Shown: positions 1 to 64,000 of the stretch, piece after piece | Numbering within the stretch: position 1 is the stretch's first letter | Layout of the letters: each line of letters begins with the position of its first letter | From: a virus | Length of the DNA: 64,000 nt | Direction: 5' to 3' (one strand) | IMG/VR virus record: IMGVR_UViG_3300005436_000012 | Notes under the pieces: model-generated | Told to the model about the DNA's origin: nothing | Databases searched by the model: none | What the model saw: the letters and a program-made list of their open reading frames with translations, nothing else | Program-made: the position numbers and the translations under genes

Positions 1-511
1 GAATGCGCACGGCTCGATCGAATCGCATACTGCGGGCCTCGCGATCGCCGGGTAGCATCCAGTCTTGTGGCCGGGATGCTCCGCACCACCGTACACATCA
101 TATCCCACTTCGCGCAACTGGGAATTATGCCTATGTTGCGGCAGTCTTGACTGATCCCGAGATTTCTCCGGCGCAGTCGATTGCCCAGTTCTCTAATGCA
201 CGGAAGGCTATTCGTAGCTGCTCGGGCGTGAAAGTCTCCTGGCTCAAGGCGTTGTTGAATTCCCGGGTCATGGTAGTGAACACCGGTTTGAGGCCTTTGG
301 GAAGATTATCCAAAGGGAACGGCTTTACTTTCTTCATGGAGAGTAGTTTACACCAAACGTGATTTCAAGCTGATGGGTTGACGCTCTTCAGAACTATCGA
401 TCGCAGGGCGGCTTGGGAGCGTTCGCGCTCTGATGCTATTTGCTGCAAGAAGCGTCGACATCTGAGCCCATTTGTATTCTCATGACCCTCCTTCGATATC
501 TTCTATAGCCC

Positions 512-940
512 ATGCCTTCCCTACCTTTACCCATCCCCTCCAAAGCCAGACAAGCCGAAATGATCGACGAATTCGGAGACCTGGCGCGCGAAATCGAGCG
601 CTTCAAGCCCACCAAGGACCGGCACGAGCAGCTGCGCGGCCAGATCCAGAGCTGGTACGACGCCAAGCCGGCCACGGAGGCCTTCATCCAGGAAGGCGCG
701 CGCTACTCGCTCGAAATCTCGGAGAAGGCCAACAAGCGCTCCATCACCAAGATGCCGGCGCTGTTCAAGCTGCTGGGTCAGAAGTTGTTTTTGAAATTGT
801 GCGGCTTCGCGCTGGCCGACGTCGACGAAAATATCCCGATCGGGCGCCACAAGGAGTTTCTGACCGAGGCCCAGACCGGACCGCGCAAATTGAAGGCGGT
901 CGCCAAGGTTCAGGCCATCGACGAGCGGAAGGCGGCGTAG
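512..940 (+). CDS. hypothetical protein immediately upstream of coat-like paralog 1 (possible head-assembly protein)
   Basis: 142-aa ORF whose stop overlaps the coat-like gene start; no recognisable motif. Confidence 0.35.
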   Translation: MPSLPLPIPSKARQAEMIDEFGDLAREIERFKPTKDRHEQLRGQIQSWYDAKPATEAFIQEGARYSLEISEKANKRSITKMPALFKLLGQKLFLKLCGFALADVDENIPIGRHKEFLTEAQTGPRKLKAVAKVQAIDERKAA

Positions 941-941
941 C

Positions 942-1805
942 ATGGAGAAATTAGAAGACAACACCGCGGTATGGCTGTTGAAAGTTCTGACAGCAATGGC
1001 GGCGCCGACACTTCTTCAAAACCTCACAATTGGCAGCTTGGTGCTTCGGGACTACGACACCTATATGGCCCAGGCCGGCGACACCGTGAATGTCCCGATC
1101 ATGCCTATCTTGTCTTCGCACACGAACGCTCTGCCGATCGGAAACGCCCAAGTCGTGCTCAACCGGCACATGGAGGCCAGTTTCTCTATTCCAGACATGA
1201 CGGAGTGTCTTGCTAATCCGAAGAGATTAGAAATCTACTTAGCGCCCGCGCTGCTCGCCCTCGCACAGAGTATTGACGGCGATCTGGCGCGGCTGTGGTC
1301 AGGCTTTACTTCAAATCTGCCGATCTCAGCCGCGGCGCTGACGGAGGGCGTGATCGATGACGCCGAAACCGCGTTGTACCTGGCGAAAATTCCCCTGGCT
1401 GAACCCAAATTTATCCTGGCCGATACAAGCATGTACCGCCAGGCTCGTCAAAGCCCTCGATTCGACGACGAGACCGGAAATTTCAAAGGATTACGCGTTG
1501 TCCGTTCGTTGGCCGTAGTTAAAGATTTGGCGCCGCCGGTGACTCACGGGATCGCGTTCGCAGGCGCGGCGATGGGATTGATAAGCCGCCGCCCTCCACC
1601 GCGGCCTTCTGATTATCCGGGTAAAGAATTCGTTGAGGGGCACTCCGAACTCGCGGACATCGGACTCAGGGTCAGATTGTATCCGGACCCGGCCGTATTG
1701 CACCAATCTGGATCCGTCGAATGTCTTTATGGCGTCGGGGTGTTGCGGGAAAAGTTTGGCCTGCAGATCAATGTGTCGGCCGCTGAACAACAGAAGGCGG
1801 CGTAG
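942..1805 (+). CDS. major capsid (coat) protein-like, paralog 1
   Basis: 287 aa; shares AQAGDTVNVPI and GNAQ(I/V)VLN.H(I/M)EA.F.IP motifs with the 58024-58923 ORF, which follows a scaffold-like gene. Confidence 0.5.
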   Translation: MEKLEDNTAVWLLKVLTAMAAPTLLQNLTIGSLVLRDYDTYMAQAGDTVNVPIMPILSSHTNALPIGNAQVVLNRHMEASFSIPDMTECLANPKRLEIYLAPALLALAQSIDGDLARLWSGFTSNLPISAAALTEGVIDDAETALYLAKIPLAEPKFILADTSMYRQARQSPRFDDETGNFKGLRVVRSLAVVKDLAPPVTHGIAFAGAAMGLISRRPPPRPSDYPGKEFVEGHSELADIGLRVRLYPDPAVLHQSGSVECLYGVGVLREKFGLQINVSAAEQQKAA

Positions 1806-2119
1806 TGAGCGGCAGCCGCGCCAAAGCATTGCGCCGCGCATTCGTCCAGAAGCACGGGCGTGTTGCGAATCGCACGACGGTCCAAAAAGGCTCAGCGCTC
1901 GGGCCGGCGTTTCCAGGAAACGAAGGCGGCAAACGCGCCTGGCTGGACGTAATCAAAATCGCGCCCACGCGCATCAGAAAGATTTTCTCGCTGGACAAGG
2001 GACGCGTTGAATCGATCCCAGAGATATTCGTCCGCAAAATCTTCGCCGTCACGACCGTCGAGCCATCGGAATGGCGCCGCTGGAAGAAAGACTGGAAGCG
2101 GAGCCGGAGAAATCCCTGA
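1805..2119 (+). CDS. hypothetical basic protein (GTG start)
   Basis: ORF track only; Arg/Lys-rich. Confidence 0.25.
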   Translation: MSGSRAKALRRAFVQKHGRVANRTTVQKGSALGPAFPGNEGGKRAWLDVIKIAPTRIRKIFSLDKGRVESIPEIFVRKIFAVTTVEPSEWRRWKKDWKRSRRNP

Positions 2120-2362
2120 ATGATCACGCTGGCAATTCGCTGTACATTGATGTTGATCCTCTTCGCGGTGGTCTGGAGGCATGCGCATTGGTCGGTGGCC
2201 CTGTGTCTGACGCTGCAGGGCCTGGCGATCGAGACAACCGGGCTGATCCGCGCCATGAAGGCGCGCCATGAGCGCTTGAGAGCGCAGGCTCTGGCAGCGG
2301 CCTTAGCCGGACAGCAGGAAGCCGAACAGAAAAAGTTTTGGACGTCATTCGAACCCAAATGA
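2120..2362 (+). CDS. putative holin (two predicted TM helices)
   Basis: 80 aa; hydrophobic segments ITLAIRCTLMLILFAVVW and WSVALCLTLQGLAI; lies directly upstream of the endolysin. Confidence 0.4.
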   Translation: MITLAIRCTLMLILFAVVWRHAHWSVALCLTLQGLAIETTGLIRAMKARHERLRAQALAAALAGQQEAEQKKFWTSFEPK

Positions 2363-2381
2363 TGGACCCGGCCCACGTCAC

Positions 2382-2780
2382 GTGACCACCCTCGAACAAT
2401 TCGAAAACGTGTTGACTGCGCTGGCGATCTGGCGCGAGGCCCGCGGGGAATCGCTCGCGGCCCGTGACGGGGTCTATCACGTGATCCGCAACCGGACGCT
2501 GGATGCGGCCAATCGCTGGCCCAAGACTTTTTCCGGGGTCATTCTCCAGACTCTGCAATTTTCCAGTTTCAACGCCCATGATCCCAACGCGGCGAAAATT
2601 CCGACGGCAACGGACGGGGCGTTTATTCAATGTTGCGCGATCGTGGATTCTCCAGGCGCGGATCCGACCTCGGGCGCAAACCACTATCTCAGCATACCGG
2701 CCGGGGATCCGCTTCCGAGCTGGGCGGACTCGAACAAAATAACATGCACGATCGGACCGTTCACTTTTTATAGGTTTTGA
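2382..2780 (+). CDS. endolysin, SleB/Hydrolase_2-like cell wall hydrolase
   Basis: Motifs LAIWREARGES, HVIRNR, QFSSFN are typical of SleB-type cell wall hydrolases. Confidence 0.6.
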   Translation: MTTLEQFENVLTALAIWREARGESLAARDGVYHVIRNRTLDAANRWPKTFSGVILQTLQFSSFNAHDPNAAKIPTATDGAFIQCCAIVDSPGADPTSGANHYLSIPAGDPLPSWADSNKITCTIGPFTFYRF

Positions 2781-2883
2781 AAATGCGCGCTTTGAGCAGG
2801 GCGGCACTCTTATCGAAAGGACGCGCAGACGTCCCGGAGAGAGAGGATCGGGGCCGCTCTGCTGAAGGCGTGAAAGGGAAATA

Positions 2884-3237
2884 ATGGCGAACAACAATTA
2901 TGCAGAGAGATTAAAACTCGGCCAATCCTGGGAGAATCGCTCAGGCGCGGAATGCGGCGCCGCCGAGAGGCCAGCGACCAACGCGGCGATCGGCGAGATA
3001 TCGATCGGTCTCCAGCGCCTCGAGAAATCACTCCACATGGGCGGGGAGACTCTCGACGAGCTGGAGCGCCGCCTGACGCCGGTGCTTCGGCCGATCGGGG
3101 TAGAAACCCTCAAGGGCCTCAATAAGCTCGTGGACGGCCCGATCACAGCACACGGGGAAACCCTGCGGGGCCTGGGCGAACGCGCGGAACAGATGTTCAT
3201 CATGCTCTCTGACATTCTGGCCCGGCTGGAGCTGTAG
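2884..3237 (+). CDS. hypothetical protein
   Basis: 117-aa ORF, no motif. Confidence 0.35.
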   Translation: MANNNYAERLKLGQSWENRSGAECGAAERPATNAAIGEISIGLQRLEKSLHMGGETLDELERRLTPVLRPIGVETLKGLNKLVDGPITAHGETLRGLGERAEQMFIMLSDILARLEL

Positions 3238-3378
3238 GACAAATGGACAATCTGGTGATCGGTCTCGGCATCATTGCTGTCGGAGGGACGATCTATTTTC
3301 TGTTTAACAGCGCCTGGGGCCCGGCCGCGGGCTGTGCCGTCATTTGGTTTGTGTGTTTTCTGTTGTCGAGGTGAAGAG

Positions 3379-3549
3379 ATGCGAATTCTGATCTGTTTCC
3401 TATTGACGTTGCTGCTCTTCGCGGCAGATGCGCCGCAGAGCGATCTCACCGACAAGCAAAAGGTCGAGATGTGGGAACTACTCGGTCAGATGAATGCCCT
3501 GCAGCGCAAGGCGCAAATCCTCCAGCAGGAGATGCAGACGCTCGCATAA
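3379..3549 (+). CDS. small N-terminal-anchor + coiled-coil protein (i-spanin-like candidate)
   Basis: MRILICFLLTLLLFAA hydrophobic N-terminus followed by a coiled-coil-like QKVEMWELLGQMNALQRKAQILQQEMQTLA. Confidence 0.3.
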   Translation: MRILICFLLTLLLFAADAPQSDLTDKQKVEMWELLGQMNALQRKAQILQQEMQTLA

Positions 3550-3558
3550 CGCCGCTGG

Positions 3559-3828
3559 TTGTTCGCTGAGTTACGACCGGATGAATTGGGAAAACTGCAA
3601 AACGGTTGCGGGGAAAAAGTGAGAATGACCGACCACGAAAAAGACCGGCGAAACTTTTGGGAGCATGCGGCGCTCGCGATCGCGCGCGGCGGCCAGGCCT
3701 CGCTCATGATCACGGCGGCATCGGAAGCCCTGAACGCGCGGGATGAATTGTGGCCGGCCGACAAACCGAAGAAGCACGGCAAGCACGCCAAGCACGGCGC
3801 ACGCGGAAAGCACAAGGGGAAGAAATGA
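3559..3828 (+). CDS. hypothetical protein with Lys/His-rich tail
   Basis: C-terminus KKHGKHAKHGARGKHKGKK. Confidence 0.3.
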   Translation: MFAELRPDELGKLQNGCGEKVRMTDHEKDRRNFWEHAALAIARGGQASLMITAASEALNARDELWPADKPKKHGKHAKHGARGKHKGKK

Positions 3829-4625
3829 TTTTCAAAATACTGTACGTGTCCGCATTGCTATTGGCGATGGCCGGATGCGGTTATGTTTCGGCCGACGCGG
3901 GCCACGAAAAAGTGTTGATCGAAAAGCCCATGTTCTTCGGGCACGGCGGCGTGGATCCTGAGCCGGTCCGAACCGGCCGTCAGGTCGTCGCAGCCACGAC
4001 GGACGATGTGGACGTGATCATGCAGCCGCAACAGTTTCAAATCCATGTAACGGATTTAATGACGTCCGATGGTGTTCCGCTCACGTTCGACAGCATCATC
4101 CGCGTGCGCGTGACAGATTCCGTTATGCTCGTCAAAAGCTTTGGACCTGAGTGGTACAAGAACAACATCGAAGCGGAGTTTTTGAATCGTGTCCGGCAGG
4201 CTGTTCGGAAGCACGGCATGAACGAGACCGCCATCAGCACCATCGCGATCGATGCCATCGATCAAGAGATAACCCAGGCGATGCAGCAGCATATCGAGCG
4301 CTCCAAAATACCTTTGGAACTTCTCAAAGTCACCGTTGGTAAAGCAAATCCACCGGACGCCATCAAAAATCAACGCGTCGAGACGGCCACCCAGCAGCAG
4401 CGGATCTTAAGCGAGCAGCAAAGGAAACTGGCCGAGGATCAACGCAAGGCCGCCGAAGCATCGCGCGCCGCGGCGGACAACGCTTACCGCGAGGAAATGC
4501 AATTATCGCCCGATCAATTCCTGCGGCTGGAGCAAATCAAAATGCAGGGCCAGGTCTGCGCGCATGCGCAATGCACGTTCCTGTTTGGTGGCGGGGCGTC
4601 GCCGGTGATTCCGGTTGGACGATAA
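3825..4625 (+). CDS. SPFH/band-7 domain lipoprotein
   Basis: Start MIFKILYVSALLLAMAGCG has a lipobox; SPFH-like core; C-terminal coiled coil QRILSEQQRKLAEDQRKAAEASRAAADNAYREE. Confidence 0.55.
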   Translation: MIFKILYVSALLLAMAGCGYVSADAGHEKVLIEKPMFFGHGGVDPEPVRTGRQVVAATTDDVDVIMQPQQFQIHVTDLMTSDGVPLTFDSIIRVRVTDSVMLVKSFGPEWYKNNIEAEFLNRVRQAVRKHGMNETAISTIAIDAIDQEITQAMQQHIERSKIPLELLKVTVGKANPPDAIKNQRVETATQQQRILSEQQRKLAEDQRKAAEASRAAADNAYREEMQLSPDQFLRLEQIKMQGQVCAHAQCTFLFGGGASPVIPVGR

Positions 4626-4638
4626 ACAAGGAGACGCA

Positions 4639-4866
4639 ATGAAACCGACCATCGGCACAATCGTGATCTACAATCATCCGGGCTCGGCGGACGGAAAATA
4701 TCCGCCCACCCAATCCCCGGCGATCATTCAGAACGTGGCAGCGGACGGCTCGGTGCGCTTGTTCGTGTTCGGTCCCAAGGGCCAACACATGGACGACGGA
4801 TTGACCCAGGGCGATGGTCCGTGCCAGTGGAACTGGCCAGAAATACAGCTCCAGGATTTACTGTAA
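4639..4866 (+). CDS. hypothetical protein
   Basis: 75-aa ORF. Confidence 0.3.
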   Translation: MKPTIGTIVIYNHPGSADGKYPPTQSPAIIQNVAADGSVRLFVFGPKGQHMDDGLTQGDGPCQWNWPEIQLQDLL

Positions 4867-5097
4867 GCGAGTCTGTGCAACGTCCGCGCACGGAAAGGAA
4901 AAAGAATCTCGAACGGGTGGATGAGGCTATGCTGCGCGGGGAGATCCCGCGAGGGCCTTTTTGCTGGTCACGAAACACCTCGCCACCCGTTGGGGACTTT
5001 CGGCAAAAAAGAAGTGAAACCGCACACCCACTCGCGTGCCTCTATTCACATAGCAGGATCGAATCTTGCTGCCCCCGCCGTGGAGAGGGGTTAGCCG

Positions 5098-5562
5098 GTG
5101 GCGAAGGCCGGCTCTAAAGATAGTCAAGTCCCGGTCACCGCTGCTACACCCCAACCTTATTCGTTCGAACCGATCCCCACCGTAGAGCTGCCCGGCGCCT
5201 ATCCGGTGCTCGACATCCTGGGATCCTTTCTCATGTGGGCCGACGAGCACCAGGCCCGTAAGCTGCTGGCCGAGCGCAAGGTGCAAATTCTGAGGCGCAA
5301 GAAGGGCAAGGGCAAGATCATCGGCCTGATGGTGATCCCCGATCCCGACATGCCGGCCGATCAGATCGTCAGCCAAAAGAAATTCTTCGGTCTACCGCAT
5401 AGGCGAGAAACCGAAGACAACCCCGCCAACGTCTGGACCCAGGACAAAATGGGATCCACCCGCAAGTCGATCCCCAACGCCCGGGCGCGCTGGTGCCGGA
5501 AGGTTTGTAAACAGGTCGTGCTCGATTGTCTGACGAAGAACGTCCAGAAGCGGGCCGCATAG
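5098..5562 (+). CDS. hypothetical protein
   Basis: 154-aa ORF. Confidence 0.35.
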   Translation: MAKAGSKDSQVPVTAATPQPYSFEPIPTVELPGAYPVLDILGSFLMWADEHQARKLLAERKVQILRRKKGKGKIIGLMVIPDPDMPADQIVSQKKFFGLPHRRETEDNPANVWTQDKMGSTRKSIPNARARWCRKVCKQVVLDCLTKNVQKRAA

Positions 5563-5574
5563 GAGAAAAGCTAA

Positions 5575-5807
5575 TGCACTACAAAAATGGACGGGAAGCA
5601 AAGAACGGCGACAAAGTTGTGCTGATGTCGACTTATGCCGCGCCCTTCGTTGGAATACTATACGACGCGACGGCAGGAAACGACTATTGCAACGGAAAGA
5701 TCGCACCGATCAAACCGAATGATCCATGCCCGAATCTGAAGGAATGCCTGCATCTTGACGACGTGATCAAGGCCCTTCCAGCGGAAGTTCCCGACAGCTC
5801 GGCTTAA
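5575..5807 (+). CDS. hypothetical protein
   Basis: Internal Met start (MHYKNGREAKNG...) of ORF 5526-5807. Confidence 0.3.
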
Positions 5808-5812
5808 GCCCT

Positions 5813-6004
5813 ATGGCCGCGCCGATCTCGATCGATATCCGCGTCCTGTTCGCCGAAGAGCTGGCCGAGTTGCTGACGGCCTGCGCGCAGCTGATCGCAC
5901 GCAACCCGGAACATCCGGGCGTGCTGGATCTGATCGCGGCCTGCGAACGATTCACCGGTCAAGAGCCATTCGAGGTCCCCGAACTCCGGCGCTCGAGAAA
6001 TTAG
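5813..6004 (+). CDS. hypothetical protein
   Basis: 63-aa ORF. Confidence 0.25.
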   Translation: MAAPISIDIRVLFAEELAELLTACAQLIARNPEHPGVLDLIAACERFTGQEPFEVPELRRSRN

Positions 6005-6558
6005 TGACTGAAACTGAGTTTGCCCGCGAACTCGAAGCCGCATTGCCGATGATGGCGAAAACGGCCCACTTCTTTAAGGCGCCAGGCGACAATACAGAGG
6101 ACATCGTCCAGCAGGCGGCCATGAAGGCGTGGGAGCATCGCGCGCGGTTTCGCGGGGGCTGCCAGATGACCACCTGGTTGTATAAGATCGTCCGGAATGT
6201 AGTCTTCGACAAAAGCCGCAAGGCCAGAACGCGGCCGCATGAAATCCAGTTGCTGATTGCGAACAGCCACAAAACCAAATGGACGACCGGACCTGACCAA
6301 TATATCGACCCGCCCGACGAGCGCATGGTCCCAGCCGATCTGCAGGCGTCAAAAAAGGAACAGCTCGGGAAACTGGACGGATTCATTCAGCGTTTGAGTG
6401 CAGGCGACCAAGCGGCCATACGGCTGATGCTCGCCGGCAAGATGAACCTGGAGCCAACAACCGGCGCCAAGACCCGCTATCACCGCGCGCTGCGCAAACT
6501 GAAGCGCATGAATTTCTCGGCGTTCATCGCCTCGGAGCGCGCACGAACAAAAACCTGA
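6004..6558 (+). CDS. ECF-type sigma-70 family sigma factor
   Basis: Region 2-like DIVQQAAMKAWEH...TWLYKIVRNVVFDKSRK and region 4-like TRYHRALRKLK. Confidence 0.6.
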   Translation: MTETEFARELEAALPMMAKTAHFFKAPGDNTEDIVQQAAMKAWEHRARFRGGCQMTTWLYKIVRNVVFDKSRKARTRPHEIQLLIANSHKTKWTTGPDQYIDPPDERMVPADLQASKKEQLGKLDGFIQRLSAGDQAAIRLMLAGKMNLEPTTGAKTRYHRALRKLKRMNFSAFIASERARTKT

Positions 6559-6596
6559 TCCAACGCTGGCAAGCGTCGAAAGAAAAAGAGACTAAT

Positions 6597-6956
6597 TTGG
6601 CCGCTGCAATCATCCCCATCCTCTCCTCCGCCATACCGCTCCTGCGCCCCTACATTATTTCGCTCGTCACGCATGTAGAGCATCTGTTTGGACCCAAGAC
6701 CGGCCCGACCAAGTTCGACGCCGTATTGAAGGCGCTGCTCGACGCGGCCAGCAAACTATCGACTGCCGGCAAGCTTCCCGGCACGCTCGATCCAGGCTCG
6801 GCCGGATCGATGATTGAATCCATCGTGCAGGAATTGAAAGCTCTGGGAATATTGAATCCCGCCGGAGTCGCTCCCATCGTGCAGGCTGGATCCGTATTGC
6901 CGCCGGCGAGCGGGTCGATGCTGAAGATCGTGGGCGGAACGCTTCAGATCGGATGA
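6597..6956 (+). CDS. hypothetical Ala/Leu/Pro-rich protein
   Basis: 119-aa ORF. Confidence 0.3.
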   Translation: MAAAIIPILSSAIPLLRPYIISLVTHVEHLFGPKTGPTKFDAVLKALLDAASKLSTAGKLPGTLDPGSAGSMIESIVQELKALGILNPAGVAPIVQAGSVLPPASGSMLKIVGGTLQIG

Positions 6957-6986
6957 GCTGTTTCGCTTTGAAAAAGGAAATCTAAA

Positions 6987-7142
6987 ATGCTAGTGCTGAT
7001 CATCATTCTCATCCTGGTCTTCGGATTAGGCGGCGGCTATTACGGCCACACCAATTGGGGCACGCAAGGCGGTCTGGGCATCGGCGTCGGGACGGTGTTG
7101 CTGATCCTGCTGATCTGCTGGCTGCTGGGGCTGTTCCGATAA
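6987..7142 (+). CDS. small hydrophobic membrane protein (51 aa)
   Basis: MLVLIIILILVFGLGGGYYGHTNWGTQGGLGIGVGTVLLILLICWLLGLFR read directly from sequence; below the ORF-track size cutoff. Confidence 0.3.
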   Translation: MLVLIIILILVFGLGGGYYGHTNWGTQGGLGIGVGTVLLILLICWLLGLFR

Positions 7143-7772
7143 ATGGCGCGGCGAAATAAAACGGAAACCGCCGTGGCGCCGGCGACATCGGATCCCCGGC
7201 CTGGCGGAGTACTCGCGCAGGACTACGAGCTGGTCGACGTCTCCCAGTTGCAGGTGCACCCCGACAATCCCCGGCAGGGCGATATCGGCGCGATCGCCAA
7301 ATCGATCGCCATCAATGGATTCTTCGGCGCCGTCGTGGTGCAGAAATCCACCAGCCGGATATTGGCCGGCAACCATCGCTTCGAAGCCGCCAAGGGCGAG
7401 GGATTGAAGCAGATCCCGGTGATCTGGATCGATTGCGACGATGCCGCGGCCCTCAAGATCCTGCTGGCCGACAACAAATTATCCGACGATGCCGTGTACG
7501 ATGAAACGGCCCTCGCCACGCTGCTGATGGACGCCCGCAACCAGGGGAATCTGGAGGGAACGGGCTACACGGAAGTCGACCTGGGCGAATTGTTCAAACG
7601 CATGGGCGACGAGATCCTGAAGGCGGCCGAGCCGGAGGAAAAGAAATCAGGCGAAGGCCGGACGGAGCTCGAGTACCGGGTGATCGTCGAATGCGAATCG
7701 GAAGAACAACAGACGGAACTGCTCGAACGCTTCGAGGCCGAGGGTCTCGAATGCAAGCCACTCATTTCCTAG
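7143..7772 (+). CDS. ParB-like nuclease (ParB N-terminal domain) protein
   Basis: VDVSQLQVHPDNPRQ ... ILAGNHRFEAAK (ParB box-like); acidic C-terminus. Confidence 0.6.
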   Translation: MARRNKTETAVAPATSDPRPGGVLAQDYELVDVSQLQVHPDNPRQGDIGAIAKSIAINGFFGAVVVQKSTSRILAGNHRFEAAKGEGLKQIPVIWIDCDDAAALKILLADNKLSDDAVYDETALATLLMDARNQGNLEGTGYTEVDLGELFKRMGDEILKAAEPEEKKSGEGRTELEYRVIVECESEEQQTELLERFEAEGLECKPLIS

Positions 7773-7773
7773 C

Positions 7774-8937
7774 GTGAAAATCGATATAGCCGTCGAGACG
7801 GAAATCTCGCAATCCACGCGGGCGAAACAGCTGTCGGCCATGTTCGATGTGCCGGCATCCAAGAAATGCTCGCTGCGCTGGTCAGGCGATCTGCCGATCG
7901 AGGATTTCAACTGGAATGTTGGCTTGATCGTGGGGCCATCCGGATCCGGCAAATCGACCATCGCACGGAATCTGTTCGGTGAAAACTTCGATGTGCCGTT
8001 TGAATGGACGGGCAAGAGCGTCATCGATGATTTCTCGGCCCTGCATTCCATGCAGGAGATTTCAGAAGTCTGTCAGGCGGTCGGCTTCAACACCATTCCG
8101 GCGTGGCTTAGGCCCTACAAAATCCTATCGAACGGCGAGCGTTTCCGCGTCGACTTGGCGCGGCGGCTGCTGGAGCTTCCCAATCCGATCGTCGTGGATG
8201 AATTCACGAGCGTGGTCGACCGCCAGGTGGCTCAGATCGGCGCGCACGCGGTCCAGAAATTCGCGCGGCGGCTCGATCGCCAGTTCGTCGCGGTCTCCTG
8301 CCACATGGATATCCTCGATTGGCTGCAGCCAGATTGGATCTTTCAGCCGGCGACGATGCACTTTGCCCGGAGGTCGCTTCAGCGACGCCCAACGCTCGAC
8401 GTCACGATCAGCCGGGTTCCTTACGCCGCTTGGAAACTGTTCGCTCCGTTTCACTATCTGACGGGGAATTTGCATCGCGCAGCGACGTGTTTTTGCCTGT
8501 TCATGGGCAATCGCCCGGCGTCTTTCGGGGCCATGCTGCATCGGCCTCATCCCAGGGTCCGGGACATCATGGGGCTTTCGCGATTGGTCACGCTGCCCGA
8601 TTGGCAAGGGCTGGGGCTAGCCATGATCCTTGCAGACAAACTGGGCGCGGCTTATAAGGCCATCGGGAAACGCATGCACACCTACCCGGCGCATCCAGCA
8701 TTGATTCGCAGCTTCGCAAAATCTGAAAACTGGCATCTGGAAAAAGCCGCCGGCACGTTCGCGCCCTCGACCGGCAACCGTCGACGCCTCGCATTGGGGC
8801 AGAAACTAGTGTCCTCGCGTGGCACTCAAAAGGCCATCGCGGGCGCTGCCGACATGGGCGGGCGTCCTTGTGCGGTGTATGAATACTGCGGCGAGCGAAT
8901 GGAACCGAAACAGGCGGGTCTGATGTTGGGCTTATGA
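7774..8937 (+). CDS. ABC-type ATPase fused to a C-terminal GNAT-like domain
   Basis: Walker A GPSGSGKST, signature-like LSNGERFRVDLARRL, Walker B IVVDEFTSVVD; C-terminal DWQGLGLAMIL resembles a GNAT Q/RxxGxG/A motif. Confidence 0.5.
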   Translation: MKIDIAVETEISQSTRAKQLSAMFDVPASKKCSLRWSGDLPIEDFNWNVGLIVGPSGSGKSTIARNLFGENFDVPFEWTGKSVIDDFSALHSMQEISEVCQAVGFNTIPAWLRPYKILSNGERFRVDLARRLLELPNPIVVDEFTSVVDRQVAQIGAHAVQKFARRLDRQFVAVSCHMDILDWLQPDWIFQPATMHFARRSLQRRPTLDVTISRVPYAAWKLFAPFHYLTGNLHRAATCFCLFMGNRPASFGAMLHRPHPRVRDIMGLSRLVTLPDWQGLGLAMILADKLGAAYKAIGKRMHTYPAHPALIRSFAKSENWHLEKAAGTFAPSTGNRRRLALGQKLVSSRGTQKAIAGAADMGGRPCAVYEYCGERMEPKQAGLMLGL

Positions 8938-8981
8938 TGATCGAATGGACCGAGGTGCTCGAATGGCCCTTCGCGGGCGAT

Positions 8982-9374
8982 TCAAAAGAGGGGTTTCTGG
9001 GGATTGAGCTTCCCGAGCAATTCATCGTCGAGCCAAAACAACCCGAGCCGCCCGCGCATCGGGAAAAACTTTAACGGCTTTGGGTCGCTCAGGATCCAAG
9101 CGTAGGGGCCTTCAAACCAGGGGCTGGGATGTTGGAGCACGATTTCCCGCAGATTCACCTGGCCCACGATGCCGCCGCGCTCGAATTCGGCGGGCAGCGT
9201 GATGCCGCGTCCAAGGCACAGCCGCCGGATGCCGGCGACGTCCTTCGCCAGATGCGTACCGGCGTGAATCAGCAGCGGCCCGCGATGGCGCGTGTACCAA
9301 GTGCGGTTCTCCACCGACTTGTGGCCGTTGACGACCAGCCAGGCGTAGGGCTGTTTGATGCTGAGAATTTTCAA
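8982..9374 (-). CDS. ASCH domain protein
   Basis: MKILSIKQPYAWLVVNGHKSVENR N-terminus; paralogous to the N-terminal domain of the 19356-20090 protein. Confidence 0.55.
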   Translation of the reverse strand: MKILSIKQPYAWLVVNGHKSVENRTWYTRHRGPLLIHAGTHLAKDVAGIRRLCLGRGITLPAEFERGGIVGQVNLREIVLQHPSPWFEGPYAWILSDPKPLKFFPMRGRLGLFWLDDELLGKLNPQKPLF

Positions 9375-10258
9375 CGCGCGGCCTCGATCTGTGACCGCGT
9401 CCAGACCCAGCGGCGGCCGTGACGCACGGGCGCGGGCAGCCGTCCCTGTTTGAGTCTCATGTAGACAGTGGCCTGATGGATTCCCAATAGCATTCCCGCC
9501 TGGGCGGCGTCGACCACGTCACCCACTGACACGGATGCGACTGGAACACGCGCGGGCTTCGGCGGCCGCACAGCGCGTGGCTTTTGGTCAATCGCGCCAG
9601 ACATGGCGGAATTGACGGAATCGCACGGTAAAGGTACAAAAGAGCCGCCTGCCAGCAGTTCCATTTCGAGCGTCATGATGGCGGATCGCACGTTGAATTG
9701 ATTGTCTCGCAGCATGGCTTCGAAATCGGGCTCCGCACGTCCGGGCGCTTCATTGGCCCAGATGTGTTTGAGCAGCTGGGCGGCCGGCGCGAGTAGCGTT
9801 GGATCGTTCGAGAATTTGACCGTGCGGCAGCGGCTCAGAAAACGCGCCTCAAGCAGATTCGTTTCGTTGGCCGTGAAGATGAAAATAGTTCGAGGCGGCG
9901 CCGCGGTGGTGTCGAGCTTGGACAGGAACGCGAGCTGAGCCGCGCGGCTCATTTGGTCCGCTTCGTCCACGATCACGACATGGAAGCCGGAATTCATAGG
10001 GACGAACCAGCACGAGTGGCAGACTTTGTCCACCGTTTCTAGATCGCACGTGCGGGAGGCGATGTGATGCACTTCGCCGTTGATGGCTTGTGCGAAGGCC
10101 AGCGCCATGGTGGTCTTGCCCAGGCCGGAAGGCCCGAGCAGCAGCCAGGCCGAGGGATAGGGATCGCGTGCCAGCGCAGTCAGCAGGGCGCGCGGGCCGG
10201 CGAGTCCGGCGAAAGCGTCCAGCGTCATCGGACGGTATTTCTCGACCAGGGGCGTCAT
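9371..10258 (-). CDS. clamp-loader (RFC/DnaX)-like AAA+ ATPase with C-terminal Xis/MerR-type HTH
   Basis: EKYRP start motif, Walker A LLLGPSGLGKTT, Walker B VVIVDEAD, SRC motif; C-terminal LLGIHQATVYMRLKQGRLP HTH. Confidence 0.55.
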   Translation of the reverse strand: MTPLVEKYRPMTLDAFAGLAGPRALLTALARDPYPSAWLLLGPSGLGKTTMALAFAQAINGEVHHIASRTCDLETVDKVCHSCWFVPMNSGFHVVIVDEADQMSRAAQLAFLSKLDTTAAPPRTIFIFTANETNLLEARFLSRCRTVKFSNDPTLLAPAAQLLKHIWANEAPGRAEPDFEAMLRDNQFNVRSAIMTLEMELLAGGSFVPLPCDSVNSAMSGAIDQKPRAVRPPKPARVPVASVSVGDVVDAAQAGMLLGIHQATVYMRLKQGRLPAPVRHGRRWVWTRSQIEAAR

Positions 10259-10530
10259 AGGCCTCCATTCGTGGGTTTGAACATCCCGGCGAACAGCACC
10301 GGTTGAGCCGGGTGCGCGCGATCATGCCGGCGTTTCAGATAGCGCTGCCGCGCGGGGGAATTTTCGTTCAACGTATACACGAGGCGGAATTCGTCGCATG
10401 GATCGTCCTCGGTGGCCTTGCGGACATTCTTCAGCGGGCCGAAGCGCGAGGCATGCTTGAGTCCGTAGTTCACGCATTGCGGATACTCGGCGAAGACCTC
10501 GCCCCAGGCGAAACTGGCCACGTAGTTCAT
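10255..10530 (-). CDS. hypothetical protein
   Basis: 91-aa ORF, stop/start overlap with neighbours. Confidence 0.35.
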   Translation of the reverse strand: MNYVASFAWGEVFAEYPQCVNYGLKHASRFGPLKNVRKATEDDPCDEFRLVYTLNENSPARQRYLKRRHDRAHPAQPVLFAGMFKPTNGGL

Positions 10531-10715
10531 ACGGTCTTCTCGCCAAGCTCGCGTTTCAGCTCTCTGAGTTTCTCGACGGCGTCATCCCAGGGTCCGTCCT
10601 CGCCGGCAATCTCGTTGGCTTTGTCGGCGCAGCTCGGGCAGAGTCCGTCGTAGCCGTCGCCCAGTTCGTAGCGATCGCCACAGACGCGGCAATCTTCGTG
10701 CAGGTTGTCTTTCAT
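10527..10715 (-). CDS. Cys zinc-ribbon microprotein
   Basis: MKDNLHEDCRVCGD...CPSCADK; start taken from the internal Met of ORF 10527-10775. Confidence 0.35.
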   Translation of the reverse strand: MKDNLHEDCRVCGDRYELGDGYDGLCPSCADKANEIAGEDGPWDDAVEKLRELKRELGEKTV

Positions 10716-11065
10716 ACGCCTCCTTTGCCGCCCTGCGCGCGCTGCATCATGAATCGCTCGCCCTGCGCCCGGCACTTGTCGCAGCAGCGCGGATACGAGC
10801 AGCCGAATATTTTACGTTGGCAATGCTGCGGCCTTTCCTGGTGACAGAAATCGCAGCGAAACGTGCCCTCAGTCGGCTGCAAAAACTGGGCATTGAATTC
10901 CGACAGGCGGCCCGAATTCAGACGGACGTTGACCAGAGCCTGATTTTGATCGGCCGGGTCCGGGCGAACCGAGTCGACCTCGCCATAGAGCGGGATCTGG
11001 GTTTGCAGGTGATAGCGGACCTTGAGGCCCTTGATGAAGCGCGCGCGGGCAGTGCCGTAGTTCAT
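10712..11065 (-). CDS. hypothetical Cys-containing protein
   Basis: Internal Met (MNYGTARARF); CDFCHQ...CQRKIFGCSYPRCCDKCRAQ. Confidence 0.35.
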   Translation of the reverse strand: MNYGTARARFIKGLKVRYHLQTQIPLYGEVDSVRPDPADQNQALVNVRLNSGRLSEFNAQFLQPTEGTFRCDFCHQERPQHCQRKIFGCSYPRCCDKCRAQGERFMMQRAQGGKGGV

Positions 11066-11274
11066 AGCGTGACCTCGCAGCAGATGGGATCGGAAATGCC
11101 GGCGACCTCGGCCATCATTTCGACATGCTCGCGGCTTGATCCGCAATGTTCGCAGTGAACGACCGCGCCGTCGCACAGGCAGCAGTTTTCGCAACGATGG
11201 CATTCCGGGCATTCCTCAATCCCGCAATTGCAGTCGATGACGTCGGCGTGACAGCACCAGCACCAGGGGTTCAT
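11062..11274 (-). CDS. Cys-rich microprotein (about 14 Cys in 70 aa)
   Basis: MNPWCWCCHADVIDCNCGIEECPECHRCENCCLCDGAVVHCEHCG; ATGA overlap with the downstream gene. Confidence 0.4.
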   Translation of the reverse strand: MNPWCWCCHADVIDCNCGIEECPECHRCENCCLCDGAVVHCEHCGSSREHVEMMAEVAGISDPICCEVTL

Positions 11275-11591
11275 AGCGCCCGGTCCATTTCCGCGTGCAG
11301 CGCCGCGCACCAGCGGCATTCGCACACGATCGGTTGCGAGGCGATTTCGAGCAACTCCGCGTCGGTGAAAAAGGGCTGGCCGTCTTTCTCGACACAGATG
11401 GCCGCGATCAAGTTGTGGCAGCGTTCGCAGCGGCACTCGGCCGCGTGCGCTAGATGATTCAGATTCCGGCGTGCTTCCCGGTCGGCTAATGCGTTGGCTT
11501 GGTCCTCGCGCATCTGATCGTAAGCGTAATCGGGATCCGGCTCGCTGCGCGGGGGATCGAAGCCGGGGTCTTGAGCGCCGTAGGTGTTCAT
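11271..11591 (-). CDS. Cys-rich protein
   Basis: AECRCERCHNL...CECRWCAAL. Confidence 0.4.
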   Translation of the reverse strand: MNTYGAQDPGFDPPRSEPDPDYAYDQMREDQANALADREARRNLNHLAHAAECRCERCHNLIAAICVEKDGQPFFTDAELLEIASQPIVCECRWCAALHAEMDRAL

Positions 11592-11794
11592 GCTGCATCT
11601 CCTTTTCGGACCAGCCGTCCATGTTGCGAGGCTGCGTTGCGGATCGCGCCGTCCAGGCTGTTTAGAGCCGAGCGCAGTTTCAGGGCGGATCGAGGGGCAA
11701 TGTCGGGCGTAACGTCATCGCAAATATCGCGCAATCTGTCGCGCGCATGGACGAGCGTCTCCAGCTTTCTGAAGTAGCTCATATCTCGTTTCAT
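11588..11794 (-). CDS. hypothetical protein
   Basis: 68-aa ORF. Confidence 0.3.
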   Translation of the reverse strand: MKRDMSYFRKLETLVHARDRLRDICDDVTPDIAPRSALKLRSALNSLDGAIRNAASQHGRLVRKGDAA

Positions 11795-11985
11795 GCTGCA
11801 TCTCCTTTTGGCTTTTCAGCCGGTTGAATCGCGCGGCCTGGCCGGCGCCGCACGTGCTCCAGATCGGGCTCGATCAGCCCCTCGAAGGGATCGCGCTGGT
11901 CTTCCGATTCCGGAATTTCTTCCTCGATGTCTTCCGACTCGGGCGCTTCGTCCACGTAGCCGGTGAGAAAATATTCAGACTGCAT
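11791..11985 (-). CDS. small acidic protein, apparently leaderless
   Basis: MQSEYFLTGYVDEAPESEDIEEEIPESED; ATG lies 6 nt downstream of the promoter C -10 hexamer. Confidence 0.35.
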   Translation of the reverse strand: MQSEYFLTGYVDEAPESEDIEEEIPESEDQRDPFEGLIEPDLEHVRRRPGRAIQPAEKPKGDAA

Positions 11986-11991
11986 GTGTCG

Positions 11992-12020
11992 AGTATAGAT
12001 CACTGCGCAGTGAGTGACAA
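11992..12020 (-). promoter_or_regulatory. promoter/operator copy C: -35 TTGTCA, 17-nt palindromic spacer, -10 TATACT
   Basis: Reverse complement reads TTGTCA-CTCACTGCGCAGTGATC-TATACT; spacer palindrome TCACTGCGCAGTGA. Confidence 0.45.
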
Positions 12021-12260
12021 CGTCACAGCCTAGCGTGTTTTCCGTATGTTCGGCGCGGTCTGTAGGTGGTCTTACATAGTGTTTACCGCGCATTAGGCTT
12101 GATCTGCCGGATCGGTTAGACAGTCGACACGCGAACACGCGGGCATATGCGCGGACCGCATGGCGCATGGTCAAACGTCACGGCGCACAGGCCAAAAAAA
12201 GCCCAGCAGGCAAGGCGCATTTGCGCGATGCCCACCGGGCGAGTGCCGAAGTTGGAAAAT

Positions 12261-13898
12261 CTATGCGGCCGTCTTCGCGGCTTTGATCTCGGCGCGCTTT
12301 TCCTTGGCGAGTTTTTCCTTGGCGCGTTCCGCCGCCCGATGCTGCGCGGCCTTTTGTTTGGTCCGGAGCTGGGCTGCGACCTCGGCGCGGATGACTTCCG
12401 GTTTCACCTTCCAGCGTTTGGCCGCCTGCATCAAATCGTCCGGATGACCGCCCCCGGAATAATAGTGCAGCCCTTCGCCCAGCGCGGCTTCAAAAATGAG
12501 CCGCATCAGATCGTCAGAAGACGCGGCGCGCATCCAGTCCGAAATGGCGTTCTTGTCGCCCAGGTAGCCCTCTTCCTTGCCGGTGCGTTTCTTCGAAATC
12601 GCTTTGCGGGCGTCGCTGTTTCCCCAGCGCCCGAAAGCCAGCGCCGCGATCAATTGCAGATCGAGCGTTGAGGCTTTCTTCGGATCGAAGGCCGACGCCG
12701 TTTTATCGAGCACGATCTGCCGCGTCTCGCCGTCCACCTTGGAATCGAATTCGCGCTTCTGCTCGGCGGCCAGTTCCTTGGGCGATGAAACGCGCTGGCT
12801 GCTATAGCGGCCCGCGTGCATCGGACAACGCGGATTGGTGCACACGTCGAACTGAGCGCCCACGCGCTCGTCGCCGCGCACCACCAGGGCCGCTTTACCG
12901 AACGCGCATTTGCCTTTCTTTTTGACTTCGGTCCAGCGATTCGATCCGAGCACCGGCTTGCCGTCGAGCGTTCCGCCGGCGTTTTCGTAGGCGGTCGAAA
13001 CGAGGATCGGCTCCTCGCCGCGATTGGCCTCGGCCACCTGCCGGATCTGGATCTTGACGTAGGCCGATTTCTTGGCCTCGAAGCATTTGCGGTCCGTGCA
13101 GACGTCCTTCTTTTTGACGTCCGGAAAAAGCTCGGGCGTGAAGCCGGTCCGCTTCGGACAGACCGTGCAGGCTCCGGCGGCGGGAACCAGTTCGGCGTCA
13201 TCTTTGGCGAACGCCGCCTGCGCCAGGTCGAGCATCAATTCCTGGGTGACCCAGTCGCGCAGTTCGCGGGCGGTCTTGATTTTCTGCCAGTTTTCTTTGC
13301 TGGTGATGCGCTTGAGCGCGGTCTTCTGATCCTCGGGCGTCAGACGGGCGATGATATCCGCCATGGCGATGTTGATCACGCCCTCCCAGAAAGCCTTGCG
13401 GGATTCGGCGATCAATCGCAGCAGCGACAGGCGCTTATAGATGTAGGCCAGATCCTTGCCGGTTTTACTCGAAATGACATTGGCGTCATAGCCGGGCCGC
13501 TTCAATAATTCCTGATAGCCCGAGGCTTCATCGAGCGGATGCACATCGACGTGCTGGAGATTTTCAACCAGCAACACTTCGAGGAATGCGTCGTCCGTCA
13601 TGGGCTGGATAACGGCTGGCACGAATTCGAGCTTGGCGAGTTTGGCGGCGCGCAGACGGCGGTGGCCCGCTGCGATTTCGAAACCGTGAGCGCCCAGTAT
13701 TTCTTGTTCCGTAGGATCGAGCCAGGGCTTCGAGTCCCGGATCGGGCGGCAGAGAATCGGCGCCTTCACGCCGATGAGTTTGATATTCTCGGCCAGTTCG
13801 GCCAGTTTGACGGGGTCGAAATGCTTGCGATTGTTAAGCGGCGACTCGTGCAACTTCGCCACGGGGATCTGGGAGTAGACAACGGTGTGTGTGTTCAT
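12261..13898 (-). CDS. large ParB/Srx-domain protein (545 aa)
   Basis: N-terminal VAKLHESPLNNRKHFDP ... EIAAGHRRLRAAKLA; Cys-containing middle; Lys/Ala-rich tail. Confidence 0.65.
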   Translation of the reverse strand: MNTHTVVYSQIPVAKLHESPLNNRKHFDPVKLAELAENIKLIGVKAPILCRPIRDSKPWLDPTEQEILGAHGFEIAAGHRRLRAAKLAKLEFVPAVIQPMTDDAFLEVLLVENLQHVDVHPLDEASGYQELLKRPGYDANVISSKTGKDLAYIYKRLSLLRLIAESRKAFWEGVINIAMADIIARLTPEDQKTALKRITSKENWQKIKTARELRDWVTQELMLDLAQAAFAKDDAELVPAAGACTVCPKRTGFTPELFPDVKKKDVCTDRKCFEAKKSAYVKIQIRQVAEANRGEEPILVSTAYENAGGTLDGKPVLGSNRWTEVKKKGKCAFGKAALVVRGDERVGAQFDVCTNPRCPMHAGRYSSQRVSSPKELAAEQKREFDSKVDGETRQIVLDKTASAFDPKKASTLDLQLIAALAFGRWGNSDARKAISKKRTGKEEGYLGDKNAISDWMRAASSDDLMRLIFEAALGEGLHYYSGGGHPDDLMQAAKRWKVKPEVIRAEVAAQLRTKQKAAQHRAAERAKEKLAKEKRAEIKAAKTAA

Positions 13899-15028
13899 GA
13901 GAATAGATTTCCTTGGGCTACGCCGCCAAACAGCGGGCTATCGGTGATGGGTTGTTTGCCCGCGTCGAGTGGACGCGCGCTTTTCTGTGCGAATTCGGCG
14001 CTGACGCGCTGGGCGTCGATGCGCGATTGATACTCAGGGTCAGGGACGCCGGCATCCATGCCGTAATTCGGATCCGGGTCAATGCGAACGGCAGGTCGAT
14101 AGGCGATCACGCGGCAGGCGGGCTTCACGAGGCGAATCAGTTTTCCTGGGCAGCCGGTCTTCTCGAAAGATCCAGAAGGCAGATCCTCGACGTCGGCTCC
14201 GATGCCTTCGATCCAGGACCGGAATTCCTCGGCCTTGGCCGTTGATCGGAAGAAGCCGCTCGGCCCCATCATGGCCACCAGCAGGCCGCCCGGCTTTAGA
14301 AGTTTGTAAGCGTGGACCACGTGGTCGATGTCCTGGAAGTTTTCAAAAGGCGGATTCATCAGCACGCGATCATAGAGACCGCTCTCGGGGCTCACGTCCA
14401 GGAAATCGTGCTCGGGTAACAGCGTGTGATGTTTGAGCGTCAGGATCTCCCGCAAGGACGGATTGATTTCGACCACGTCGACCAGCGCGCCAAGATCGCG
14501 GGCCCAGTCGGCGATCGCGCCCGCGCCCGCTGAAGGCTCCAGCACTTTCATTTCGACCCCGACGTCGGCCAGCTCCAGCATTCGCCGGACCGCCGCAGGC
14601 CGCGAAGGAAAGAAGCCGGGGATGTCGCGCAGCTTCACGTCGACCTCCAGGCGATGCAGCCGTTCTTTGGCCGGATCGACCGGGGTGAGCAAGCTGCGGA
14701 TGGCCTTCTGCAATTCGCTCAGTTCGCGCTGCGGCGCGTTGGGATATTCTTCCCGTTCCCGGTCGCAGAACAAAAGGCCGCGGACCGGCACGTCGACGTC
14801 CGACACATAGCGGATCGCCTGGAAGATGTCCGGCAGCGCGCGCGAGTCATGCAGGTCCGCCACCTTGCGCAGAACCTCCTGCATCGTTTGGAGCGTGCGG
14901 CCCTCGCGACGCATATGCTGGTCCTCCTGGGCGCGTTTGCGCGTGTTGGTCAGCCGTTCGCGCAGGCAGTTGTCGATTTTGGGTTGCAGTGCGTCCGCCT
15001 TTTTGCGGAGACTGGTAGATGTGTTCAT
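13895..15028 (-). CDS. N6-adenine DNA methyltransferase (gamma-like motif order)
   Basis: Motif I VLEPSAGAGAIA followed about 40 aa later by motif IV NPPF; start placed at the internal Met (MNTSTS) with an AGGAG RBS. Confidence 0.7.
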   Translation of the reverse strand: MNTSTSLRKKADALQPKIDNCLRERLTNTRKRAQEDQHMRREGRTLQTMQEVLRKVADLHDSRALPDIFQAIRYVSDVDVPVRGLLFCDREREEYPNAPQRELSELQKAIRSLLTPVDPAKERLHRLEVDVKLRDIPGFFPSRPAAVRRMLELADVGVEMKVLEPSAGAGAIADWARDLGALVDVVEINPSLREILTLKHHTLLPEHDFLDVSPESGLYDRVLMNPPFENFQDIDHVVHAYKLLKPGGLLVAMMGPSGFFRSTAKAEEFRSWIEGIGADVEDLPSGSFEKTGCPGKLIRLVKPACRVIAYRPAVRIDPDPNYGMDAGVPDPEYQSRIDAQRVSAEFAQKSARPLDAGKQPITDSPLFGGVAQGNLFS

Positions 15029-15366
15029 GAGGATGCTCCTTTCAGTTCCAACTGCTGTGCGGGTGGGACGGGCGTTAAGGTGTTTAGCCACTCGTATCTG
15101 AGGATCATCGAGTCGCATTGGCCGGTGATTGCCGGCCAATGCACTTCGAAACCGTTGTCTAGCGCGTAGACGCGGGCGTTTCTCAGATGGAGGCGGCTGG
15201 TGCCGGATCGGTATTCTGATCCGGACATGAGCACGCTGTAGGTGGTCGCTTGAATCACCGTGCGGCCTTGATTCTTGACGCCGTCGGTCGAACGCCAAAC
15301 CAGTTTCAATTGGACGCCGGGTTGCAAACGCCGGACGAGCTCGGCGCGGGTCATAGCGGTTTTCAT
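15025..15366 (-). CDS. hypothetical protein
   Basis: 113-aa ORF, coupled overlaps. Confidence 0.4.
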   Translation of the reverse strand: MKTAMTRAELVRRLQPGVQLKLVWRSTDGVKNQGRTVIQATTYSVLMSGSEYRSGTSRLHLRNARVYALDNGFEVHWPAITGQCDSMILRYEWLNTLTPVPPAQQLELKGASS

Positions 15367-15857
15367 GAGACCTCCTTGGCATGTTCCGCGATGCAGCAGT
15401 CATCCGAATCGCACATCAGGCACCAATCGTCGGTTTCTTCGCCGAGCTGCTTGCGCAATTCGAGCGCTGTCCGGGGCGGGTTCATGTCGGCGTCCAGTCG
15501 ATCCGCGCACTCGCGTAGTTCGGTGGCGGTCCAAGCTACGATGCCGGTCACGTAGTCGCGCGCGCGGCCCACCAGCGCGGCCGCTTCGTCGGCATCGTCG
15601 GCCTGCACGAAATCGTAAAGCGATTGATTCTCATCGCTGTAGTAGCTGGTGACGAGAAACTTGTCGCGTTCGGGCGTCACGATTCCCGGTTCGTCCTTGA
15701 CGATGAATTCCCATTCGTCACCGGGCAGCGGCGTCATCACGAACCACTTGGACGCCTTGATGAGATTGGAAGCGAATAGGGCCGCAATAGCGGCCCCGAT
15801 CATGCGCAACATTAGATGGTCCTTGTACGGGCCGGTTGTGATTTTGGCCAGGGTCAT
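15363..15857 (-). CDS. hypothetical protein
   Basis: 164-aa ORF. Confidence 0.4.
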   Translation of the reverse strand: MTLAKITTGPYKDHLMLRMIGAAIAALFASNLIKASKWFVMTPLPGDEWEFIVKDEPGIVTPERDKFLVTSYYSDENQSLYDFVQADDADEAAALVGRARDYVTGIVAWTATELRECADRLDADMNPPRTALELRKQLGEETDDWCLMCDSDDCCIAEHAKEVS

Positions 15858-15858
15858 G

Positions 15859-16626
15859 TCACGCCGCCTTTCTGGCAGCGAGTGACGCCTTGAGCGCGGC
15901 CATGATATCGACCGCCGCGGCTTGCGGCTTCTGGGCTTCGGGTTTGGGCGGCGCTGCGCCGGATTCCTTGGATGCGATCAAGGCCAGAATCTTTTCGCGA
16001 TAGCCATCCGAGAATTTCGAGGCATCGAACGTCCCCGAATAGGCCGCAATCAGACTGGAAGCCAATTCCGATTCCGCCTCGCCGATCTGGCCCAGGTCGG
16101 TGCGGTACTCTTCCGTCGCGCGGGCTTCGTGCGCGTAGAAAAGCGTGTGCGCCACGATGCCCGATTTCCCGGCGCGGATCGCCAGGACGTGTTCGCGGCT
16201 GGACATGGTGATTTTGGCGATCGCCACCGCGCCCGAACGCTTCAGCCCGTCATAAAGCAGGGCGTAAGCCTTCGAGCCGCCCTCGTCGGGCGCGATCCAG
16301 TATGCGCTTTCATAGTTGACCGGATCGACCTGAGCGATCGGAACGAATTCCGTAATCTCGGCCACGTGCGCAGACGACGGTGCCAGGGCCTTGATTTCTT
16401 CCGGCGTCACGATCACCCAGCCTTTGCCGGTCTTGTAGCCCTTCACCACGTCGGCGGGAGCGATATCGGAGCCGTCCGATTTGACGTAGGACTTCCGTCC
16501 CACCGGTTCGAGATCCGATTTCCGGAGTTCATTGAAGCTGACCGATTCACTGCGGGCGGCACATGCTAATTTCACGGGCACGCTCACGAGTCCAAATGCG
16601 ATGTGGCCTTTCCAAACGCTTGCCAT
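15859..16626 (-). CDS. ku: Ku (non-homologous end-joining DNA-end-binding protein)
   Basis: MASVWKGHIAFGLVSVPVKL is the canonical Ku N-terminus; Ku-core-like length (256 aa). Confidence 0.8.
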   Translation of the reverse strand: MASVWKGHIAFGLVSVPVKLACAARSESVSFNELRKSDLEPVGRKSYVKSDGSDIAPADVVKGYKTGKGWVIVTPEEIKALAPSSAHVAEITEFVPIAQVDPVNYESAYWIAPDEGGSKAYALLYDGLKRSGAVAIAKITMSSREHVLAIRAGKSGIVAHTLFYAHEARATEEYRTDLGQIGEAESELASSLIAAYSGTFDASKFSDGYREKILALIASKESGAAPPKPEAQKPQAAAVDIMAALKASLAARKAA

Positions 16627-16705
16627 TTTATTTGCTCTTTTCTCCCTCTGCATTGATTCGGGCTGGGGACCGGCTGGTTTGAAAAACCCAGGCTGCATTA
16701 CGAGC

Positions 16706-16735
16706 GAGTATATCTGACTGCGCAGTCAGTGACAA
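16706..16735 (-). promoter_or_regulatory. promoter/operator copy A upstream of ku: -35 TTGTCA, 17-nt spacer, -10 TATACT
   Basis: Reverse complement TTGTCA-CTGACTGCGCAGTCAGA-TATACT; perfect 16-bp palindrome CTGACTGCGCAGTCAG at 16714-16729. Confidence 0.5.
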
Positions 16736-16897
16736 CACCGCATAGAATACGCGCTGTGCAATGATCGAAAAGCTGGTCTGTAGGTGGTCTTACACTCAAC
16801 CGCCGCGTACCAGCCTCGATTTACCGGGTCGGTTTCGAGACTGACACGCGACGTCTAGGGCAGGTCGGAGGATTGCACAGAACGCGCGGCTATGCGT

Positions 16898-17323
16898 CTA
16901 GGCGGGTGGTTTGGTGTTCGTCTCGCTGAGCACTTGCGCAATGCGCACGTAATCTTCGGTTGACACACCGAGGCGCGGCTCGGTTTTGACGGCGTTGAAA
17001 GTTCGCTCAAACGCCAGCCATCGGCAATCGGCCAGCGCCACGATGAGCGGATCTTCCAGCGCCGTCACGCGCGCGTTCCAGGCATCGATCAGACCGCTGC
17101 CGCACGCGCCCGCGATGTAGGCGGGCTCGACGACATTGTTAACGTAGTCGCGCAGGATCGCGCGTCGCGGTTTGCCGGTGATGATACGCTGCATCATTCC
17201 GGCCAGTCCTCCGAGCTGCGCAGCGAGCGCGATCGAGCGGGCTTTGTCTCGGGCGGGCAGTTGTTCCCATTCCCAATCGAGCGAAATGAGCAGACAAGCA
17301 GCCGGACGTTCTTTCAGTTTCAT
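16898..17323 (-). CDS. hypothetical protein
   Basis: Internal Met (MKLKERP) with an AGGAGA RBS; ATGA overlap with the ligase stop. Confidence 0.4.
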   Translation of the reverse strand: MKLKERPAACLLISLDWEWEQLPARDKARSIALAAQLGGLAGMMQRIITGKPRRAILRDYVNNVVEPAYIAGACGSGLIDAWNARVTALEDPLIVALADCRWLAFERTFNAVKTEPRLGVSTEDYVRIAQVLSETNTKPPA

Positions 17324-18369
17324 TTGGCTTCTCCTTTGAATTTCAGTTGATCGATGGTGCACTCTGACGGTTCGATGTCTTCCCGCACGGCGAGAAAAAC
17401 GGACTGGCTGAGCGACCCGGATCGATGCGCGTAAAGATAACGCACTTCGACCACGGCCCCCACGGGCGGCGCGGTCTTGTTGGGCGGGATCGTGCAACGT
17501 CCCAGCTCGGTGCCGTCAAAAAGCTTCATGTTGAAACTGGATTGCACGTTGTGAGCCGCCACGATGACCGAAGCCGTCGCGACGAATTTGTATTTGAGAG
17601 CCGGTCCGCCTGAATTGGGCCGTCCCGGTGTGTAGGGCGCAATGGCGTATTTCAGCACCACGCCTTCCCTGCCCTCGGATTTGCAGCGGGCGAACAGCGC
17701 GAGTTTGGAATCCGGATCGGTCGCCGTTTCCACCACGCGGATGCCGGATTGCGAGGATCCGAAAAGCGAATGCAGCAGCCCCAGGCGATCGCTGTAACGG
17801 GACGCGCGCATGTCGGCGAGTCCGGCCAGCAGATCGAACGCCCAGATGATGTCGCCGATAATTTCGCCGTCAATGATGAAGGCCTCATACGGGCATTCGA
17901 GAGCGGCTTTGACGATAGTGCCGGGCAGCGTGTTGTTTACCCTGCCCGTCCGCGAATAGCTGGTTAGTCGGCCATCGCGCTTTTCTAAGATGATCCGGTT
18001 GCCGTCGAATTTCTCCTGGAAATAAATATCGGGATCGGGCGCGAGTGAAAGCAATTCCGCGTCCGTGATTTCGTTCAACAGCATGGGCTTCGGAACCAGC
18101 CTCGGACCGCATGGCTCGGGCTTGGCATCGAAGCCGACCGTTTCGAGCGGCGTCGCGTCTTCGCCGGGCGTATAGCCCTTGGCGAGTTTCTCGTTCAGCT
18201 TCGACTGATAAAGCGCGTTCGCGGCCGTCTCCGATGCGGCAGCCACGGTTTTGGTTTGCATCGTTCCTCCGCGCGGCCCCCAGGCGAATTGCACGGTGCC
18301 GTTATCGACGGAGGCGGTATAGACTTTGTCCGACCTCGAATCTTTGTAGTACAGGGTTTGGGTTTTCAT
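17320..18369 (-). CDS. ATP-dependent DNA ligase with N-terminal WGR-like module
   Basis: Motif I KFDGNR, III FIIDGEII, IV WAFDLL, V EGVVLK; N-terminal FAWGPRGG (WGR-like). Confidence 0.8.
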   Translation of the reverse strand: MKTQTLYYKDSRSDKVYTASVDNGTVQFAWGPRGGTMQTKTVAAASETAANALYQSKLNEKLAKGYTPGEDATPLETVGFDAKPEPCGPRLVPKPMLLNEITDAELLSLAPDPDIYFQEKFDGNRIILEKRDGRLTSYSRTGRVNNTLPGTIVKAALECPYEAFIIDGEIIGDIIWAFDLLAGLADMRASRYSDRLGLLHSLFGSSQSGIRVVETATDPDSKLALFARCKSEGREGVVLKYAIAPYTPGRPNSGGPALKYKFVATASVIVAAHNVQSSFNMKLFDGTELGRCTIPPNKTAPPVGAVVEVRYLYAHRSGSLSQSVFLAVREDIEPSECTIDQLKFKGEAK

Positions 18370-18557
18370 TTCGTTGCTCCTTCCGAAACTTCCGCCATGA
18401 AGTCGTCACTGCCGCGATTGAAATTGTTGACGGCAATCGCGACGGCGCACGTCAGGCTATTGAACCGCGAAGAAGCCAGCAATGCTTCCACTTGTTGATC
18501 GGTGACCTTAGCGCCGATTTTGGTTTTGACGGTGAATGTTGCCTCGTAGAGTTTCAT
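18366..18557 (-). CDS. hypothetical protein
   Basis: 63-aa ORF. Confidence 0.3.
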   Translation of the reverse strand: MKLYEATFTVKTKIGAKVTDQQVEALLASSRFNSLTCAVAIAVNNFNRGSDDFMAEVSEGATK

Positions 18558-19156
18558 TTCGTTGGTCCTTTCAGTGCGTATTCGGCGGCGTTTTCAAGAC
18601 ACGCGCAGCCGATCATTTGGTTGTGGCAGACTGGGCAGCGCTCAACGTCGCAGCCCGGATGATGATAGTGGCCGATCTTGGCGCCGCAATCGCCGCAGCG
18701 GCCCGTTCCAGGGTCGTATCCGCCCGCGTAGGGCTGGCGGTCGTAGCGCTTGCCATCGATCACGAACCAGGTCTTGATGCAGCCGTCGACTTCGAGCATG
18801 AAACCGTGGCACGTGTCGCACTTCGCGCCGTGATTGGTGGCGTCCGTTTCTGGCGACGGCACGATTCCGGCCCGCGCGTCGAGCACAGCGGCGGTCATAT
18901 CGGACGTGAATTCGTACCAGAGATTGGAATGCACGTGGACGCAGTAGGAAGTCGGTCCGGTCTGCTGCAACTTAGTATGTCGCCCGATGCGCAGTTCGTA
19001 TTTGAGCCATTCGGCGGGCGGCTTGACGGCATTCGGCCCGCCCATCGGCTGGCCGGTGAAATGGTTGTCGAGCGAATAGCATTTGAAGTCCCGCGCGACG
19101 GCCAGGATGGCGTCGATCAGCTTCGTCCGATTCTTGGCGATGGTCTTGAGGTTCAT
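18554..19156 (-). CDS. hypothetical protein with Cys/His-rich C-terminal half
   Basis: CDTCHG...RCGDCGAK..HYHHPGCDVERCPVCHNQMIGCAC. Confidence 0.4.
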   Translation of the reverse strand: MNLKTIAKNRTKLIDAILAVARDFKCYSLDNHFTGQPMGGPNAVKPPAEWLKYELRIGRHTKLQQTGPTSYCVHVHSNLWYEFTSDMTAAVLDARAGIVPSPETDATNHGAKCDTCHGFMLEVDGCIKTWFVIDGKRYDRQPYAGGYDPGTGRCGDCGAKIGHYHHPGCDVERCPVCHNQMIGCACLENAAEYALKGPTK

Positions 19157-19359
19157 ACAAAACTCCTTCGCAGCCCAAGCAGCAGGCTGCGCACTTCATC
19201 GAGCGCCGTGATCTGGCCGAGCGTCCATTGAGCCATCTCCCGCTCCTGCGGGTTGGTAATTCGCTGCAATTCGTGAGCCAGGGACCCGGCGCGGAGCGCC
19301 AGTAGCTTTCCTTCGACTAGAGCGAGCAATTCTTTTCGAGTGACCGGTTTGCTTTTCAT
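19153..19359 (-). CDS. hypothetical protein
   Basis: 68-aa ORF. Confidence 0.3.
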   Translation of the reverse strand: MKSKPVTRKELLALVEGKLLALRAGSLAHELQRITNPQEREMAQWTLGQITALDEVRSLLLGLRRSFV

Positions 19360-20090
19360 AGCGATCCTTTCATGTGGTTGTGTTCGAGAATTTCAAAGGC
19401 GGCTTGGACGCGGCGAAATGCCGCTGCGTCGCCGCCCAAATCGGGATGATGTTGACGGGCCAGAGCGCGATAGGCGCGCTTGATTTCTTCCCACGTGGCG
19501 CTGATTAGCACGCCCAGGATGTCGTGCGGGGAATCGTCTTTCAAGTGGGCGCGCGCGGCGTCGATGCCCATGCGCCAGTTGAATGCGGCCTGCCATTGCG
19601 CGGTGGATCCGCGCGGGCCGTCGTGGGTCTTGTAACCGGACATGAAATCGCGTTTCATGGTCGAGCCTTTCTGTCGGGGTGATTTGGCTGTGGGTTTGGG
19701 CGTGAAGCGCGCTAGAATCAGTCCGGTGATTTCGGAATCGAATTCGTAATCGAAAAACCCGAGCCGCCCGGTGAGTTCAATGAAATCGAGCGGCTGGGCT
19801 TCAGCCAGTACGAATCCGTACTCGCCTTTGAACCAGACGCTCGGATGAGCGCTGACGCAGTCGGTCAGGATCACGCGGCCCACGATGCCGCCGCGCGCAA
19901 AATGATTGGGCAGCAAGATGCCGCGCTGCCCGCAGAGAATCCGGATCGATTCCATTTCCGGATCGAGCCGTTTGCCGGCGTGGATCGCGACCGGTCCCCG
20001 GTGATTGGTCGACCAATCGCGATTCTCGATATCCTTGTGGCCGTTAGCAATGAGCCAGGCCCACGGTTGACGAACAGACAACACTTTCAT
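19356..20090 (-). CDS. ASCH domain + C-terminal J-domain (DnaJ-like) fusion
   Basis: MKVLSVRQPWAWLIANGHKDIENR (ASCH); DILGVLISATWEEIKRAYRALARQHHPDLGGD (J-domain with HPD); start at the internal Met. Confidence 0.55.
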   Translation of the reverse strand: MKVLSVRQPWAWLIANGHKDIENRDWSTNHRGPVAIHAGKRLDPEMESIRILCGQRGILLPNHFARGGIVGRVILTDCVSAHPSVWFKGEYGFVLAEAQPLDFIELTGRLGFFDYEFDSEITGLILARFTPKPTAKSPRQKGSTMKRDFMSGYKTHDGPRGSTAQWQAAFNWRMGIDAARAHLKDDSPHDILGVLISATWEEIKRAYRALARQHHPDLGGDAAAFRRVQAAFEILEHNHMKGSL

Positions 20091-20341
20091 TTGCGCTCCT
20101 CGATCTTGGCTTCGTGCGGACGTTCGTAGCCCGGCAGCCCGAGCGCGTCGAGATGTTTGCAATGGCGGTGAATGCGCCACGCGGGGCACGAGCATCCCCA
20201 GTGCCGTTTGTCTTTGTTCTGCGAGATGACGTAAAGCCGATCGGAAGATTCCGACGCGATATGAAATCGATTGGTCCATTGCGCGTTGTCGGCTAACTTG
20301 ACTTCGCGGCGGACGTACAATACGGGCGTGTTGTTCGGCAT
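20087..20341 (-). CDS. hypothetical Cys/His protein
   Basis: MPNNTPVLYV...HWGCSCPAWRIHRHCKH; GGAG close to the ATG; sits directly under promoter B. Confidence 0.4.
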   Translation of the reverse strand: MPNNTPVLYVRREVKLADNAQWTNRFHIASESSDRLYVISQNKDKRHWGCSCPAWRIHRHCKHLDALGLPGYERPHEAKIEERK

Positions 20342-20355
20342 GCTGATCTCCTTGA

Positions 20356-20384
20356 GAGTATATCTGACTACGTTGTGACTGCCA
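20356..20384 (-). promoter_or_regulatory. promoter/operator copy B: -35 TTGGCA, 17-nt spacer, -10 TATACT
   Basis: Reverse complement TTGGCA-GTCACAACGTAGTCAGA-TATACT; half-sites CTGAC/GTGAC; coordinates may be off by 1. Confidence 0.4.
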
Positions 20385-20439
20385 ACACGGCGCAGAAAAC
20401 GCGCTGTGCAATGATTTGAAAGGCGGGCTTTGCAGCCCG

Positions 20440-21807
20440 CTAGATTAAACGGATCACCTGTCCGAACGGCGGCATGTGATCGATCCAGGCGGGCGTGACC
20501 CATAGCACTGGGTAGTCGGGCTCGACCGGCGTATCAGACGATTCCAGATCCGTCAGATACACGGCGACGCGCGGGTGAATGTCGCGCTCCTCGACCCAAT
20601 CGAACACGGGTTGCAGGCGCGTTCCGCCGCCGCCCATGAATTCGAGCTTCACGTCATCGTCGGGCGTGAATTCGGCGGTGCCCTGGACGCGCGCGTCACA
20701 GTAGACCGCGTGCAGGCGTTCGGGCTTGGCTTCCTGGATGATCGAGGTCAGTTCAGCGGCGAATTCGTCCAGCATCTCTTGCGAGACCGATGCGGACGTG
20801 TCGATGCCGGCGACGATCTCGCCGACCGTGTCGTGGATGGTACCGGGCAGATAGATCCCGCTCGAAATGAAACGGCGGTTGGGTGCGGTCCAGGAATAAT
20901 CGCTGGGCGCCGACTGCACGATGAATTCGCGCAGCACGGATTTCCAATCGACGATCGGTTCCCGTGAGCGTTTCAGTTCGCGCTGCAGGCCTCCGGGCAG
21001 TTCGCCCGAAGCGCGCGCGACGGCCGCTGCCTGTTCGGCGGCGATCGCCCAGTCTTCTTGCGTCATGGCTTCGTCGGCCTCCGGTTCCCCGGCCTCGACC
21101 CCGTCCACGAATTCGCCGGTCGGACATCCGGGCATCGAACCACCTGGGGTTGAACCACCGGGCGTGGATCCGACTGTCTGACTCGCGCCGTCGTTGGCAT
21201 CGGGCGTCGAATCGTCAGTGGGATCATCCCCGCCGTTGCCGTCGGCTGTAGCGTCGCCGTCTTCCTCCTCTGATGTCGATCCATCATCGGAATCCTCGGA
21301 CGCGTCTGAGCCGTCCTCTTGATCGTCTTCGTCTTCGTCGCCGTCTTCGTCCTCTTCGGGCTCCGGCTCAGGTTCGGGTTGCTGCATGGGCGGCTGTTCG
21401 GCCGCTTTGCGTTTGGCATAAATCTGCTCGGCGTACATGCCCTTGAATTCGGGGTCATTCAAAACGCCCGGCGGCAGTTCGAATCCGAATTCAACCAGCA
21501 CCGGATTGATGGCGTGGTCGCAGGCGATGTTCCACTCCATCGGATCGCGCGCGCCACGGCGGTAGGGATGCAGCAGAGCGCAGTGCCAAACCTCGTGGGC
21601 GATGACGCCCAGCAATTGACGTTCGGGCAGGCTGCGGGCGAATTCGGGATTGAATTTCAAAACTGTCCCGTTGGTCTGCATGGTTTCAATCGATGGATCC
21701 GGCATCAGCTTCAGCCGCATGGCCAGCGATCCGAAGAAGGGCTGTTCGAGCAGGAGGCGCGTGCGGGCACGCGCCATCATGAGTTCGTCTTGATTCATGT
21801 TTGTCAT
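20440..21807 (-). CDS. VWA-domain protein with HExxH metallopeptidase-like N-terminal region and acidic linker
   Basis: HEVWH zinc motif; long Asp/Glu-rich low-complexity linker; the DUF2201-type VWA assignment for the C-terminal half rests on overall layout and MoxR partnership, not a spelled-out motif. Confidence 0.55.
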   Translation of the reverse strand: MTNMNQDELMMARARTRLLLEQPFFGSLAMRLKLMPDPSIETMQTNGTVLKFNPEFARSLPERQLLGVIAHEVWHCALLHPYRRGARDPMEWNIACDHAINPVLVEFGFELPPGVLNDPEFKGMYAEQIYAKRKAAEQPPMQQPEPEPEPEEDEDGDEDEDDQEDGSDASEDSDDGSTSEEEDGDATADGNGGDDPTDDSTPDANDGASQTVGSTPGGSTPGGSMPGCPTGEFVDGVEAGEPEADEAMTQEDWAIAAEQAAAVARASGELPGGLQRELKRSREPIVDWKSVLREFIVQSAPSDYSWTAPNRRFISSGIYLPGTIHDTVGEIVAGIDTSASVSQEMLDEFAAELTSIIQEAKPERLHAVYCDARVQGTAEFTPDDDVKLEFMGGGGTRLQPVFDWVEERDIHPRVAVYLTDLESSDTPVEPDYPVLWVTPAWIDHMPPFGQVIRLI

Positions 21808-22682
21808 TGCAGATACCCCGACATTTTGCTGAGGATCTCGTCGGCGCGGCGCGCGGTGTCTTCCCGCACGATGGCTGAGTCTCGGAGCTCCTCGGGTGAA
21901 TGGGCGGTCAGTTCGCGGCGGATCCGCTTACAGAACTGATCGATGGCAGGATCTTCGGTGATGTTGAGCAGTGGCACGATGTCGAGCAGGTCGATGATGT
22001 TAGACACCAGCGAATCGCGAAAGGCGCTTTGGACGGGCGTGTCTTCGGTTGCGTCGGTGTAGGCGTGCAGGCGTTCCGACATTTTGCCGACCACGGATGC
22101 AAGGCGCGTCCAGATATCTTTCACCGCGAATTCGATGGTGGACTGGACGTTCGATTCAATCTGCGATTTGATGCGCGCGGTTTCTGCGTCGCCCAGGTCG
22201 ACGCGAAAATCAACCGCGTCCGGAATCGGATCGACCGACATGCAAAAAGCGAATTTGGATTCGATCTTGGATGGGCTCGGATATTCTTCCGGCTTGAAAA
22301 GCCCGTTCAGCAGACGCCGGGCATCCTCGACGTATTGAGCATAGTTGGGTTGGAACACGTTGCGGAATTCATTCCAGAAGGCGGTCTGGTGAGCCTTCAT
22401 GGTTTGGTTATATTTGAAGTACATGGGCGACGAAAGAATCCGTTTTCCTACGTCGGACCAAGGCAGCGTTAGTGTGTAGTGATCGTCTCGGGCGGCGCCG
22501 GCAATCTTTTGCAGGGAGGCCAGCGCTTCCCGGGCGAGCAAGCTCTTTCGATATTTGCCCATGGTCGGATCGGACGAATGGGTGCGGGCCACTTCGTCTG
22601 AAATCTTCTTGTCGGACTTGTAGCCACGCCATTGGCTGATGTTGAGCGACACCAGCATGGCTGATTCATTGATTCGATGCAT
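21804..22682 (-). CDS. hypothetical protein between the MoxR and VWA genes
   Basis: 292-aa ORF, translationally coupled to both neighbours. Confidence 0.4.
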   Translation of the reverse strand: MHRINESAMLVSLNISQWRGYKSDKKISDEVARTHSSDPTMGKYRKSLLAREALASLQKIAGAARDDHYTLTLPWSDVGKRILSSPMYFKYNQTMKAHQTAFWNEFRNVFQPNYAQYVEDARRLLNGLFKPEEYPSPSKIESKFAFCMSVDPIPDAVDFRVDLGDAETARIKSQIESNVQSTIEFAVKDIWTRLASVVGKMSERLHAYTDATEDTPVQSAFRDSLVSNIIDLLDIVPLLNITEDPAIDQFCKRIRRELTAHSPEELRDSAIVREDTARRADEILSKMSGYLQ

Positions 22683-22722
22683 TGTGATTTCTCCTTGGAT
22701 TGAATTCGTTTCGGATTGGACG

Positions 22723-23802
22723 TCAGAACGTAACGTCGGAATGTTGAACGGCCCACTTGGTGAATTCGGGCGTGGACTGGAGTGAAGCGTCGCGCGTGAC
22801 GGCGTCGCGAATGGCGTAGACGTTGTACTCGACCGGTAGCCGTTCGAGATACGTCACGATGCGCGGGAAGTTTTTGTCGGACGCCCGGCGCGCTAACGCA
22901 GCCGAGATGGCATACAATACGTTGGCCTCCGTTGGCACCATCGCCTTTTTGGGATCGAGCAGGATGGCGTCGATGTTGGGCAGGCTGCGGAACAGTCTCA
23001 GGAACGCCGAATATTCGACCGCCGCGGTTTCGCCGACCGCGCCAGAGAACAGAGCGTGTTCCACTTTCGGCGCGGGGCTTTGAGCGGTGATCTGGCTCAC
23101 GAATTCCCAGGCTCGAGGATTGGGCGATACGCGCTGCTTGCGGTCGTATTGGTGAAGCAGTTCGGGGCGGAAGCGCAGGAAGGCGATCGTGACCGGCTCC
23201 CAATTGCGCTGCACGGCGAACTTACAGACGTCATCCAGATTCGTGCCCGCATCCAGATGAATGAAGCGCGCGAGCAATGCGCTGGACATTTTGGCGGCGC
23301 CGATATCGTTATCGTTGACGGCCGCTGCGGGGATCCACGTGGCGGGCATTTTGTACTCGCCAAGTTCGCCCGATAGCACGAGCGAGAAGCAGCCGTTGCG
23401 GACCATCTCCGTCCCGCGATTGATTTCGTCCAGGAAGAAAATGCCACCGCGCGGGTCGCGCGGCAGGAATTCAGGCTGCGCCCAATGCGCGCGGCCGCCG
23501 CCGTTGACTACCGGCAAGCCTCTGAGATCGACCGCGTCGAGCAGCGCGGCGCGAACGTCGCGAAACCAGGGACGGTCGGTAGTCGGATTGCCGGCGGCAT
23601 CGTGCAAATCGCCCGAGGCGTCGACGGAGCAACCGTAGCTTTCGGCGTACATCTGATCGGCGACGGATCGGGTGATATCCGATTTGCCGATTCCAGGGTC
23701 GCCGTGGATCATCGGCGCGCGGTGCGCGGCGAACAGAGTCTTCAGCGCCATCCCGAGTTCGGACGGCTTCAAGGCGTCATTGAGTTGGATCGTCGGTGTC
23801 AT
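22723..23802 (-). CDS. MoxR-family AAA+ ATPase
   Basis: Walker A IHGDPGIGKS, Walker B FFLDEINR; start at the internal Met (MTPTIQL) with an AGGAGA RBS. Confidence 0.7.
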   Translation of the reverse strand: MTPTIQLNDALKPSELGMALKTLFAAHRAPMIHGDPGIGKSDITRSVADQMYAESYGCSVDASGDLHDAAGNPTTDRPWFRDVRAALLDAVDLRGLPVVNGGGRAHWAQPEFLPRDPRGGIFFLDEINRGTEMVRNGCFSLVLSGELGEYKMPATWIPAAAVNDNDIGAAKMSSALLARFIHLDAGTNLDDVCKFAVQRNWEPVTIAFLRFRPELLHQYDRKQRVSPNPRAWEFVSQITAQSPAPKVEHALFSGAVGETAAVEYSAFLRLFRSLPNIDAILLDPKKAMVPTEANVLYAISAALARRASDKNFPRIVTYLERLPVEYNVYAIRDAVTRDASLQSTPEFTKWAVQHSDVTF

Positions 23803-23915
23803 TGCTTGTTCTCCTTTTTGGAAATCTGAATTGTTTTGGGTTTGCCGATCGTGCAGAAAACGACGGTGCAGGCGATCAGCAGGAAACTGGCGAGCAGGGC
23901 GAAGTAGGGAATCAT
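23799..23915 (-). CDS. small single-TM protein (about 39 aa)
   Basis: MIPYFALLASFLLIACTVVFCTIG; weak RBS. Confidence 0.2.
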   Translation of the reverse strand: MIPYFALLASFLLIACTVVFCTIGKPKTIQISKKENKQ

Positions 23916-24255
23916 GTGAGGTTTCTCGGTTTGATTTCGGTGGATTGGTTTGGACGTCTCGCCCGGTCGGGCTAAACTGCGCGTCCTGGTCAGTTGCATA
24001 CTTGTTGGCTCGTTTCATCTGTCATCCGCTTCGCTGCATCGGGCCTCTACTTTCGCGTTGGGGATTCTAGCGGCGTCATCGCGACGCGGCGCTCCTACAC
24101 TCGGCGATTGTTCGAGGCGGCTTGCTGTCTAACGCCCTGCGGCTCAGAAACTTGCCACTTCGTTATTCGTACCGTCGCGGTTCAAACTGCGAATCGTTTC
24201 GGTTTGATTGTCAAAGAACTGCGTTTCGTATCTCTCAAATACGTAACATCTATAG

Positions 24256-24284
24256 TATGACACTGACAGCGTAGTCAGTGCCAA
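24256..24284 (-). promoter_or_regulatory. promoter/operator copy D (weaker: -35 TTGGCA, 19-nt spacer, -10 CATACT)
   Basis: Reverse complement TTGGCA-CTGACTACGCTGTCAGTGT-CATACT; half-sites CTGAC-N6-GTCAG at 24263-24278. Confidence 0.3.
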
Positions 24285-24406
24285 CACGCAAGGAACTATA
24301 TTGCGCGCGGTTTCAAGGACTTAGCCATGCGCGATTCGCGCTGTAGCGCGTTTTCATGCGTTTACGGCGATACGACCGCGCTGTGGCGCGCGCTGCACAG
24401 CGATAA

Positions 24407-24437
24407 TTGACAGTCACTGCGCACTGGATGTTATACT
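24407..24437 (+). promoter_or_regulatory. rightward (late) promoter: -35 TTGACA, 19-nt spacer, extended -10 TGtTATACT
   Basis: TTGACAGTCACTGCGCACTGGATGTTATACT; spacer holds an operator-like GTCACTGCGCA half-site; ATG at 24450 about 12 nt from the -10. Confidence 0.4.
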
Positions 24438-24449
24438 CGGGGTGCCAAA

Positions 24450-24668
24450 ATGCCGCGAGGAAAAAAGCCCATCTCTCCGGAAGCATCCGATGCCGCGCGA
24501 CAATTGCAGGCGTTGAGAAAGCACCGCCGGGGCGGCGGCTCGGTCGCGCGCGTGCCGCACGTCAAAGGCCTGCCGATCGGATCGCGCAAATCGATCCGGG
24601 GCCAAGGCTACGCCTGCATGTGTCTCCGCTGTAGAATCGCTCGCGGGCATTACAAGCCCAAAAAATAA
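24450..24668 (+). CDS. small basic protein, first gene of the rightward operon
   Basis: 72 aa, Arg/Lys-rich, C-terminal CMCLRC. Confidence 0.3.
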   Translation: MPRGKKPISPEASDAARQLQALRKHRRGGGSVARVPHVKGLPIGSRKSIRGQGYACMCLRCRIARGHYKPKK

Positions 24669-24728
24669 CGGGCCGGACCGTTTCAATCCGGGAACCCAGG
24701 CCGCGCTGTCTCGCGGGTTTAGCTTGAT

Positions 24729-25322
24729 GTGTCTCCATTCCCTTTCCGTTCCGCCGCTGCCGGCGAATCCTCGCGCGCATACGCCGCCTTCACGCTGTAT
24801 CGCGACCTGGGCCCGGCGCGTTCGCAGCAATCCGCCTGGCGGGAACATCTCAAACGAGCGGGACGGGGCGAGGAAACGATTTCCTGCCCGCGCACCTGGC
24901 AGGATTGGTCCTCGAAATTCGAATGGGTAGGCCGGGCGGCCGCCTACGATCAGGAAATCGACGCGCAGAGGCTGAAAGCGCGCATCGAGAAAACCCGGGA
25001 GCTCGAGGAACGCCGCGCGCAATTTGAATTCGAAAACCAGGACAGGTTAGAGAAGCGGGTCCGCAAGGCGGAAGCGGTTCTCGACAAAGCCGATTCGGCG
25101 CCCATCACCGACGTCACCCAATCGAAGGAAGAAATAGTCAAGGGCAAAGCCACCAGCACCAAGACCAAGGTCAAGGGCATCAATTTCTCGGGCTACGCGG
25201 CGCTGATGAATAAAACCAACGAGACGGCCCGGCAGGCGATCACGGGCGTCCGCGCTGACAAAAACTCGGAATCGAAACCCGGCGCCGTCCAGGAAGTCGA
25301 CGGTCTGATCTGGACGGAATGA
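24729..25322 (+). CDS. putative terminase small subunit
   Basis: Position directly upstream of the large terminase with overlapping stop/start; coiled-coil middle region; no diagnostic motif. Confidence 0.35.
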   Translation: MSPFPFRSAAAGESSRAYAAFTLYRDLGPARSQQSAWREHLKRAGRGEETISCPRTWQDWSSKFEWVGRAAAYDQEIDAQRLKARIEKTRELEERRAQFEFENQDRLEKRVRKAEAVLDKADSAPITDVTQSKEEIVKGKATSTKTKVKGINFSGYAALMNKTNETARQAITGVRADKNSESKPGAVQEVDGLIWTE

Positions 25323-26761
25323 ATCGCCGAGAGTTTCTGGCGGCCACTGTCATGGCCGGGCAACTTCCCAAGCGTAAAATCCGGTACGCCATCGACCCTG
25401 ATACGGGCGACGAGCGCAAGCCCTTCGAATGGCAGACGGCCTTTCACCGTTCGCCGGCGCGCTTCAAGGGATTCTCCGGACCGGTCGGATCCGGCAAATC
25501 GCGCGCCTTGTGTTCGGAAGCTCTAAAACTGGCCTATTTGAATCGCGGCCGGACTGGCGTCATCGGCGCGCCGACGTATCCGATGCTGCGCGATTCGACG
25601 CGCGCGTCGTTTCTGGAAATCCTGGAAGAGAACCGGATTCCCTACCGGCTGCATAAGTCGGAAAACTCGATCTATCTGCCGGAAGCCAGATCAACGATCC
25701 TGTTCCGCGCTCTCGATTCCTTCGAACGGATCCGCGGCACGAATCTGAGTTGGTTTGGGGTAGACGAATTAACTTACTGCAAGCCCCAGTCCTGGCTCCG
25801 GCTCGAAGCCCGGCTGCGAGATCCCAAGGCCACGCATCTGTGCGGGTTCGGATCCTGGACGCCCAAAGGCTTCGATTGGGTTTATGACCGCTTCATCGGC
25901 CCCGATCGCAAGCCCGGCTATGAGGCTTTCCGCGCGCGGCAGAATCCGACGCTGGGAGATTATTACCAGCGCCTGCAGGAAAGCTACGATCCCAGGTTTT
26001 TCCAGCAGGAAGCCGAAGGCGAATATCTCAACGTCTTTTCGGGCCAGGTCTATTATCCGTTCAACCGCAAAGATCACTTGAGACAAATCGAATACTCGCC
26101 GGCGCATCCGATCTGGTGGGCGCTCGATTTCAACGTCAACCCCATGTGCTCGGTGATCGGGCAGACCTACGGCGGAATCATCCGGGTGTTGGACGAGCTG
26201 GTGCTCTCGAATTCGAATACGCTGGCCGCCTGCGAGGAATTCCTGGCGCGCACCGCACACATGCTCGCGGCCCGCAAAGTCCCGGAAGTTCCCGAAGACT
26301 GGCTCGAGCAGCAGGGTGTAGGCTATCCGCTCGATCCGCCGGCGCCCTTGAACGTGTACGTCTACGGCGATCCGGCCGGCACGCAGCGCAAAACCTCGAG
26401 TTCGAGAACCGACTGGCAGATCGTGCGCGAGTTTTTCGGCCGCTACACCGATAAGTTCAAGGTGCAACTGCGCGTTCCCGAAGCCCATCCGCTGGTCAAG
26501 GACCGCGTGAACTGCGTCAACGCCATGCTGCTGAACTATGCCGGCGAGAAGCGCATGTATCTGGATTCCAAATGCCGCGAGCTCGCCAAGGATTTCGAGC
26601 AGCTGGCATGGAAGGCGGATCCGAACGGAAACCCGCTGTCGGAACTCAATAAATCCGATCCGATGCGATCGCATCTCTCGGACGCCTTGGGTTACATGAT
26701 CGTCCGCGAATTCCCGATGAAACGCAAAGCCGGCGAGCGATCGGGCCCGCCGCTCGTCTGA
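25319..26761 (+). CDS. terminase large subunit
   Basis: Walker A GPVGSGKS, Walker B-like FGVDELTY, C-terminal nuclease motif VYGDPAGTQ; 480 aa. Confidence 0.85.
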   Translation: MNRREFLAATVMAGQLPKRKIRYAIDPDTGDERKPFEWQTAFHRSPARFKGFSGPVGSGKSRALCSEALKLAYLNRGRTGVIGAPTYPMLRDSTRASFLEILEENRIPYRLHKSENSIYLPEARSTILFRALDSFERIRGTNLSWFGVDELTYCKPQSWLRLEARLRDPKATHLCGFGSWTPKGFDWVYDRFIGPDRKPGYEAFRARQNPTLGDYYQRLQESYDPRFFQQEAEGEYLNVFSGQVYYPFNRKDHLRQIEYSPAHPIWWALDFNVNPMCSVIGQTYGGIIRVLDELVLSNSNTLAACEEFLARTAHMLAARKVPEVPEDWLEQQGVGYPLDPPAPLNVYVYGDPAGTQRKTSSSRTDWQIVREFFGRYTDKFKVQLRVPEAHPLVKDRVNCVNAMLLNYAGEKRMYLDSKCRELAKDFEQLAWKADPNGNPLSELNKSDPMRSHLSDALGYMIVREFPMKRKAGERSGPPLV

Positions 26762-26827
26762 CACTCAACCTCGATTCACTGGCGTGAACAGCGCCAAATC
26801 AAAAACTGAAAAGGAAACAACATCTAA

Positions 26828-27286
26828 ATGGCAGCCAATGGCCGCAAGTACGGTTTCTCCGGTTCCATCACCGGAGCCTCCACCAAGTCAATCGTGGGAA
26901 TCACCGCCACCACGGCGGTCCGTCCCTATGTGATGGATCTCATGATCTCCTCCAACGCGACCCCGGCCGACAATTCGTCGGAGTGGTGGGTGTTGCGTTT
27001 CACCGTCAGCGCCACGACCTGCACCGTGGTCACCCCCGCGTTGTTCGATTCGGGCGATCCGGCCGCGGCCTCGGTTGCGTGGAAGAACGCCACCGGCGAG
27101 CCGACCTACGGCGCCGTCCCGGTGCTCGACATCGCTCACAACCAACGCGCCACCTTCCGCTGGGTAGCAGCGCCGGGCGAGGAAATCATCGCGCCTGCGA
27201 CCGCCGCCAACGGCATCGGAGTCCAGTGCCAGGGCGTCGGCGGCTCGGGCGTCGTGGAACTTTGCAGCGTTGTGTTTGGGGAGTAG
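26828..27286 (+). CDS. hypothetical protein
   Basis: 152-aa ORF. Confidence 0.4.
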   Translation: MAANGRKYGFSGSITGASTKSIVGITATTAVRPYVMDLMISSNATPADNSSEWWVLRFTVSATTCTVVTPALFDSGDPAAASVAWKNATGEPTYGAVPVLDIAHNQRATFRWVAAPGEEIIAPATAANGIGVQCQGVGGSGVVELCSVVFGE

Positions 27287-27438
27287 TATTCCGGCGTTCG
27301 CGCTCTGAAGCATTTGTATTCTTCAGATCTCGCCTCGATATCTAAAGCATGGGCCATCCTATCCAGAATCCTCCTGGGAGCCTAGTCAGCTCGTCTTCGG
27401 GGTGGCCTGTCATTTCCAAACCCTGCCGCTATGGCGAG

Positions 27439-28185
27439 ATGAGTTTCTACGCCACCGATAAGTGGCTGGGGCGATCGCTCGATCTGTATGGCGAGTGGTC
27501 GGAAGGCGAAGCGGACCTGCTGCGCGCGGTGTTGAAGCCCGATGATTGTGTTGTCGAGGCTGGTTCGAATCTTGGAGCGTTGACGCTTCCGATGGCCGAG
27601 ATCGTGCGCGAAGGGGCCGGGAAAGTGTGGGCGTTTGAGCCGCAGCCGGAGATCTTCGACATGCTGCTGCGGAATCTGTCAGCCTATCCGCACAGCGTGC
27701 ATCCGAGCCGCCGCGTGTTAGGCAAAGCGAATGACGTCCGGATGCTTGCCCGCGTCGATTATTCGAAAGGCACCTGTAATCCGGGCGGCTTCGAGGCTCT
27801 CGAAGATTGCGAGACTGGAGTGCCCACGCCGGCAACTACAATCGATTCGCTCAATTTCGACCGACTGGATCTGATCAAGGCCGACGTCGAGGGCATGGAG
27901 CTGGATGTTCTCGCCGGCGCGCAGCGCACGATCCTCCACTATCGGCCCTTGCTCTACGTCGAAGATGACCGCGAAGAAAAACGGGCGGCGTTGCGAGCCT
28001 GGATCCTCGAGCAGGGCTACCGGATCTATTCGCACCAGCCGCTGCTCTACAACCCTGGCAATTTCAACGGCTATAAAGTCAATGTATTTCCGAACATCGT
28101 CTCCGCGATGCTGTTTTGTGTCCCGGTGGAACGGGGTCCGGAATTTCGGAACGTAACGAATCAGTTGGAAAGACTACGCGCGTGA
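27439..28185 (+). CDS. FkbM-family methyltransferase
   Basis: IDSLNFDRLDLIKADVEGMELDVLAGA is the hallmark FkbM motif; start at the internal Met MSFYATDKW. Confidence 0.6.
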   Translation: MSFYATDKWLGRSLDLYGEWSEGEADLLRAVLKPDDCVVEAGSNLGALTLPMAEIVREGAGKVWAFEPQPEIFDMLLRNLSAYPHSVHPSRRVLGKANDVRMLARVDYSKGTCNPGGFEALEDCETGVPTPATTIDSLNFDRLDLIKADVEGMELDVLAGAQRTILHYRPLLYVEDDREEKRAALRAWILEQGYRIYSHQPLLYNPGNFNGYKVNVFPNIVSAMLFCVPVERGPEFRNVTNQLERLRA

Positions 28186-28637
28186 ACGATCCCGCCAATC
28201 CCGTCATGTCGCAAGCGGTACCCGAGACGGCCGCGTCCTGGAATTTGAGTTCGATGCCGCGCTATGTCTGCCACAAGGAAGTGCGGGCGCTCAAGATCCT
28301 CGACATCCAGCACGATCGGAGGCCGCAATTCACGAAGGCGACCTGCAAAGGATGTTTCGCGCTGGGATCGGGCTGCGGGCATTGCGAGCGTTGTGCATGG
28401 GAACGCGACACGGGCGGAAGACTCGGAGCGACGATCGTCGCCGATGATGCCCCAGCCGAATATCCCAACGCCCGCACCCGATTTCGTGTGAGTGCCGAGT
28501 ACCTCGCGAAACACAAACCGACGTCCGGCGGTTACTACGTCGTCTACAAGGACGGCTACGAATCGTTTTCCCCGGCGCAGGCCTTCGAGGAAGGCTACAC
28601 GCTTCAGGTGGAGTACAAGCATTTCAATGATCGGTAA
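28182..28637 (+). CDS. hypothetical Cys-containing protein (GTG start overlapping upstream stop)
   Basis: ATCKGCFALGSGCGHCERCAW. Confidence 0.35.
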   Translation: MNDPANPVMSQAVPETAASWNLSSMPRYVCHKEVRALKILDIQHDRRPQFTKATCKGCFALGSGCGHCERCAWERDTGGRLGATIVADDAPAEYPNARTRFRVSAEYLAKHKPTSGGYYVVYKDGYESFSPAQAFEEGYTLQVEYKHFNDR

Positions 28638-28671
28638 AGCGTCGACGTATTGAATTAAATACATAAAGAAA

Positions 28672-29004
28672 ATGCCATACGCAGAAGATCTAAAACCGGA
28701 AGACGTGCAATGGTGCGACACCTGCAGAGACCAGCAGGCGGGTCACTGCGGGGGCTGCAATCGCGAATTCGACGCCAGCGACCGCATGATCTACAAGTCG
28801 CAATCCTGCCACTTCCATCCGGGAACGGTGCTGGGAATTCCGGGCTCGATGGGCATCTACAAGAAATTGTGCGTGGAATGCTATCGAATCGATTTCGCCA
28901 AGGTATATCCGAAGACGCCGGTCCCGAGTCTTCCCGATCGGGTGCCTATTCCACGCCCCACGGGCGCGACGGTGATAGCGCCGCTAGCCCTGCCCAAACT
29001 ATGA
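28672..29004 (+). CDS. Cys-rich hypothetical protein
   Basis: CDTCRD..HCGGCN...CHFH...CVECY. Confidence 0.35.
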   Translation: MPYAEDLKPEDVQWCDTCRDQQAGHCGGCNREFDASDRMIYKSQSCHFHPGTVLGIPGSMGIYKKLCVECYRIDFAKVYPKTPVPSLPDRVPIPRPTGATVIAPLALPKL

Positions 29005-30311
29005 CGCCTGCCGCTGAAAACCCGAACCGGCGGATCCTCGATCTTGTGATGGAACTGGCCTCCGGGGTCCGGCACCGCCAAGAAACGCTCGCGGCCGCGG
29101 TTCTCGAAACGGATCCCGGCAACATCAAAGCCCTCCAAATCCTGGGCCGAATCCGGGCCACTCAGGAGAAAGCGGATGTAGCGCGGCGATATTTCGAACG
29201 GGCCCGGGAATTCGTCGATTTGAGCGTATTGCTGACCCGCGAGCGGAAATACGAAGAGGCCTTCGTGGCCGCCGAGCGCGCGATCGAATCGGATCCCGTC
29301 CGCGCCCACGCGCAGCTGGCCGGCCTCTATTCCGAGATCGGGGGCGCGCAGAGATCCATGCAGCGGCATACCGATCTGGGCCTGGCTCTAGCCCCGGATC
29401 ATGCGCAGCTCCGGATGTACCGCGCGATTCTGGCGCTGGGGCGTGGAGACTTCCCGGCCGGCTGGGCGGACCTGAAGTATCGCGCCTGGCATCAGCAGCT
29501 CGCGCAGAGCTGCCCCTGCCCGGAATGGAAGGGCGAGCCGCTCGAAGACAAAACCTTGCTCGTCATCGGCGAGGAAGGCATGGGCGACCAGGTCATGTAC
29601 GCCCGCTTTCTTCCGGTGCTCTGGAAATTCCATCCGCAGCGGATTCTACTGCGGCCCGGCGACGCGCTGGCACGTTTGTTCCATGAATCTTTTCAAGGCA
29701 TCGAAATCGTGAACAGCCAGGGCGAGATGGAGGGGGCGGACGTCGATTACTGGATCGACACGGCCTCGCTCGGTGCGCTCGGGCTCGAGGATCGCGGAAC
29801 GGTCGGGATGGTCAGCCCGTATCTCCGGATAAACCCGGAATCCGGGCGACGCGCGGCGCGGCTGCTTGCCCTCCTGTCTCCTACAAGCGGCCGCCTGCGA
29901 GTTGGCCTGGTCTGGGCGGGACGGCCGGAACATCCGCAGGATCGCAACCGGTCACTCACGTTCCAAGATTTCGCGCCGCTGCTCGAGTTGGAAGGCGTGG
30001 ACTTCTACTCGATGCAATTTGGCACGGCGGCAGCCGAGAACGATCGCATCCCGGATCTCGCTGGGCATTGTCTCGACGCCTATGATTCAGCGGCCATGAT
30101 GGAGAATCTGGACCTGCTGATTTCGGTCGACACGCTGCCGGTCCATATTGCCGGCGCGCTTGGGAAACCAGTCTGGGTTCTGGTCCGGAATCCGATCGAC
30201 TGGCGCTGGGGCAATCCCGAAGAACGCAACGACTGGTATCCGACGGTGCGGCAGTTCCGGTATCAACCGATGGAGCAAGTGGCCGAAGCCCTGCGGGAGC
30301 TGACCAAATGA
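29001..30311 (+). CDS. TPR-repeat + glycosyltransferase family 9-like protein
   Basis: N-terminal TPR-like helices; LLVIGEEGMGDQVMYARFLP (GxGD) and LISVDTLPVHIAGALGKPVWVLV resemble GT9 heptosyltransferase motifs; start at the internal Met overlapping the upstream stop. Confidence 0.5.
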   Translation: MTPAAENPNRRILDLVMELASGVRHRQETLAAAVLETDPGNIKALQILGRIRATQEKADVARRYFERAREFVDLSVLLTRERKYEEAFVAAERAIESDPVRAHAQLAGLYSEIGGAQRSMQRHTDLGLALAPDHAQLRMYRAILALGRGDFPAGWADLKYRAWHQQLAQSCPCPEWKGEPLEDKTLLVIGEEGMGDQVMYARFLPVLWKFHPQRILLRPGDALARLFHESFQGIEIVNSQGEMEGADVDYWIDTASLGALGLEDRGTVGMVSPYLRINPESGRRAARLLALLSPTSGRLRVGLVWAGRPEHPQDRNRSLTFQDFAPLLELEGVDFYSMQFGTAAAENDRIPDLAGHCLDAYDSAAMMENLDLLISVDTLPVHIAGALGKPVWVLVRNPIDWRWGNPEERNDWYPTVRQFRYQPMEQVAEALRELTK

Positions 30312-30622
30312 GAGAACACGGCGCGATTATCGTCAACGGCATACAGACCGGGACGACTCAGAATTGTCCGCATTGTAATTCGCACTTTGTGGTTGCCTCC
30401 AATGGGACGCTAGCCGAAGCACGGCGCAGCGGACTGGGCGATCTGGCCAGGCCCCGCGTCTGGTGCCGAAAATGCGACCGGCTGACCTGCGGCCGACCAG
30501 GCTGTGATCCGGCGGTCGCCTGTATACCGTCCGAAGCGCGCCTAGAACACGTCGAAGGAAAAAAAACGCGCTACGACGATGACATTGACCGCCTGAAAGC
30601 GCGCGGCGCGCCGCTGCTCTAA
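30308..30622 (+). CDS. zinc-ribbon-like hypothetical protein
   Basis: CPHCNSH...CRKCDRLTCGRPGCD. Confidence 0.35.
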   Translation: MREHGAIIVNGIQTGTTQNCPHCNSHFVVASNGTLAEARRSGLGDLARPRVWCRKCDRLTCGRPGCDPAVACIPSEARLEHVEGKKTRYDDDIDRLKARGAPLL

Positions 30623-30665
30623 TTCGTTAATTCGTTTCCACCAAAGACCAAAAGGAGTTCGTGTT

Positions 30666-30923
30666 TTGAGAAGAGCTATCGTTCTGTTGCTGGCCATCTG
30701 CCTCTCGATCCGCGCGCAGGGCAACTCTCATTCCGTCACGCTGTCGTGGACCTGGTCGCAGGGGACCGGTGATCTCCAGGTCGTCGCCGGAGCCACGTAT
30801 TATTACGTGATCACGGCCTTCAATTCCGGGGGTGATTCACCGTACAGTAACCAAGTTACTGCGGTGATACCCTTTCAAGTCCCATCCTCCGCACCCGTAG
30901 GCTTGACAGCCACGGTCAAATAA
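30666..30923 (+). CDS. secreted fibronectin type III-like small protein
   Basis: Signal peptide MRRAIVLLLAICLSIRAQG; SVTLSWTWS...YYYVITAFNSGGDSPYS FN3-like. Confidence 0.45.
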   Translation: MRRAIVLLLAICLSIRAQGNSHSVTLSWTWSQGTGDLQVVAGATYYYVITAFNSGGDSPYSNQVTAVIPFQVPSSAPVGLTATVK

Positions 30924-30931
30924 AACGCTCC

Positions 30932-32173
30932 ATGCATCTCCGTGTCGTCATCGGCATTTGCGCCTGCGCGTTGGCCGTGTCTGCGCAGAATCCCAATACC
31001 GCGCGCTGGCCAGCCTTTAACGCGGGCGATCCCGATCTGTTCGTGGTCACCAACCGGGCGCAGACCAGTCTGACCGCGCCCATCGACAACGTCACTACCA
31101 CGTTTCCGGTGGCGAACATCTCTCTTTTTACTCCGCCCGTGATCGTGACCATCGAAACGGAAGTGATGCATTGTGCGGTCGCTGGCGGCGTGCTCCTGCA
31201 AGGCTGCGTGCGCGCCCAGGAAGGAACGGTGGCCGCGGCCCATCCCTCCGGCGCGTTAGTGTTCGGCTACTTCTCGGCCTGGCACTACAACCAGGTGGCG
31301 GCGGAGATCAAGGCCATCGAAGCCAACGCGACCAAACTGCCAGCCTTCAACAATCTGGGTACGCTATCGGGCACGCCCACGTTCCCGGTGACCGCACAAA
31401 TTCAGACGTTCAAAATCACGCTCAACGGCGCCGTCACTTCCTCGACGCTGGGTACCCCGATCTCGAACGGTCTGGTTTATTTCGACGTCTGTCAGAACGG
31501 CACGGGCGGATTCACGTTCGCCTGGCCGGCGGGATTTTCACTGGCGCAGATCGTCTCGCCGTCTCCCAATACCTGCAGCGTGCAGGGTTTTCAGTGGGAC
31601 GGCGCCGCGGCGATTCCTCTTTCCCCGGGAACCGCTACTGGCTCGACTTTCCCCGACGTGAAATACATGCCGGCGGCCGATTGCGTCAACGGGATGGCCG
31701 GTTCGGGTTGGTCGACGGGTCTCACCCCCGCCGCTCTTTGCCGAGCGGGCACGAACAATAAAGAGGCCTTGTTGAGCCCCTGGGGCGCGAGCGACACCGC
31801 GCAGCTTTCGATGCATTTGTCCAAAGATTGGAATTCCACGATCAACCCCTCGGTGAGCCTGGATGTGACCTCCACCGATGCGACGAACGGCCACACCATC
31901 ATCATGCAGCTGGCGACGGCTTGCGATAAGGGCGATGGATCGACCACCGACGACGTCGCGTTCAATTCGCCGCAATCGTTTTCGACCATCACGCTGAACG
32001 GAAACGCCAACCGCACCTGGACTGCGACCTTAAACAACATCACCATGACGGGTTGCGCCGCGCCGGGGGTCTTGCGCCTTCAGCTCAGCCGTACAGCCGA
32101 TACGGCCACGAATGTCGGAGTGATCGGACTCGCGATTACAGTCCCCAGAACGCTCATGCTACAGGCCAATTAA
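30932..32173 (+). CDS. secreted protein, AQNPNTARWP N-module family member 1
   Basis: Signal peptide; about 130-aa N-module shared with the 44259 ORF and the 43232 fragment; motif CAVAGGVLLQGCVRAQEGTVAAAHPSGALV. Confidence 0.5.
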   Translation: MHLRVVIGICACALAVSAQNPNTARWPAFNAGDPDLFVVTNRAQTSLTAPIDNVTTTFPVANISLFTPPVIVTIETEVMHCAVAGGVLLQGCVRAQEGTVAAAHPSGALVFGYFSAWHYNQVAAEIKAIEANATKLPAFNNLGTLSGTPTFPVTAQIQTFKITLNGAVTSSTLGTPISNGLVYFDVCQNGTGGFTFAWPAGFSLAQIVSPSPNTCSVQGFQWDGAAAIPLSPGTATGSTFPDVKYMPAADCVNGMAGSGWSTGLTPAALCRAGTNNKEALLSPWGASDTAQLSMHLSKDWNSTINPSVSLDVTSTDATNGHTIIMQLATACDKGDGSTTDDVAFNSPQSFSTITLNGNANRTWTATLNNITMTGCAAPGVLRLQLSRTADTATNVGVIGLAITVPRTLMLQAN

Positions 32174-32382
32174 ATGCCCGAAAATCAATCGGCTCAATTG
32201 GACACGAGTGAACTCGGAACCTTCCTGCTGGGCGCCACCGGAGTATCGGCCTCGAGCGCACCTGCAGGCGTTCCATTCGTCGCCGAATGTCAGCCCGTGA
32301 TTATTCAGAAACTCTACAGCTTCGTCGCTTGACGCTTGACGCTTCTTCACCGCTAAACACTTCCAACGCCGCGAATACTTTG

Positions 32383-34458
32383 ATGAAACTTCTTTTCGCA
32401 CTATCGACGATCATCGGTTGCGCTTTTGCCCAACAGCAGGAAGTCCCGGCCGCCCCGCCCTACTGCCCGGATACCGGATCGGCCAATGCCATTGTCTGCA
32501 GCACAACCCTGGGCCTGGCGAATTACACCAAAGGCCAAACGATCCTCGTAAACGTTGCGGCCGCAAATACGACGGCCACCACGATCAATCTGAATAATCT
32601 CGGAAGCAAGAATGTCACCAAAAACGGGAACGCCGCGCTGACTGGCGGCGAGTTGTCCGCAGGCGGGATTTATTTGATGAGCTACGATGGCCTTGAATTC
32701 GTGCTGAACGGCGGCACGCCCAACGGGACGGTATTCCTCAACGGCGGCACCAACGTGATCGCTGCGGCGCTCGCGGCCAACACCACGATACGCATCACCG
32801 CCGCTACTACGCAGAGCGTAGCGTTAGCCATAACGCAAGCCCACGTCAAACTGGTCTGCGATCCAGATGTTGTGCTGACCTTAAGCACTACGTCTTCGAT
32901 CATCACCGATACGGGGGATTATCTTGATTTCTCCGGCTGCATCATCGACGGGAACTCTCAGAACACTGCCAGCGCTCCTATCGTCATCAACGCCAATCAT
33001 TCCAGGGTGCATGGTTTGGTGAGCCAGAACATGGGGACGAATGCCTCTGATGGAGAGATTAAGGTCACTGGAGGACTGGACAATCACGTATACGACAACA
33101 AGTTGATTGGCGTAGACCGGCTCATCTATCTCAATCCTTCCGCCGCTGTGATCGATTCTCCCTATGTCGAAGAAAACTATTTACAACAAACAACAGTCGG
33201 TGGCGCTATTGTCATGCAGTCTGGTACGAACGGCCTGCTTCATCCCTTCATTATTCACAACACCATCAGAACGGCCACAAGATGCGTTTATCTGTTTACT
33301 GGTGCCGCAGGACTAGTTCACGACATTCATTGGTCCTCGAACGATTGCCTGTTAAACGGCACATCCGGTGACGAAGGCTATTCGACTTACGGCGCGATAG
33401 CCGGCGAGATCGACGGCAACATCATGGACGACACCGGCTTCAGTCTGATCGGTAGCAATTTCTTTGGTCTCCATGATCTTGCTGAGGTTTCAATCACGCG
33501 CAACAATTGCCATGCCACCGGGAACCAAGGAAGCTGCTTCACTCTTCTGGATACACAGAGAGTGACGATGACCGGCAATGTGATTGGTGGCGGAATCTTA
33601 AGCTCCGGTGTGGTGTCGAACGGATTCGCGGCGGCTGGGATTGGGATTGACATGGTGCAATCGGCTGGCACGGTCAACTCGGGCGGCAATATCATCGCGA
33701 ATAACACAATCGTTACGCCACTGAGTTTTACAGGAAAAGCGATCCGCGCCGGTTGTTTCGGGGCCAATACCGGATCGACTTGCTCGGGCGATATCATCGC
33801 CGACAATTACATCTTCGCATCGGGCGGAACTTGTATCGAGATTACGACCTCGGCGAGCAACACCAACGCTAGCTCGCAAACCGAACACAACCATTTGGAA
33901 GGATGCACGACCGGTATCACTGTGGACTCGGGGGTGACCAATGCGCGCATTGGTAATAACGAGATGATCGGGGTGACAACGGAAATCTCCGACGCCGGGA
34001 CCGCGACCCACTTCGAGCCTCAGTGTCACGTCTACAACATCAGCAACTCGACTACGAATCTTGCGGTGACGCAGGATGGCGGCCCAGCTACGCTGACGAC
34101 GAAATTGGGCGCTCTTACACAGAGCCTTCCACTCTTCACAATGTCTCCGTTGATGGTCATTACCGGTTACACGATCAAGACCGTCACGGCTTTTACGGGA
34201 ACGGCGACGCTCGTGAGCACATTCGGAGACTCGTCAGGGCCTTCGCCTACTGCATACAGCAGTAACACTTTCAACCTGCAAACCGCTGCTGGTCCTACCA
34301 TCTTTCAAGACCCCTCTGGCGGTGGCGTGACACTGCCAAAGCACGTAACGGAAGCGGGCTCAAACACCTTCAACCTCGTGCTAACGTCAACGACGCAAAA
34401 CATCTCTTCGATTTCGGCGGGCAGTGTGGATGCAAGAGTCTGCTGGGAAGCGCCATGA
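32383..34458 (+). CDS. secreted right-handed beta-helix (pectate-lyase-fold-like) protein
   Basis: Signal/lipobox-like MKLLFALSTIIGCAFA; many NxI/GNxI PbH1-like repeats. Confidence 0.45.
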   Translation: MKLLFALSTIIGCAFAQQQEVPAAPPYCPDTGSANAIVCSTTLGLANYTKGQTILVNVAAANTTATTINLNNLGSKNVTKNGNAALTGGELSAGGIYLMSYDGLEFVLNGGTPNGTVFLNGGTNVIAAALAANTTIRITAATTQSVALAITQAHVKLVCDPDVVLTLSTTSSIITDTGDYLDFSGCIIDGNSQNTASAPIVINANHSRVHGLVSQNMGTNASDGEIKVTGGLDNHVYDNKLIGVDRLIYLNPSAAVIDSPYVEENYLQQTTVGGAIVMQSGTNGLLHPFIIHNTIRTATRCVYLFTGAAGLVHDIHWSSNDCLLNGTSGDEGYSTYGAIAGEIDGNIMDDTGFSLIGSNFFGLHDLAEVSITRNNCHATGNQGSCFTLLDTQRVTMTGNVIGGGILSSGVVSNGFAAAGIGIDMVQSAGTVNSGGNIIANNTIVTPLSFTGKAIRAGCFGANTGSTCSGDIIADNYIFASGGTCIEITTSASNTNASSQTEHNHLEGCTTGITVDSGVTNARIGNNEMIGVTTEISDAGTATHFEPQCHVYNISNSTTNLAVTQDGGPATLTTKLGALTQSLPLFTMSPLMVITGYTIKTVTAFTGTATLVSTFGDSSGPSPTAYSSNTFNLQTAAGPTIFQDPSGGGVTLPKHVTEAGSNTFNLVLTSTTQNISSISAGSVDARVCWEAP

Positions 34459-36902
34459 TCAGAAAAGTAGTTTTATTCCTTCTCGTCGCTGGGTTGCCAG
34501 GTTTCGCGCAGAGCAAAGATGCTCTTGGCGGATTAAGCAGCGTTACCCTCTCGGGCCATCCGGCCAAGCAAGCCGCGACCTGTAGCCAGTCAAGTACCAC
34601 TCAGACCTGTACGGTTACAACCGGCTCGGCATTTCTTCTCAATGAACCGATAGTGATCTCAGGAAGCGGCACGGCGATGGACTGGGTATTCGATGGTACG
34701 GATGCCCTGGTCGGCGCCAGCAAAATCACCAACATCGTTGGGAACACTTTGACGCTGACGGCCCATGCCTCGGCCACCGCAGGCTCGACCGCTGGCACAA
34801 TCGCTCCCGCTTTTTACTACCCCGAACTCAAGAGCGGAAGATGGTGGCTCGCCAATCCCTTTAACCACGGAATGTTCGTTGAAGGCGTCGGCCCAATTAC
34901 TCTGATCGGAACTTCAAAGTACGGCTGTGCGGGCGGTCAGTGCACTGCGGCGGCCAATGCCATTTTCAGCGAAATGAAGTCCTGGAACTTCAACGCCATC
35001 GGTAATGACGTTAGTGGTTTCTTCTCCCCGGTTGGCGGCTCCTGTAGCGGAGCCTGCGGGCCGCTTCCCCAATTGATGAACGACTCGGGCGATCTCTACT
35101 CGATTATCGCCACCATCCCAGGCGGGACGTTCGCGGCTTACGGCACTCACCCGGTAAAAGACTTGTCTCTGTGCATTAACCCCACGCAGATGACGGCCTC
35201 ATTTGCCTCGTTCCTGGACTACTTCGATTCCGGGTTCTCCGCCTTCCTCACCCAGTTCTTCGCCGGGTTCGGAGGGGCGGTCGCGCTTAGCAACAACCCC
35301 ATGATCATCGGCGTGTCGGTCGGAAGCGCGGATCAATTCTACGGGCTGGGGGCAGGGCCGGATTTCGATACCGTCCCGGCTGGCCGGAATCAAAGCGACA
35401 TGGGGCTTCTGGTGTCTGTCACTTCGCCGCTGCTGACCTTCACGTCCAACACTGCATATGCCGGTCTTTCGACTCCCTACGCTGACCCTAAGAATTACTC
35501 ACGCACAGGCGCGGCCTACAATCCTTACGGCAATTCAACGACTGGCTCTCCACCGGCTACCTGCCAGATCTCTACGCCCTGCACATATCGCGACTACATG
35601 GCCAAGAAATACGGGACCATCGGGGCACTCAATACGGCCTGGGGAACGAGCTACACAACCTTCGACAGTTCGGCTACCGTAGTCACTGCCGAAACGTTCG
35701 GAACAGGGACCGGCGTTCAGCTTACCTTCAATCACACCTTTGCCTCAACGCCAGATCCCAATTCCATTCAGATCAAGTTAGCGGGAACTGTCATCGGCGG
35801 CGACTGCCCCGCCTTTCGAGCATTCAATCCTTGCGCGGCAGGAACCGGCAAAGGCTTCCTGGGTGGCACCAACATCACCCTCACGTCCAGTTCGGTAACT
35901 TATGCGACCGGAGTCGCGACGATTGTGTTCTCAGCCGCGCCTGTCAATGGTGCGGCGATCACGGTCAACTACACCCATAACGGATGGGGGCCGAACGGTA
36001 CTGGCTTAATGGATGAAGATGGCCGGAGCGCCACCCTCACAGGCCACAACGGTATTTGCCTGCTTCCGGTGGCCGACCCCACGACTCCTGGAACCGATGG
36101 CTATGCCTGCCGTCCCGGCAATCCAGGGAGCCAGTTAGCGCCGGATGCCAACGCCACATTCGCCGCTGATGTAGAAGGCTGGATCTCTCAGTACGTCAGC
36201 CAATACGAAAGCTCCATTAAGACGAGTTTCAAGGCGGTCAATCCGCATCTGCTATTGTTTAGCCCCGAAACCACCGGCACCTGGGGTGCTCCTCCGAACC
36301 GGCGCATTATCGACGGAATGGCTCCGTATGTAGACGTCTCGTTCCACAACGTTTTGATGACACAGCCTTCGACAGCGCAGGGGCAGGCTATGTACGCCTA
36401 TATGTCGAAAGAGTTCACGGGTCCGATGTTCAATCTCGACTTTCCCAACGCCTGTAACGATTCGGCGACGGCGGGTGTGGAACTGGGGCTTAACTGTTCG
36501 AATGACTTCAATCAGGCCACGCAGCCTCTACGAGCAGCGCAATACTACTCGACTGTCAACGCCATGCTGAACAATCTCAGCTTCAATTCTACGCACCAAT
36601 GGATTGGCTTGGATTGGTGGCAGTTACACGACAACGACGGCCCCGACAACCCGATGAACAATTGGGGCCTGTGTGACGCGAGCGACAATTGTTACAACGC
36701 TCACGATGCCGTAGCTGGCACAGTCGCTTGCGCCGCACCTCTCGCGGCCTTTACCTGCGGCTCCGAACCTGCTCCTGGTGGATCGGCAGTGCGGCCGTTC
36801 GGAGATTTATTCGGTGGATTAACCGGGGTTACGGCGGCCAATGCTTTGTGGTTTGGGTCGGTCCTGGCCGCGCCGCTCAATCAATTTCCCAGAGTCCAGT
36901 AA
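34455..36902 (+). CDS. secreted large protein with glycoside-hydrolase-like (GH42/GH35-type) segment
   Basis: Signal peptide MIRKVVLFLLVAGLPGFAQS; RDYMAKKYGTIGALNTAWGTSYTTF resembles a GH42-type motif; weak. Confidence 0.35.
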   Translation: MIRKVVLFLLVAGLPGFAQSKDALGGLSSVTLSGHPAKQAATCSQSSTTQTCTVTTGSAFLLNEPIVISGSGTAMDWVFDGTDALVGASKITNIVGNTLTLTAHASATAGSTAGTIAPAFYYPELKSGRWWLANPFNHGMFVEGVGPITLIGTSKYGCAGGQCTAAANAIFSEMKSWNFNAIGNDVSGFFSPVGGSCSGACGPLPQLMNDSGDLYSIIATIPGGTFAAYGTHPVKDLSLCINPTQMTASFASFLDYFDSGFSAFLTQFFAGFGGAVALSNNPMIIGVSVGSADQFYGLGAGPDFDTVPAGRNQSDMGLLVSVTSPLLTFTSNTAYAGLSTPYADPKNYSRTGAAYNPYGNSTTGSPPATCQISTPCTYRDYMAKKYGTIGALNTAWGTSYTTFDSSATVVTAETFGTGTGVQLTFNHTFASTPDPNSIQIKLAGTVIGGDCPAFRAFNPCAAGTGKGFLGGTNITLTSSSVTYATGVATIVFSAAPVNGAAITVNYTHNGWGPNGTGLMDEDGRSATLTGHNGICLLPVADPTTPGTDGYACRPGNPGSQLAPDANATFAADVEGWISQYVSQYESSIKTSFKAVNPHLLLFSPETTGTWGAPPNRRIIDGMAPYVDVSFHNVLMTQPSTAQGQAMYAYMSKEFTGPMFNLDFPNACNDSATAGVELGLNCSNDFNQATQPLRAAQYYSTVNAMLNNLSFNSTHQWIGLDWWQLHDNDGPDNPMNNWGLCDASDNCYNAHDAVAGTVACAAPLAAFTCGSEPAPGGSAVRPFGDLFGGLTGVTAANALWFGSVLAAPLNQFPRVQ

Positions 36903-36908
36903 ACAACC

Positions 36909-37400
36909 ATGTCAACCGCTTCCGAACTCCTCGGCTCCAAAGTAAATCTGACCTTCGCGGCCGGCGCCCAGACGCTGGCGACGAGCGCTACTGTAGGCAC
37001 ACAGGCGGCGGCGGTGGATGCAACGGCGGCCGGACCGTCCCTGCCACTCGACACGCAGATTCAGGGAACGATCACGGTGGGGGTGGTCTCGGGCAATAAA
37101 AGAATTCTGTTTTATGTCGCCGGCTCGTTCGACGGCGGAACAACGTATTCGCTTGGAAACGGCGCGAACGTGGTCACCCCGGGAGCGCAAGCGTTCACGC
37201 GCGCCGATCCAGCCGGCAAAGCGGCCTTCATTCTGCCCGTGCCCAACGCCAGCGTACAGTACACGTTCGATTTTCCGGTGGCCTTGAATTTTTCGGGATC
37301 TCATCCCGATCATTGGGCCCTCGCGGTCTTCAACGACTCCGGGGTAGCCATTACACAGATCGCCGCCTGGTACAAGGAAGTCCGCGTCAGCGTGGTTTGA
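36909..37400 (+). CDS. hypothetical protein
   Basis: 163-aa ORF. Confidence 0.4.
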   Translation: MSTASELLGSKVNLTFAAGAQTLATSATVGTQAAAVDATAAGPSLPLDTQIQGTITVGVVSGNKRILFYVAGSFDGGTTYSLGNGANVVTPGAQAFTRADPAGKAAFILPVPNASVQYTFDFPVALNFSGSHPDHWALAVFNDSGVAITQIAAWYKEVRVSVV

Positions 37401-37422
37401 AAAACAAGGAATTCATTCACAA

Positions 37423-38451
37423 ATGTTGTCCTGCGTAACCTATCGGGATTTCGCCCAACTCGCCCAACGCGTGCCGGCTGGCCTTCGATTGCCAGTGGCG
37501 CACCCGGTTTACAGGGATCTGATCGTCGGTCATACGTTCCGCCGAAAATTTATCCCGAAATTCTCGGAGAGTTGGTACGCAGCGAGCCTCATGCGCAACG
37601 CGATCACCAATTATGACGGGATCATTTCGGCCCGGGCTGCCGGTCAGCAGAACGATGTATGGGTTTTCAAAACGACATCCATCACCTCCGCTGCCGCGGC
37701 CACCTGGTATTCGCTCTTCAAATCAGCCGGCCAGCCCGCCGCCATAGCCCCGGCTGGAGTGACGGGAGGATCGGTGATGAACAGCGCGTCGACCGGAGCT
37801 ATTCCGATTGCCGATCCGCCCAGCGGGAACCGTTATTTGTTGACAACCGGGGTTTCAGTCCCCTCGGCCACGGGCTTTGCGGTCATGATGCTGGTCGATT
37901 TGCTGTGGGCCGCCGGAGCTGTTTCGGTCGCGTCGTCCCCGGTGACGGTTACCGGTTCAACGGTAGTCCGGTTTACCAACACCAGCACTCCGAACGCCGT
38001 GGGAAACATGCTGGCCGTCTGCATCAACGCCACCATTGGTGCCGTGGCTATCAATCCGGTATTCACCTACACCAATCAAGGAGCTACCGGCTCACGAACT
38101 TCGGCGACCTGCACGGTCGCGGCCTCGGGCGCGGCACAGCGTATCTTCCCTGCCGATGTAGCAGCGACAACCTTGCAATCCGGTGATACCGGCTTGATCT
38201 CGGTCCAGTCGTTCACCTGCTCGACCACCACGGGGACGATCGATCTCTATATCTATCGTCCGCTCATGTTGATTCCGACGATCGCCGCCAACACTTTTGT
38301 AGAACGGGATTCCACGGTGCAAATTGACGGCATCCAGCAATTGGTAGCCGGGTCGGACGCTCATATCGGATGTCTAGGATTCCTGGCGCTGCCGGGCGGC
38401 ACCAGCGCATGCGCGACACAAGAGGCTTACCTCCGCACCTGTTACGGATAG
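37423..38451 (+). CDS. hypothetical protein
   Basis: 342-aa ORF, Ser/Thr/Ala-rich. Confidence 0.4.
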   Translation: MLSCVTYRDFAQLAQRVPAGLRLPVAHPVYRDLIVGHTFRRKFIPKFSESWYAASLMRNAITNYDGIISARAAGQQNDVWVFKTTSITSAAAATWYSLFKSAGQPAAIAPAGVTGGSVMNSASTGAIPIADPPSGNRYLLTTGVSVPSATGFAVMMLVDLLWAAGAVSVASSPVTVTGSTVVRFTNTSTPNAVGNMLAVCINATIGAVAINPVFTYTNQGATGSRTSATCTVAASGAAQRIFPADVAATTLQSGDTGLISVQSFTCSTTTGTIDLYIYRPLMLIPTIAANTFVERDSTVQIDGIQQLVAGSDAHIGCLGFLALPGGTSACATQEAYLRTCYG

Positions 38452-38465
38452 GAGCATTCGTTTAG

Positions 38466-41400
38466 ATGCTCCACTACGGAAATGATGCAGGGTTCAACGT
38501 ACCCGACGGTCCAGGAGCTAGCGTTGACCCTTTCGAACAAGAGTTTCAGCGCTACCCATCCAGCAACACCGGGCGATTTAAGCGATGGATGGGCTCGCCG
38601 GCGGGATTCCGGCCGCCGCCATTTTCGCTAGAAGGCAATGCCCTAAGTGAGCCTGATCAATGGTTGCCGAACGAGGCGCCGCAGACTAATTTTGCTTTCC
38701 CAAAACTCGCAGCCGCGGCTGTTCTGCTTGCGACGCTCACGGCCTGCGCGTTCACGGCGCCGTTACCTGGACCGGCGCCCGAATCGGAAGTCAACGCCTG
38801 GTCCCAACAACCAGCCAGTAACTTAAAAAAGTTTGTTCTCCGGACGCTTAGCAGCGGTTCGGAGATCGTCACCGTCGACAAGTGGCATCCGGAACTCGCC
38901 CGGCCACGCTATGACGTCGCGCGCGGCCAATATCTCTATCCGGCGTTTCTCTACACCCAACCGGTTCCGGCACTAGAGCGGACGACGCCCGACAAGTGGG
39001 CGCCCGAGATTCAGCGCCCGCGTTTTGACGTCTCTCGCGCGCAGTATCTCTCTCAGACCGGCGCGATCCCCGATCAGCAGCAGAAGCCGGATCTGGATTC
39101 CTGGGTTCCCGAAGTCCGCCAGCCGCAGTTCGATGTCGGGCGAAGGCAGTATCTCTATCCGGCGGGCGTCCTGCCCGACCAACAGCAGAAGCCGGATCTG
39201 GATTCCTGGGTCCCCGAAGTACGGCAGCCGCAGTTCGATACCGCTCGGCGTCAGTACGTTTATCCGCCCGCTCCCATCGGTCCGGTTGTGGCCGTTTTCC
39301 TAGAGCGGACGACGGTCGATAAGTACGATCCCGGCACGGAACGGCCACGCTTTGATCTGGCGCGGCTCCAGTATCTCGCTCCGAACTTCTTCCCGGATCC
39401 GTTCCCGAGAACCCCATCGATCGAAACGATCACGATCGATAAATGGCATCTGGAAATTCAGAGGCCGCGCTTTGATCTGGGGCGGAGCCAGTATCTTTAC
39501 CCGGCCGCTGTCCTACCCGATCAGCAGCAGAAGCCGGATCTCGATTCCTGGGTCCCCGAACTCCGGCAGCCGCAGTTCGATACCGCGCGCAAACAGTATC
39601 TTTATCCATCGCACGCGGCACCGGTTTCGAGCGTATTCAGCGAGCGGACGACGCCCGACAAGTGGGCGCCCGAGATTCAGCGCCCGCAGTTCGACGTCGG
39701 GCGAAGGCAGTATCTCTATCCCGCCGGGATAGTTCCCGATCAGCAGCAGAAGCCGGATCTCGATTCCTGGGTCCCCGAAGTTCGCCAGCCGCAGTTCGAT
39801 GTCGGGCGAAGGCAGTATCTCTATCCGGCGCACATCGGGCCGATCTCGCCAGTCGTAAAAGAACGATCGACCCCGGATAAATACGACCCGGGAATCGCTC
39901 AACCGCGCTTCGACCTGGCTCGCCGGCAGGATCTGTATCCGCCACACACCGGGCCAGTTGCCCCGCCGTTAGCGGTAGTAGTCATCCCGGTCGAGCCGGA
40001 AATAAACCGCTGGTCGCAGCTGCCCTATCGCAGCCTCAAACAATGGGTTATCCGGACCTTCCAGAATCCAGCGATCTATTCACGCTGGCAGCCGGAGGGA
40101 AATCAGCCGCGCTTCGATGTCTCCCGGCGGCAGTATCTCTATCCGGTACAGGCTGGCCCGATCGCGACCGTCTTCGTAGAAACGAACAAGGTCGATAAGT
40201 GGCATCCGGAGATTCAAAGGCCGCGCTTCGATCTGGTGCGCCGGCAGGATCTCTATCAGGTTCATGGCGCGCCGATTGCGACGCGTTTCACCGAGCGTAG
40301 CGAGCAGTCCGATAAATGGGCGAGCGCGATCGAGCAGCCGCAATTTGATCTTTCCCGGCGCCAGTTCATCGTTCCGGCAGTTTCCTTCGCTTGGCCGGTT
40401 CCGACCGTCATTGAAATCAGTACGGTCGACAAATGGGTCCCGGCCGTTGAACAGCCGCAATTCGATCAAAAGCGCCAGCAAGTTCTTTCCGAGCCGCTTA
40501 CTTTATCCAGCTATCCGACGCTGGCATCGCTGCCGCTCCAGACCCCGGATAAATGGTGGCAGCCAACTCCGGATCCCGTCCGGCCAATCGATTCGCGCGC
40601 CCATCTGGACGCTGCGTCGCTGTTCATCTTCCCGCAGCCTGCCATGCAGGCCGCCGGCGGCGCGAACGCCATCACGCTGGCCTGGAAATTCGTCCACGTC
40701 GGCACGAAATCGTTTGAGCCGGTTTTAGTTCCCAATAACTGGCGCGAACGCAGCACTCCGGATAAATGGCATCCGGAAATTCAGCGGCCCAGATTCGACC
40801 AGGTCCGCCGGCAGGATCTCTATCCGGCGCTCACGAATCCCGTGGCGCCGTTGTTCGTGTCGGTTCCCTACGCCGACAAGTTCCATCCGGAAATTCAGCG
40901 GCCGCGCTTCGAGCCCAAGCGCCATCAGTATCTTTATCCGGGTTATAGCGGTCCGGTCTCAAAGGTTTTTCCAGAGACTGCGAGTGCCGACCGCTGGCAT
41001 CCGGGGATCGAGCGTCCGCGGTTTGATTTAGGACGCAGGCAGCAGCTTTACCCCGCGCATGCCGGGCCAGCAACAATACTGTTCCAAGAGACAGTATCGG
41101 CCGACCGTTGGTATCTGGAAATCCAGCGCCCGCGCTTCGACGTCAGCCGGGTACAATATCTCGGCGAGGCCTCGCCGTTCCTGTTCCAGCCGTTCCCTTC
41201 GTCGGCCAAAGGGCCCTCCGGCAAAGCGGGCGTCCAGGTCCTGGTCTGGAAACGCGGCAGCGCGGGCTCGAAATCGTTTGAGCCGGTTTTAGTCCCGAAC
41301 AATTGGATCGAGCGCAGTAGCGCTGACAAATGGCACCCGGCCATCGAGCAGCCACAGTTCGATGCCAAGCGCCTGCAGGCCCTGTATGAACCGGCTTCGT

Positions 41401-42836
41401 TCAACCCGAAGCCCTTCATATCGCCGATTTTTGCGGATCGCTGGTTCCGTCTGGCCGAGGAGCCGCGCTTTGACGTCTCCCGGCGGCAGTACATCACCGG
41501 GCCGGTTCTCGAGCTCGCCCAGGCCCAGCGCCAGGAGAATCCGTGGCCCGACCGTTGGGCTCCGCGCACCGAAGCGCCGCTCTACGATTCCAAGCGCATC
41601 CAGGGGCTCTACGAGCCTTCGGCTTTCTTCCCGCGGCCGTTCCCGAATGCGGTCACGCTCGATCAATGGTTCCCGGGCGTCGATCAGCCGCGTTTCGATC
41701 TGCGCAGGCTGCAAGCGGTTTATGAGCTGTTCTCGACGGACGCCTTCCCGCGCCCGGCGATCATTCTGGTCGACCGCTGGTTCCGTTTAACGGAAGAGCC
41801 GCGCTTCGATCTTTCCCGGCGGCAGTACATTACCGGGCCGGTCCTTGAATTGGCCCCGGCGCAGCGCGCCGAGACCGCCAAGGTCGATGAGTGGTATCCG
41901 GGCATCCAACAGCCCCTGTTCGACCTGAAACGTCTGCAGGCGGGCTACGAGCCTACTTCGTTCAATCCGCGGCCCCTCGCTTCGCCGATCTTCCTCGAGC
42001 GATGGTATCCGGGCGTTGTCCAGGCCCTGTTCGATTCGCCGCGCCGGCAGTGGATCTATCCCTGCTTCTTCCCGGATCCGCTGCCGCGAATTTTCGTATT
42101 CGCCGATCGCTGGCACCCCGCGATCGAACAGAAAGCTGCGGATCTCAAACGGCTTCAGCATCTTTATCCGCCGTTTGTCCTGGATGGCATTCCGCGCATC
42201 GAGCCGGTTTCGCTCGATAAATTCCATCCGCTGATCGAGCTGCCGCGCTTCGACATCAAGCGCGTCCAGTTCCTCTCTCCGGCGTTCATCTTACAGCTCT
42301 CCCAGCCGGCGCATGTCGAGATCACGACCGCCGACCGCTGGCATCCGGAGATTCAACGTCCGCGCTTCGATCTGAAGCGGCTCCAGTATCTCTATCCGGA
42401 GCTCGCCCGCCAGCCCTTGCCGGTCCGGCACCGCCACCGGCCGCCGCGCCTGGTGGCAGCCAATAACCGGATGTTCATCGTTCCGGCGCAAAACCGGATT
42501 TTTGAAGTGTCCGCCCGGTCCCGAATTTTCCTGGTTCAACTCATGCCGCAACCGCCCGCGCCTCCGCGTGAAAACAAAACGCCCAAGGAGCAGCTCGATT
42601 GCGGATTTGACTGGACGCTTTGGCTCAATGGCGACACGATCGTCACTTCTACCTGGGCCTTCGATCCGGGGCTGGCGAACGTCGCGACGGCTATCAACAA
42701 TAACGTGACCACCATCTGGCTCTCGGGCGGAGCGGCCGGCGTTTCTTACGCGGTCACCAATACGATCACGACCGCCTCGACGCCGGCGCGAACCGGGATC
42801 CGGACGTTGTACGTCGATTGCGCGGCAACTCTTTAA
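38466..42836 (+). CDS. giant repeat protein (1456 aa) of about 29 tandem Trp/Pro-rich 35-45-aa units
   Basis: Unit consensus DKW(H/A/V)PEIQRPRFD(V/L)xRRQYLYP; internal lipobox-like LLATLTAC near residue 90; globular Thr/Asn-rich C-terminal about 100 aa. Confidence 0.6.
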   Translation: MLHYGNDAGFNVPDGPGASVDPFEQEFQRYPSSNTGRFKRWMGSPAGFRPPPFSLEGNALSEPDQWLPNEAPQTNFAFPKLAAAAVLLATLTACAFTAPLPGPAPESEVNAWSQQPASNLKKFVLRTLSSGSEIVTVDKWHPELARPRYDVARGQYLYPAFLYTQPVPALERTTPDKWAPEIQRPRFDVSRAQYLSQTGAIPDQQQKPDLDSWVPEVRQPQFDVGRRQYLYPAGVLPDQQQKPDLDSWVPEVRQPQFDTARRQYVYPPAPIGPVVAVFLERTTVDKYDPGTERPRFDLARLQYLAPNFFPDPFPRTPSIETITIDKWHLEIQRPRFDLGRSQYLYPAAVLPDQQQKPDLDSWVPELRQPQFDTARKQYLYPSHAAPVSSVFSERTTPDKWAPEIQRPQFDVGRRQYLYPAGIVPDQQQKPDLDSWVPEVRQPQFDVGRRQYLYPAHIGPISPVVKERSTPDKYDPGIAQPRFDLARRQDLYPPHTGPVAPPLAVVVIPVEPEINRWSQLPYRSLKQWVIRTFQNPAIYSRWQPEGNQPRFDVSRRQYLYPVQAGPIATVFVETNKVDKWHPEIQRPRFDLVRRQDLYQVHGAPIATRFTERSEQSDKWASAIEQPQFDLSRRQFIVPAVSFAWPVPTVIEISTVDKWVPAVEQPQFDQKRQQVLSEPLTLSSYPTLASLPLQTPDKWWQPTPDPVRPIDSRAHLDAASLFIFPQPAMQAAGGANAITLAWKFVHVGTKSFEPVLVPNNWRERSTPDKWHPEIQRPRFDQVRRQDLYPALTNPVAPLFVSVPYADKFHPEIQRPRFEPKRHQYLYPGYSGPVSKVFPETASADRWHPGIERPRFDLGRRQQLYPAHAGPATILFQETVSADRWYLEIQRPRFDVSRVQYLGEASPFLFQPFPSSAKGPSGKAGVQVLVWKRGSAGSKSFEPVLVPNNWIERSSADKWHPAIEQPQFDAKRLQALYEPASFNPKPFISPIFADRWFRLAEEPRFDVSRRQYITGPVLELAQAQRQENPWPDRWAPRTEAPLYDSKRIQGLYEPSAFFPRPFPNAVTLDQWFPGVDQPRFDLRRLQAVYELFSTDAFPRPAIILVDRWFRLTEEPRFDLSRRQYITGPVLELAPAQRAETAKVDEWYPGIQQPLFDLKRLQAGYEPTSFNPRPLASPIFLERWYPGVVQALFDSPRRQWIYPCFFPDPLPRIFVFADRWHPAIEQKAADLKRLQHLYPPFVLDGIPRIEPVSLDKFHPLIELPRFDIKRVQFLSPAFILQLSQPAHVEITTADRWHPEIQRPRFDLKRLQYLYPELARQPLPVRHRHRPPRLVAANNRMFIVPAQNRIFEVSARSRIFLVQLMPQPPAPPRENKTPKEQLDCGFDWTLWLNGDTIVTSTWAFDPGLANVATAINNNVTTIWLSGGAAGVSYAVTNTITTASTPARTGIRTLYVDCAATL
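38877..42420 (+). repeat. in-frame tandem coding repeat array (about 29 units, many near-identical at DNA level)
   Basis: Recurring cagcagcagaagccggatctggattcctgggtccccgaagtccgccagccgcagttcgat-type units. Confidence 0.7.
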
Positions 42837-43231
42837 TCGATCTCGATGCGTTAAAACTTTTCGCGATTCTTTTTCATGCCAAACCCACCCATCCAAGGAT
42901 CCGAATTCGGGCAGGGGGAATTCGGGGACTCGCTGTTCAACGCCCCCGCGCCCGCTACTACGCCCGCGCTGATCTATGTCGCCGAGTGCCCGGTGGTCGT
43001 CATCCGCTTCCAGGATTCGGTCCTGCTCTAGGCGTGTCCCGGTAATCAGCGAGAAGGATGCAACCGACCATGGGATCGAAGGTGCACATATCTATTTTCC
43101 CTGGCGGCCGCAAACGAAGCCTGCCTCGTTCTTGTTTTGCAATTCTCACAGCGTCCTCGACATTTCCAAACGGGACCAAGACCGTACCGTCGGCTAGATC
43201 AATGAAGAACATAGCCCGAATTTAACAACAA

Positions 43232-43430
43232 ATGAAGAAGTTCCTGCTCTTCGTATTATTCGCGACCCTGGCGATAGCCCAAAACCCGAACACCGCCCGC
43301 TGGCCCGGCAGCGTCGCCACCGACACCGATCTGCTCGTGGCGGGCCAATCTCTATCCGGAGCTCGCCCGCCAGCCCTTGCCGGTCCGGCTTGGCTGCCAC
43401 CAGGCGCGGCGGCCGGTGGCGGTTTAGCGC
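43232..43430 (+). pseudogene. truncated N-terminal fragment of the AQNPNTARWP family fused to a fold-back copy of the giant repeat gene 3' end
   Basis: MKKFLLFVLFATLAIAQNPNTARWPGSVATDTDLLVAGQ, then 43345-43393 identical to about 42395-42441, then reverse complement of about 42443-42477. Confidence 0.45.
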
Positions 43431-44134
43431 CACGCGGACGATCGGATGAGCAGAACAACGGCCAAGGCGACCGGAAAGAAGTAAGCCGGTTCTGGAGTAG
43501 GCAAAGGATCGGCGGGTGGCTCAATCAGCAAGGTAGATTTAGCATATCCTACGCCGTTTCCGCCACCAGTCACTTCGACATCGGCTTGATAGGAGAATGG
43601 GACGCCCAATTGAATCGGCTCTGTGAGCACGATCTGGCGGGTCGTGAACGGTGGCGCTTCCCAGTTGTAACCGTACTTCGAATCCGACCAGATCTCGACT
43701 CCATTCCACCAGAAGTCGGCTGTGGCGTTCTCCCAAGCGGTCAGATCGTTTCCTGCCCCGACGGTCCAGTCCAGCGTGAAGGTCACTTGAGCGGGACCAG
43801 TGCCGTCAAACAATCCCGTATCGGTTGCCGTGGATTTGAAATCGAAACTGGATCGCATGAGAATTCCGTTGTAGCGTCCGCCTTGGCCGACGCTCGCCGA
43901 AAGCGAACCAGCGCCACCGGAGACGCTAGGGCCGACGTAGAGCGGGTCGCTAGCGGGGCAATCCAGATCGATGCCGGTTCCCGTGGCTGTATAGCTTTTG
44001 GTCATGCCCTCAGTGGGCGCCGTCTGACCAATATATTGGCATTGGATCGAAGCCGATCCGCTGTCGGTGAAGGTGGGTGTGGCGACAAGTATTGGCGCGA
44101 GGGCCAGCCATGTGAAAAACTTGAGATTGGGCAT
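43424..44134 (-). CDS. PEP-CTERM sorting-signal protein (exosortase substrate), antisense to the late operon
   Basis: Signal peptide MPNLKFFTWLALAPILVA; C-terminus PLPTPEPAYFFPVALAVVLLIRSSAWR = PEP motif + TM + basic tail; AAGGAAG RBS. Confidence 0.6.
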   Translation of the reverse strand: MPNLKFFTWLALAPILVATPTFTDSGSASIQCQYIGQTAPTEGMTKSYTATGTGIDLDCPASDPLYVGPSVSGGAGSLSASVGQGGRYNGILMRSSFDFKSTATDTGLFDGTGPAQVTFTLDWTVGAGNDLTAWENATADFWWNGVEIWSDSKYGYNWEAPPFTTRQIVLTEPIQLGVPFSYQADVEVTGGGNGVGYAKSTLLIEPPADPLPTPEPAYFFPVALAVVLLIRSSAWR

Positions 44135-44258
44135 CGAAGAATCTTCCTTTCTCGGTGCTCTTAAGGGCAAGGTCGACGAAACCGATCTTGCCCGCGTCCA
44201 CATTCTACTACATTCCGCTTTGTAAACCTTTTTTTTCAAGTTATTTTTCAACAAATAA

Positions 44259-45620
44259 ATGAAGCGTTTTCTCGCTACGCTCGCGGTGTTCGCATGGAGT
44301 GGGGTTTTGTGCGCCCAAAACCCGAATAGTGCTCGCTGGCCCGGTGCGATCGCGAGCGACACCGACCTGCTCGTAGCGGCCAATAATTCGCAGACTGTTT
44401 TAGCGGCGTCGATCGACAACGCGGTGACTACGTTCCTGGTCGCATCGGGCACCGCCTTTACCGCGCCAGTTGCCATCACCATCGATAACGAGATCATACT
44501 GTGCACCACCTTGACGGCCAATACCTTTTCCGGCTGTACGCGCGGCTGGCGGGGGACCACGGCCGCGCCGCACAACAACGTGGCCACCGTATACGGCTTC
44601 AACGTGGACTGGTATCACAATCAGCTCGCGGCTGAAATCAAGGCGCTCGAAGCCTTTATGACGGCCTTTACGGATTTCGGTTCGGCCGCGGGCACGCCTG
44701 TTTTCCAAGTCACGAGCCGTCTGCAGACTTTCAAAATCACTCTTTCGGGCAACGTCGCGAGTTCGACCCTGCAAAATCCCGTGCAGGGAGGCATGCTCAC
44801 GTTCATCGTCTGCCAGGGGCCGGGCGGGCCTTTCACGTTCGCGTTTCCGGCCGGGTTTGGGACCGCGGCGGCGATCTCACCAGAAACGAACGTCTGCACG
44901 ACCGAAGAATTCACGTGGGACGGATCGCAAGCTGTGGAGCGCTCCGCAGGTTCGAACGGTTTGCTCTCGATCGTTCCTTTGGTGCCCGCGCCGGCAGGCT
45001 GCCCGGTCGGAACTTTGCTGTGGAGCTGGCCGGACAATGTCTGGTCGGTGCCGTACTGGAAAGATTCGGCCTGCAATTTGACCCATCCGGTCCGCACGGT
45101 GGACTGCTCGGCGGGCGGAACGTCGTCGAACGTCGTGCAAAAGATCAACGCCGACGGCTCGGAGACCTGCGCGGCGGGCGGCGGAGGCGGAGGCGGATCG
45201 CCAGCCAACCCGTTTTCTCTCTCCGGATCGGGAACAGTCGCGACCTTAAACCACAACCTGAACACGACCAATGTCTTCAGCGCCTGCTATGACACTAACG
45301 GTTTGGAACTCGACGTCCAGAAACAAGTCTCCAGCGCCAACCAGGTGATCGTTCAGTTTCTTGCCCCGGTCAATAACTGGCATTGCATCGTGGCCACTGG
45401 AGCGAGCGGAAAATATCCGGTGGCGCTCACGGCCTCGAATTCCTACACGGTCACGGGAGCCACGCATTTGCTCGGCACTTCCAATTTGACGGTGACCTGC
45501 CGCGACGCCGCCGTGCCGGCCAACTGGTTCGAGCCCGGCCAGGTGACCGTCGCCGCCAATAACGACATCGTCATCACCATGCTGGCCGCCAAATCAGGAG
45601 GCGCTTGTTTCATCCAATGA
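44259..45620 (+). CDS. secreted protein, AQNPNSARWP N-module family member 2
   Basis: Signal peptide; N-module and CTTLTANTFSGCTRGWRGTTAAPHNNVATV motif shared with the 30932 ORF; Gly-rich AAGGGGGGGS stretch. Confidence 0.5.
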   Translation: MKRFLATLAVFAWSGVLCAQNPNSARWPGAIASDTDLLVAANNSQTVLAASIDNAVTTFLVASGTAFTAPVAITIDNEIILCTTLTANTFSGCTRGWRGTTAAPHNNVATVYGFNVDWYHNQLAAEIKALEAFMTAFTDFGSAAGTPVFQVTSRLQTFKITLSGNVASSTLQNPVQGGMLTFIVCQGPGGPFTFAFPAGFGTAAAISPETNVCTTEEFTWDGSQAVERSAGSNGLLSIVPLVPAPAGCPVGTLLWSWPDNVWSVPYWKDSACNLTHPVRTVDCSAGGTSSNVVQKINADGSETCAAGGGGGGGSPANPFSLSGSGTVATLNHNLNTTNVFSACYDTNGLELDVQKQVSSANQVIVQFLAPVNNWHCIVATGASGKYPVALTASNSYTVTGATHLLGTSNLTVTCRDAAVPANWFEPGQVTVAANNDIVITMLAAKSGGACFIQ

Positions 45621-46564
45621 TCAAAAACTTGTGTGCGTTTTTGCTGTTCGCTTCGCTCGCTTTTTCGCAGACCAAATACGTCGACGGAAATCTGACGGTC
45701 GAAGGCACCATCAATCATTGCGGCGCCGATACCGGAGCCGGGAGCGCCTACGTCTGCGCGAATCAAGCCAGCGGCATAATCGCGGCCTACCGCGACGGCG
45801 TGGTCTACAGCTTCCGTGCCACGCACTCGAATGCCGCCGCGTCAACGCTGGCCATCGATGGTCTGGCGGCGGTTTTGATCAAAAAACAAGGCGGCACCAC
45901 GGATCTCGCCTCGGGCGACATCGCGGCCAACATGGAAATCGCCGTCAAATATAACGGGACGAGCGGATTCTTCGAATTGCAAACGCCGAGCGCCAACGCA
46001 CCCGGCGGCGTCATCACCATCATCGAGGATATTAATCTCCCAACGGCCGTGGAAATTAACGGGCTTGGCCCTGTTGCGAGCGGTTGGGATTTGGTCGCGG
46101 GCGCTAGTCCGCCATTGGCCGCTGGGGGAGGTGCTGGAGCAAACAATCCACTTGCATTCATAGGATTTCCCAATACAAATTCCCCCACGATCCTGCACCG
46201 GCGTCTACTGCCCTCCACCTGGACCGGAAATATTGACGTGGCCATCCACTGGATCGATCAATGCTGCGGATCGGGCAACGCGAAATGGAACGTGGACCTG
46301 GCTTGCGCGACGAACAATAGCACCACCGGCGTTTACTACGATGCTGGCTTTTCGAATATGACCTTCAACGCAGCGAGTTCGGTGACGACCGCCAGCAACT
46401 CCCGGTTGAACGCCAGCAAAGTCACCGTCCTGGCCGTCAACAACTGCGTACCGTCGGGGCAGTTGTGGGTGCGCATTGCCCGCGATAACACCGTAGGCTC
46501 GAATCTGGCCGGGAACGCCCTGGTTGAATATGTGGTGCTGACGTTGAGGCGGACCAATCAATAA
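45605..46564 (+). CDS. secreted protein (N-domain homologous to minus-strand ORF 53897-54277)
   Basis: Signal peptide MIKNLCAFLLFASLAFSQ; AAYRDGVVYSFRATHSNAAASTLAIDGLAAVLIKK. Confidence 0.45.
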   Translation: MFHPMIKNLCAFLLFASLAFSQTKYVDGNLTVEGTINHCGADTGAGSAYVCANQASGIIAAYRDGVVYSFRATHSNAAASTLAIDGLAAVLIKKQGGTTDLASGDIAANMEIAVKYNGTSGFFELQTPSANAPGGVITIIEDINLPTAVEINGLGPVASGWDLVAGASPPLAAGGGAGANNPLAFIGFPNTNSPTILHRRLLPSTWTGNIDVAIHWIDQCCGSGNAKWNVDLACATNNSTTGVYYDAGFSNMTFNAASSVTTASNSRLNASKVTVLAVNNCVPSGQLWVRIARDNTVGSNLAGNALVEYVVLTLRRTNQ

Positions 46565-46566
46565 AA

Positions 46567-49500
46567 ATGAGGTGGCTTATATTTGTTGTTCTCGCCTGTT
46601 CGTGCGGGCTCTTTGGGCAGATCACCGTCACCAGTGATCCGGGCGCGGGGTGGGGTTGCTCCAGCTTGACCTGCTCTACATCCGAGATTCAGCACGCATC
46701 GCAGACCTATCCAATTCATTACGCCATCGCCGGAACGGGGACCATCTCGGTCGGTACGATCACTGGGACAGGATCGAGCGGGTTTACCTTTCGGGTACTG
46801 AGTGTGGGCTGTGACCCATGCGAGTCCCCGATCTCTTCTGTTACAGCGGCGAGCCCGCCCACTTACACCTATACGGACAGCAACATCAATTCGCACATAG
46901 CGAATGGTCAGGCTGTGACGATTGAAAACGTTGCGACCTGCACCGGAGCGAACGGGCAAGGTGTCGTGGCTAACCTGAATACCGGAGCCAAGACATTTCA
47001 GATCACCGGATTCTCGGTGAGTGGAGCTTGTTCGGGGGGGAACGTCTGGGTCACCACAAACACAGCCCCAGCCGATGGGTTCGGATACTACAACGGCTAC
47101 GCCGATTATGACTATTCCTTCGGCGCGCATTCAGCGGATATCCCAATCACCGGAGGCAGTGGAGGAAGCTTTCACGCTATCGTAAATCTCACAATCCTGG
47201 CTTTGGCTGCGCCGACCATTACTACACCATCAGGAAGTACGGCGGGATGCTCCAGTTCCGATGCAGTATTTTTTATCGATCTCGATGCTTGCGCGCCTTC
47301 CAACATGCGACCGTCTGGAACCTATTCCTTTGCGGCGGTTGGCAGCGCAGCATTACCCGACTCCAATTTTGGCGGCGTCGTATACACCGTAGCCCAGAAC
47401 GTTCCGCCCAACGTGATCGCCGTTTCTCCAAGCGATACCGTGGTCACAAACGTCAACTCAGACGGCTCGTTAATGGTAGTCGGTACAAACACAGGAAATC
47501 TGGACTATACTTCCACCACACCGCCTTTCACTGTTGGCTGGCACAATCCCACCGGGATAGTATCAGGTTCATCTCAAAAGTGGAGCGGTCTGAATCCTAA
47601 GGTTGTGTTTTACTACTCTGGTGTAACTCTGCACAGAGCCACTTTTGGAACAGCACCAGCGATCACTTCCGATGTCATAATCTGGACCGATGGCGATGCA
47701 GGAGCGGTTTTAGGTGACGGTGGTGACAGCGAGGCCACAAAAGATGACTGGTTTGCTCAAGTGGATGGCGTCAACAAGAAGCTCTGGTTTATAAACGGCA
47801 ACTGCAACACTACGAACTGCGCAACAGTGGCAAGCATCAGCTTTGCCGGGTTGTCTCCATTCATTTTCCGCACCGTCATTACAACACCAGGCGTAGATGT
47901 GGTAAGCGGATTACGTTATATCACGCTTTACAACAACAGTGGCGCGCATGAACTCTACACGTTCAACGGGACAACGCTGACTGACGTGGGACCTTATCCT
48001 ACCCTTCCGGGGCTTGGCAGTCTTTTCGGTTACCTCACAGGTAAGGGTTCCTGCACCGCCGTGCAGAATGCAGCCGGTTTATGTATCGGCGCTGCTACCG
48101 ATCACACGGCTGGCGGGGAAATAGCCGGTCAGCAGGCGTGGTGCGGAGCGACCCTGGGGAGATATCAACCAGGCCGTTCTTGGTTCACCTGTTCTCTATT
48201 CAACAAAGGTTTGAACCAGATGTTCATCGACCAAGCCAACGGTGGTGGCATGATTCAGGTGTTTCCGGTCAATACAGAAACATCGGATACTCACACAGGA
48301 GCAGCACGTCAGGGACAGGTGTTTTCTCTATCGTCAGACGGAGCGCCGCTCACTACATCGTGGGCCGTCACCAACGCAGTCACGAACGGCAGCAATATCG
48401 ACCTAACCGTCCGCACCACCGACCACGGACACACAGGCGGGGATCTGTCGGTCACGCTGAGCGGAACGATTACTAACGTTGCTACCACATTCACGCTGTC
48501 GGCCACCTGCGACGTGGACGGACACTGCTTTTCAGCGCCGGCATCATTGCAGCTCGATGCGGAAATACTCACTTGCACTACTTTGGTTAGCACCGTATAT
48601 TCTGGATGCACTCGTGCGCAGCAAGGTACCTCTGCCGCCGCTCATACAACAGGAGCCGTCGTCTATCAGCAGAACAATCCCCTAACGCTGGTCAGCACAA
48701 ACAGTGTCACCATTTCCAACGTAGGTGGCTGCACGAATGCCAACGGGAACCGGACGGTAACCGTCGTTGGCGTGACTGTCACGTTGCCGGGCGTCACCTG
48801 CAATGCCGGTTACACAGCCAACACAGGAGTCGCTTATCTCAACCTGGCCCCGACGACCGTCCAGCATGAATCGGAACTTGATGTGATCTACATGCCTTCC
48901 ACGGTTACATCAGCCGCGATTGTAAAACGATTTGCGATGAGCCGGAGTTTTGCTTTCCAGGACACTTACTTACAAAACGCTCCCAATCCGTATTACGATC
49001 AGCCCCATGCAGCGATATCGCAGGACGGCTCGAAGCTTATGTGGGAGGGAAACAACGGTCTGGCGGACACGGTTTCGGTCTACTACGCCAACACTGGCTT
49101 CGGCACTCCGACCTTTTCCATTTCCAAAACACATGCCGGCAATTTTACCCAAGGCCAGCAGAATGCCCCGTATACGATCACAATCACCAATTCGGGCGGC
49201 GTGGCAACCAACGGCAGCCTGGTAACGGCCACCGACACCGTTCCCGCCGGCGAATCTCTGGTTTCGATGAGCGGAGCGGGTTGGACCTGCGTATCGAATT
49301 CCTGCACTCGCTCCGATGTTTTGAATCCAGCCTCGGCTTATCCCGCGATCACCGTATTGGTCAATGTAGCCTCAAACGCCTCTTCGCCGCAGCTCGAACT
49401 CGCTTCGGTTTCAGGCGGGGGGTCGGCATCGGCGAACGCGTCCGATTCCACGACTATCATTCCGACGTCCGGCCCGATTCTCGGGATCGCCAAGAGTCAT

Positions 49501-49884
49501 TTGGGCAATTTTGCGCAGGGGCAGCAAAATGCCGTGTCCAGCATCGTGGTATCGAACACCGGCGGCTCGGCGACCGACGGAACGGTGGTGACGGTGACGG
49601 AGACGATCCCGACCGGCGAAACTTTAGCGTCCCTGAGCGGAACAGGCTGGACGTGCGCTTCGAATTCCTGCACGCGCTCGGATGCCCTGGTCGCTTCTGC
49701 GAGCTATCCGGTTATTACGGTGCGCGTCAATGTCGCAATCAACGCGACGTCGCCGCAGACCAATCAATGTTCGGTATCGGGCGGCGGTTCGGCTTCCGCC
49801 AACGCCTCCGATTCTCAGATCATCATTCCCCTGCTCACTTATCCCAGCTCGATTTTACGCGTGAGCCGGGAAATCCTGCGTTAG
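46567..49884 (+). CDS. secreted 1105-aa protein with C-terminal DUF11-like tandem repeats
   Basis: Signal peptide MRWLIFVVLACSCGLFGQ; two about 120-aa repeats (...ITNSGGVATNGSLVTATDTVPAGESLVSMSGAGWTC...); internal CTTLVSTVYSGCTRAQQGTSAAAHTTGAVVY motif. Confidence 0.5.
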   Translation: MRWLIFVVLACSCGLFGQITVTSDPGAGWGCSSLTCSTSEIQHASQTYPIHYAIAGTGTISVGTITGTGSSGFTFRVLSVGCDPCESPISSVTAASPPTYTYTDSNINSHIANGQAVTIENVATCTGANGQGVVANLNTGAKTFQITGFSVSGACSGGNVWVTTNTAPADGFGYYNGYADYDYSFGAHSADIPITGGSGGSFHAIVNLTILALAAPTITTPSGSTAGCSSSDAVFFIDLDACAPSNMRPSGTYSFAAVGSAALPDSNFGGVVYTVAQNVPPNVIAVSPSDTVVTNVNSDGSLMVVGTNTGNLDYTSTTPPFTVGWHNPTGIVSGSSQKWSGLNPKVVFYYSGVTLHRATFGTAPAITSDVIIWTDGDAGAVLGDGGDSEATKDDWFAQVDGVNKKLWFINGNCNTTNCATVASISFAGLSPFIFRTVITTPGVDVVSGLRYITLYNNSGAHELYTFNGTTLTDVGPYPTLPGLGSLFGYLTGKGSCTAVQNAAGLCIGAATDHTAGGEIAGQQAWCGATLGRYQPGRSWFTCSLFNKGLNQMFIDQANGGGMIQVFPVNTETSDTHTGAARQGQVFSLSSDGAPLTTSWAVTNAVTNGSNIDLTVRTTDHGHTGGDLSVTLSGTITNVATTFTLSATCDVDGHCFSAPASLQLDAEILTCTTLVSTVYSGCTRAQQGTSAAAHTTGAVVYQQNNPLTLVSTNSVTISNVGGCTNANGNRTVTVVGVTVTLPGVTCNAGYTANTGVAYLNLAPTTVQHESELDVIYMPSTVTSAAIVKRFAMSRSFAFQDTYLQNAPNPYYDQPHAAISQDGSKLMWEGNNGLADTVSVYYANTGFGTPTFSISKTHAGNFTQGQQNAPYTITITNSGGVATNGSLVTATDTVPAGESLVSMSGAGWTCVSNSCTRSDVLNPASAYPAITVLVNVASNASSPQLELASVSGGGSASANASDSTTIIPTSGPILGIAKSHLGNFAQGQQNAVSSIVVSNTGGSATDGTVVTVTETIPTGETLASLSGTGWTCASNSCTRSDALVASASYPVITVRVNVAINATSPQTNQCSVSGGGSASANASDSQIIIPLLTYPSSILRVSREILR

Positions 49885-49916
49885 TAAACCGCGATTTTCA
49901 TTTCGATCATTGAGTT

Positions 49917-51131
49917 ATGGCGGCATCAGCTATGGCAACCCCTTCAATTCATCGCCCCACACGGCTTCCGCCAGCGAGTGGGGGCGCGCCCATGATGCGT
50001 CTCTCGATTTCCTTAGATCCCACCAAAACCGGACGTGAAGCCGAAGCGCTGGAGACAACCTTAAACCGGATGATCGTGGGGCAGGCCGAAGCCGTTCAGG
50101 CCATTCTCTCGATCTATCAAACCCATGTGGCCGGACTCGCCCCGCCCTTGCGTCCCATCGGGAACTTCCTGTTTCTCGGGCCCACCGGATCCGGCAAGAC
50201 CCGCATCGTGGAGGCGACCGCCGAGGCGCTGCTGTTCAACCCGCGGGCGCTGATCAAAATCGATTGCGCCGAATTCCAGCACAGCCACGAGATCGCGAAA
50301 CTGATCGGCTCACCGCCCGGATACCTGGGACACCGGGAAACTCATGCGCTGCTGAGCCAGGAAGTCTTGAACCAGCACCACACGGCAACGGTAAAGATCA
50401 GTATCGTGCTGTTCGACGAAATTGAAAAAGCCTCGGACGCGCTGTGGAATTTATTGCTCGGGATTCTCGATAAAGGCACGCTGACGCTCGGAGACAACCG
50501 CCGGGTCGATTTCTCGCAGGCCTTGATCTTCATGACCTCCAACCTCGGCGCGAGCGAGATGAACGCTCTCCTGCATCCGAGCTTCGGGTTCCACGGCGCG
50601 CCGGCGGAGGTGGAAGCCAAGAAGATCTCCAAGATCGGCCTGGCGGCGTCCCGGCGGAAATTCACGCCCGAGTTCGTCAACCGCCTGGACCGGATCGTGA
50701 CCTTCAAGCCGCTCGGCGCCGAGCAGCTCGACAAAATCCTGGACATCGAATTGAACCTGGTCCAGCAGCGCATTTTTAACGGAGGCGGGCGCGCCTTCGT
50801 CTTTAAAATGAGCCTGGAGGCCAGAGTCCTGCTGCTCGAGCAAGGCACGGATCTCAAATACGGCGCCCGGCATTTGAAACGCGCCATCGAACGCCTGCTG
50901 GTCCAGCCGCTCTCGAACCTGCTGGCCTCCAATCAATTGCGCGGAGGCGACAGCGTGCAGGTCGACCGCCAGGCCGGGGTTTTGAGCTTTATCAAAGACG
51001 GCGAAGGCCTCGCGGCCGGCGCCATGGCCGACCTGGTCGATCGCTCGATTTCAGCGCCGTCCCCGGTCTTCACGGGCGCGATCGAAAGCCGGACCACCGA
51101 ACTACGCGCCCGCTCCTCGAGGCGCGGATAG
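49917..51131 (+). CDS. stand-alone Clp/Hsp100 D2-type (AAA_2) ATPase
   Basis: VGQAEAVQAI...GNFLFLGPTGSGKTRIVEA...IKIDCAEFQHSHEIAKLIGSPPGYLGH is the ClpA/B D2 signature; Walker B VLFDEIEKA; sensor GARHLKRAIE. Confidence 0.7.
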   Translation: MAASAMATPSIHRPTRLPPASGGAPMMRLSISLDPTKTGREAEALETTLNRMIVGQAEAVQAILSIYQTHVAGLAPPLRPIGNFLFLGPTGSGKTRIVEATAEALLFNPRALIKIDCAEFQHSHEIAKLIGSPPGYLGHRETHALLSQEVLNQHHTATVKISIVLFDEIEKASDALWNLLLGILDKGTLTLGDNRRVDFSQALIFMTSNLGASEMNALLHPSFGFHGAPAEVEAKKISKIGLAASRRKFTPEFVNRLDRIVTFKPLGAEQLDKILDIELNLVQQRIFNGGGRAFVFKMSLEARVLLLEQGTDLKYGARHLKRAIERLLVQPLSNLLASNQLRGGDSVQVDRQAGVLSFIKDGEGLAAGAMADLVDRSISAPSPVFTGAIESRTTELRARSSRRG

Positions 51132-51159
51132 ATTTTCAATCCAAAGGAACCAAAAACAA

Positions 51160-51354
51160 ATGGTGATCTACTTATCGCTAGCCGTCGCTTTAATCGGCTT
51201 GCTGCTGTTTCTGCTGGCGGATCGGCCGGCGGTTCCAGGCGGGCCCACGCCCGGGTATCCGAATGCCAAGCGGATCGGCGAAATCATGATGCTCGCCGGC
51301 GGCCTGGCGTTTCTGCTGGTATACGTCCCGCATGCTCTGATCGGCCGCACATAA
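51160..51354 (+). CDS. small two-TM membrane protein (holin-like)
   Basis: MVIYLSLAVALIGLLLFLLA...IMMLAGGLAFLLVYVP. Confidence 0.35.
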   Translation: MVIYLSLAVALIGLLLFLLADRPAVPGGPTPGYPNAKRIGEIMMLAGGLAFLLVYVPHALIGRT

Positions 51355-51355
51355 A

Positions 51356-51844
51356 ATGAACGGCTTAGCCCAAGGCCTCATCATCGCGGCCTTCACCATC
51401 GTCGTAGGCGCCATCATCGCTTTTCTGAAATCCATGAGTGATCGGCTTCAGAAGCTGGAGATAGAATTCGCCAAGCTGGACACGCAGGTCAGTCCTCTCT
51501 GGGCCAAGGTGCAGGCGCAGATAGCGGCCGATCTGCATCACCCCGAAGACCGCTACCGGGAAATGGATCGCCTGCTGGAGAAGCTCGAGGCCATGAGCAT
51601 CAGCAACCCGGAACGCGATCGCCTGAAGGATCTCCTCTTAGAACGATCGCTCGATATGCATGCTGACATCAGCGACGATCAGCGGGCGAAAGCCAAACTC
51701 ATGATTGGCGTGATGGACATGGTATTGACGGAGGCCAGTAATAACAGCAACAGCCCGCCGCCGTTGATATTGGCGAAAACTCCCGTGGCGGAGGGCGGCA
51801 CCATCACCATCATCCTGGAGCCCACCGCACCCGCACCCAAATAG
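51356..51844 (+). CDS. N-terminal TM + coiled-coil protein
   Basis: LIIAAFTIVVGAIIAF TM, then charged helical region. Confidence 0.35.
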   Translation: MNGLAQGLIIAAFTIVVGAIIAFLKSMSDRLQKLEIEFAKLDTQVSPLWAKVQAQIAADLHHPEDRYREMDRLLEKLEAMSISNPERDRLKDLLLERSLDMHADISDDQRAKAKLMIGVMDMVLTEASNNSNSPPPLILAKTPVAEGGTITIILEPTAPAPK

Positions 51845-51847
51845 CCT

Positions 51848-52108
51848 ATGTTCAAAATAGTCAAAGATTTCGTTACCCAGCCGTTGTTTCTGATGTGGTG
51901 CGACGCCAGCTGCGCCAACTACATCCAGGGCCCCAAACCCACCGACGCCATCGCCGACGATCAATCGCTCGAGGCCGCCTTCGCCCAGGAAGCGCTGCGC
52001 CAGGGATGGAACCTGAGTCTCGAACGGCATCTGTGCCCCATGCACGCCAAAGCTGCCGCCGAGACGCGGCTCATCCACGTGCCGAGCTTCGCCGGATTCA
52101 AGAACTAA
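51848..52108 (+). CDS. hypothetical protein
   Basis: 86-aa ORF. Confidence 0.3.
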   Translation: MFKIVKDFVTQPLFLMWCDASCANYIQGPKPTDAIADDQSLEAAFAQEALRQGWNLSLERHLCPMHAKAAAETRLIHVPSFAGFKN

Positions 52109-52114
52109 AACCCA

Positions 52115-52714
52115 GTGAAACTTTACCCTTTGGGCGCGGTCACGCCGCGCTTCACAACCATCTCGAGCTCTACCAACGCGACGCCCATCGTCATTACCAC
52201 CAGTGCGCCGCATGGACTCCTCGTGACGGACGTGATCACCATCGTGAACCACTCGACCAATACGGCCGCCAACGGCACGTATCAAAACGGGGTGACTTTT
52301 CAGACCGGCTTTTCGCTCACGCCGACCACCATCACGCTGACCGGCAGAGCCGGCAACGGCGTGGGTGGAGCCACGGGATCCGCCTCGGCGCCGCAGCAGC
52401 TCATCAGCGCTTCCTCCTTCCCCGTCATACCGGGGGTGACCGACAACAGCAAATTATTGGTGGCGCGCATTCTGGTCACGGCCGTCCCCAAAGTGATTCT
52501 GCCCACCGGCACGGTGTATGTCGGAACGGCGGGACTCAATCAGGGCAGTTTCACAAACCTGTTTCGCGGGATCAATCCTCCGCCGGCCGCCGGAATCTAC
52601 GATTACTACGATGTCGAGATCGACGGCACCAACGTCATCCCCATCGCCGATTATTGGGTCGATAATTCCGCGCCCGCCACCGACGGCGCGCTAGTGGCTT
52701 TCTGGATCCGCTGA
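52115..52714 (+). CDS. paralog family A member 1 (about 200 aa, likely virion protein)
   Basis: PIVITTSAPHGLLVTDVITIVNHSTNTAANGTY N-motif and ALVAFWIR C-terminus shared with 52714, 53292 and 59586 ORFs. Confidence 0.45.
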   Translation: MKLYPLGAVTPRFTTISSSTNATPIVITTSAPHGLLVTDVITIVNHSTNTAANGTYQNGVTFQTGFSLTPTTITLTGRAGNGVGGATGSASAPQQLISASSFPVIPGVTDNSKLLVARILVTAVPKVILPTGTVYVGTAGLNQGSFTNLFRGINPPPAAGIYDYYDVEIDGTNVIPIADYWVDNSAPATDGALVAFWIR

Positions 52715-53304
52715 TGAAATGCTATCCGCTAGGCCCCTGCTCGCCGCGCTTCTTCGGCATCGGGAGCTCCACCGTCGGGCCGCCGGCGGTCATCACCACC
52801 GGCGTGGCGCACGGATTCAGCCTCGCGGACGTGATCACCATCAGCGGCCACGCGACCAACACGGCCGTCAACGGCAGCTATTCGAATCTGGTCACCAATC
52901 AGTTCACGCTGACGCCCACCACGATTACATTGCTGGGTCTGACCGGAACAGCGCCAGGCTCGAATACAGGCTTCGCGAGCGCGCCGGCGCAGCTAATTAC
53001 CGTCATTAATTTTCCGGTCATCCCGGGGGTCTCCGATAACAGCAAGCTCATGGTCGCCAAGATCAACTTCACGGCGGTGCCGTTCGGAACCGCGGTATTG
53101 TTCCTGGGAGGCAAGGGACTCAACCAGGGGAATTTCACGAACGTGTTTCGCGGCCTGAATCCGCCCGCCGCGGCCGGCGTGGGCGTGTATGACTTTTACG
53201 ATATCGACGGCGATGGGGGAAACGTAATTCCGATCGCCGAATACTGGGTTGATGCGAGACTGCCGGGGACCGAGGCGGTGCTCGCCAGTTTTTGGATGAG
53301 GTAA
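52714..53304 (+). CDS. paralog family A member 2
   Basis: PAVITTGVAHGFSLADVITISGHATNTAVNGSY ... VLASFWMR. Confidence 0.45.
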   Translation: MKCYPLGPCSPRFFGIGSSTVGPPAVITTGVAHGFSLADVITISGHATNTAVNGSYSNLVTNQFTLTPTTITLLGLTGTAPGSNTGFASAPAQLITVINFPVIPGVSDNSKLMVAKINFTAVPFGTAVLFLGGKGLNQGNFTNVFRGLNPPAAAGVGVYDFYDIDGDGGNVIPIAEYWVDARLPGTEAVLASFWMR

Positions 53305-53900
53305 ATTTTCAAATGCCCTACGCGCCTTTTCCGATTCAAGCTTACAATCCTTTCGGCCTGGGACACATCGTGGGGACGACTCAGAACTTGGGCGCGATCG
53401 TCAACACCAATAACGTAACGCCCATCGTGATCACCATCACCGCCCACGGCTATTCCACCGGGAACCGGGTGCGGATCGCCAGCGTCACCGGACAAACCGC
53501 CCTCAACGCCGATTGGACCATCGGGGTCATCGACGCGAACACGATCACGATCCCCCTGGCCGGCAACGGAAGCGTTTCCGGGTCCGGAACGATTTCGAGG
53601 ATCTGCCTGCCGATCACCTTCAATCTTCCGGCGTTGTCGGGCCAGAATTACGCGGTGAACAGCATTACGTTTGAAGCCTTCGCGTCGAACGTGGGGAATA
53701 TCTACGTGGGCAACGCCGCGACGATGTTGAACGTAACGCCCTTCACCGATTGCGTTTACATCATGAAGCCGGGAACGACGCAGAACATGCCGTTTTTCTC
53801 GCCCGGCAATTCCAACATCATCTCCATCGATCCCTGGGGAATCGACTGGGACGCAGCTCACCTGGGCGACGGCGTGCTGGTCTCGGTGTTCGTCCGCTAA
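53292..53900 (+). CDS. paralog family A member 3 (divergent)
   Basis: PIVITITAHGYSTGNRVRIASVTGQTALNADW ... VLVSVFVR. Confidence 0.4.
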   Translation: MDEVNFQMPYAPFPIQAYNPFGLGHIVGTTQNLGAIVNTNNVTPIVITITAHGYSTGNRVRIASVTGQTALNADWTIGVIDANTITIPLAGNGSVSGSGTISRICLPITFNLPALSGQNYAVNSITFEAFASNVGNIYVGNAATMLNVTPFTDCVYIMKPGTTQNMPFFSPGNSNIISIDPWGIDWDAAHLGDGVLVSVFVR

Positions 53901-54277
53901 TCGACCATCTCGAAGCAGCGCGTAGTGCCGTTGAAGCGCACCAGTACGTGATTTTTGTCCAAAATGTCGCCCAGGACAAGATCGCGGGCATTTCTCTTTA
54001 TGTTCACCGGGCCCAATGCGTCGATTGAGAGCGAAGAGGAGCCGGAGTTGGGATGCGTGGCCTTGAAGGCAAACAGCGCGCCGTCTTTGTAGGCCGTGAG
54101 CGCCGGAGCGAAAGCGCTCAAACAGATGAAGGAATTTCCACTGCCGGAATCGGGGGCCAACTCGATCGGCTTGTCGTCCGCGACGCCGGTCGTCGCTTTT
54201 GTCGCAGCCGGAGCCGGTGGCAGGGGAAGCGTGGCCTGTTTGGCCGCCACGAGAGCTTCTTTGTGCACCAGGGCCAT
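53897..54277 (-). CDS. minus-strand ORF homologous to the N-domain of the 45605 protein
   Basis: YKDGALFAFKATHPNSGSSSLSIDALGPVNIKR aligns with AYRDGVVYSFRATHSNAAASTLAIDGLAAVLIKK; start uncertain. Confidence 0.3.
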   Translation of the reverse strand: MALVHKEALVAAKQATLPLPPAPAATKATTGVADDKPIELAPDSGSGNSFICLSAFAPALTAYKDGALFAFKATHPNSGSSSLSIDALGPVNIKRNARDLVLGDILDKNHVLVRFNGTTRCFEMVD

Positions 54278-54335
54278 ATCAGCCACGCTGCCCGAGGCCG
54301 CCTGAGAAATATGGTCCAGGCAGAAGACAACCGAG

Positions 54336-56051
54336 TTGTGTACCGCGTCGATGAGCTTCTCGGATGCGGTTTTCTCCAGGACACCAGCTGTTTTTTCCAT
54401 GACACCAGCATACCCCAACACCGCCGCTTCCACGAAGGCAGCCGCAAAACCGGCTTCGAAGGCGAAGGTGACCCTGCTCGATGCCAAGCACAGCCATTGG
54501 TCAAAATATCACGATTTCTGGGAAATCTACGATCTGCTCTATCGCGGCGGGGAAGAGATCCAGCGCGAAGCCGCGCGCTTCCTGATCAAGCGGCCCAAGG
54601 AAGTTCCCGAAGTCTTCGCCACGCGCCTGTCGATGTTCGATTACCAGAACATTCTGGGCGTCGCGCTCGGCTGGTATCAGTCCAAGCTTTTCAGTAAAGA
54701 CCCGACCATCGAAGTGCGACTCAAAGGGAATTCGGATCCGGCCGCAGTGCCCGAAAACCGCAGAAAGCCGTACACCGATTTTCTGCAGAACGCGGACCGC
54801 AACGGCACCACGTACGTCGATCTGTGGCGGCAGATTTATCAGAATTTGCTGGTCTTCAAAGGCTGCTATGCCTGCATCGATCTACCGTCGGGAACGAGGA
54901 GCGCGCCGAACCGCGCAGCCCAGCGCGCCCAGGGCGGACTCGATCCCTACGTGATGTTGTACGATCCGCGCGCGGTCATCAACTGGGCGGTCGACGGCCT
55001 CGGAAAACTCGAATGGATCGTCATCAAGATCCAGACCTTCCACCAGGATTTTCTAGGCGACGGAGTCAGGACCGATCGCTGGACCTATTACGACCGCCGG
55101 CGATATCGCGTCTACGAGCGCTCGACAACGACCTATAAAGAAGCCTCCTCGACCGGGCCGATCGCCTTGTACAGCCCCGCCGGACAGCCGATCGACGCTG
55201 GCTCCGAGCAAACCGCCGAGCTGGTCGACGAAGGGGCGCACGCCCTCGCGGACAGCGAGCAGGTGCCGGTGCGTTACTTCACGATTCCCGACGGGCTGTG
55301 GCTGGCCTCGCGCGCCTATCTGCCGGCCAAGGCCCACCTGAACATCGAAAACAGCTACCAGTGGGCGCTCTTCATGGCGAATCTGCCGGTGCCGGTCATC
55401 ACCTCCGACACCGAAATACAGCACACGATTTCAGAGACCGCCTTTATCCAGCTCGACAAGGGCGGGAAATTCGAATGGTCCGAGCCCAAGGGAACCAGCT
55501 TCGAACATTCGCACAATTGCCTGGAAGCCAAGCGCGAGGAGATTTTCCGCAGCGTGTATCTCATGGCCCAGGGGCGAAGCTCGTCGGCCTCGGCCTCGTC
55601 CTCTTCCGGCTACGCCAAGGAAATGGACATGCTGCCGTCCAAAGACGTGCTGTCGGCCTACGGGGATATTGTGCGGGCCGGCTCGCAGAATCTGCTGTCG
55701 GATGTCGCGATGGCGCGCGGATTGAACGAGAAGGACCTCGAATTCGACGTGCGCGGCTTCAATTTCGAAATCAACCCCGCGCTGCAGGAAGCCGAGACGG
55801 CCGAAATCATGATCTCGCTCGACATCCCGTCGGACACGTTGACCAAAGAGATGCAAAAGCGCGTTGCGCATTCCTATCTGACCGATGCCAACCGCCAGAT
55901 CATCCAGCAGGTCGATGACGAAATCGATGCGGCGCCGACGCGCGACGAACTCGCCGCGCAGCAGCAGCAGCAAGTGAAACTCAGCATGGATCGCCAGTTG
56001 GGACGGTCGGTCCAGGCGGTCGGGCAATCGGCCGCACAGGCTGAGCCATAA
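54336..56051 (+). CDS. portal-like protein (by position and size)
   Basis: 571-aa ORF directly upstream of the scaffold-like and coat-like genes; acidic, Gln-rich C-terminus; no diagnostic motif; true start may be downstream of 54336. Confidence 0.35.
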   Translation: MCTASMSFSDAVFSRTPAVFSMTPAYPNTAASTKAAAKPASKAKVTLLDAKHSHWSKYHDFWEIYDLLYRGGEEIQREAARFLIKRPKEVPEVFATRLSMFDYQNILGVALGWYQSKLFSKDPTIEVRLKGNSDPAAVPENRRKPYTDFLQNADRNGTTYVDLWRQIYQNLLVFKGCYACIDLPSGTRSAPNRAAQRAQGGLDPYVMLYDPRAVINWAVDGLGKLEWIVIKIQTFHQDFLGDGVRTDRWTYYDRRRYRVYERSTTTYKEASSTGPIALYSPAGQPIDAGSEQTAELVDEGAHALADSEQVPVRYFTIPDGLWLASRAYLPAKAHLNIENSYQWALFMANLPVPVITSDTEIQHTISETAFIQLDKGGKFEWSEPKGTSFEHSHNCLEAKREEIFRSVYLMAQGRSSSASASSSSGYAKEMDMLPSKDVLSAYGDIVRAGSQNLLSDVAMARGLNEKDLEFDVRGFNFEINPALQEAETAEIMISLDIPSDTLTKEMQKRVAHSYLTDANRQIIQQVDDEIDAAPTRDELAAQQQQQVKLSMDRQLGRSVQAVGQSAAQAEP

Positions 56052-56154
56052 AAGCATTCGAAATGAAATTTCCCTGGACGAAGAAAGTATTTCCGCCTAT
56101 CGCGCCTGCCCCCGAGGCGCGCGCCAATTTTCAGCACAAAGGACTATAACAATC

Positions 56155-56631
56155 ATGAGCGATCAGAGTGTTTTCGACGCCGCCTATTGGGCGCATCAGC
56201 CGCCGGCCGTGCAGGCGCTGCAGGCCATTTCGGATCCCACCGAGCGCAATAAGCAGGGCGCGCAGCTCGCAGCAGAGGGTTTTGTGATCGACGACCGCAT
56301 CATGATCACCGGCTGGGACGCCTATTCAATCATGGGACTACGCGCGGACTTCGGATTGAGCTACGTGCCCTCGGCGTTCGAACTCGGAACCGGCTCGATC
56401 AAGGTCTCGACCAGCCTGGCCGATTATCCCCCGTTCGTGCCGCCGGCGCCGCCGGTAGTGCCGCCCGCACCGACTTCCAAGGTAGGGCGAAATCTGGGCG
56501 GCAATTATTACATTGTGCTCGATCACACGGGCTTGCTGGATGGACAGCCATACAGCGATCCGAGAGGGATATTCACCTTCCACCAAGTGGCCACGCCGTT
56601 CGGATACAACGTCTGGTTCACGCTGAACTAG
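56155..56631 (+). CDS. hypothetical protein with PPxPP tract
   Basis: 158-aa ORF; PPFVPPAPPVVPPAP. Confidence 0.35.
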   Translation: MSDQSVFDAAYWAHQPPAVQALQAISDPTERNKQGAQLAAEGFVIDDRIMITGWDAYSIMGLRADFGLSYVPSAFELGTGSIKVSTSLADYPPFVPPAPPVVPPAPTSKVGRNLGGNYYIVLDHTGLLDGQPYSDPRGIFTFHQVATPFGYNVWFTLN

Positions 56632-56634
56632 TTT

Positions 56635-56937
56635 TTAGCACACGTCCGGAAAGTGGGCGATCTTTTCAAAGCAGTACTGATGAAACTGCGCCTGCTCCAT
56701 TTGCTTGCCCTCGCCCCGGAAAAGAATCAGCGGAACGCGGTCCCGGCACAGATCGCAATCGTCGCAATACTCGCTGTGTACATCCCAGCGTGGATCGTCC
56801 TCTGAGACGCCGATGGGCAGTCCGCAGAAAGCGCAACAGCATTCCGGATCCGAACAGCCTGCGTTTCCGCACGATCCGCGCTTTGACCATTTGATCGCGG
56901 CGATATAGGCGGGATGAATGCTGAAACCGGAAGCCAC
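56635..56937 (-). CDS. Cys-rich hypothetical protein on the opposite strand
   Basis: CGNAGCSDPECCCAFCG...CDDCDLCRDR. Confidence 0.3.
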   Translation of the reverse strand: MASGFSIHPAYIAAIKWSKRGSCGNAGCSDPECCCAFCGLPIGVSEDDPRWDVHSEYCDDCDLCRDRVPLILFRGEGKQMEQAQFHQYCFEKIAHFPDVC

Positions 56938-57105
56938 CGCATAAGCATTATCTCATTCGTAAAAACACAACTGGCTGAGCAGTACATCTCAGGAACGACC
57001 ACGGGCATACAGAACGCCTCTACTTGTCACCGGATAAGTACAGGCTTTCCAGGGTGCCACGGGCCGACTGGCCGAGCAGATCAACTCGGGGAAAGAACAT
57101 TCACA

Positions 57106-57873
57106 ATGGCAGACGAAAAGAAACCAGAACTTACCCTGGAGTCCTTAACCGAGCTGATAAAAGGACTGGAAACCAAGGTAACCGAACAGATCAACGGCTA
57201 CGACAAGAAACTGGAAAAAACCATCCAGAAGCATCTGACGCCGGTCATCGAGGATTTGCAATCCAAGATCAAGTCCGGCATCAAGCCTAAGAAGCTGGCA
57301 AAGATGATGCGCAAGATCGAAGCCGCCAAGCTCGCCGAAGCCGCCGATGGCAAAGCGAAAGACGGCAAGCAGAAAACGGCGGACGAAATCGCCGCCGAAG
57401 CCGCGGCCGCCGCCGGCAAAGGCAAGAACAAGGACGACGATCGCCCGGACCTCTTCAAGAAACAGCAATTCCGGGAAATGGAAGGGCGCGTCGCCACGCT
57501 CGAGGCGGCCACCAAGGCCGCGGAAGCGAAAGCTGCGTCGCTCGAACTCACCTCCGCGCTCGATCGCGCGCTTTCCGATTTCCCGTGGGCCAATACCGAT
57601 TCGCTCGATCTGGCGCGCGGCCTCTATCTGCCCAGGCTGAAACGGGACGCCGAATCCGGAGAAATCATGATCGGCGAGCAGCCTTTCGTGAAAGTGATCA
57701 AGGCCGAGATAGAGACCAGGTACGAGAACCTCCTGGCGCCGGTCGGAAAAGGCGGCTCGGGCGCCGCACGCTCGACCACTAAAGCCAATGTCATCGATCT
57801 CGACTCGCTGAATGCCAGTTCGACCCCCGAGCAATTGAGAGAAGCGGCCAAAGCTGCGGCCGCCCTGCTCTAG
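57106..57873 (+). CDS. scaffolding-like protein
   Basis: Lys/Ala/Glu-rich coiled-coil protein (255 aa) directly upstream of the coat-like gene; start at the internal Met MADEKKPEL. Confidence 0.5.
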   Translation: MADEKKPELTLESLTELIKGLETKVTEQINGYDKKLEKTIQKHLTPVIEDLQSKIKSGIKPKKLAKMMRKIEAAKLAEAADGKAKDGKQKTADEIAAEAAAAAGKGKNKDDDRPDLFKKQQFREMEGRVATLEAATKAAEAKAASLELTSALDRALSDFPWANTDSLDLARGLYLPRLKRDAESGEIMIGEQPFVKVIKAEIETRYENLLAPVGKGGSGAARSTTKANVIDLDSLNASSTPEQLREAAKAAAALL

Positions 57874-57895
57874 ATTGATCGCTAATGTTTTTGTC

Positions 57896-57990
57896 GCTGA
57901 GCGGCCGAGCCGCTCACGGCCCGAGGCAGTCCAGACCCGTTTTGCCTTGCGTCCGATCGCAACGGGTCTCCCGAGGGAAGCCTCGGGCCA
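57896..57990 (+). promoter_or_regulatory. three stem-loops in the scaffold-to-coat intergenic region, followed by a strong RBS
   Basis: GAGCGGC-cga-GCCGCTC; AGACCCGTT-19nt-AACGGGTCT; CCCGAGG-gaag-CCTCGGG; then AAAAAAAAGGAG-N9-ATG. Confidence 0.35.
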
Positions 57991-58023
57991 AACTCAACTC
58001 ACAAAAAAAAGGAGCCACCCTAA

Positions 58024-58923
58024 ATGGCAAATGAATTAACGTCCGCCAATGCCGCGCAGGCGATTCCCAAAATCGTTGCGCCGATCGCCCTGGCGGCGCT
58101 GTTCCCCAACTTCGTGATGGCGGCGTTCGTCAACCGGAATTATGACGGAGCGCTGGCCCAGGCCGGCGACACGGTCAACGTGCCGATCGCGCCCAATCTG
58201 ACCGCCAACAACATCGCTGAGGCGGGCACGGTTACCAACCAGAATCCCAATCTCGGCAACGCCCAGATCGTGCTGAACGCTCACATCGAAGCGACGTTCC
58301 AGATCCCCAACGTCACCCAGGCGCTGGCGGCCCCCGATCTCATTTCGACCTATCTGCAGCCGGCCGTCGTGGCGATCGCCGAGAAGATCGAGAACGATCT
58401 GCTGTCGGTCTATCCGCTGCTGACCTTCAACTCCTCGGTCGGCACCGCGAATACGACCCTGACGGAAGCCACGCTGGACTCGGCCGAGACGGCCCTGTTC
58501 AAAGCCAAGATGCCGGATTCGGTTCCCAAGTACCTAGTGGTCACCGGCGACGCATATTCCGCCATCCGCCAGATTTCCCGCTTCACCGAACAGCGCATGG
58601 TCGGCAACGGCACCGCGATTTATACCGGAGTCGTCGGCCAGCTCAAAAACATGACCATCGTGCGATCGCAGAAGGTCGTCACGGTCTCCACCACCACCAA
58701 CAACATGGCTTTCGGATCGGACGCCATCTGCCTGGTTACGCGCGCGCTGCCCAACATCATTCCCGGCACCGGCGCCATCGCGTCCAACACCAATTTCGGC
58801 GGCTTCGGGTTGCGCATCGTCATGAGCTACAACCCCAACACGCTGGGACAGCAATTCACGGTCGACGTGCTCTACGGCGTCGGCATCCTCCGCAATCAGT
58901 TCGGCGTACTGGTGCTCAGCTAA
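58024..58923 (+). CDS. major capsid (coat) protein-like, paralog 2
   Basis: 299 aa; follows scaffold-like gene and structured leader; shares motifs with the 942-1805 ORF. Confidence 0.55.
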   Translation: MANELTSANAAQAIPKIVAPIALAALFPNFVMAAFVNRNYDGALAQAGDTVNVPIAPNLTANNIAEAGTVTNQNPNLGNAQIVLNAHIEATFQIPNVTQALAAPDLISTYLQPAVVAIAEKIENDLLSVYPLLTFNSSVGTANTTLTEATLDSAETALFKAKMPDSVPKYLVVTGDAYSAIRQISRFTEQRMVGNGTAIYTGVVGQLKNMTIVRSQKVVTVSTTTNNMAFGSDAICLVTRALPNIIPGTGAIASNTNFGGFGLRIVMSYNPNTLGQQFTVDVLYGVGILRNQFGVLVLS

Positions 58924-58963
58924 TTAGCCCAAGCCAAAACGCCAGAAGGAAGCATATCCTCGA

Positions 58964-59488
58964 ATGTCTAGCGAAACCTCCGGCATGGAAGTGCTGGATA
59001 AGTTAACCACCGAACAACTGCTGAACGAAACCGAGTCGGAGCTGAGCCCGCTGCAACGGCATTGGGCGAAAGTGGCCGGCGTGGCCGCCGATCTCGATCC
59101 CCAGGCGGCGGCCTATGACGATCAGGTCCGCAAAGCCAATCCGGCGCACCGGAACAGCTTTATGCTTACCAGCACGAAAGCTGTCTGGCTCACATCGATT
59201 CGCAATCCCACCAAAGGGACTATCTCCGGACGTGTGACGCAGGCGCCGCCCTGGCTTGCGGCGCAGTACATCGTGGCGGAAACGCATCGCCCCTCCAAGC
59301 CCGAGGAAATCGAGGCCTGGAAAAAAGAGCAGGAAAAACGGAAAGAAGCGGCCACCAAGCTCGCCACCGAACGCAACCCGCAGCCGGTGCCGCATATCGT
59401 TGTCAATCTTCCTGCCGAGTCCGTGCAAAGCATCCGGGACGCGGCGCGTCAGTCCGGCCAAAAGCAGCAGTCCGAAACCAAGCAGTAA
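58964..59488 (+). CDS. hypothetical protein
   Basis: 174-aa ORF after the coat-like gene. Confidence 0.4.
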   Translation: MSSETSGMEVLDKLTTEQLLNETESELSPLQRHWAKVAGVAADLDPQAAAYDDQVRKANPAHRNSFMLTSTKAVWLTSIRNPTKGTISGRVTQAPPWLAAQYIVAETHRPSKPEEIEAWKKEQEKRKEAATKLATERNPQPVPHIVVNLPAESVQSIRDAARQSGQKQQSETKQ

Positions 59489-59585
59489 AGCCCGGCCCGG
59501 GGCGGCCAGCTGGCCGAAGGGCAAATTTCAGAATTCAACCGGTAGCGCGCCACAGGTGCGCCCGAAGAACAAAGGAAAAATCAAA

Positions 59586-60203
59586 ATGGCAGCTCCTGTA
59601 ATGATTGAATCTAGCCGCACCCACACGGCGGTCGGGGCTTTTGGCGCCTCGGGAACCACCGGCGGCACGGCCGTCGGAGGCGCGATCACCACTCTCACCA
59701 ACGCCACTCCCTCGGTATTCACCACCACCACCGCCCATGGCCTGATCGTTGGAGATTTTATCCAGGTCCAAGGCGTCACGACCGACACCGCGGTGAACGG
59801 CAACGTGGCCGTGAGCGCGGTAGGATCGACGACCACCTTCTCGATCGCGACGGCCGGCAACGGCACCGCCGGCAACTTGGCGGGTTCCTCTGCCAGTCAG
59901 GCATTCCCGGTCTCTACCTACACCAATGACTGGACGCTGCGAGTCAGGCTCGAATCGCTGACCGCGGCCAAAAACATCGAGATCGCGATCGAGGATTCCG
60001 TCGACGGCGCGACGTGGATTACGCGCTACGCCCGGAACATCAAGGGCGAGCAGAAGACCGGCGCCATGCTGGATCTGATCACGCTGAGGAAATACGACTA
60101 CCCCATGTTGAGACTGGGGACCGGCTCGGCCGTGCTTCGGCTCAACGTGCTGGCCATCGACGGATCGGCAACCGCGGTGGTCTCATTTTGGCTAGAGGTG
60201 TAG
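59586..60203 (+). CDS. paralog family A member 4
   Basis: PSVFTTTTAHGLIVGDFIQVQGVTTDTAVNGNVAV ... VVSFWLEV; start at the internal Met with an AAAGGA RBS. Confidence 0.45.
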   Translation: MAAPVMIESSRTHTAVGAFGASGTTGGTAVGGAITTLTNATPSVFTTTTAHGLIVGDFIQVQGVTTDTAVNGNVAVSAVGSTTTFSIATAGNGTAGNLAGSSASQAFPVSTYTNDWTLRVRLESLTAAKNIEIAIEDSVDGATWITRYARNIKGEQKTGAMLDLITLRKYDYPMLRLGTGSAVLRLNVLAIDGSATAVVSFWLEV

Positions 60204-60533
60204 CTGACTTTTCGATTTCACCGGTTCGTTCAAACGACAGGACGGCGTGCGCGCGCACGTTACGCCAAAGGGACAGGATCGCTTCCAGTCCGACACCTGG
60301 CACCGGAAATTTGTCTTGCTATCGGCGCGCCCGTTTGTTCCTCTTCAGTCTTTCTATGTTCGATGGGGCAAATGGTTGATCGCGAAAATCTATGTGACGC
60401 GTACCCTTTGAACAATTACAGGGTAGGCACAATGGTTGGATGTTAGCGATCGTGTTCACTCCGCCGCGCGTGATGGCTCTGACGTGATCAACCGTCAATT
60501 TTCTAAACCAAACAGTAAAGGATTAAACAAAAC

Positions 60534-60737
60534 ATGAGTCAGCACATTACGCAATCGGCAATACAGACGTTGCTTTCCGCGACCGTAAGCAACCTCCACC
60601 CCTTCGAGTTGTATCAACTGGTCGACGCGCTCACCCGCATCAAACACACCGAAGGCGGCGACGGAGTGGTCGGCGCGGGCGGCGCGGGCGAATCTACGCT
60701 CGGCACCATCTTCGCTTCGAGCAATCCCAATCCGTAG
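60534..60737 (+). CDS. hypothetical Gly-rich small protein
   Basis: 67-aa ORF after a 330-bp gap. Confidence 0.3.
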   Translation: MSQHITQSAIQTLLSATVSNLHPFELYQLVDALTRIKHTEGGDGVVGAGGAGESTLGTIFASSNPNP

Positions 60738-60783
60738 AAGTTCCCGCTCGCATTCTTTGAAAACAACCCGGAGCAAACAACAA

Positions 60784-61539
60784 ATGAAAAGAATATTCGC
60801 ATTTCCGCTGTTTGGCATGGCGCTGCTCGTAAGTGCGGCCCTCATCAGCTTCTTTCCGCCGGCGATTCTCCTCAACGCCCAGCTGCCAGCCGATCAGGCC
60901 ATCACGCGGCCCGATCACATGACGGTGAACGATCTGGGGACCTGCAACGAAGGCGAGACCGAATACAACCTGACCCAACATGTCGGCAAACGCTGCGGAA
61001 CAGGGGGGAACGTCTGGTGGCCGATTCCTGCCGCTGCAGTCACGTCCTCGAATTCCGGCCAGGTCTATCAGGTCAATGCTTCCGGATTGCCCACCGTTAC
61101 CACGGTCGGCTCGGGCGGCCTGACGGCCAACACTCCGGATGGCCTATCGGCGCAGCTGGTCTGCCATGTCACCTACAGTTTCGCGGTGGATGGGGGAACG
61201 ACACCGGTTGTTCCGGCCGGCAATTGTGTGATTCCGATCAATGCGGTGATCACCAATGTCGGAGTACAGGCGACTACCAGCGTGACGGCCTCGGGCTCGG
61301 CGACGGTGGCGCTCGGATGCGTGGCCGGCACGGCCTGCGGAGCGTCCTCGTTAATGGCTGCCACCGCCAAGGCCTCTCTGACTGCTGGGACCTTCGGTCA
61401 AAGTATCCCCGTACCGCAGACGGCTTCGACGTGGGTCAAGACCACCGCGGCCACCGGCATCACGCTCACGATCGCCACCGGGCCCCTGACGGCCGGGGTG
61501 ATCGAAATCTACGTGATGTACTACCAGTCTTCCACTTAG
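60784..61539 (+). CDS. secreted protein, family B member 1
   Basis: Signal peptide MKRIFAFPLFGMALLVSAALISF; LNAQLPADQAITRPD ... TGPLTAGVIEIY shared with the 61567 ORF. Confidence 0.45.
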   Translation: MKRIFAFPLFGMALLVSAALISFFPPAILLNAQLPADQAITRPDHMTVNDLGTCNEGETEYNLTQHVGKRCGTGGNVWWPIPAAAVTSSNSGQVYQVNASGLPTVTTVGSGGLTANTPDGLSAQLVCHVTYSFAVDGGTTPVVPAGNCVIPINAVITNVGVQATTSVTASGSATVALGCVAGTACGASSLMAATAKASLTAGTFGQSIPVPQTASTWVKTTAATGITLTIATGPLTAGVIEIYVMYYQSST

Positions 61540-61566
61540 TCGCCCATTTTCGAAGCGGAGCCCACC

Positions 61567-62322
61567 ATGAAAAACTATATCGCCCCTTCCCTTTTTCTGG
61601 CCGTAATTCTGATTGCCGGCGCCGTCCTGCTCGCGCCTGCCCCGAGCTTGCTCAACGCCCAGCAACCAGCTGATCAGGCCCCCACGCGGCCCGACCGTCT
61701 CACCGTCTATGGAGATCCCGGAAATTGCGGTGAAGGCGAGACGTCCTACAGCTTTCTGCAGCATTTCGGTAAGCGCTGCATCGCCGCTCTCACGCAGGCG
61801 CCCATTCCCGCGCTCGCAGCTACCAGTGCCAACAATCTGTCGGTCTATTCTATCGGCGCGAATGGGCTGCCGGCGTTGCTCGCAGGCGTCGGCGACTCCA
61901 ATCTGACATCCAACACCGTCACCGGGCTATCAGCGCTGCGTGTGTGCCATGTCACCTATAGTTTCGCGGTCGATGGCGGAGCTACTCCGATCGTCCCGGC
62001 CGGCAATTGCGTGATTCCGGCCAACGCCGTCATCTACAACGTCGGCATCCAGTCCACCACGGCTGTAACGGCCGTGGGCCTGGCTACCGTGGCGTTGGGC
62101 TGCACGGGAGGCACGGCTTGCGGCACTGCCGCTCTGATGACGGCCTTGGCCAAGGCGTCGCTTGGAACAGCGGCCTTCGGCCAGAGTGTTCCGGTCCCAC
62201 AAACCGCGTCCACTTGGGTCAAGACTACCGCCGCCGGCGGCCTCGCGCTCACGATCGCCACCGGGCCGTTGACGGCCGGCATAATCGAAATATATTGCGA
62301 ATACTATCTCAGCAGCTCGTAA
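61567..62322 (+). CDS. secreted protein, family B member 2
   Basis: Signal peptide; LNAQQPADQAPTRPD ... TGPLTAGIIEIY; tandem paralog. Confidence 0.45.
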   Translation: MKNYIAPSLFLAVILIAGAVLLAPAPSLLNAQQPADQAPTRPDRLTVYGDPGNCGEGETSYSFLQHFGKRCIAALTQAPIPALAATSANNLSVYSIGANGLPALLAGVGDSNLTSNTVTGLSALRVCHVTYSFAVDGGATPIVPAGNCVIPANAVIYNVGIQSTTAVTAVGLATVALGCTGGTACGTAALMTALAKASLGTAAFGQSVPVPQTASTWVKTTAAGGLALTIATGPLTAGIIEIYCEYYLSSS

Positions 62323-62332
62323 AAGGCACAAC

Positions 62333-63322
62333 GTGTCCTTGTTCAACGACTCCGATTTCGTTTCGAGCGCCGATATGCTTTCGCTCGATCCGGAGATCAC
62401 TGTAGTCTCGCGCGCCGAAGGCATCCCGATCGACGCGAACGGAATCGCTGCGCAGGCCTGCGGCGAAACCGCCGACAAGATTATGAACGACACCCAGGCT
62501 TTCACCGGTTTCATGCCGCCCTTCGCGCTGCCCTACAATCAGACGGCCGCGGTCTTGAACCTGGTGGGGCCGTCGGTCAACCGCTCGCGCCTGTCGATGA
62601 CGCAGGTGGTCGTCTCGAACGCCAATCCGTCCGAGACCTCCATCGCCAAGGCCTCGCCGCTGAAGCGCTACACGGTCTATCGCGCCCTCGAATTGTTCTT
62701 TCGGGCGGCTTACAACCGCAAATTGACCGACCGGTACGAAAAAAAGATGACGTACTATTCGGAAGAAATCCGCAAGAAGTACTGGCCGCGCTTCTACAAC
62801 CTGGGAGCTCCGATCGTGTTCCGGCCGCTGGTCTGCCCGGGCGCATTGCACGAATGGAATGCCGGCGTCTGGGATGCCACGAGGGTTTCGGGCGTGACGG
62901 GAACCAACGCCAACGTGGACACCGACTATCACGTCGCGATCACGTGGGTCGACAATACGAAATACGTTTCACCGACTTTGAAAGGCAACGCCGAATCGGC
63001 GCCCTCGGCGCGGCAGGATATTCGGATTCTGCAAAATAACGTGCTGGCGATCGATATCACGCCCTTGAATGCGCCAGACGGAACGAATCCGCTAAACGTG
63101 GCGCTGGGGCAAGGTCTGATCACGCCCGGCAAGGCCTCTGGATGGAATGTATACGTAGGACCGCAGGGCGGAACGCTGTATCTACAGAACGCCACGCCGA
63201 TTGCGATCGCGACCAAGACCTACACGCTCACTGGCGCTCCGGTGTTGTCCGGATACCAGGCGGACACGGGCCAGTTTCCGGATGCGAATCTGACCCTACA
63301 ACATACGGTCATGCGAGGCTAG
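62333..63322 (+). CDS. hypothetical protein
   Basis: 329-aa ORF. Confidence 0.4.
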   Translation: MSLFNDSDFVSSADMLSLDPEITVVSRAEGIPIDANGIAAQACGETADKIMNDTQAFTGFMPPFALPYNQTAAVLNLVGPSVNRSRLSMTQVVVSNANPSETSIAKASPLKRYTVYRALELFFRAAYNRKLTDRYEKKMTYYSEEIRKKYWPRFYNLGAPIVFRPLVCPGALHEWNAGVWDATRVSGVTGTNANVDTDYHVAITWVDNTKYVSPTLKGNAESAPSARQDIRILQNNVLAIDITPLNAPDGTNPLNVALGQGLITPGKASGWNVYVGPQGGTLYLQNATPIAIATKTYTLTGAPVLSGYQADTGQFPDANLTLQHTVMRG

Positions 63323-63338
63323 GCACTAAACTGAAAGC

Positions 63339-63659
63339 GTGACGCGCCGCGAATTGTTCGCCACCCTGGGCTTAGGCATTGCTCAATCACGGCCGCCTCA
63401 GGCCGGAGCCAGGGTCCCCGAAATCAGCGCAATCACGAAGCGCCAAATCACGGCCGGCACAATCACCGTCGAGAGACTCGCGCCGATACCGCACTTCTCG
63501 ATGACCGATTGTTTAACGGCGGCCAGATTGAACGAGTTGGTCGATGGAATCAACACACTGCACCGAGCTATGAGGCGTACGGCGGCCAGATTGAACGAGT
63601 TGGTCGATGGAATCAACACACTGCACCGAGCTATGAGGCGTCACGGAATAATCGAATGA
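63339..63659 (+). CDS. small protein with TAT-leader-like N-terminus and internal 21-aa tandem duplication
   Basis: MTRRELFATLGLGIAQS; TAARLNELVDGINTLHRAMRR appears twice. Confidence 0.35.
   Translation: MTRRELFATLGLGIAQSRPPQAGARVPEISAITKRQITAGTITVERLAPIPHFSMTDCLTAARLNELVDGINTLHRAMRRTAARLNELVDGINTLHRAMRRHGIIE
63516..63641 (+). repeat. perfect 63-bp tandem direct duplication (2 copies)
   Basis: acggcggccagattgaacgagttggtcgatggaatcaacacactgcaccgagctatgaggcgt occurs twice consecutively. Confidence 0.8.
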
Positions 63660-63684
63660 GGATGACCGCCATCAGGATCTTCGA

Positions 63685-63918
63685 ATGACCCGCCGTGGAC
63701 TGCTTGCCGGTTTTTTCGCGGCATTGGTGCCGAAGCCGGCGCTCAGCATCGATCACTGGAACTGGCATTTTCCGCCTCCGGACACGATCATCGAATCCAC
63801 GTTTTGCATCCCGGACGTGAGTCAAGCCCTCAGCGACCTGAGCGCTAAGTACCTGGAACCGGCCATGCTGGCCATCGCCGAAAAGATCGACGCTGACTCC
63901 GTTGGCTATTTCTCATGA
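63685..63918 (+). CDS. TAT-leader-like N-terminus fused to a coat-protein-like fragment (remnant)
   Basis: MTRRGLLAGFFAALVP...; ESTFCIPDVSQALSDLSAKYLEPAMLAIAEKIDADSVGY aligns with EATFQIPNVTQALAAPDLISTYLQPAVVAIAEKIENDLLSVY of the 58024 coat-like protein. Confidence 0.35.
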   Translation: MTRRGLLAGFFAALVPKPALSIDHWNWHFPPPDTIIESTFCIPDVSQALSDLSAKYLEPAMLAIAEKIDADSVGYFS

Positions 63919-64000
63919 CCCGCCGCGCGTTGTTCTCGCTGTTCGCTTCCCTGCCCTTCGTGCGGAAATGTCTTGCCCGTGATCGACAACCAACGGGCGC

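Follow-up and report, generated by a model that had tools for sequence, protein, structure and literature searches.

A MoxR-clade ATPase, a DUF3150-family protein and a zincin-VWA protein encoded together on phages and plasmids

Background

Several pairs consisting of an AAA+ ATPase and a VWA protein are known from solved structures: NorQ-NorD, CbbQ-CbbO, RavA-ViaA, and Midasin with its MIDAS domain. These MoxR-VWA pairs mature or remodel specific host complexes. The ternary vWA-MoxR systems (VMAP and iSTAND) combine MoxR with a vWA-peptidase fusion and a third component; they are chromosomal and are preponderant in multicellular prokaryotes (Kaur et al. 2020, eLife 9:e52696; PMC7159879). In phages, the closest described system is a gene pair of N4. 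Its products, gp24 (an AAA ATPase) and gp25 (a vWFA protein), come from middle transcripts and have no assigned function (PMC4193335; PMC2784036). Pairs of the same type are found in other N4-like phages and in the jumbo phages G, Atu_ph07 and G17. Both the gp24/gp25-type pair and the catalogued family DUF3150 are already known. In the literature searched, DUF3150 was named in a single paper, on an unrelated subject, and no functional study was found for DUF3150, DUF2201, N4-like von Willebrand proteins or anti-defence MoxR/VWA.

The locus described here lies in a viral stretch of 64,000 nucleotides (the window; IMG/VR record IMGVR_UViG_3300005436_000012). On sequence comparison, its three genes are the N4 gp24/gp25-type pair plus a gene for a DUF3150 protein. 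Homology to gp24 and gp25 extends over the full length of the ATPase and of the zincin-VWA protein, whose genes are likewise adjacent, on the same strand, and placed among DNA-metabolism or middle genes. The first-pass annotation had set the trio beside proposed three-component MoxR/VWA/partner cassettes; two of its genes make up a known phage pair. N4 differs from the window in having no detectable DUF3150 partner. N4 gp20 (278 aa) was considered as a hidden analogue and rejected (hhalign against the profile, probability 1%).

Like the solved pairs, the window module has an ATPase of the same AAA+ clade, a VWA fold with a complete MIDAS, and adjacent AAA+ and VWA genes. Unlike them, it is carried by mobile elements, has a protease fused to the VWA domain and includes DUF3150. 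It resembles the ternary systems in combining MoxR, a vWA-peptidase fusion and a third component. It differs from them in that the third component is DUF3150, in that the zincin is N-terminal and apparently active, and in being found in phages and plasmids.

Gene organisation

All four ORFs called in the first-pass annotation are present on the minus strand (Table 1). The trio is the first set of genes in a long leftward array, opposite a rightward terminase array, and it heads the leftward operon as had been described. The ATPase gene has AGGAG 8 nt upstream of its ATG; the start methionine is the same in the closest relative, L004. The DUF3150 gene follows 40 nt past the ATPase stop, with an AAGGAG ribosome-binding site to itself, and so is not overlap-coupled to the ATPase gene. 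Its stop overlaps the start of the protease-VWA gene as ATGA. The translational coupling that had been proposed for the middle gene thus applies to the second junction and not to the first.

Table 1. Features of the trio and its surroundings in the window
Feature	Coordinates	Strand	Length or remarks
AAA+ ATPase, MoxR/AAA_5 (helix-2-insert) clade, N4 gp24 homologue	22723..23802	-	359 aa
Divergent DUF3150-family protein	21804..22682	-	292 aa; long helical bundle and small beta-sheet (predicted)
DUF2201_N zincin, acidic disordered linker (predicted), DUF2201 VWA/MIDAS; N4 gp25 homologue	20440..21807	-	455 aa
Single-TM ORF, lineage-specific, outside the conserved module	23799..23915	-	38 aa
5' leader / regulatory region of the leftward unit	23916..24300	-	DNA-level conservation with relative L004
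GC-rich hairpin GCGGGC-TGCAAA-GCCCGC	20423..20440	-	direct sequence reading

The ATPase and the zincin-VWA protein

The ATPase matches phrog_1297 (E 5.8e-70) and is 26% identical to N4 gp24 over 343 aa (BLASTP, E 4e-34). Against the PDB, the profile of its family matches the AAA modules of Midasin (4e-41), NorQ (8e-10), CbbQ (4.5e-7) and RavA (6e-6); Clp/Hsp100 proteins likewise appear, at about 1e-9 to 1e-7. Midasin, NorQ, CbbQ and RavA all work with a VWA/MIDAS partner. They are the best profile matches, and the earlier identification of a MoxR-type AAA+ protein is therefore correct at the level of the clade. The window protein scores 18.4 bits with Pfam AAA_5, below the cut-off of 22; 26 of the 29 family members match this model at E<=0.01, and 13 of the 29 match AAA_3. 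The motifs read earlier, IHGDPGIGKS (Walker A) and FFLDEINR (Walker B), are present and follow the patterns GxxGxGK[ST] and hhhhDE. Walker, sensor and arginine positions are invariant in the family (among them G37, K40, D125, N163, R179 and R230, in all 29 members). A VWA/MIDAS gene lies in the same unit, a linkage that holds across the 85 loci described below.

The 455-aa protein has two Pfam domains above gathering score, in N-to-C order: DUF2201_N (E 1.1e-51, 176.5 bits against a cut-off of 23.2) and DUF2201 (E 2.1e-29, 102.6 bits against 26.4). It carries the zincin motif HEVWH and the MIDAS motif DxSxS..T..D; E72 belongs to the protease site and D336 to the MIDAS. Across the protease-VWA family, HExxH and the MIDAS residues vary little or not at all. 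The VWA fold was confirmed, and the fold matches include the Midasin MIDAS domain and the VWA domains of NorD and BchD. Domains, motifs and fold all bear out the first reading of this protein as a zinc peptidase with a DUF2201-type VWA. The Asp/Glu-rich linker that had been noted spans approximately residues 138-248, with 40 D/E and 0 K/R. It is predicted to be disordered (AF2 pLDDT below 50 at residues 158-222) and, at 110 aa, is much longer than the family median of 53.

Acidic linkers of this kind occur in CobT and BchD. An alternative reading takes the module for a chelatase-like activase, or one that inserts a metal cofactor, on the model of CobS/CobT, BchI/BchD or NorQ/NorD; it would mature a metalloenzyme that the element needs for nucleotide or DNA metabolism. 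The presence of NorQ and CbbQ among the best ATPase matches, and of NorD and BchD among the fold matches, is consistent with such a role. Weak CobT matches were also obtained (PDB 9uka, E 0.028; TIGR01651, E 0.0098). They fall wholly within the acidic linker, and TIGR01651 gives 14.6 bits against a cut-off of 759; they thus reflect composition, not homology. Chelatases lack any equivalent of the conserved HExxH protease domain, and the 85 loci contain neither a CobN- or BchH-like gene nor a metalloenzyme gene with consistent linkage. A chelatase-like activase is very improbable.

The middle protein

The 292-aa protein had been left as one of unknown function; it is in fact a divergent member of DUF3150, an assignment made through homologue intermediates and a shared predicted fold. 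PF11348 is matched by 36 of 65 homologues (best E 2.3e-9), whereas the protein itself does not match this model even at E<=10. Direct searches with it against Pfam, PHROG, NCBIfam, PADLOC and PDB sequences found nothing; the homology surfaced only by tblastn, through homologues and by fold comparison. It matches the annotated DUF3150 protein of phage MinM2 (tblastn E 2e-24), and its AF2 model (pLDDT 96) has a Foldseek TM of 0.88 to a phage DUF3150 model. It belongs to a divergent branch which is poorly captured by the current PF11348 model. The modelled structure is a helical bundle without an NTPase fold. Invariant acidic residues of the DUF3150 protein include D24, D158 and D223. No solved structural relative of DUF3150 was found, so any role assigned to it is a guess; it is proposed to be an adaptor, a regulator or a client of the other two proteins. 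More than 10,000 protein cluster representatives are matched by the DUF3150-like component.

Linkage and distribution

DUF3150-like relatives are encoded in 582 IMG/VR contigs. Linkage was assessed in 85 diverse non-redundant loci, retrieved through DUF3150 alone. A same-strand ATPase gene is present in 81 of these and a same-strand protease-VWA gene in 78; 75 have the complete trio on one strand, with a median span of about 3.5 kb. Contig ends explain nine of the ten incomplete cases. Two gene orders predominate among the complete trios: ATPase-DUF3150-VWA (36) and DUF3150-ATPase-VWA (37); ATPase-VWA-DUF3150 occurs twice. No fourth gene family was found in more than 16 of the 85 loci. Among the neighbours, a divergent terminase, a sliding clamp and a SNF2 helicase recur most often. 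The trio was seen again in independent gene calls with precomputed Pfam labels. It is a tightly linked, self-contained module of mobile genetic elements.

The DUF3150-containing version was counted in at least 582 viral contigs and in 62 plasmids. The trio is carried by plasmids, conjugative and other, from Simplicispira, Burkholderia and Rhodovastum, where its neighbours include genes for ParB, a primase-like protein, a methyltransferase and T4SS components. Conjugative plasmids of Burkholderiales are among the carriers. A profile search of genome contigs with a 14-sequence alignment gave six genome or MAG loci; the same contigs searched with a single protein as query gave none. Five contain the trio and are labelled Kordiimonas, delta proteobacterium, Chitinophaga, Tepidisphaeraceae and Thermoanaerobaculia. 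The sixth lies on a contig from Gammaproteobacteria that ends ahead of the VWA gene. The three genes thus co-occur nearly without exception in phages, plasmids and genomes. The middle and VWA genes do accompany MoxR elsewhere, and the trio, present in phages, plasmids and varied bacterial lineages, does not belong to the housekeeping genes of a single host lineage; the first-pass annotation had named these as the two points on which its reading turned.

The distribution bears on whether the module is an assembly chaperone. Under this explanation, MoxR-VWA and the peptidase would fold and process structural proteins of virions or other large machines, with DUF3150 as co-chaperone or scaffold. 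Virion assembly was proposed for the MoxR-VWA pair of group 2.2 jumbo phages by Iyer et al. (2021), and the trio resembles the MoxR-VWA pair involved in tail development of Acidianus two-tailed virus (ATV). On plasmid pBMC401, the trio adjoins T4SS genes, which would suit a chaperone for large envelope machines. However, plasmids make no virions, and the occurrence on conjugative plasmids speaks against a role in virion maturation alone. In phages, the trio heads DNA-metabolism arms and runs in the same direction as the DNA-metabolism genes rather than the structural ones; none of the structural genes shows consistent linkage to it in the 85 loci, and N4 gp24 and gp25 are middle, not late, genes. 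Genomic context therefore argues against an ATV-type role, short of deciding the matter, and an assembly chaperone is rather improbable. If it were the right explanation, the module would be an ordinary one.

The gp24/gp25-type pair is itself widespread: a gp25-like protein is found in 574 isolated-phage records, largely of lytic N4-like phages and including several jumbo phages. DUF3150 was detected in only three isolated-phage records, each of 65,014 bp. Cyanophage MinM2 was the single isolated phage in which the complete trio was found. Given the difference in record numbers and the lack of relationship to N4 gp20, DUF3150 cannot be indispensable for the core chemistry of the pair.

The same numbers bear on an element-borne conflict system, acting in superinfection exclusion or abortive infection, in which DUF3150 would act as the sensor of an invader and set the peptidase free as a toxic effector. 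The logic of MoxR, vWA-peptidase and third protein parallels that of the ternary systems (PMC7159879; PMC12839542), the bpMoxR model is weakly matched by 11 of the 29 ATPase family members, and defence cargo is frequent on mobile elements. However, the occurrence of the pair in 574 largely lytic, N4-like records, at a constant place among the middle genes, is more easily reconciled with a function in the phage's own cycle than with accessory defence. The PADLOC check suggested in the first-pass annotation came out negative (PADLOC-DB v2; none of the four proteins gave a match at E<=0.1), and no VMAP (VMAP-C) or iSTAND Pfam family was among the matches of 65 DUF3150-like proteins. In the ternary systems, most effector caspases and nearly all trypsins are catalytically inactive, whereas the active site is conserved here. 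A conflict system is accordingly hard to favour and seems unlikely.

Proposed mechanism

The preferred reading of the trio, a module of tailed phages, conjugative plasmids and integrated elements, is a machine which mobile elements use early and which, driven by ATP and targeted through the MIDAS site, remodels and cleaves its client. Its probability as a whole is put at roughly 45%, and it is based on analogy with the solved MoxR-VWA machines. The AAA+ protein would form a hexameric motor, onto which the VWA domain of the protease-VWA protein would dock. The intact MIDAS site would grip an acidic side chain of a client protein, which would be remodelled by ATP hydrolysis; the HExxH zincin domain, tethered by the long flexible acidic linker, could then cleave it. 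DUF3150 would be a third obligatory subunit: most likely it would confer specificity as an adaptor, or regulate the machine, and it may itself be the primary client.

The trio would act on a host or element protein of establishment or replication, not as part of the virion. The position at the head of phage DNA-metabolism arms, the middle expression of the N4 counterparts and the plasmid neighbours together suggest early action; for the window element, gene position points to this timing. In a bolder and doubtful form of the proposal, the trio would be an unrecognised class of ATP-powered, MIDAS-targeted protease of phages and conjugative plasmids. Within the first minutes of DNA entry, this protease would eliminate a conserved protein of the host, such as a defence factor or one bound to DNA ends or to the nucleoid, with DUF3150 recognising the target; the trio would then be a broad host-takeover or anti-defence machine.

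If the trio does remodel and cleave host proteins, this would account for a part of N4-like and jumbo phage genomes that has long lacked an assignment, and would represent a new type of establishment or anti-defence function. The module lends itself to experiment, since its linkage is strict, its catalytic sites are conserved and phages share it with conjugative plasmids.

Small ORF and non-coding features

The small single-TM ORF ahead of the trio is present, with a hydrophobic stretch of 22 residues; it encodes 38 aa rather than the 39 first given. It overlaps the ATPase start as ATGA and is called as a gene in contigs identical to the window. By tblastn, matches were found only in the identical contigs L002 and L003. 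In alignment with L004, whose ATPase is 87% identical, it is an insertion without counterpart. It is thus lineage-specific and not part of the conserved module.

An operator-controlled promoter (promoter D) had been placed upstream of the unit; a simple sigma-70 scan of 23700-24800 gave no site there. The palindrome CGCGCTGTnGCGCG is present in three copies. An Rfam match in the leader, group-II-D1D4-7, was treated as chance (19 bits against a threshold of 34, E 0.19); the leader has no other Rfam match. Pairwise alignment of the leader with L004 reveals long identical blocks, for example TCTGAGCCGCAGGGCGT and AGCCCGACCGGGCGAGACGT. At the other end of the unit, the hairpin begins at the last base of the protease-VWA stop codon. 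It falls below the T-run criterion of the terminator scan, and it is possibly a weak terminator or attenuator which closes the unit. It is followed by a promoter-like site, TTGGCA-17-TATACT, at 20385-20357.

A linked trio of genes

Three genes at the head of the leftward array, divergent from the rightward terminase arm, form an abundant and directly testable module. They encode an AAA+ ATPase (A), a DUF3150-like protein (D) and a protein combining a zincin domain with a VWA domain (protease-VWA; V). Loci were gathered with the DUF3150-like protein only and all ORFs were then clustered, so the presence of the other two genes tests linkage independently. Relatives of the DUF3150-like protein are encoded on 582 IMG/VR contigs, and the linkage set comprises 85 non-redundant loci, whose DUF3150-like proteins are 26-80% identical to that of the window. 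The ATPase is present in 81 loci and the protease-VWA protein in 78, in every case on the same strand; the trio is complete in 75 (median span ~3.5 kb), in the orders A-D-V (36), D-A-V (37) and A-V-D (2). Contig ends truncate nine of the ten incomplete loci; the other, L060, has only a VWA fragment. No real additional gene family is linked in more than 16 of the 85 loci. The neighbours met most often are a terminase in divergent orientation (14 loci), a sliding clamp (8 loci) and an SNF2 helicase (7 loci).

The trio is also found on 62 plasmids, mostly from Burkholderiales and 29 of them conjugative, where its neighbours include PRTRC, T4SS, ParB, toprim and methyltransferase genes. Genomes or MAGs with the labels Kordiimonas, delta proteobacterium, Chitinophaga, Tepidisphaeraceae and Thermoanaerobaculia contain it as well; on a Gammaproteobacteria contig, a sixth such locus is cut ahead of the VWA gene. 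It recurs in independent gene calls. The first-pass annotation had grouped the three genes as a set, and their co-occurrence in viral contigs, plasmids and genomes bears this out: the trio is real, and is neither an artefact nor a housekeeping module. Its parts are catalogued families, the ATPase/protease-VWA pair has already been described, and the trio will not surprise a specialist in AAA+/VWA systems. The literature searched contains nothing on the strict three-way linkage with DUF3150, nor on its occurrence in phages, plasmids and integrated elements alike.

Gene layout

The minus strand of 20440-24018 holds the ORFs named in the first-pass annotation; the small ORF, reported there as 39 aa, is one residue shorter. 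The ATPase start is preferred because of the AGGAG upstream and because the counterpart in L004, a relative whose ATPase is 87% identical, begins at the same Met. The small transmembrane ORF is seen only in identical contigs; against the closest relative it stands out as an insertion, and it lies outside the conserved module. Beyond the trio, the leftward array encodes a SWIM-like ORF, an ASCH+DnaJ protein, a WGR + ATP-dependent ligase, Ku, a methyltransferase, a ParB_N protein and a clamp-loader-like AAA protein. The window sequence matches an ENA metagenome contig of ~72 kb exactly, and its matches to known phage structural families are only weak.

Features of the trio unit and neighbouring regions
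Feature	Position	Strand	Remarks
Small ORF	23799-23915	-	38 aa; 22-residue hydrophobic core; ATGA overlap with ATPase start
AAA+ ATPase	23802 (preferred ATG)	-	359 aa; AGGAG 8 nt upstream; GDPGIGKS, FFLDE
DUF3150-like ORF	21804-22682	-	292 aa; 40 nt after ATPase; own AAGGAG
Protease-VWA ORF	20440-21807	-	455 aa; start overlaps stop of preceding ORF as ATGA
GC hairpin	from last base of last gene's stop codon	-	putative, consensus-level only
Promoter-like site	20385-20357	-	ahead of next gene; putative, consensus-level only
SWIM-like ORF	20087-20341	-	84 aa; CxC…CxH (GCSCPAWRIHRHCKH)
ASCH + DnaJ fusion	19356-20090	-	4-nt overlap with SWIM-like ORF
WGR + ATP-dependent DNA ligase	17320-18369	-	
Ku homologue	15859-16698	-	PF02735, E 3e-36
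ParB_N + HTH_ParB protein	12261-13898	-	545 aa
ParB-like protein or nuclease	7143-7772	+	209 aa; ParB_N-type; phrog_723, E 1e-36
Basic CxCxxC ORF	24450-24668	+	72 aa; GYACMCLRCRIARGH
Palindrome (three copies)	24337-24350, 24377-24390, 24702-24715		CGCGCTGTnGCGCG
Leader of leftward unit	~23920-24300	-	e.g. TCTGAGCCGCAGGGCGT

Protein families of the trio

The window ATPase alone scores 18.4 bits against Pfam AAA_5, below the cut-off of 22, and matches phrog_1297 at 6e-70. A profile of 29 family members matches the Midasin AAA modules, NorQ, CbbQ and RavA, and 26 of the 29 match AAA_5; the earlier label 'MoxR-type' is thus right at the clade level.

The middle protein had been left as unknown. 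It has no match when compared directly with family databases, but its homologues and predicted fold identify it as a divergent DUF3150. A tblastn search leads to a cyanophage protein annotated as DUF3150, PF11348 is matched by 36 of 65 homologues, and the AF2 model (pLDDT 95.9) superposes on a phage DUF3150 model with a TM score of 0.88. Among solved structures it resembles generic helical bundles and nothing closer. At E<=0.001 the DUF3150-like profile matches 10,092 cluster representatives, of which 4,237 remain at E<=1e-30.

By sequence, the 455-aa protein belongs unambiguously to the DUF2201_N (Pfam E 1e-51) and DUF2201 (2e-29) families. Across 58 homologues, H75 and H80 of the HExxHxxxxH motif never vary, and conservation of H71 and E72 is 90% or higher; the MIDAS residues D336, S338, S340, T396 and D420 are all invariant. 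The AF2 model (pLDDT 82) has a disordered segment between two ordered domains. The acidic linker noticed earlier is genuine, with 40 D/E and no K/R across 111 residues, and is the longest in the family (median 53). Weak matches to CobT all fall within this linker and are compositional.

Relation to N4 and other isolated phages

N4 gp24 and gp25, both entered as 'unknown' in the literature searched (PMC2784036) and described as middle transcripts (PMC4193335), are full-length homologues of the ATPase and the protease-VWA protein, respectively. N4 itself has no detectable DUF3150. Proteins like gp25 occur in 574 isolated-phage records, including N4-like phages and the jumbo phages G, Atu_ph07 and G17. 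A MoxR and metallopeptidase-vWA pair has been described in group 2.2 jumbo phages, with a proposed role in virion assembly (Iyer et al. 2021, PMC7824862); that the trio serves the assembly of virions or of another large machine is unlikely.

PHROG 1314 and many GenBank records name gp25-like proteins 'HNH endonuclease', and one record 'virion RNA polymerase'. The endonuclease label finds no support here and looks like a propagated mis-annotation, since the family is DUF2201_N + DUF2201 by Pfam and has a VWA fold.

DUF3150 is found in three of 50,697 isolated-phage records; each is 65,014 bp, and all three match the DUF3150 protein of cyanophage MinM2 at >=99% identity.

Proposed mechanism

To our knowledge, in every solved ATPase relative paired with a VWA protein, the MIDAS holds an acidic residue of the client and the AAA+ ring remodels that client. 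Examples are Midasin-Rsa4/Ytm1, NorQ-NorD, CbbQ-CbbO and RavA-ViaA. Given this and the tethering of a zincin to the VWA domain, the simplest reading of the trio is an ATP-driven machine that grips, remodels and cuts. The MIDAS would grip the client, the AAA+ ring would remodel it with ATP, and the flexibly tethered zincin, with its conserved active site, would cut it. DUF3150 is strictly linked yet absent from N4-type pairs, which is in keeping with a role as specificity adaptor, as regulator or as dedicated client rather than as part of the core chemistry. Sharing between phages and conjugative plasmids, co-orientation with DNA-metabolism genes and counterparts among N4 middle genes suggest that the trio acts early, in establishment or replication, on a host or element protein. 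This reading as a whole is tentative (probability about 0.45).

The trio could instead be an element-borne conflict system resembling the VMAP/iSTAND ternary systems; there are, however, no PADLOC matches and no VMAP matches, and this is improbable. That it is a chelatase-like activase is less probable still.

Other genes and regulatory regions

Ku and the WGR-ligase constitute a phage-borne NHEJ-like pair. The J-domain of the ASCH + DnaJ fusion suggests recruitment of host Hsp70. The promoter-like site precedes the SWIM-like ORF. The two ParB_N-type proteins are separate; ParB-family genes adjoin the trio on plasmids too.

The basic CxCxxC ORF opens the rightward terminase arm; it is conserved in L004 at 8088-8306 (-) and may encode a small regulator or DNA-binding protein. 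The palindromes between the divergent arms may be operators; a scan of this intergenic region gave no sigma-70-like promoter. The leader is strongly conserved with L004 at the DNA level, and 24132-24273 has a sub-threshold Rfam match to group-II-D1D4-7 (19 vs 34 bits, E 0.19); the region may form a structured leader or a regulatory RNA, or the match may be due to chance.

The closest relative (L005, L006 and L007; JGI 3300011269 and 3300011271) is represented by 104,422-bp contigs from two soil metagenomes. The same length with different start points suggests that the genome, ~104 kb long, is circular or circularly permuted. These contigs carry an ABC-transporter-like gene at one edge.

Follow-up and report, generated by a model that had tools for sequence, protein, structure and literature searches.

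In the window analysed here, a stretch of 64,000 nucleotides, we lean towards reading the genes between the terminase and the portal of a soil phage as the host-recognition apparatus of a short-tailed phage, in which tail-fibre-like proteins begin with what are predicted to be type-I signal peptides. Tail fibres normally lack Sec signals; this statement of the initial annotation stands, and the presence of such signals is its interesting part. Leader-bearing fibres are common to this phage and many uncultured relatives.

Genomic context of the block

All genes described below are on the plus strand. The small terminase subunit, TerS (24729-25322; phrog_6299, 4e-13), precedes the large subunit, TerL (25319-26761; Terminase_6N, 35 bits, cutoff 22; phrog_2, 8e-45). 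The portal (phrog_145, 6e-39; weak DUF4055 match) was placed by the gene caller at 54468-56051 (527 aa), and its longest open reading frame starts at 54336, so that the large terminase-portal distance reported earlier is borne out and amounts to 27.6 kb from the end of TerL. The reported order of portal-like, scaffold and coat genes after the block was also found, with a gene called scaffold-like from its position only (57106-57873) and a P22-type major capsid protein (58024-58923; P22_CoatProtein, 48 bits, cutoff 24; phrog_283, 1e-37). The closest relative (L013) has its portal-like gene about 2.6 kb from TerL, and the same methyltransferase/repeat-protein block upstream of TerL; the spacing, which had been taken for an anomaly, is thus, as gene order indicates, a module rearrangement. 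As noted before, Pfam, PHROG and NCBIfam-type family searches of the genome gave no match to a tape-measure, sheath, tube or baseplate family. The element is a short-tailed podovirus-type phage with a P22-type coat, and such a phage is expected to lack tape-measure, sheath and tube genes. Adaptor and nozzle genes, the candidate docking partners of the fibres, were not recognised in this genome. Based on three of four MAG contigs, the host is probably a member of the Acidobacteriota.

The block genes share one strand and tight spacing with the terminase, G1456 and the portal. Signal-bearing and signal-less genes overlap or are closely packed in a single strand-run that includes G1456, the carrier of a virion adaptor domain, and promoter- or terminator-like sites are not enriched in a way that would set the block genes apart.

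Downstream of TerL, an accessory block without signal peptides (26828-30622) comprises g152, a methyltransferase, g173, a TPR protein and the cysteine-rich g104. The name glycosylation module, given to it earlier, goes too far: only the FkbM-family methyltransferase (27349-28185; Methyltransf_21, 1e-15) is solid, and the TPR and GT9 matches of the 533-aa TPR protein (28710-30311) are sub-threshold. The block is fully kept in L013 (identities of 70% for g152, 51% for g104, 41% for the methyltransferase and 39% for the TPR protein), and the methyltransferase is also present in L011.

Signal-bearing genes and their neighbours

Leaders of the signal peptidase I type were called by a crude rule-based scan and by conservation in homologues, on eight same-strand genes between TerL and the portal and on two further downstream. 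They vary in sequence, have the canonical n/h/c layout and small residues at positions -1 and -3, and all ten have glutamine at +1 of the predicted cleavage site (marked ↓ below). The claim of Sec-type leaders across 30.6-49.9 kb therefore holds for eight genes, and fails for the 1456-aa protein, g163 and g342.

Two tail-fibre-like proteins begin with a type-1 N-module, F413 (30932-32173; AVSA↓QNPNTARWP; 8 Cys in the mature chain) and F453 (44259-45620; VLCA↓QNPNSARWP; 12 mature-chain Cys, including the pair C82/C93). They are 49% identical over 217 aa, in agreement with their earlier assignment to one family. The F413 N-module aligns with homologues P0002-P0009, and the protein has a weak match to phrog_11439 ('tail fiber'), while residues 41-114 of F453 match PHROGs 11439 (tail fiber), 2885 (baseplate wedge) and 4406 (virion structural). 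The supposed family fragment at 43232-44164 (AIA↓QNPN) proved by tblastn and alignment to be the 5' remnant of a type-1 fibre gene: conservation runs only from 43232 to about 43350 (the signal peptide plus some 38 codons at the start of the mature part), a tblastn search with 157 homologues finds no similarity beyond the stretch from 43232 to about 43385, and the rest of the frame has no homologue. F1105 (46567-49884; GLFG↓QITV; 25 mature-chain Cys) carries an internal type-1 module (residues 631-703) and two C-terminal repeats of about 120 aa; it matches F453 (BLASTP, 1e-11) and phrog_7578 and has no Pfam or PDB match, and the DUF11 similarity proposed for it was not detected in the family search.

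A type-2 N-module is found in the tailspike-like F692 (32383-34458; CAFA↓QQQEV; module at residues 28-110; 14 mature-chain Cys) and in F315 (45617-46564; LAFS↓QTKY; residues 37-128; 6 mature-chain Cys), which overlaps the F453 stop. The N-domain of F692 is homologous to leaderless, low-Cys fibres with Peptidase_S74. Its beta-helix-like repeat region, previously called a beta-helix, is supported by a weak NosD match (E = 0.0019). The F815 start (34455-36902; PGFA↓QSKD; 19 Cys) overlaps the F692 stop (ATGA); this protein has no PDB relative, and the glycosyl-hydrolase matches behind its glycosidase-like label are not significant (E = 0.03-0.07). Similarly, the FN3-like piece of g85 (30666-30923; 85 aa; SIRA↓QGNS) stays below the Pfam cutoff (fn3, E = 0.0057). 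GC content drops to 0.545 at F692 and F1105. The two downstream leaders belong to paralogous 251-aa proteins (60784-62322, starts at 60784 and 61567) with 63% mutual identity and 2.7-3.2% Cys; these leaders are long and hydrophobic and end in LLNA↓Q, and a Bbp16 match (E = 0.008) is below cutoff.

Structure comparison of the N-module and beta-helix proteins relied on AF2 models that are confident for the N-domains only, and these N-domains match virion structures. For the F453 N-module (pLDDT 83-95), the matches are 41 viral proteins of BFVD at E ≤ 1e-3 as well as 8rk3_b, 9in6_M and 9n71_A, and the F692 N-domain (pLDDT 74-88) resembles chain 9b45_2 of the Pa193 baseplate/tail fibre (33% identity, rmsd 2.6 Å). 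Pa193 tail fibre and JBD30 baseplate are thus matched in fold, as are the 41 BFVD phage proteins.

G1456 (38466-42836; 1456 aa; 0.27% Cys) carries about 35 repeats of 35-38 aa ('DKWhPEIqRPrFD..RrQYLYP'). Its C-terminus (residues 1371-1438) is a GP4-type fibre-tail adaptor domain (Pfam PF23148 Gp77, 70 bits, cutoff 27; PDB 8jou_D, 2e-6). It had been counted among the Sec-secreted proteins and has no N-terminal signal, only an Ala-rich hydrophobic segment (residues 81-99) of ambiguous role ahead of the repeats. Homologues of G1456 are P0159-P0163, and in L014 such a homologue is followed by signal-bearing giants of 2323 and 1730 aa. With this adaptor domain and the tail-fibre PHROG domains, the statement that no tail genes are recognisable cannot be kept: tail genes have not been replaced by the signal-bearing genes, which themselves encode the tail fibres of a podovirus-type phage with a P22 coat. 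Upstream of G1456, the signal-less g163 (36909-37400) and g342 (37423-38451) have no Pfam, PHROG or NCBIfam match and are candidate tail/adaptor proteins by position only.

The Clp-type ATPase recognised earlier is a ClpB/ClpV-type AAA+ protein of 404 aa (49917-51131; AAA_2, 4e-36; ClpB_D2-small, 1.5e-14; phrog_4871, 2e-80), and a 30%-identical ClpB-type homologue in L018 also comes after signal-bearing fibres. The small proteins g64 and g162 (51160-51844) have hydrophobic N-termini (Kyte-Doolittle 19-residue maxima of 2.8 and 2.4) and no significant family match, and are possibly holin-like or membrane proteins. Instead of the four paralogous 200-aa proteins reported, three were found (p199, p196 and p202; 52115-53900), which have no signal peptide, 0-2 Cys and a weak E1_FCCH-like match. 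Identity is 59% between p199 and p196, and 25% between p196 and p202 (pairwise E = 0.002).

Leader, glutamine and cysteine pair in homologues

Homologues of the type-1 N-module form 2602 clusters at E ≤ 1e-3, the best 157 of which were compared as representatives. In 105 of these 157 (about 115 with borderline cases) a hydrophobic leader of variable sequence stops immediately ahead of the conserved QNPNTA, and 36 are leaderless and start M-[APGS]-NPNTA; the predicted cleavage site therefore falls at the natural N-terminus of the leaderless forms. Glutamine at +1 occurs in 80/113 signal-bearing forms and in none of the leaderless ones. A cysteine pair (C-x8-14-C) is present in 97/105 signal-bearing versus 2/36 leaderless forms among these best homologues, or, in strict alignment columns, in 70/113 versus 1/36 (Fisher p = 4e-11). 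The type-2 module repeats the pattern independently, with C-PDTGSANAIV-C in F692 and F315 and no cysteine in the leaderless Peptidase_S74 fibres. Overall, cysteine makes up 2.35% (97/4126) of the mature signal-bearing proteins, 0.80% of other proteins and 0.59% of signal-less structural-region proteins (p = 1e-10). In a rough NJ tree of about 100 columns, and hence weak, leaderless forms make up 11 clades and the pair is missing from 9 of these, which gives a weak indication of multiple leader/leaderless transitions. Across the type-1 homologues a conserved N-module is joined to variable C-termini, the classic architecture of receptor-binding proteins.

Signal-bearing homologues follow TMP/Dit-like genes in siphovirus contigs (L006, L012, L024, L028) and, in the podovirus contigs L008-L011 and L020, have head and SU10-adaptor genes as neighbours. 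In the relatives examined, leaders are found on distal-tail proteins and on none of the portal, coat, adaptor or TMP proteins. T7-like contigs have leaderless N-module homologues at the fibre slot, and in cultured phages the module core domain lies within proteins bearing the annotations 'tail tube B' and 'baseplate wedge'.

Discussion

Leaders and extra cysteine pairs on fibre proteins suggest a folding site outside the cytoplasm, and attachment of the fibres to the particle no earlier than lysis. F413, F692, F815, F453, F315 and F1105, and probably the two 251-aa proteins, would be made as pre-proteins with type-I signal peptides, exported by Sec and cut by signal peptidase I to expose an N-terminal glutamine; their folding and disulfide formation would then take place in the periplasm, which is oxidising. 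The cytoplasm would be the site where the portal, the P22-type coat and G1456, the bearer of the GP4-type collar/adaptor domain, are assembled into heads and tail cores. The mature fibre N-terminus would be the same as in leaderless relatives from which Met has been removed, and it would dock on the particle when lysis breaches the inner membrane, or afterwards in the lysate. Judged from the sequence, we give this route somewhat better than even credence. No tailed phage is known to us in which exported proteins are added to a particle made in the cytoplasm, and our literature search found no report of Sec-exported tail fibres attaching at lysis; post-lysis attachment might also be inefficient, which counts against the route.

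The initial annotation offered two options, cargo directed to the host envelope or a non-canonical way of assembling fibre-like appendages. The virion-type N-modules, the operon shared with an adaptor-domain protein and the homologues in tail-fibre slots favour the latter, and leave the former less supported. Export could, however, serve non-virion proteins, namely free periplasmic or secreted depolymerases or adhesins that strip or mask the exopolysaccharide or receptors of the infected cell and could thereby help release, stop re-adsorption or keep out superinfecting phages; the true receptor-binding proteins would then be signal-less ones such as p199, p196, p202, g163, g342 or G1456. Leaders and cysteine enrichment point to export here too, F692 looks beta-helical, F815 has faint glycosidase similarity, several signal-less proteins are left as other fibre candidates, and Q-rule signal proteins of Porphyromonas phages were read by their authors as envelope modifiers (PMC10367356). 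We nevertheless consider this unlikely: the same N-modules occur at the extreme N-terminus of leaderless podovirus fibres and inside solved virion structures, signal-bearing proteins directly follow TMP/Dit-like genes at the siphovirus loci examined, and the pairing of conserved N-module and variable C-termini is that of receptor-binding proteins.

Less probable still is a lysogenic-conversion island, expressed from a prophage and changing the host envelope independently of virion production. The size of the block, adjoining methyltransferase and TPR genes that could modify polysaccharide, the truncated remnant at 43232 and the GC dip at F692 and F1105, a hint of acquired cassettes, would fit it, but the block is on one strand with terminase, G1456 and portal and closely spaced with them, with no promoter- or terminator-like enrichment, its proteins carry virion-type domains, and their homologues lie within structural modules of many viral contigs. 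We give equally little credence to hydrophobic N-termini that are not Sec signals and act as uncleaved membrane tethers at the cytoplasmic face, phage-protease propeptides or assembly helices, with fibres assembled in the cytoplasm as usual. The leader calls do come from a rule-based scan and homologue conservation, the same scan finds the coat protein N-terminus hydrophobic, and signal-peptide predictors are known to pick out phage capsid proteins from which the prohead protease removes the N-terminus (PMC10367356). Against this, the leaders vary yet remain canonical in n/h/c organisation and at -1/-3, +1 glutamine is tied to leader presence, and in two unrelated N-modules the leader co-varies with cysteine pairs and a 3-fold cysteine enrichment, for which a cytoplasmic location would not account.

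The proposed export and docking of fibres can be set beside several known systems. Podophage tail fibres of the T7 gp17 type attach through an N-terminal domain. The GP4/DEV collar consists of 15 Ig-like 'tail-fibre adaptor' subunits (PMC11445570; PDB 8JOU; Pfam PF23148). The P22-type coat, the lack of detected TMP, sheath and tube genes, the Gp77-type adaptor domain (70 bits), the conserved fibre N-module with variable C-termini and the leaderless homologues at the fibre slot of T7-like contigs all resemble these systems. In contrast, the adaptor domain here forms the C-terminal 6% of a repeat protein of 1456 aa rather than a stand-alone 93-aa protein, the fibres have cleavable-looking Sec leaders, +1 glutamine and extra cysteine pairs, and adaptor and nozzle genes were not recognised.

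Virion proteins with signal peptides are familiar from the Inoviridae, where pIII and pVIII mature in the envelope before joining the particle. Envelope maturation is our proposal here, for fibres only, in a tailed dsDNA phage with terminase, portal and HK97/P22-type coat. Tailed phages do send some late proteins through Sec, such as SAR endolysins and the T4 RI antiholin with its cleavable signal (PMC8385771), but those are small lysis regulators or enzymes and not structural fibre proteins of 300-1100 aa. The exposed glutamine (10/10 leaders here, 80/113 in homologues) recalls the 'Q-rule' for signal peptidase I substrates of Bacteroidetes (PMC5837995), although the likely acidobacterial host falls outside that study. 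Use of host secretion grammar by phage genes has been noted before, in Porphyromonas gingivalis phages that encode Q-rule signal proteins (PMC10367356); those are unknowns read as envelope modifiers, whereas the proteins found here are identifiable tail fibres.

Genome and head genes

A 72-kb metagenomic contig (ENA ERZ27264997 k141_5073274, also present as Logan SRR5456985) contains the window at positions 3-64002. The window has a GC content of ~0.60 and belongs to a tailed phage. A circular genome was set aside, as the contig ends do not overlap. The head genes include a small terminase (TerS, 24729-25322), a large terminase (TerL, 25319-26761), a portal gene matching phrog_145 that ends at 56051 and starts at 54468 according to the gene caller or at 54336 as the longest open reading frame, and a P22-type coat gene above the Pfam cutoff (58024-58923). 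Genes for Ku, an ATP-dependent ligase, DnaJ, DUF2201 and ParB are found upstream of the terminase on the minus strand. Searching INPHARED with the portal returned only 24%-identical portals from cyanophages and environmental phages, and back-translated patterns revealed no relatives of it in IMG/VR.

In agreement with the initial annotation, Pfam, PHROGs and NCBIfam return no match in the window to any family of tape-measure, tube, sheath or baseplate proteins. Together with the P22/BPP-1-type coat and portal, this absence of matches, which is negative evidence only, points to a podovirus (short-tailed) morphotype. The missing long-tail families are expected and no anomaly: with its P22-type coat and the fibre-tail adaptor domain of GP4 type described below, the element fits a short-tailed phage. 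No SU10_adaptor, P22 gp4/gp10 or T7 gp11/gp12 match for a head-to-tail adaptor or nozzle was found, either in the window or in the 8 kb that follow it.

The wide spacing between the large terminase and the portal was borne out and measures 27.6 kb. In the closest relative, contig L013 (identities: g152, a protein of the accessory block after TerL, 70%; g104, another, 51%; methyltransferase 41%; TPR protein 39%; TerL 37%; the repeat protein G1456 32%), this gap is absent: TerL is preceded by the methyltransferase/repeat-protein block and is only ~2.6 kb from the portal-like gene. Because of this arrangement, the 27-kb gap is attributed to rearranged modules instead of being a trait of the lineage. 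What had been described as a glycosylation module contains one solid FkbM methyltransferase, while the GT9 match of the TPR protein (28710-30311) is insignificant, and the ~200-aa paralogues number three and not four.

Predicted leaders and cleavage sites

Type I (Sec/SPase I) signals comprise a short positive n-region, an uncharged hydrophobic h-region of 7-15 residues and small residues at positions -3 and -1. Reading the N-termini directly and applying a crude rule-based n/h/c scan, we identified eight genes in the block with type-I-like leaders (SP genes). The expectation of signal peptides across the block holds for these eight; G1456, g163 and g342 have no N-terminal leader. In the fibre-like proteins F413 (start 30932) and F453 (start 44259), cleavage is predicted at …CALAVSA/QNPNTARWP and …AWSGVLCA/QNPNSARWP, and in a remnant of a related gene (start 43232) at …LFATLAIA/QNPNTARWP. 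The predicted leader of the small protein g85 (start 30666) is MRRAIVLLLAICLSIRA, cut before QGNS. For the other fibre- or spike-like proteins the predictions are MKLLFALSTIIGCAFA before QQQEV in F692 (start 32383), MIRKVVLFLLVAGLPGFA before QSKD in F815 (start 34455), MIKNLCAFLLFASLAFS before QTKY in F315 (start 45617) and MRWLIFVVLACSCGLFG before QITV in F1105 (start 46567). Two 251-aa paralogues located after the coat gene (starts 60784 and 61567) have a predicted cleavage at …LLNA/Q; their match to the Bbp16 cement protein (E = 0.008) fell under the cutoff and was rejected. Gln occupies +1 in 10/10 predicted cleavages of the window, i.e. its SP proteins have, by sequence, the Gln right after the SPase I site that defines the Q-rule.

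Probable tail-fibre genes between terminase and portal

A module of ~110 aa (type-1 module), common to F413, F453 and the remnant and present internally in F1105, matches tail-fibre, baseplate-wedge and virion-structural PHROGs. In cultured phages its core domain occurs in proteins annotated as tail tube B, baseplate wedge and structural protein; INPHARED returned distant matches only, all to this core. An AF2 model of F453 is confident for the type-1 module only (pLDDT 83-95, against a mean of 48). This part could be superposed on 41 phage proteins of BFVD (E <= 1e-3), in many cases to ~1 Å across 70-80 residues, and on chains of solved virions, namely the JBD30 baseplate (8rk3_b, rmsd 2.0 Å), VP1 and Mystique. 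A second module (type 2), shared by F692 and F315, is homologous to leaderless fibres with a Peptidase_S74 chaperone domain. Its AF2 model (pLDDT 74-88) superposes on chain 9b45_2 from the baseplate/tail-fibre complex of Pseudomonas phage Pa193 with 33% identity and an rmsd of 2.6 Å. With domains only ~80 aa long, Foldseek searches of the PDB give weak E-values (0.01-0.1). F692 is modelled poorly beyond its N-domain (mean pLDDT 42.5), and the structure comparison covers the N-domains of F453 and F692 only, the beta-helix and C-terminal parts being too poorly modelled for comparison with tailspikes. The proposed comparison with tail structures was thus informative for the N-modules and not for the beta-helix part.

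In these models, both module types match domains of solved virion tail or baseplate proteins, and SP homologues occupy fibre positions in related genomes. The SP genes of the block probably encode tail fibres, and the view that secreted giants stand in place of tail genes is not upheld. The FN3, beta-helix, glycosidase and DUF11 assignments were sub-threshold or undetected, with no DUF11 found in F1105. When the PDB was searched by sequence with the N-module profile, the TPR protein, F692, F815, F1105, F453, F315 and g329, there were no matches or ones due to chance, such as a nitroreductase and designed TPRs, and neither Pfam at E <= 1 nor NCBIfam returned a match for g152, g163, g342, g329, g158 or p199.

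GC content falls to ~0.545 at 32000-34000 and 46000-48000 (F692 and the 5' part of F1105) compared with ~0.60 elsewhere, as would fit receptor-binding cassettes of foreign origin. A ClpB/ClpV-type AAA+ ATPase directly 3' of the SP fibre genes, both in the window (49917-51131) and in IMG/VR contig L018 (14158-15129, 30% identity), could be a fibre-linked chaperone.

Related contigs

N-module scans identified four MAG contigs and 27 IMG/VR viral contigs, to which homologue look-ups added further contigs. Of the four MAG contigs, which alone have taxon labels, three are from Acidobacteriota (Solibacteraceae, Acidobacteriales). SP homologues lie within tail modules of nine relatives. In the siphovirus contigs L006, L012, L024 and L028 they come after a tape-measure protein of 1271-1734 aa and a distal-tail protein of ~700 aa, and in the podovirus contigs L008-L011 and L020 the genes around them encode portal, scaffold, coat and SU10-type adaptor proteins. 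In the window, G1456 is the sole neighbour with an assignment. Neighbouring distal proteins of the SP-type relatives also carry leaders, whereas portal, coat, adaptors and tape-measure protein do not. In T7-like contigs, the fibre slot is taken by leaderless homologues (M-P/A-NPNTA…); the GC content of these contigs is 0.31-0.47, compared with 0.50-0.65 in SP-type contigs.

Leaders co-vary with cysteines and a cleavage-site glutamine

An exhaustive HMMER search with the mature type-1 module, lacking its leader, returned 2602 representative clusters at E <= 1e-3, and leader, Cys and Gln statistics were taken from the best 157 of these. Among the best 157 of 2602, 105 are SP forms (~115 including borderline cases) and 36 are leaderless. 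The SP forms have a variable hydrophobic leader that stops immediately before QNPNTA, and the leaderless N-terminus reads M-[APGS]-NPNTA; because of this, the predicted cleavage site falls exactly where leaderless forms naturally begin. A Cys pair (C-x8-14-C) is present in 97/105 SP and 2/36 leaderless forms of this set; counted by strict alignment columns, the numbers are 70/113 and 1/36 (Fisher p = 4e-11). Gln at +1 occurs in 80/113 SP homologues and in none of the 36 leaderless ones. Leaderless forms are distributed over 11 clades of a rough and weak NJ tree, nine of which lack the Cys pair, so that the correlation between leader and Cys pair probably does not stem from a single event, as far as this tree can be read.

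The type-2 module behaves alike independently: F692 and F315 contain C-x10-11-C, whereas the leaderless fibres have zero Cys. Cys makes up 2.35% of the mature SP proteins of the window, 0.80% of all others examined and 0.59% of non-SP proteins of the structural region (p = 1e-10). Leader, Gln at +1 and disulfide-capable Cys together form a putative signature of maturation in an oxidising extracytoplasmic compartment.

A GP4-type domain in the repeat protein G1456

G1456 (38466-42836) consists of ~35 tandem repeats of a 35-38-aa motif, DKWhPEIqRPrFD..RrQYLYP, for which no matching Pfam family was found. Residues 1371-1438 are a Gp77 domain (PF23148; 70.1 bits, gathering cutoff 27), and the C-terminal domain also matches PDB 8jou_D (2e-6). 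In GP4, the corresponding 93-aa Ig-like protein forms a 15-copy collar around the head-to-tail adaptor and holds three fibre sets (PMC11445570). Unlike the stand-alone Ig-like Gp77 of GP4 (~90 aa), the domain of G1456 is fused to ~1370 aa of repeats, and we therefore classify the protein, by its sequence, as carrying a Gp77 domain and not as a Gp77 orthologue.

G1456 has no match in INPHARED. Homologues of 950-1200 aa are found in five metagenomic clusters, some with an N-terminal hydrophobic segment and some with the Gp77-domain end. This segment of G1456 contains LTAC and has a KD of 1.86; it is also present in the homologues P0159 and P0162 and is absent from P0160 and P0161, and the coat protein scores equally high. 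With these points for and against it, a lipoprotein or signal-anchored G1456 was considered and not adopted.

Possible assembly in two compartments

To our knowledge, tailed-phage virions are generally described as assembled wholly in the cytoplasm. What we infer for export, cleavage, disulfides and attachment timing in the present phage is somewhat probable. Fibres and spikes would be exported via Sec and cut before the Gln, which, once exposed, may be cyclised as in the Q-rule described for signal peptidase I substrates of Bacteroidetes (PMC5837995). Their disulfides would form in the periplasm, and the mature N-module would dock on particles built in the cytoplasm upon breach of the inner membrane at lysis or later. 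A wider proposal is more tentative: in a large group of uncultured soil phages, comprising sipho- and podoviruses with probably Acidobacteriota hosts, capsid and tail core may assemble in the cytoplasm while the whole receptor-binding apparatus is Sec-exported, Gln-capped and disulfide-bonded in the periplasm, joining only at the inner-membrane breach during lysis. The apparatus might then be pre-organised on a membrane-proximal G1456 with its collar domain.

Leaders would also be borne by exported depolymerases or adhesins that are not virion parts, and Q-rule genes noted in Porphyromonas phages encode proteins of no known function that were taken as envelope modifiers (PMC10367356). In contrast to that envelope-modifier reading, the genes described here are probable tail-fibre genes, and we consider non-virion depolymerases or adhesins unlikely. 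Lysogenic-conversion cargo is less probable still. Prophage morons and conversion cargo form an autonomous transcription unit apart from the late operon and lack virion domains; the SP genes abut or overlap signal-less genes and G1456 on a single strand and encode virion-type domains. A scan of the block for promoter- or terminator-like sites stayed at or near background with no excess and is uninformative on operon boundaries. We give equally little credence to N-termini that are hydrophobic for reasons other than Sec. The h-regions of the 251-aa pair are atypically long for a type-I signal; in the type-1 family the leader is variable, the mature N-terminus is conserved and leaderless forms start at the predicted cleavage site.

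The kinds of components, namely tail fibres, a GP4-type adaptor domain and type-I signal peptides, are already known. A literature search covering part of the journals found no report of Sec leaders on tailed-phage fibres or of periplasmic fibre maturation or assembly, and nothing on point on Acidobacteriota phage virions. In this widespread family of fibres, which comprises hundreds of 50%-identity clusters, secretion signals co-vary with disulfide-capable Cys and a cleavage-site Gln. For the parts that recognise the host, at least, this points to a different assembly route. If virions are indeed joined from two compartments, this would be an assembly pathway of tailed phages not recognised before. 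The fibres would then need oxidative, periplasmic expression to fold, which is relevant to recombinant receptor-binding proteins and phage engineering; leader and Q-rule would serve as a host-phylum signal for uncultured soil viruses; and pipelines that read a signal peptide as arguing against a structural role would mislabel such fibre genes. The time and place of fibre attachment would be a concrete, testable question.

Additional features of the contigs

The non-homologous end-joining pair Ku and ATP-dependent DNA ligase is encoded at 15859-16698 and 17320-18369, both on the minus strand. Two ParB-like genes (7143-7772, plus strand; 12261-13898, minus strand), an ECF-type sigma factor gene (6004-6558) and a Band_7/SPFH protein with the lipoprotein signal LAMAG/C (3825-4625) were also found; related contig L011 too has a Band_7 gene near methyltransferase genes. 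A SET-domain (lysine methyltransferase-like) gene at 11874-12272 of contig L002, ~1.9 kb past the window end, is surrounded by small phage genes and runs on the opposite strand. L013 encodes an 856-aa protein (1651-4221) matching the major-vault-protein domains Vault_3 and MVP_shoulder.

The TerL N-terminus (25319-25360; MNRREFLAATVMAG) resembles a twin-arginine (Tat) signal motif, probably by chance, and so does the N-terminus of a 106-aa protein (63339-63390; MTRRELFATLGLGIAQ). Indels between the window and the ENA assembly of the same contig amount to ~165 nt, 63 nt of them within 63322-63901, and the exact 1456-aa sequence of G1456 was not among the returns of the protein-collection homologue search; both observations suggest assembly or population variation, possibly inside the repeats. 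In the remnant region (43232-44258), a fibre gene is cut down to its signal peptide and ~38 codons, followed by ~900 bp with no detectable coding homology, which looks like the scar of a cassette exchange at the conserved N-module.

Follow-up and report, generated by a model that had tools for sequence, protein, structure and literature searches.

The longest gene of an uncultured phage encodes a protein of 1,456 amino acids, which consists of a short N-terminal module, an array of 28 'DKW' units and a C-terminal domain homologous to the Gp77 collar domain. Because of the Gp77 domain and an order of parts resembling that in phage Bas63, we interpret the protein as a collar-anchored whisker or fibre backbone. 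The proposal is that it is a neck protein, anchored in the collar by its Gp77 domain, in which the repeats form the backbone of a whisker or fibre whose length depends on the number of units; we hold this tentatively, as a little short of an even chance. The analysis was carried out on a window of 64,000 nucleotides, to which all coordinates refer.

The open reading frame is at 38466-42836 on the plus strand, as are the parts of the gene described below. Its ATG (38466) follows the stop codon of the upstream gene (38449-38451), and a Shine-Dalgarno-like AGGAG, read from the sequence, is found at 38450-38454, 11 nt 5' of the ATG. GC3 is 0.71, which is similar to that of the adjoining genes. The gene is real as originally described. 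It belongs to the virion/fibre region of the phage, and the window also contains genes for TerL and a P22-like coat protein, as well as fibre-like neighbours. In neighbouring ORFs, the N-termini look like signal peptides.

When the protein was compared with itself in an iterated profile search and the units were aligned, 28 units were identified at residues 135-1319 (38868-42422), with E values per unit of 1e-12 to 1e-20. The original count was about 29, a number that one or two degenerate copies would reach. The units are 35-40 residues long, their start-to-start spacing is mostly also 35-40 residues, and the array contains three non-repeat insertions, at residues 500-537, 682-762 and 912-950. 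The core is DKWxPEIxxPRFDxxRxQYLYP, and the unit alignment gives the consensus xxxDxWxPEIxxPRFDxxRxQYLYP, in which R and Q are invariant and D, P and D are present in at least 90% of units. The motif conserves the polar or aromatic residues D, K, W, D, R and Q, and seems more specific than would be expected of simple strand augmentation. The composition of the array includes 13.2% Pro, 9.2% Arg, 8.3% Gln and 3.0% Trp.

In the DNA, the array contains repeat families spaced by 105 or 114 nt. Between the two most similar units, identity is 82% over 105 nt, and one block of two units is 87% identical over 200 nt. With a median pair at 49%, the earlier description of several units as nearly identical in DNA was overstated, while the change in unit number that it was taken to indicate is supported by another publicly available assembly of this phage (L012; ENA ERZ27264997, k141_5073274). 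Over positions 27423-48556 of the window, L012 is 100% identical except for one base and one missing 105-nt unit, located at 39722-39826, although a 26-nt identical stretch (39696-39721 and a copy 105 nt downstream) makes its exact placement ambiguous. Its protein has 1,421 residues and 27 units, compared to 1,456 residues and 28 units here, and the missing part is AGIVPDQQQKPDLDSWVPEVRQPQFDVGRRQYLYP. Since L012 lacks exactly one unit, unit number varies.

No match to the DKW unit was found in Pfam, PHROGs, NCBIfam or PDB sequences, which bears out the earlier impression that it belongs to no described repeat family. The repeat is present in none of 50,697 GenBank phage records, no cultured phage carries it, and the family comprises 117 clusters among 1.84 billion proteins. 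As judged by these searches, the DKW unit defines a rare, undescribed repeat family. Its motif is conserved across very divergent phages, and the family members have between 2 and 26 units. The members are located in tail/fibre modules, beside Laminin_G_3 lectin-like genes, and lectin-like domains are either fused to them or adjoin them. Alongside the repeat, a very conserved family of 152-residue proteins (W_26828) is found in six of the seven loci. One family member (in L014) immediately precedes an SU10-type adaptor gene, and another (P0005) is two genes downstream of a gene for Pfam Gp80, the GP4 Fiber-I bead.

The C-terminal 125 or so residues are non-repetitive, as had been noted for the last 100, and they contain a recognizable Gp77 collar domain that was missed at first reading. 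The Pfam Gp77 profile (PF23148) matches residues 1371-1438 with an E value of 2.4e-19 and 70.1 bits against a cut-off of 27, and the match spans profile positions 1-73 of 84. The domain also matches PDB entry 8JOU_D (GP4, 93 residues; E 1e-7) and phrog_4137. This fibre-tail adaptor domain, with the stop codon, occupies 42576-42836. It is joined to the array by a linker at 42423-42575, composed of RHRHRPPRLVAA, three short strand-like repeats (NRMFIV, NRIFEV and SRIFLV) and a Pro-rich stretch; a similar triplet occurs in the relative P0004. In tblastn searches, homology to actinophage Gp77-like ORFs begins at about residues 1338-1342, upstream of the Pfam domain. AlphaFold2 puts low-confidence strands in the linker, and over the Gp77 domain it gives pLDDT below 50, with only two sequences covering the domain. 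The presence of Gp77 at the C-terminus fixes the probable place of the protein in the virion. In the Ralstonia podophage GP4, fifteen copies of a 93-residue Ig-like adaptor encircle the dodecameric head-to-tail adaptor and hold the fibres (PMC11445570), and a ring function of Gp77 is known only from this phage (PMC11445570). Gp77-like ORFs are also found among the minor tail genes of siphophages, so that a neck location is not guaranteed.

Directly N-terminal to the Gp77 domain are about 1,300 residues of non-globular repeats without a confident fold, here called the rope. Rope and Gp77 are fused in this phage and in P0004, and are separate in other family members. At the opposite end of the protein, residues 1-75 (38466-38690; MLHYGNDAGFNVPDG...FRPPPF) form a module that is conserved in three other loci, in each of which it is preceded by a gene of the W_37423 family. 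It is a separate 78-residue ORF in L005, not fused to repeats; in L008 it heads a 537-residue protein with a different, A/T/S-rich repeat; and in L007 it comes directly after the W_37423 homologue (E 4e-7). W_37423 itself is the upstream gene here (37423-38451, plus strand, 342 residues), and is a candidate partner of the module. The module is followed by an Ala/Leu-rich hydrophobic segment (38703-38768) that includes the string LLATLTAC. Comparable segments are present near the N-termini of P0001, P0004, P0052, P0053 and the L014 protein, and the Cys is not conserved: P0001 reads LTAVAF at this place, and P0052, P0053 and the L014 protein have no Cys there. This comparison indicates that the segment is a family feature and no lipobox.

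In the architecture that we propose, the C-terminal 125 or so residues would be the anchor, joining a collar ring round the head-to-tail adaptor by means of the three short strands and the Ig-like Gp77 domain. The 1,200-1,300 residues before Gp77 would be non-globular and would project from the neck as a thin periodic whisker, a conformation close to the periodic extended fibre suggested originally, which is the direction in which the evidence points. The conserved linear motif in each unit is most likely a repeated docking or strand-insertion site, either for partner subunits or for neighbouring chains. The N-terminal 75 or so residues would be the distal tip, a separate interaction module that probably binds the jelly-roll protein encoded upstream (W_37423). 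Whisker length would be set by the unit count, and would change in whole units via unequal recombination of neighbouring units. Such a whisker may serve in contact with the host surface, or may brace the head against the tail.

Candidates for beads on the rope were sought in the window. There was no match to PF23140 (Gp80, the whisker bead) or related entries among the scanned window proteins in Pfam or PHROGs. When gp80 and a protein of the Gp80 family were searched with phmmer against the window ORFs of all six frames, the E values were above 0.7, and hhalign of W_26828 and W_37423 as bead candidates was negative. These searches covered the 64-kb window, and about 8 kb of the 72-kb contig is outside it. 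A Gp80-type bead gene was found only in L004, the locus of a distant relative. A more specific proposal, which we regard as distinctly doubtful, is that the DKW unit is a new appendage module, a sequence-specific rope repeat of about 37 residues, each copy of which captures one partner. The W_26828 family, or the lectin-like or jelly-roll proteins, would be the candidate partners. If this is true, then the collar sprouts bottle-brush whiskers with up to 28 binding subunits per chain, whose valency and length are tuned in whole units by unequal recombination. An appendage built in this manner is not known from solved phage structures.

AlphaFold2 was used to model residues 1138-1456 as a monomer, from an in-phase alignment of 45 rows. 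The five units in this segment, the last of the array, were all predicted as coil with pLDDT of about 39, giving no monomer fold, and no helices were predicted. This, together with a Pro content of 13%, agrees with the original view that the protein is not helical in the manner of tape-measure proteins. Low pLDDT is also typical of a homotrimeric fibre modelled as a monomer, and a monomer run is blind to folds that depend on oligomerization.

It is conceivable, though in our view rather unlikely, that the collar-anchored chains associate through their repeats into a homo-oligomeric (for example trimeric) β-structured shaft without beads, again with the N-terminal module as the distal tip. DEV gp53, in which a collar domain is fused to a fibre, is a precedent (PMC11445570), and in addition to the result of the monomer run, such a shaft would be consistent with the failure to find a bead gene in the window and with the lectin-like domains that, as in fibres, are fused to family members or adjoin them. 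A sequence-specific motif maintained across very divergent phages would also suit a unit of inter-chain packing. However, the DEV collar is N-terminal with the fibre toward the C-terminus, an order that is reversed here and is like that of the Bas63 rope; the high Pro content, variable linkers and insertions make a regular shaft harder to build; and no known fibre-shaft repeat family matches the DKW unit.

The rearrangement scar previously noted downstream of the gene is real, and consists of a 42-nt perfect direct repeat and a 34-nt perfect inverted repeat. The left copy (42388-42463) is at the boundary of the repeat array and the collar module, and is made up of X (42388-42429), which is the end of the last DKW unit, and the arm IR-L (42430-42463). 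The right copy (43348-43423) contains X' (43348-43389), identical to X and in direct orientation, and IR-R (43390-43423), the reverse complement of IR-L. It follows a 37-residue fibre-gene remnant and is immediately adjacent to the stop codon of a gene on the minus strand. It is plausible that the scar is a recombination hot-spot. The arms are 926 nt apart and the left arm is within the gene, a flanking feature of the Mu G/P1 C type, and with one arm at the rope/collar junction the inverted repeats could act as a switch that flips 42464-43389 and disconnects the collar from the rope. We consider this very improbable, because the window ORFs scanned contain no recombinase domain, an inverted segment would append antisense-derived sequence only and no alternative domain, L012 has the same orientation, and the repeat was not found in the metagenome collection searched. 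No flipped variant was found.

An internal ruler or ejection protein, packaged in the head or tail channel and with a repeat number that determines a length, is very improbable. In favour of it, the DKW protein is very long and periodic, varies in unit number and has a hydrophobic segment near its N-terminus, but it is not α-helical and carries an external collar-type domain. In addition, none of the scanned ORFs was recognized as a tail gene of the long-tailed (sipho- or myophage) type, the coat protein is P22-like, and a length change of one unit between otherwise identical genomes is unexpected for a strict ruler.

The least credible reading, to which we give almost no weight, is the originally suggested envelope lipoprotein or secreted surface protein outside the virion, translated from an internal TTG at about 38667: LLATLTAC is indeed present and agrees with the lipobox pattern, and neighbouring ORFs have signal-peptide-like N-termini, but the motif is 94 residues into the ORF, L005, L008 and L007 conserve, at the protein level, the 70 or so residues before the proposed start, the Cys is absent from homologues, the ATG at 38466 has its AGGAG and abuts the preceding gene, and the C-terminus is a virion adaptor domain.

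The collar-anchored whisker can be compared with several known systems. Like tape-measure proteins, the DKW protein is long and internally repetitive, with a repeat number that relates to physical length; unlike them, it has 13% Pro and an external collar domain, whereas they are α-helical and are found inside long tails. Identity as a tape-measure protein was rejected on the coil-only AlphaFold2 prediction, the Pro content and the lack of recognized long-tail genes in the scanned ORFs. T4 fibritin (wac), which forms neck-attached whiskers, is a possible functional analogue (PMC12609058), although it is a trimeric coiled coil and has no resemblance to the DKW protein in sequence or composition. 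In the N4-like Pseudomonas phage DEV, gp53 joins a long fibre to a collar-forming β domain with a topology like that of the GP4 adaptor, and five trimeric long fibres are proposed to arise from a collar of 15 gp53 N-terminal domains (PMC11445570). As compared by description, gp53 differs in its N-terminal collar, and its fibre is trimeric (as proposed) and is not composed of DKW repeats.

GP4 shares with our protein the concept of rope plus collar, as well as the Gp77 domain matched by 8JOU_D, and a Gp80-family gene lies close to that of one relative of the repeat protein. GP4 divides the parts among three proteins, gp77 (fibre-tail adaptor, 93 residues), gp79 (rope, 325 residues) and gp80 (Fiber I, 140 residues), whereas in our protein the collar is joined to a rope roughly four times as long as gp79. 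The GP4 rope holds five Fiber-1 dimers and is longer than that of Bas63 (PMC12609058). It is Gly/Ala-rich, unlike the Pro/Arg/Gln/Trp-rich DKW units, to which it has no detectable similarity; phmmer with gp79 found nothing in the window or related loci, and the repeat profile found nothing in PDB sequences.

In the Felixounavirus Bas63, the collar protein is present in 12 copies, in each of which a long rope extends N-terminally from an Ig-like domain (PMC12609058). Dimers of the whisker protein gp5 wrap the rope like beads on a string, each rope holding two dimers (PMC12609058). The relation of this collar to the GP4 adaptor comes from the structural comparison of those authors, and ours is sequence-based. 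The present rope differs in having about 1,300 residues and 28 units of another, sequence-specific repeat, the Bas63 collar sequence being compared by description only, and in both the Bas63 and GP4 comparisons the window yielded no whisker or Gp80-like gene. The order of parts is the same in the two phages, with a long N-terminal segment followed, in one chain, by a collar-type domain, which is Ig-like in Bas63 and of the Gp77 type here.

The giant protein is the product of the largest gene in the genome (38466-42836, + strand, 1,456 aa). The gene starts 15 nt past the stop codon of the preceding gene, with AGGAG 11 nt before the ATG, and has a GC3 of 0.71 and a codon-position GC pattern like that of neighbouring genes. 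Units were counted with a motif-derived profile iterated against the protein. This gave 28 units in aa 135-1319, with independent E-values between 1e-12 and 1e-20 and starts mostly 35-40 aa apart, in an array broken by three insertions. The original prediction, of about 29 Trp/Pro-rich units, had described the array correctly. The consensus of this DKW unit, xxxDxWxPEIxxPRFDxxRxQYLYP, precedes a Pro-rich linker that varies; its R and Q are invariant across units, and the array contains 13.2% Pro, 9.2% Arg, 8.3% Gln and 3.0% Trp. The claim that units are nearly identical as DNA was too strong: the best pair shares 82% identity, one two-unit block 87%, and the median pair 49%.

Two further elements recur inside the protein, N.WSQ.P...LK..V.RT (aa 108-128 and 511-531) and G..A..VL.WK....GSKSFEPVLVPNNW.ERS (aa 724-762 and 913-950), the latter also found in the family proteins P0001 and P0003. 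They may be traces of an early block duplication, or docking sites of a second type.

A Pfam search of the C-terminal domain identified aa 1371-1438 as PF23148, 'Podophage GP4 fiber-tail adaptor protein gp77' (E 2.4e-19), and this segment also matches PDB 8JOU chain D (E 1e-7). In GP4, gp77 is a 93-aa Ig-like protein that forms a 15-mer encircling the dodecameric head-to-tail adaptor, and is the anchor for the fibres (PMC11445570). Among GenBank phages, tblastn showed that Gordonia and Mycobacterium phages encode Gp77-like proteins as independent ORFs (about 92 aa) located with their minor tail genes; homology starts about 30 aa upstream of the Pfam domain and spans the short NRMFIV/NRIFEV/SRIFLV strands. 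The best-supported reading is that the giant protein is a collar-anchored, very long whisker or fibre backbone, which departs from the collar-rope design of GP4 and Bas63 in using an undescribed repeat. The DKW units may bind partner subunits.

The DKW array has no match in Pfam, PHROGs or NCBIfam, and the unit profile has none among PDB sequences, in agreement with the suggestion that it belongs to no described repeat family. No family member was seen in scans of 50,697 GenBank phage records, IMG/VR or GTDB representative genomes, as far as these could see. It is concluded that the DKW repeat is an undescribed family, with no Pfam or PHROG entry, solved structure or cultured representative. 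It is nonetheless recurrent, being found in more than 100 clusters of uncultured phage proteins: the profile matched 117 of 1.84 billion representative proteins at E ≤1e-3, with 1-26 matched stretches each, and a word-indexed search of 5.8 billion clusters returned six family clusters at about 30% identity. Most members begin with M..LQYQ..AEP, with a hydrophobic segment rich in Ala close to the N-terminus. Among the 86 members scanned, Gp77 occurs in only two (the giant protein and P0004), and a Laminin_G_3 lectin-like domain in two.

Five units and the C-terminal domain (aa 1138-1456) were modelled with AlphaFold2; the input alignment comprised 45 five-unit windows, in phase, drawn from the giant protein and its homologues. 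The β-solenoid that had been suggested as one possible fold was not obtained: no confident structure resulted (mean pLDDT 39), and the repeats lacked secondary structure. The Gp77 domain was likewise not recovered, because only two sequences covered it. As weak evidence, the model would rule out a confident monomeric solenoid for the array; the outcome would be expected from either a partner-dependent rope or an oligomer-dependent shaft.

The strongest alternative is that the DKW units bind each other, and could build a homo-oligomeric shaft of the kind proposed for DEV gp53. In its favour, no Gp80-type bead was found within the window. The two proteins upstream of the giant protein and W_26828, a 152-aa protein encoded at 26828-27286 (+), gave nothing significant against PDB sequences and nothing relevant in Pfam, PHROGs or NCBIfam. 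A comparison by hhalign of the W_26828 family and the family of the 342-aa upstream protein W_37423 with a small Gp80-like set was negative. In related loci (designated by L numbers), L008_865 and L009_9119 had appeared gp80-like by eye, and a 317-aa protein of L009 gp79-like, without confirmation from Pfam or phmmer; the sole match of L009_9119 is phrog_3758, 'virion structural protein'.

Several fibre-like ORFs surround the giant gene. The window is a phage genome (source contig about 72 kb, of which about 8 kb is outside the window), whose host is probably a member of the Acidobacteriota, encoding a large terminase subunit, a P22-type coat protein, ParB, and Ku with an ATP-dependent ligase. 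The Ku homologue (15859-16698, - strand) and the ligase, which has a WGR domain (17320-18369, - strand), lie near each other as a phage-encoded end-joining pair. Also present are DUF2201/VWA, a ClpB-like AAA protein (49917-51131), and a small ORF (63339-63659, + strand) with an exact internal duplication of TAARLNELVDGINTLHRAMRR.

In related loci, DKW-family genes are located in tail or fibre modules. They lie downstream of Laminin_G_3 genes in L002, L003, L005, L014 and L015, and in L014 immediately upstream of an SU10-type adaptor gene. In L004, the gene for the family protein P0005 lies two genes downstream of one whose 274-aa product matches Pfam Gp80 (GP4 Fiber-I) in two stretches (E 4.3e-15). 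The W_26828 family, also present in L002, L003, L004, L014, L015 and L016, has no annotation and no Pfam or PHROG match. It comprises 331 proteins at E ≤1e-3 in a 90%-cluster database and is highly conserved (47-88% identity among the best 120 of the 331 matches); six of the seven loci examined have a DKW-repeat gene no more than 10 kb away. It is followed by a Cys-rich protein of about 100 aa (the W_30308 family).

The first 75 or so residues of the giant protein (the N-module) differ from the usual N-terminus of the DKW family. In L005 the N-module is a separate 78-aa ORF directly upstream of the repeat protein, in L008 it forms the start of a 537-aa protein whose repeat is A/T/S-rich and unrelated, and in L007 it is downstream of a W_37423 homologue. 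It directly follows a W_37423-family member in all three loci, with 76-78% identity in L005 and L008. The L007 pair (NCBI GCA_964426535.1, 8507-11528) stands as a small island in ordinary bacterial surroundings, flanked by a sigma-54 regulator on one side and QueC/radical-SAM genes on the other, and phage genes are absent nearby. At the position of the giant gene, L008 (2411-4024) encodes A/T/S-rich strand-like units of about 22 aa by eye, and L009 (11239-12192) a low-complexity A/G/V-rich strand-like repeat; neither protein detectably resembles GP4 gp79 in sequence. The middle, repetitive portion may be exchangeable from one phage to another.

The repeat-number polymorphism that had been anticipated is present as a one-unit difference between two assemblies of the same phage. 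The second public assembly (ENA ERZ27264997, contig k141_5073274, 72,172 bp) is identical to window positions 27423-48556 except for one base and one deletion of exactly 105 nt, and encodes a protein of 1,421 aa. These 105 nt correspond to one unit, AGIVPDQQQKPDLDSWVPEVRQPQFDVGRRQYLYP, and the junction is inside a 26-nt stretch identical in neighbouring units. Repeat collapse is unlikely, because this stretch is far below the assembler k of 141 indicated by the contig name. A third assembly breaks off within the array. An assembly artefact was rejected since the two assemblies agree; they were treated as independent, although they may stem from the same reads. The difference supports the action of unequal recombination on the array.

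The rearrangement scar that had been placed downstream, derived from the 3' end of the giant gene, is present. The array's final 42 nt (42388-42429) are repeated without mismatch at 43348-43389. A perfect 34-nt inverted repeat has one arm after each copy (42430-42463 and 43390-43423), the left arm being at the boundary of the array and the C-terminal collar module. Before the right copy is a 37-aa fibre-gene N-terminus (AQNPNTARWPG...DTDLLVA; 43232-43347, + strand) with paralogues at the beginning of ORFs 30932 and 44259; it is a pseudogene remnant, since translation would continue into the repeat copy in a different frame. Opposite to the fibre cluster is a gene (43424-44134, - strand) whose stop codon abuts the right arm. 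Its product, unrecognised by Pfam or NCBIfam, combines a signal-like N-terminus with a PEP-CTERM-like C-terminus (PTPEPAYFFPVALAVVLLIRSSAWR); the gene is probably a host-derived insertion. We read the structure as the footprint of recombination joining modules, with a dormant inversion site as the alternative. An active switch inverting the segment via the 34-nt repeat has low probability and was rejected: inversion would supply no alternative domain, no recombinase domain was found among the window ORFs scanned, and the second assembly has the same orientation. A search of the metagenome collection for an inverted variant did not find the 34-mer.

The proposed lipobox, LLATLTAC, sits 94 aa into the ORF. 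The residues before it are conserved as protein elsewhere, and the hydrophobic segment is a family feature in which the Cys is not conserved, so the lipoprotein reading was rejected. Signal-peptide-like hydrophobic N-termini, unusual for virion proteins, occur on fibre-like and other late ORFs (30932, 34455, 44259, 45605, 46567, 60757 and 61567) and on small neighbours of the repeat genes in L002, L003 and L005. A tape measure was also rejected, and the annotation of the genome's largest gene is corrected on both counts.

A series of 2 to 28 units occurs naturally in the family; together with the one-unit polymorphism within one phage population, it provides a concrete system for studying how length and valency are set in the neck appendages of phages. 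To our knowledge, descriptions of collar-rope-whisker assemblies date from 2023-2025 and cover two phages only, GP4 and Bas63. In GP4, a separate elongated 'rope' protein is interlocked with the collar and threads five dimers of Fiber-I gp80; the collar protein of the myophage Bas63, which is also Ig-like, has its own long N-terminal rope, wrapped by whisker dimers 'like beads on a string' (PMC12609058). The giant protein shares with Bas63 the order of rope followed by collar domain, with a rope here of about 1,300 aa, and differs from GP4 in that the rope is fused to the collar domain. This suggests that the collar-rope design is scalable about tenfold with a completely different rope sequence.

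Follow-up and report, generated by a model that had tools for sequence, protein, structure and literature searches.

A probable scar of complex illegitimate joining between a truncated tail-fibre paralog and an antisense PEP-CTERM-type moron in a Ku-encoding phage genome

The window analysed here is a 64,000-nt stretch of the IMG/VR virus record IMGVR_UViG_3300005436_000012. It is a tailed-phage genome with genes for a large terminase (25319-26761) and a P22-type coat protein (58024-58923), and it also encodes ParB-like proteins and a ClpB-like ATPase. The gene for this ClpB-like AAA+ protein (49917-51131) is one 404-aa ORF in the window, is 379 aa long in the JGI contig Ga0207700_10000497, and is split into genes of 243 aa and 126 aa in the ENA MEGAHIT contig k141_5073274, with a single difference near position 50721. 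A short match of 72% nucleotide identity connects a left-end gene with the coat-protein gene (1066-1130 and 58154-58218), and two adjacent 251-aa genes contain a diverged paralog pair, also with 72% nucleotide identity (61141-61440 and 61924-62223). Several proteins of the structural region have signal-peptide-like N-termini (starts at 34455, 43232, 44259, 45605 and 46567). A-rich leaders (aacaaATG, aataaaATG), in which a Shine-Dalgarno sequence is not visible, lie ahead of the gene starts.

The locus of interest begins with a giant repeat gene on the plus strand (38466-42836, 1456 aa), which was delimited from its ORF, its tandem repeat family, a Pfam match and a family alignment. In its repeat array a DKWHPEIQRPRFD..RRQYLYP unit occurs about 18 or more times, and 3' of this array lie three mini-repeats of the xRxFxV type (VAANNRMFIV, PAQNRIFEV and SARSRIFLV). 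The C-terminus of the protein (aa 1371-1438) matches the Pfam family PF23148 Gp77 with an E-value of 2.4e-19 (70.1 bits against a gathering threshold of 27), a family that Pfam describes as the fibre-tail adaptor of podophage GP4. Mini-repeats and Gp77-like domain together form a C-terminal adaptor module (42464-42836, plus strand). A search of 1.8 billion representative proteins returned 2059 relatives of the Gp77-like domain at E<=1e-3. These are mostly stand-alone proteins of about 90-100 aa, while a minority are long proteins that have the domain at the C-terminus, and the long members carry the same kind of mini-repeats ahead of it. When the C-terminal 227 aa of the giant protein were used as query, only homologs of the repeat unit were returned.

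The giant gene encodes 1456 aa in both the window and the JGI contig, compared to 1421 aa in k141_5073274, which is due to a 105-nt indel within the tandem repeats near 39722-39826; this indel is either a population polymorphism or an assembly collapse. A homolog of the giant gene in IMGVR_UViG_3300033004_000015 (2241-3854) shares only the first ~60 aa (MLQYGPDAGFRVPDG...), after which it has a different repeat array and lacks the adaptor domain. Judged from these alignments, the giant gene appears to have a conserved N-terminal anchor and a remainder that is swappable. Downstream of it, a spacer of 395 nt extends to the fibre fragment described below and contains a 51-aa ORF of unassigned function (42876-43031, plus strand), for which gene calls exist in the ENA, JGI and Logan contigs and which gave no family match.

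The spacer is followed by the start of a tail-fibre paralog (43232-43349, plus strand; hereafter F1), consisting of an ATG and 39 codons that encode a signal-like peptide and AQNPNTARWPGSVATDTDLLVAG. F1 has its own A-rich leader (...aacaacaaATGAAG), which resembles the leader of the gene at 44259. That gene is an intact paralog of 453 aa (44259-45620, plus strand), and a further intact family member of 413 aa lies at 30932-32173 (plus strand), so that the window contains three copies of the AQNPN[TS]ARWPG family N-terminus, two of which are intact. The start of F1 is homologous to the starts of both intact genes, as the preliminary description had proposed, with 81% nucleotide identity over 67 nt to that of 44259-45620. 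Family members share a signal-like leader and the pattern AQNPNxA.[WYF]P...D.DLLVA, after which a conserved CTRG...HNQLAAE module follows; external members (P0002-P0009) likewise continue into this module. In F1 the first 39 aa match the family and everything past DLLVA is missing, which identifies it as a truncated third member, in line with the earlier description, and not as an intact gene. The 310-aa ORF that runs on from the F1 start is only an antisense shadow of the neighbouring PEP-CTERM-type gene. Homologs of the fibre paralogs in distant phages (P0003 and P0007) were considered for reconstruction of the ancestral locus and were of no use, owing to their distance and their different gene order.

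Between the F1 fragment and the intact paralog lies a gene on the minus strand, and thus antisense to the structural operon (43424-44134, 236 aa). Its product has a signal peptide and ends in a PEP motif, a hydrophobic stretch and a basic tail (motif PEPAYFFPVALAVVLLIRSSAWR), by which we tentatively classed it as a PEP-CTERM-type secreted protein. Neither Pfam nor NCBIfam gave a PEP-CTERM HMM match for it, and the label rests on inspection and on homologs with 55-66% identity that carry clear PEP-CTERM tails such as IPEPNALSLVAVGLAGMAGRKKIARR. The length past the PEP motif is equal in this protein and its homologs. Since the C-terminus is thus full-length, the ORF is intact. One homolog occurs in a bacterial mobile region with two integrases and without phage structural genes, a setting which would fit a host-derived moron. 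The closest contextualised homolog, on the JGI contig Ga0566199_00059157 (4653-5363), adjoins two tyrosine-integrase genes in surroundings that resemble a bacterial mobile element, and it also has a long antisense shadow ORF.

The nucleotide homology of F1 to its intact paralogs ends at ...GCCAAT (43349), where the sequence switches abruptly to a block copied from the giant gene. The first part of this block, D, occupies 43348-43389 (plus strand) and is identical to 42388-42429 in direct orientation at all 42 positions, with a reading frame that differs from that of the source. The second part, I', occupies 43390-43423 (minus strand) and is the reverse complement of 42430-42463, again without a mismatch (34/34). 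As D and I adjoin in the source (both on the plus strand there), the block corresponds to 76 contiguous bases of the giant gene, of which 42 nt were kept direct and the following 34 nt were flipped in place, with 76/76 nt identical. The direct copy and the inverted continuation into the following source bases had both been noticed before and their sequences were quoted correctly; the boundaries then given for the direct part (43345-43393 and 42395-42441) are replaced by those above, and the inverted part is 34 nt long instead of 35. The source is upstream and the copy downstream, at a start-to-start distance for D of exactly 960 nt. With up to 3 mismatches allowed, D and I matched nothing else in the window, and the chance expectation from 100 dinucleotide-preserving shuffles was 0 matches. 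The two I arms (42430-42463 and 43390-43423) are 926 bp apart and are the sole inverted repeat of at least 24 nt within the 64-kb window.

In the giant gene, the source D encodes YLYPELARQPLPVR, that is, the end of the last repeat unit plus a linker, and the source I encodes (H)RHRPPRLVAA(N). The source site was originally placed at the 3' end of the giant gene; it actually lies at the seam between repeat array and adaptor module, 373-448 nt before the stop codon. The first 13-16 nt of D (CAGT-ATCTCTATCCGG) correspond to the QYLYP end of the 111-nt repeat unit and recur 5-6 times within the giant gene. On the other side, LVAA(N), encoded at the right end of I, opens the first VAAxxRxFxV mini-repeat and lines up with VAAQSRSFSV and VAAESRVFSV of other Gp77-family members. 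Because the start of D and the right end of I are both native to the giant gene, the comparison identifies 43348-43423 as the derived copy, with copying in the direction from giant gene to scar. I contains a 23-nt imperfect palindrome, CCACCGGCCGCCGCGCCTGGTGG. We observed no sign of selected secondary structure in the I arm, as its fold energies equalled those of shuffled sequences (z -1.0 to 0; z -0.2 for the source arm), and a terminator role was rejected since no terminator-like site is present at the arm. A deeper homology between the D+I block and the fibre N-terminus was also rejected (local alignment P = 0.04-0.2).

Three junctions mark the block. At the junction between F1 and D (N|D), 2 nt are shared (AT, 43348-43349), while the junction between D and I' shows 0 microhomology in register. 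The last base of I' is 43423 and the minus-strand gene has its stop codon at 43424-43426, so that the block abuts this gene exactly, as had been pointed out earlier. Two adjacent source pieces in opposite orientations, unrelated flanks and a template less than 1 kb away point to a complex illegitimate event, and the 76/76 identity, compared to 81% between the paralog N-termini, indicates that this event was recent. We therefore consider the element to be, probably, a recent non-functional scar of one complex illegitimate joining event. The best reading is that this same event truncated F1 and fixed the adjacent moron; that insertion of the moron destroyed a third fibre paralog, as originally suggested, is plausible.

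As judged from its paralogs, a third tail-fibre gene would once have been situated 3' of the giant gene, presumably in intact form. Its body would then have been lost, and its first 39 codons would have become joined to the 3' end of the antisense host-like gene, with the joint filled by a 76-nt patch from one contiguous giant-gene site 960 nt upstream, all three junctions probably arising in a single event. Two versions of its enzymology can be envisaged. The patch may have been generated by a series of switches from one strand to the other of a template close by, of the MMBIR or short-template-switch type. Alternatively, a broken F1 may have been end-joined after both ends were extended from, or captured fragments of, one site in a sibling genome, in which case the foreign gene would have been brought in along with two small patches. 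The junction features, 2 nt of AT at N|D and none at D|I', would fit illegitimate joining; given this minimal microhomology, pure microhomology-primed switching is not specifically supported. The proposal of a template-switch or fold-back event thus holds for its first half, since an illegitimate, template-switch-type class describes the joint best. In the strict sense it is no fold-back, as I' does not complement the 42 nt of D that precede it, nor does the sequence turn back on itself.

An anchored 11-match motif is common to the end at which F1 breaks off (GTGGCGGGCCAAT) and the right end of the source I (GTGGCAGCCAAT), with P ~1e-4 for random anchored pairs, uncorrected, and perhaps 1e-2 when the junctions and offsets examined are allowed for. 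Both of these ends encode LVA[AG]. The shared motif may explain the choice of the donor site, via homeologous pairing of the broken fibre gene. Its GCCAAT sequence could not prime the inverted joint directly, as its polarity is wrong for this, and with the junctions and offsets taken into account the motif is no more than suggestive. Two other routes to the inverted part were rejected. Loop inversion via the 5-nt TCCGG/CCGGA pair that flanks the source I predicts ...TCCGG-TTA-I', while ...TCCGG-C-I' is observed, and snap-back self-priming of the moron 3' end would yield an arm derived from upstream moron sequence, whereas the arm matches the giant gene. Against the scar reading stands the fact that I' ends precisely where the stop codon of an intact gene lies, a coincidence for which this model has no explanation.

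Libraries and assemblies are known to produce short inverted joins as artefacts. JGI contig Ga0207700_10000497 has identical junctions, and over 15.1 kb 1 mismatch and 1 gap set it apart from the window. The MEGAHIT contig k141_5073274 contains the identical 76-nt block and flanks; it differs from the window by the 105-nt repeat indel and by 2 mismatches in the aligned part, and because of these differences it represents a separate assembly. Moreover, 141-mers span the entire 76-nt block and both flanks, and since real 141-mers fix the graph path through the 42-nt and 34-nt repeats, these repeats cannot cause a misjoin. The Logan k=31 contigs (SRR5456985) break precisely where the repeats require it in a de Bruijn graph, and two of them independently hold the outer junctions: one (L005) covers 42430-43377, ends 30 nt into D and contains the N|D junction, and the other (L003) begins at 43394, with 30 nt of I' left, and contains the junction of I' with the stop codon. 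The contigs (SRR5456985, JGI 3300025928 and ERZ27264997) may share one or a few related samples. With the same sequence recovered in the window, the JGI contig and the separately assembled k141 contig, an assembly chimera, which the preliminary description had mentioned as a concern, or a chimeric library molecule is a very unlikely source of the junctions. A history in two steps would derive the junctions from a 960-nt tandem duplication from D to the fibre fragment, with N|D as an ordinary duplication joint, followed by a moron-linked rearrangement that removed most of the second copy and inverted a 34-nt stump. The spacing of D by exactly 960 nt and the shape of N|D, which resembles a tandem-duplication joint with 2-nt microhomology, speak for such a history, and the genome seems prone to duplication, as illustrated by a 63-nt tandem duplication (63516-63641) and by the 105-nt difference in repeat number between assemblies. 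However, two events are needed where one complex event is enough, the in-place inversion of exactly the 34 nt after D is still unexplained, and the further duplicated sequence has left no trace, which makes this history unlikely.

The inverted arms can also be read as a functional inversion switch, in which the 34-bp arms are recombination sites and the 926-bp segment between them flips. In one state the phage would make the giant repeat protein with its adaptor domain, and in the other a giant protein with a short tail plus a stand-alone adaptor ORF coupled to the PEP-CTERM-type gene; the flipped-state joins would read GGCGCTAA+I+TAACCGG and D+I+rcD. The arms are perfect (34/34 nt), are 926 bp apart and form the only such pair in 64 kb, and one of them contains a 23-nt imperfect dyad and lies exactly at a domain boundary of a structural gene, like in tail-fibre inversion systems. 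In the Mu G and P1 C systems, tail-fibre inversion likewise has an arm at a domain boundary within a structural gene. Furthermore, flipping would give an ORF that starts from GTG 43433, in overlap with the stop codon upstream, and continues as MALNRHRPPRLVAANNRMFIV... into the adaptor domain. Members of the Gp77-like family are mostly stand-alone proteins of ~90-100 aa. An upstream GTG is, however, probably expected about 1 in 7 times by chance. The long fused architecture of N-terminal part, mini-repeats and domain is nevertheless normal for this family as well, flipping would leave the giant gene with a terminal ~60 aa of Arg-rich nonsense (ORF 43194-43433, minus strand), and a stand-alone adaptor gene, the marker of the flipped state, was looked up with none on record. 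No serine or tyrosine recombinase was detected: resolvase, invertase and integrase domains were absent from the ~50 ORFs scanned in the window and from the precomputed Pfam annotation of the other 8 kb of the 72-kb contig. The window and the JGI and ENA contigs all show one and the same orientation; the Logan k=31 contigs cannot distinguish the I/I' orientations. An inversion switch also leaves the 42-nt direct repeat and the truncated paralog unexplained. All in all, we judge such a switch very unlikely, and we regard it as highly improbable that the arms bound a functional 926-bp cassette whose inversion depends on homologous recombination, or on a recombinase that is supplied by the host or has escaped recognition. 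If it were real, the cassette would toggle between a 1330-aa array tethered by the Gp77-like adaptor and a stand-alone adaptor translationally coupled to the PEP-CTERM-type moron, and this would be a new phage phase variation, acting on an adaptor instead of on the receptor-binding tip.

Returning to the joining event as the preferred reading, the window encodes proteins that could act in the end-joining version. A Ku gene (15859-16698, minus strand) matches PF02735 with an E-value of 3e-36 and TIGR02772 Ku_bact with 237 bits against a cut-off of 150. An ATP-dependent DNA ligase gene (17320-18369, minus strand) matches PF01068 with an E-value of 5e-15; the best NCBIfam match of the ligase, the NHEJ ligase domain TIGR02779 (E 6e-18), is below the cut-off. 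The ligase carries a WGR domain. From these domain matches, Ku and ligase look like a phage-borne end-joining pair, and their presence makes the end-joining version available. A role of this pair in making the scar is circumstantial, and we infer it from gene content. A 91-nt direct repeat with 74% identity (16689-16779 and 20339-20429, 3650 nt apart) adjoins the Ku gene and a DnaJ/ASCH gene and may be a shared regulatory region. Near the right end of the window, the perfect tandem duplication at 63516-63641 (2 x 63 nt, 100% identical) looks very recent and may have arisen by slippage or duplication.

In collections of viruses, metagenomes and genomes, exact searches for the 34-mer retrieved nothing. 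Protein-based scans that used the intact paralog and a conserved 342-aa neighbour as queries gave only one IMG/VR relative, IMGVR_UViG_3300033004_000015 (76% amino acid identity), in which synteny with the window is not kept downstream. The collections searched contained no near-isogenic relative, no relative with an intact F1 and no relative without the moron, and the ancestral state is consequently deduced from the paralogs only.

Inverted templated insertions near their template and in-place inversions have been attributed to MMBIR-like switching or to cut-and-paste NHEJ (PMC8421209), and short-range template switching has been described (PMC7954356). The scar resembles such MMBIR/FoSTeS templated insertions in that a short patch is 100% identical to a template within 1 kb, is partly inverted, and lies at a rearrangement junction that has little or no microhomology. 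Those events come mainly from yeast, human and ape genomes, and their templates are usually within ~100 bp. In contrast, the patch described here is bipartite (42 nt direct and 34 nt inverted), is 960 nt away from the template, connects a truncated phage gene with a foreign one, and has 2 nt of junction microhomology only. With the classical fold-back (PMC3907307), the scar has in common that a direct stretch gives way to an inverted one of the same locus. A classical fold-back arm is, however, the reverse complement of the sequence just copied, with a short spacer, and continues backwards along the chromosome, whereas the inverted 34 nt of the scar complement the bases after the source D, and the sequence then leaves the locus for the moron.

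The G segment of Mu with its invertase Gin, the C segment of P1 with Cin and the Min system of p15B are invertible phage tail-fibre segments. Similar to these, the locus has short perfect inverted repeats around a segment of ~1 kb, one of which is at the boundary between the constant and variable parts of a virion gene. It differs from them by the absence of an invertase gene and of an alternative C-terminal cassette on the opposite strand, by the single orientation seen, and by the additional direct repeat and truncated gene. Ku genes have been discussed for the mycobacteriophages Corndog and Omega (PMC4351075, PMC3706429). The phage analysed here has a bacterial-type Ku gene like they do; unlike in these phages, a ligase gene (17320-18369) is located ~600 nt from Ku. 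Mycobacteriophage Ku has been linked to genome circularisation and not to rearrangement.

Tailed phages acquire morons and show mosaic junctions at gene boundaries. The junction at this locus conforms to that pattern, as an opposite-strand, host-like accessory gene lies between structural genes and is joined at the gene end. It departs from usual moron junctions in that a legible record of the joining was kept, in the form of a truncated resident gene and a templated patch, which is usually erased. The kind of event is known, and what we describe is not a new system; it is a legible phage specimen at a moron/tail-fibre junction in a Ku-encoding phage. The scar has no demonstrated function and is most likely not a working genetic device. 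The F1 remnant is a dead gene start, which may drive antisense transcription into the moron, and the 42-nt direct and 34-nt inverted repeats around the adaptor domain, the part that inversion between I and I' could detach, are substrates for later deletion or inversion. Phage mosaicism is ascribed to illegitimate recombination, the joints of which are normally unreadable, and this scar is fresh enough to read. If confirmed, it would provide a concrete case of moron capture combined with loss of a tail-fibre paralog, and a hint that phage-encoded end-joining contributes to mosaicism.
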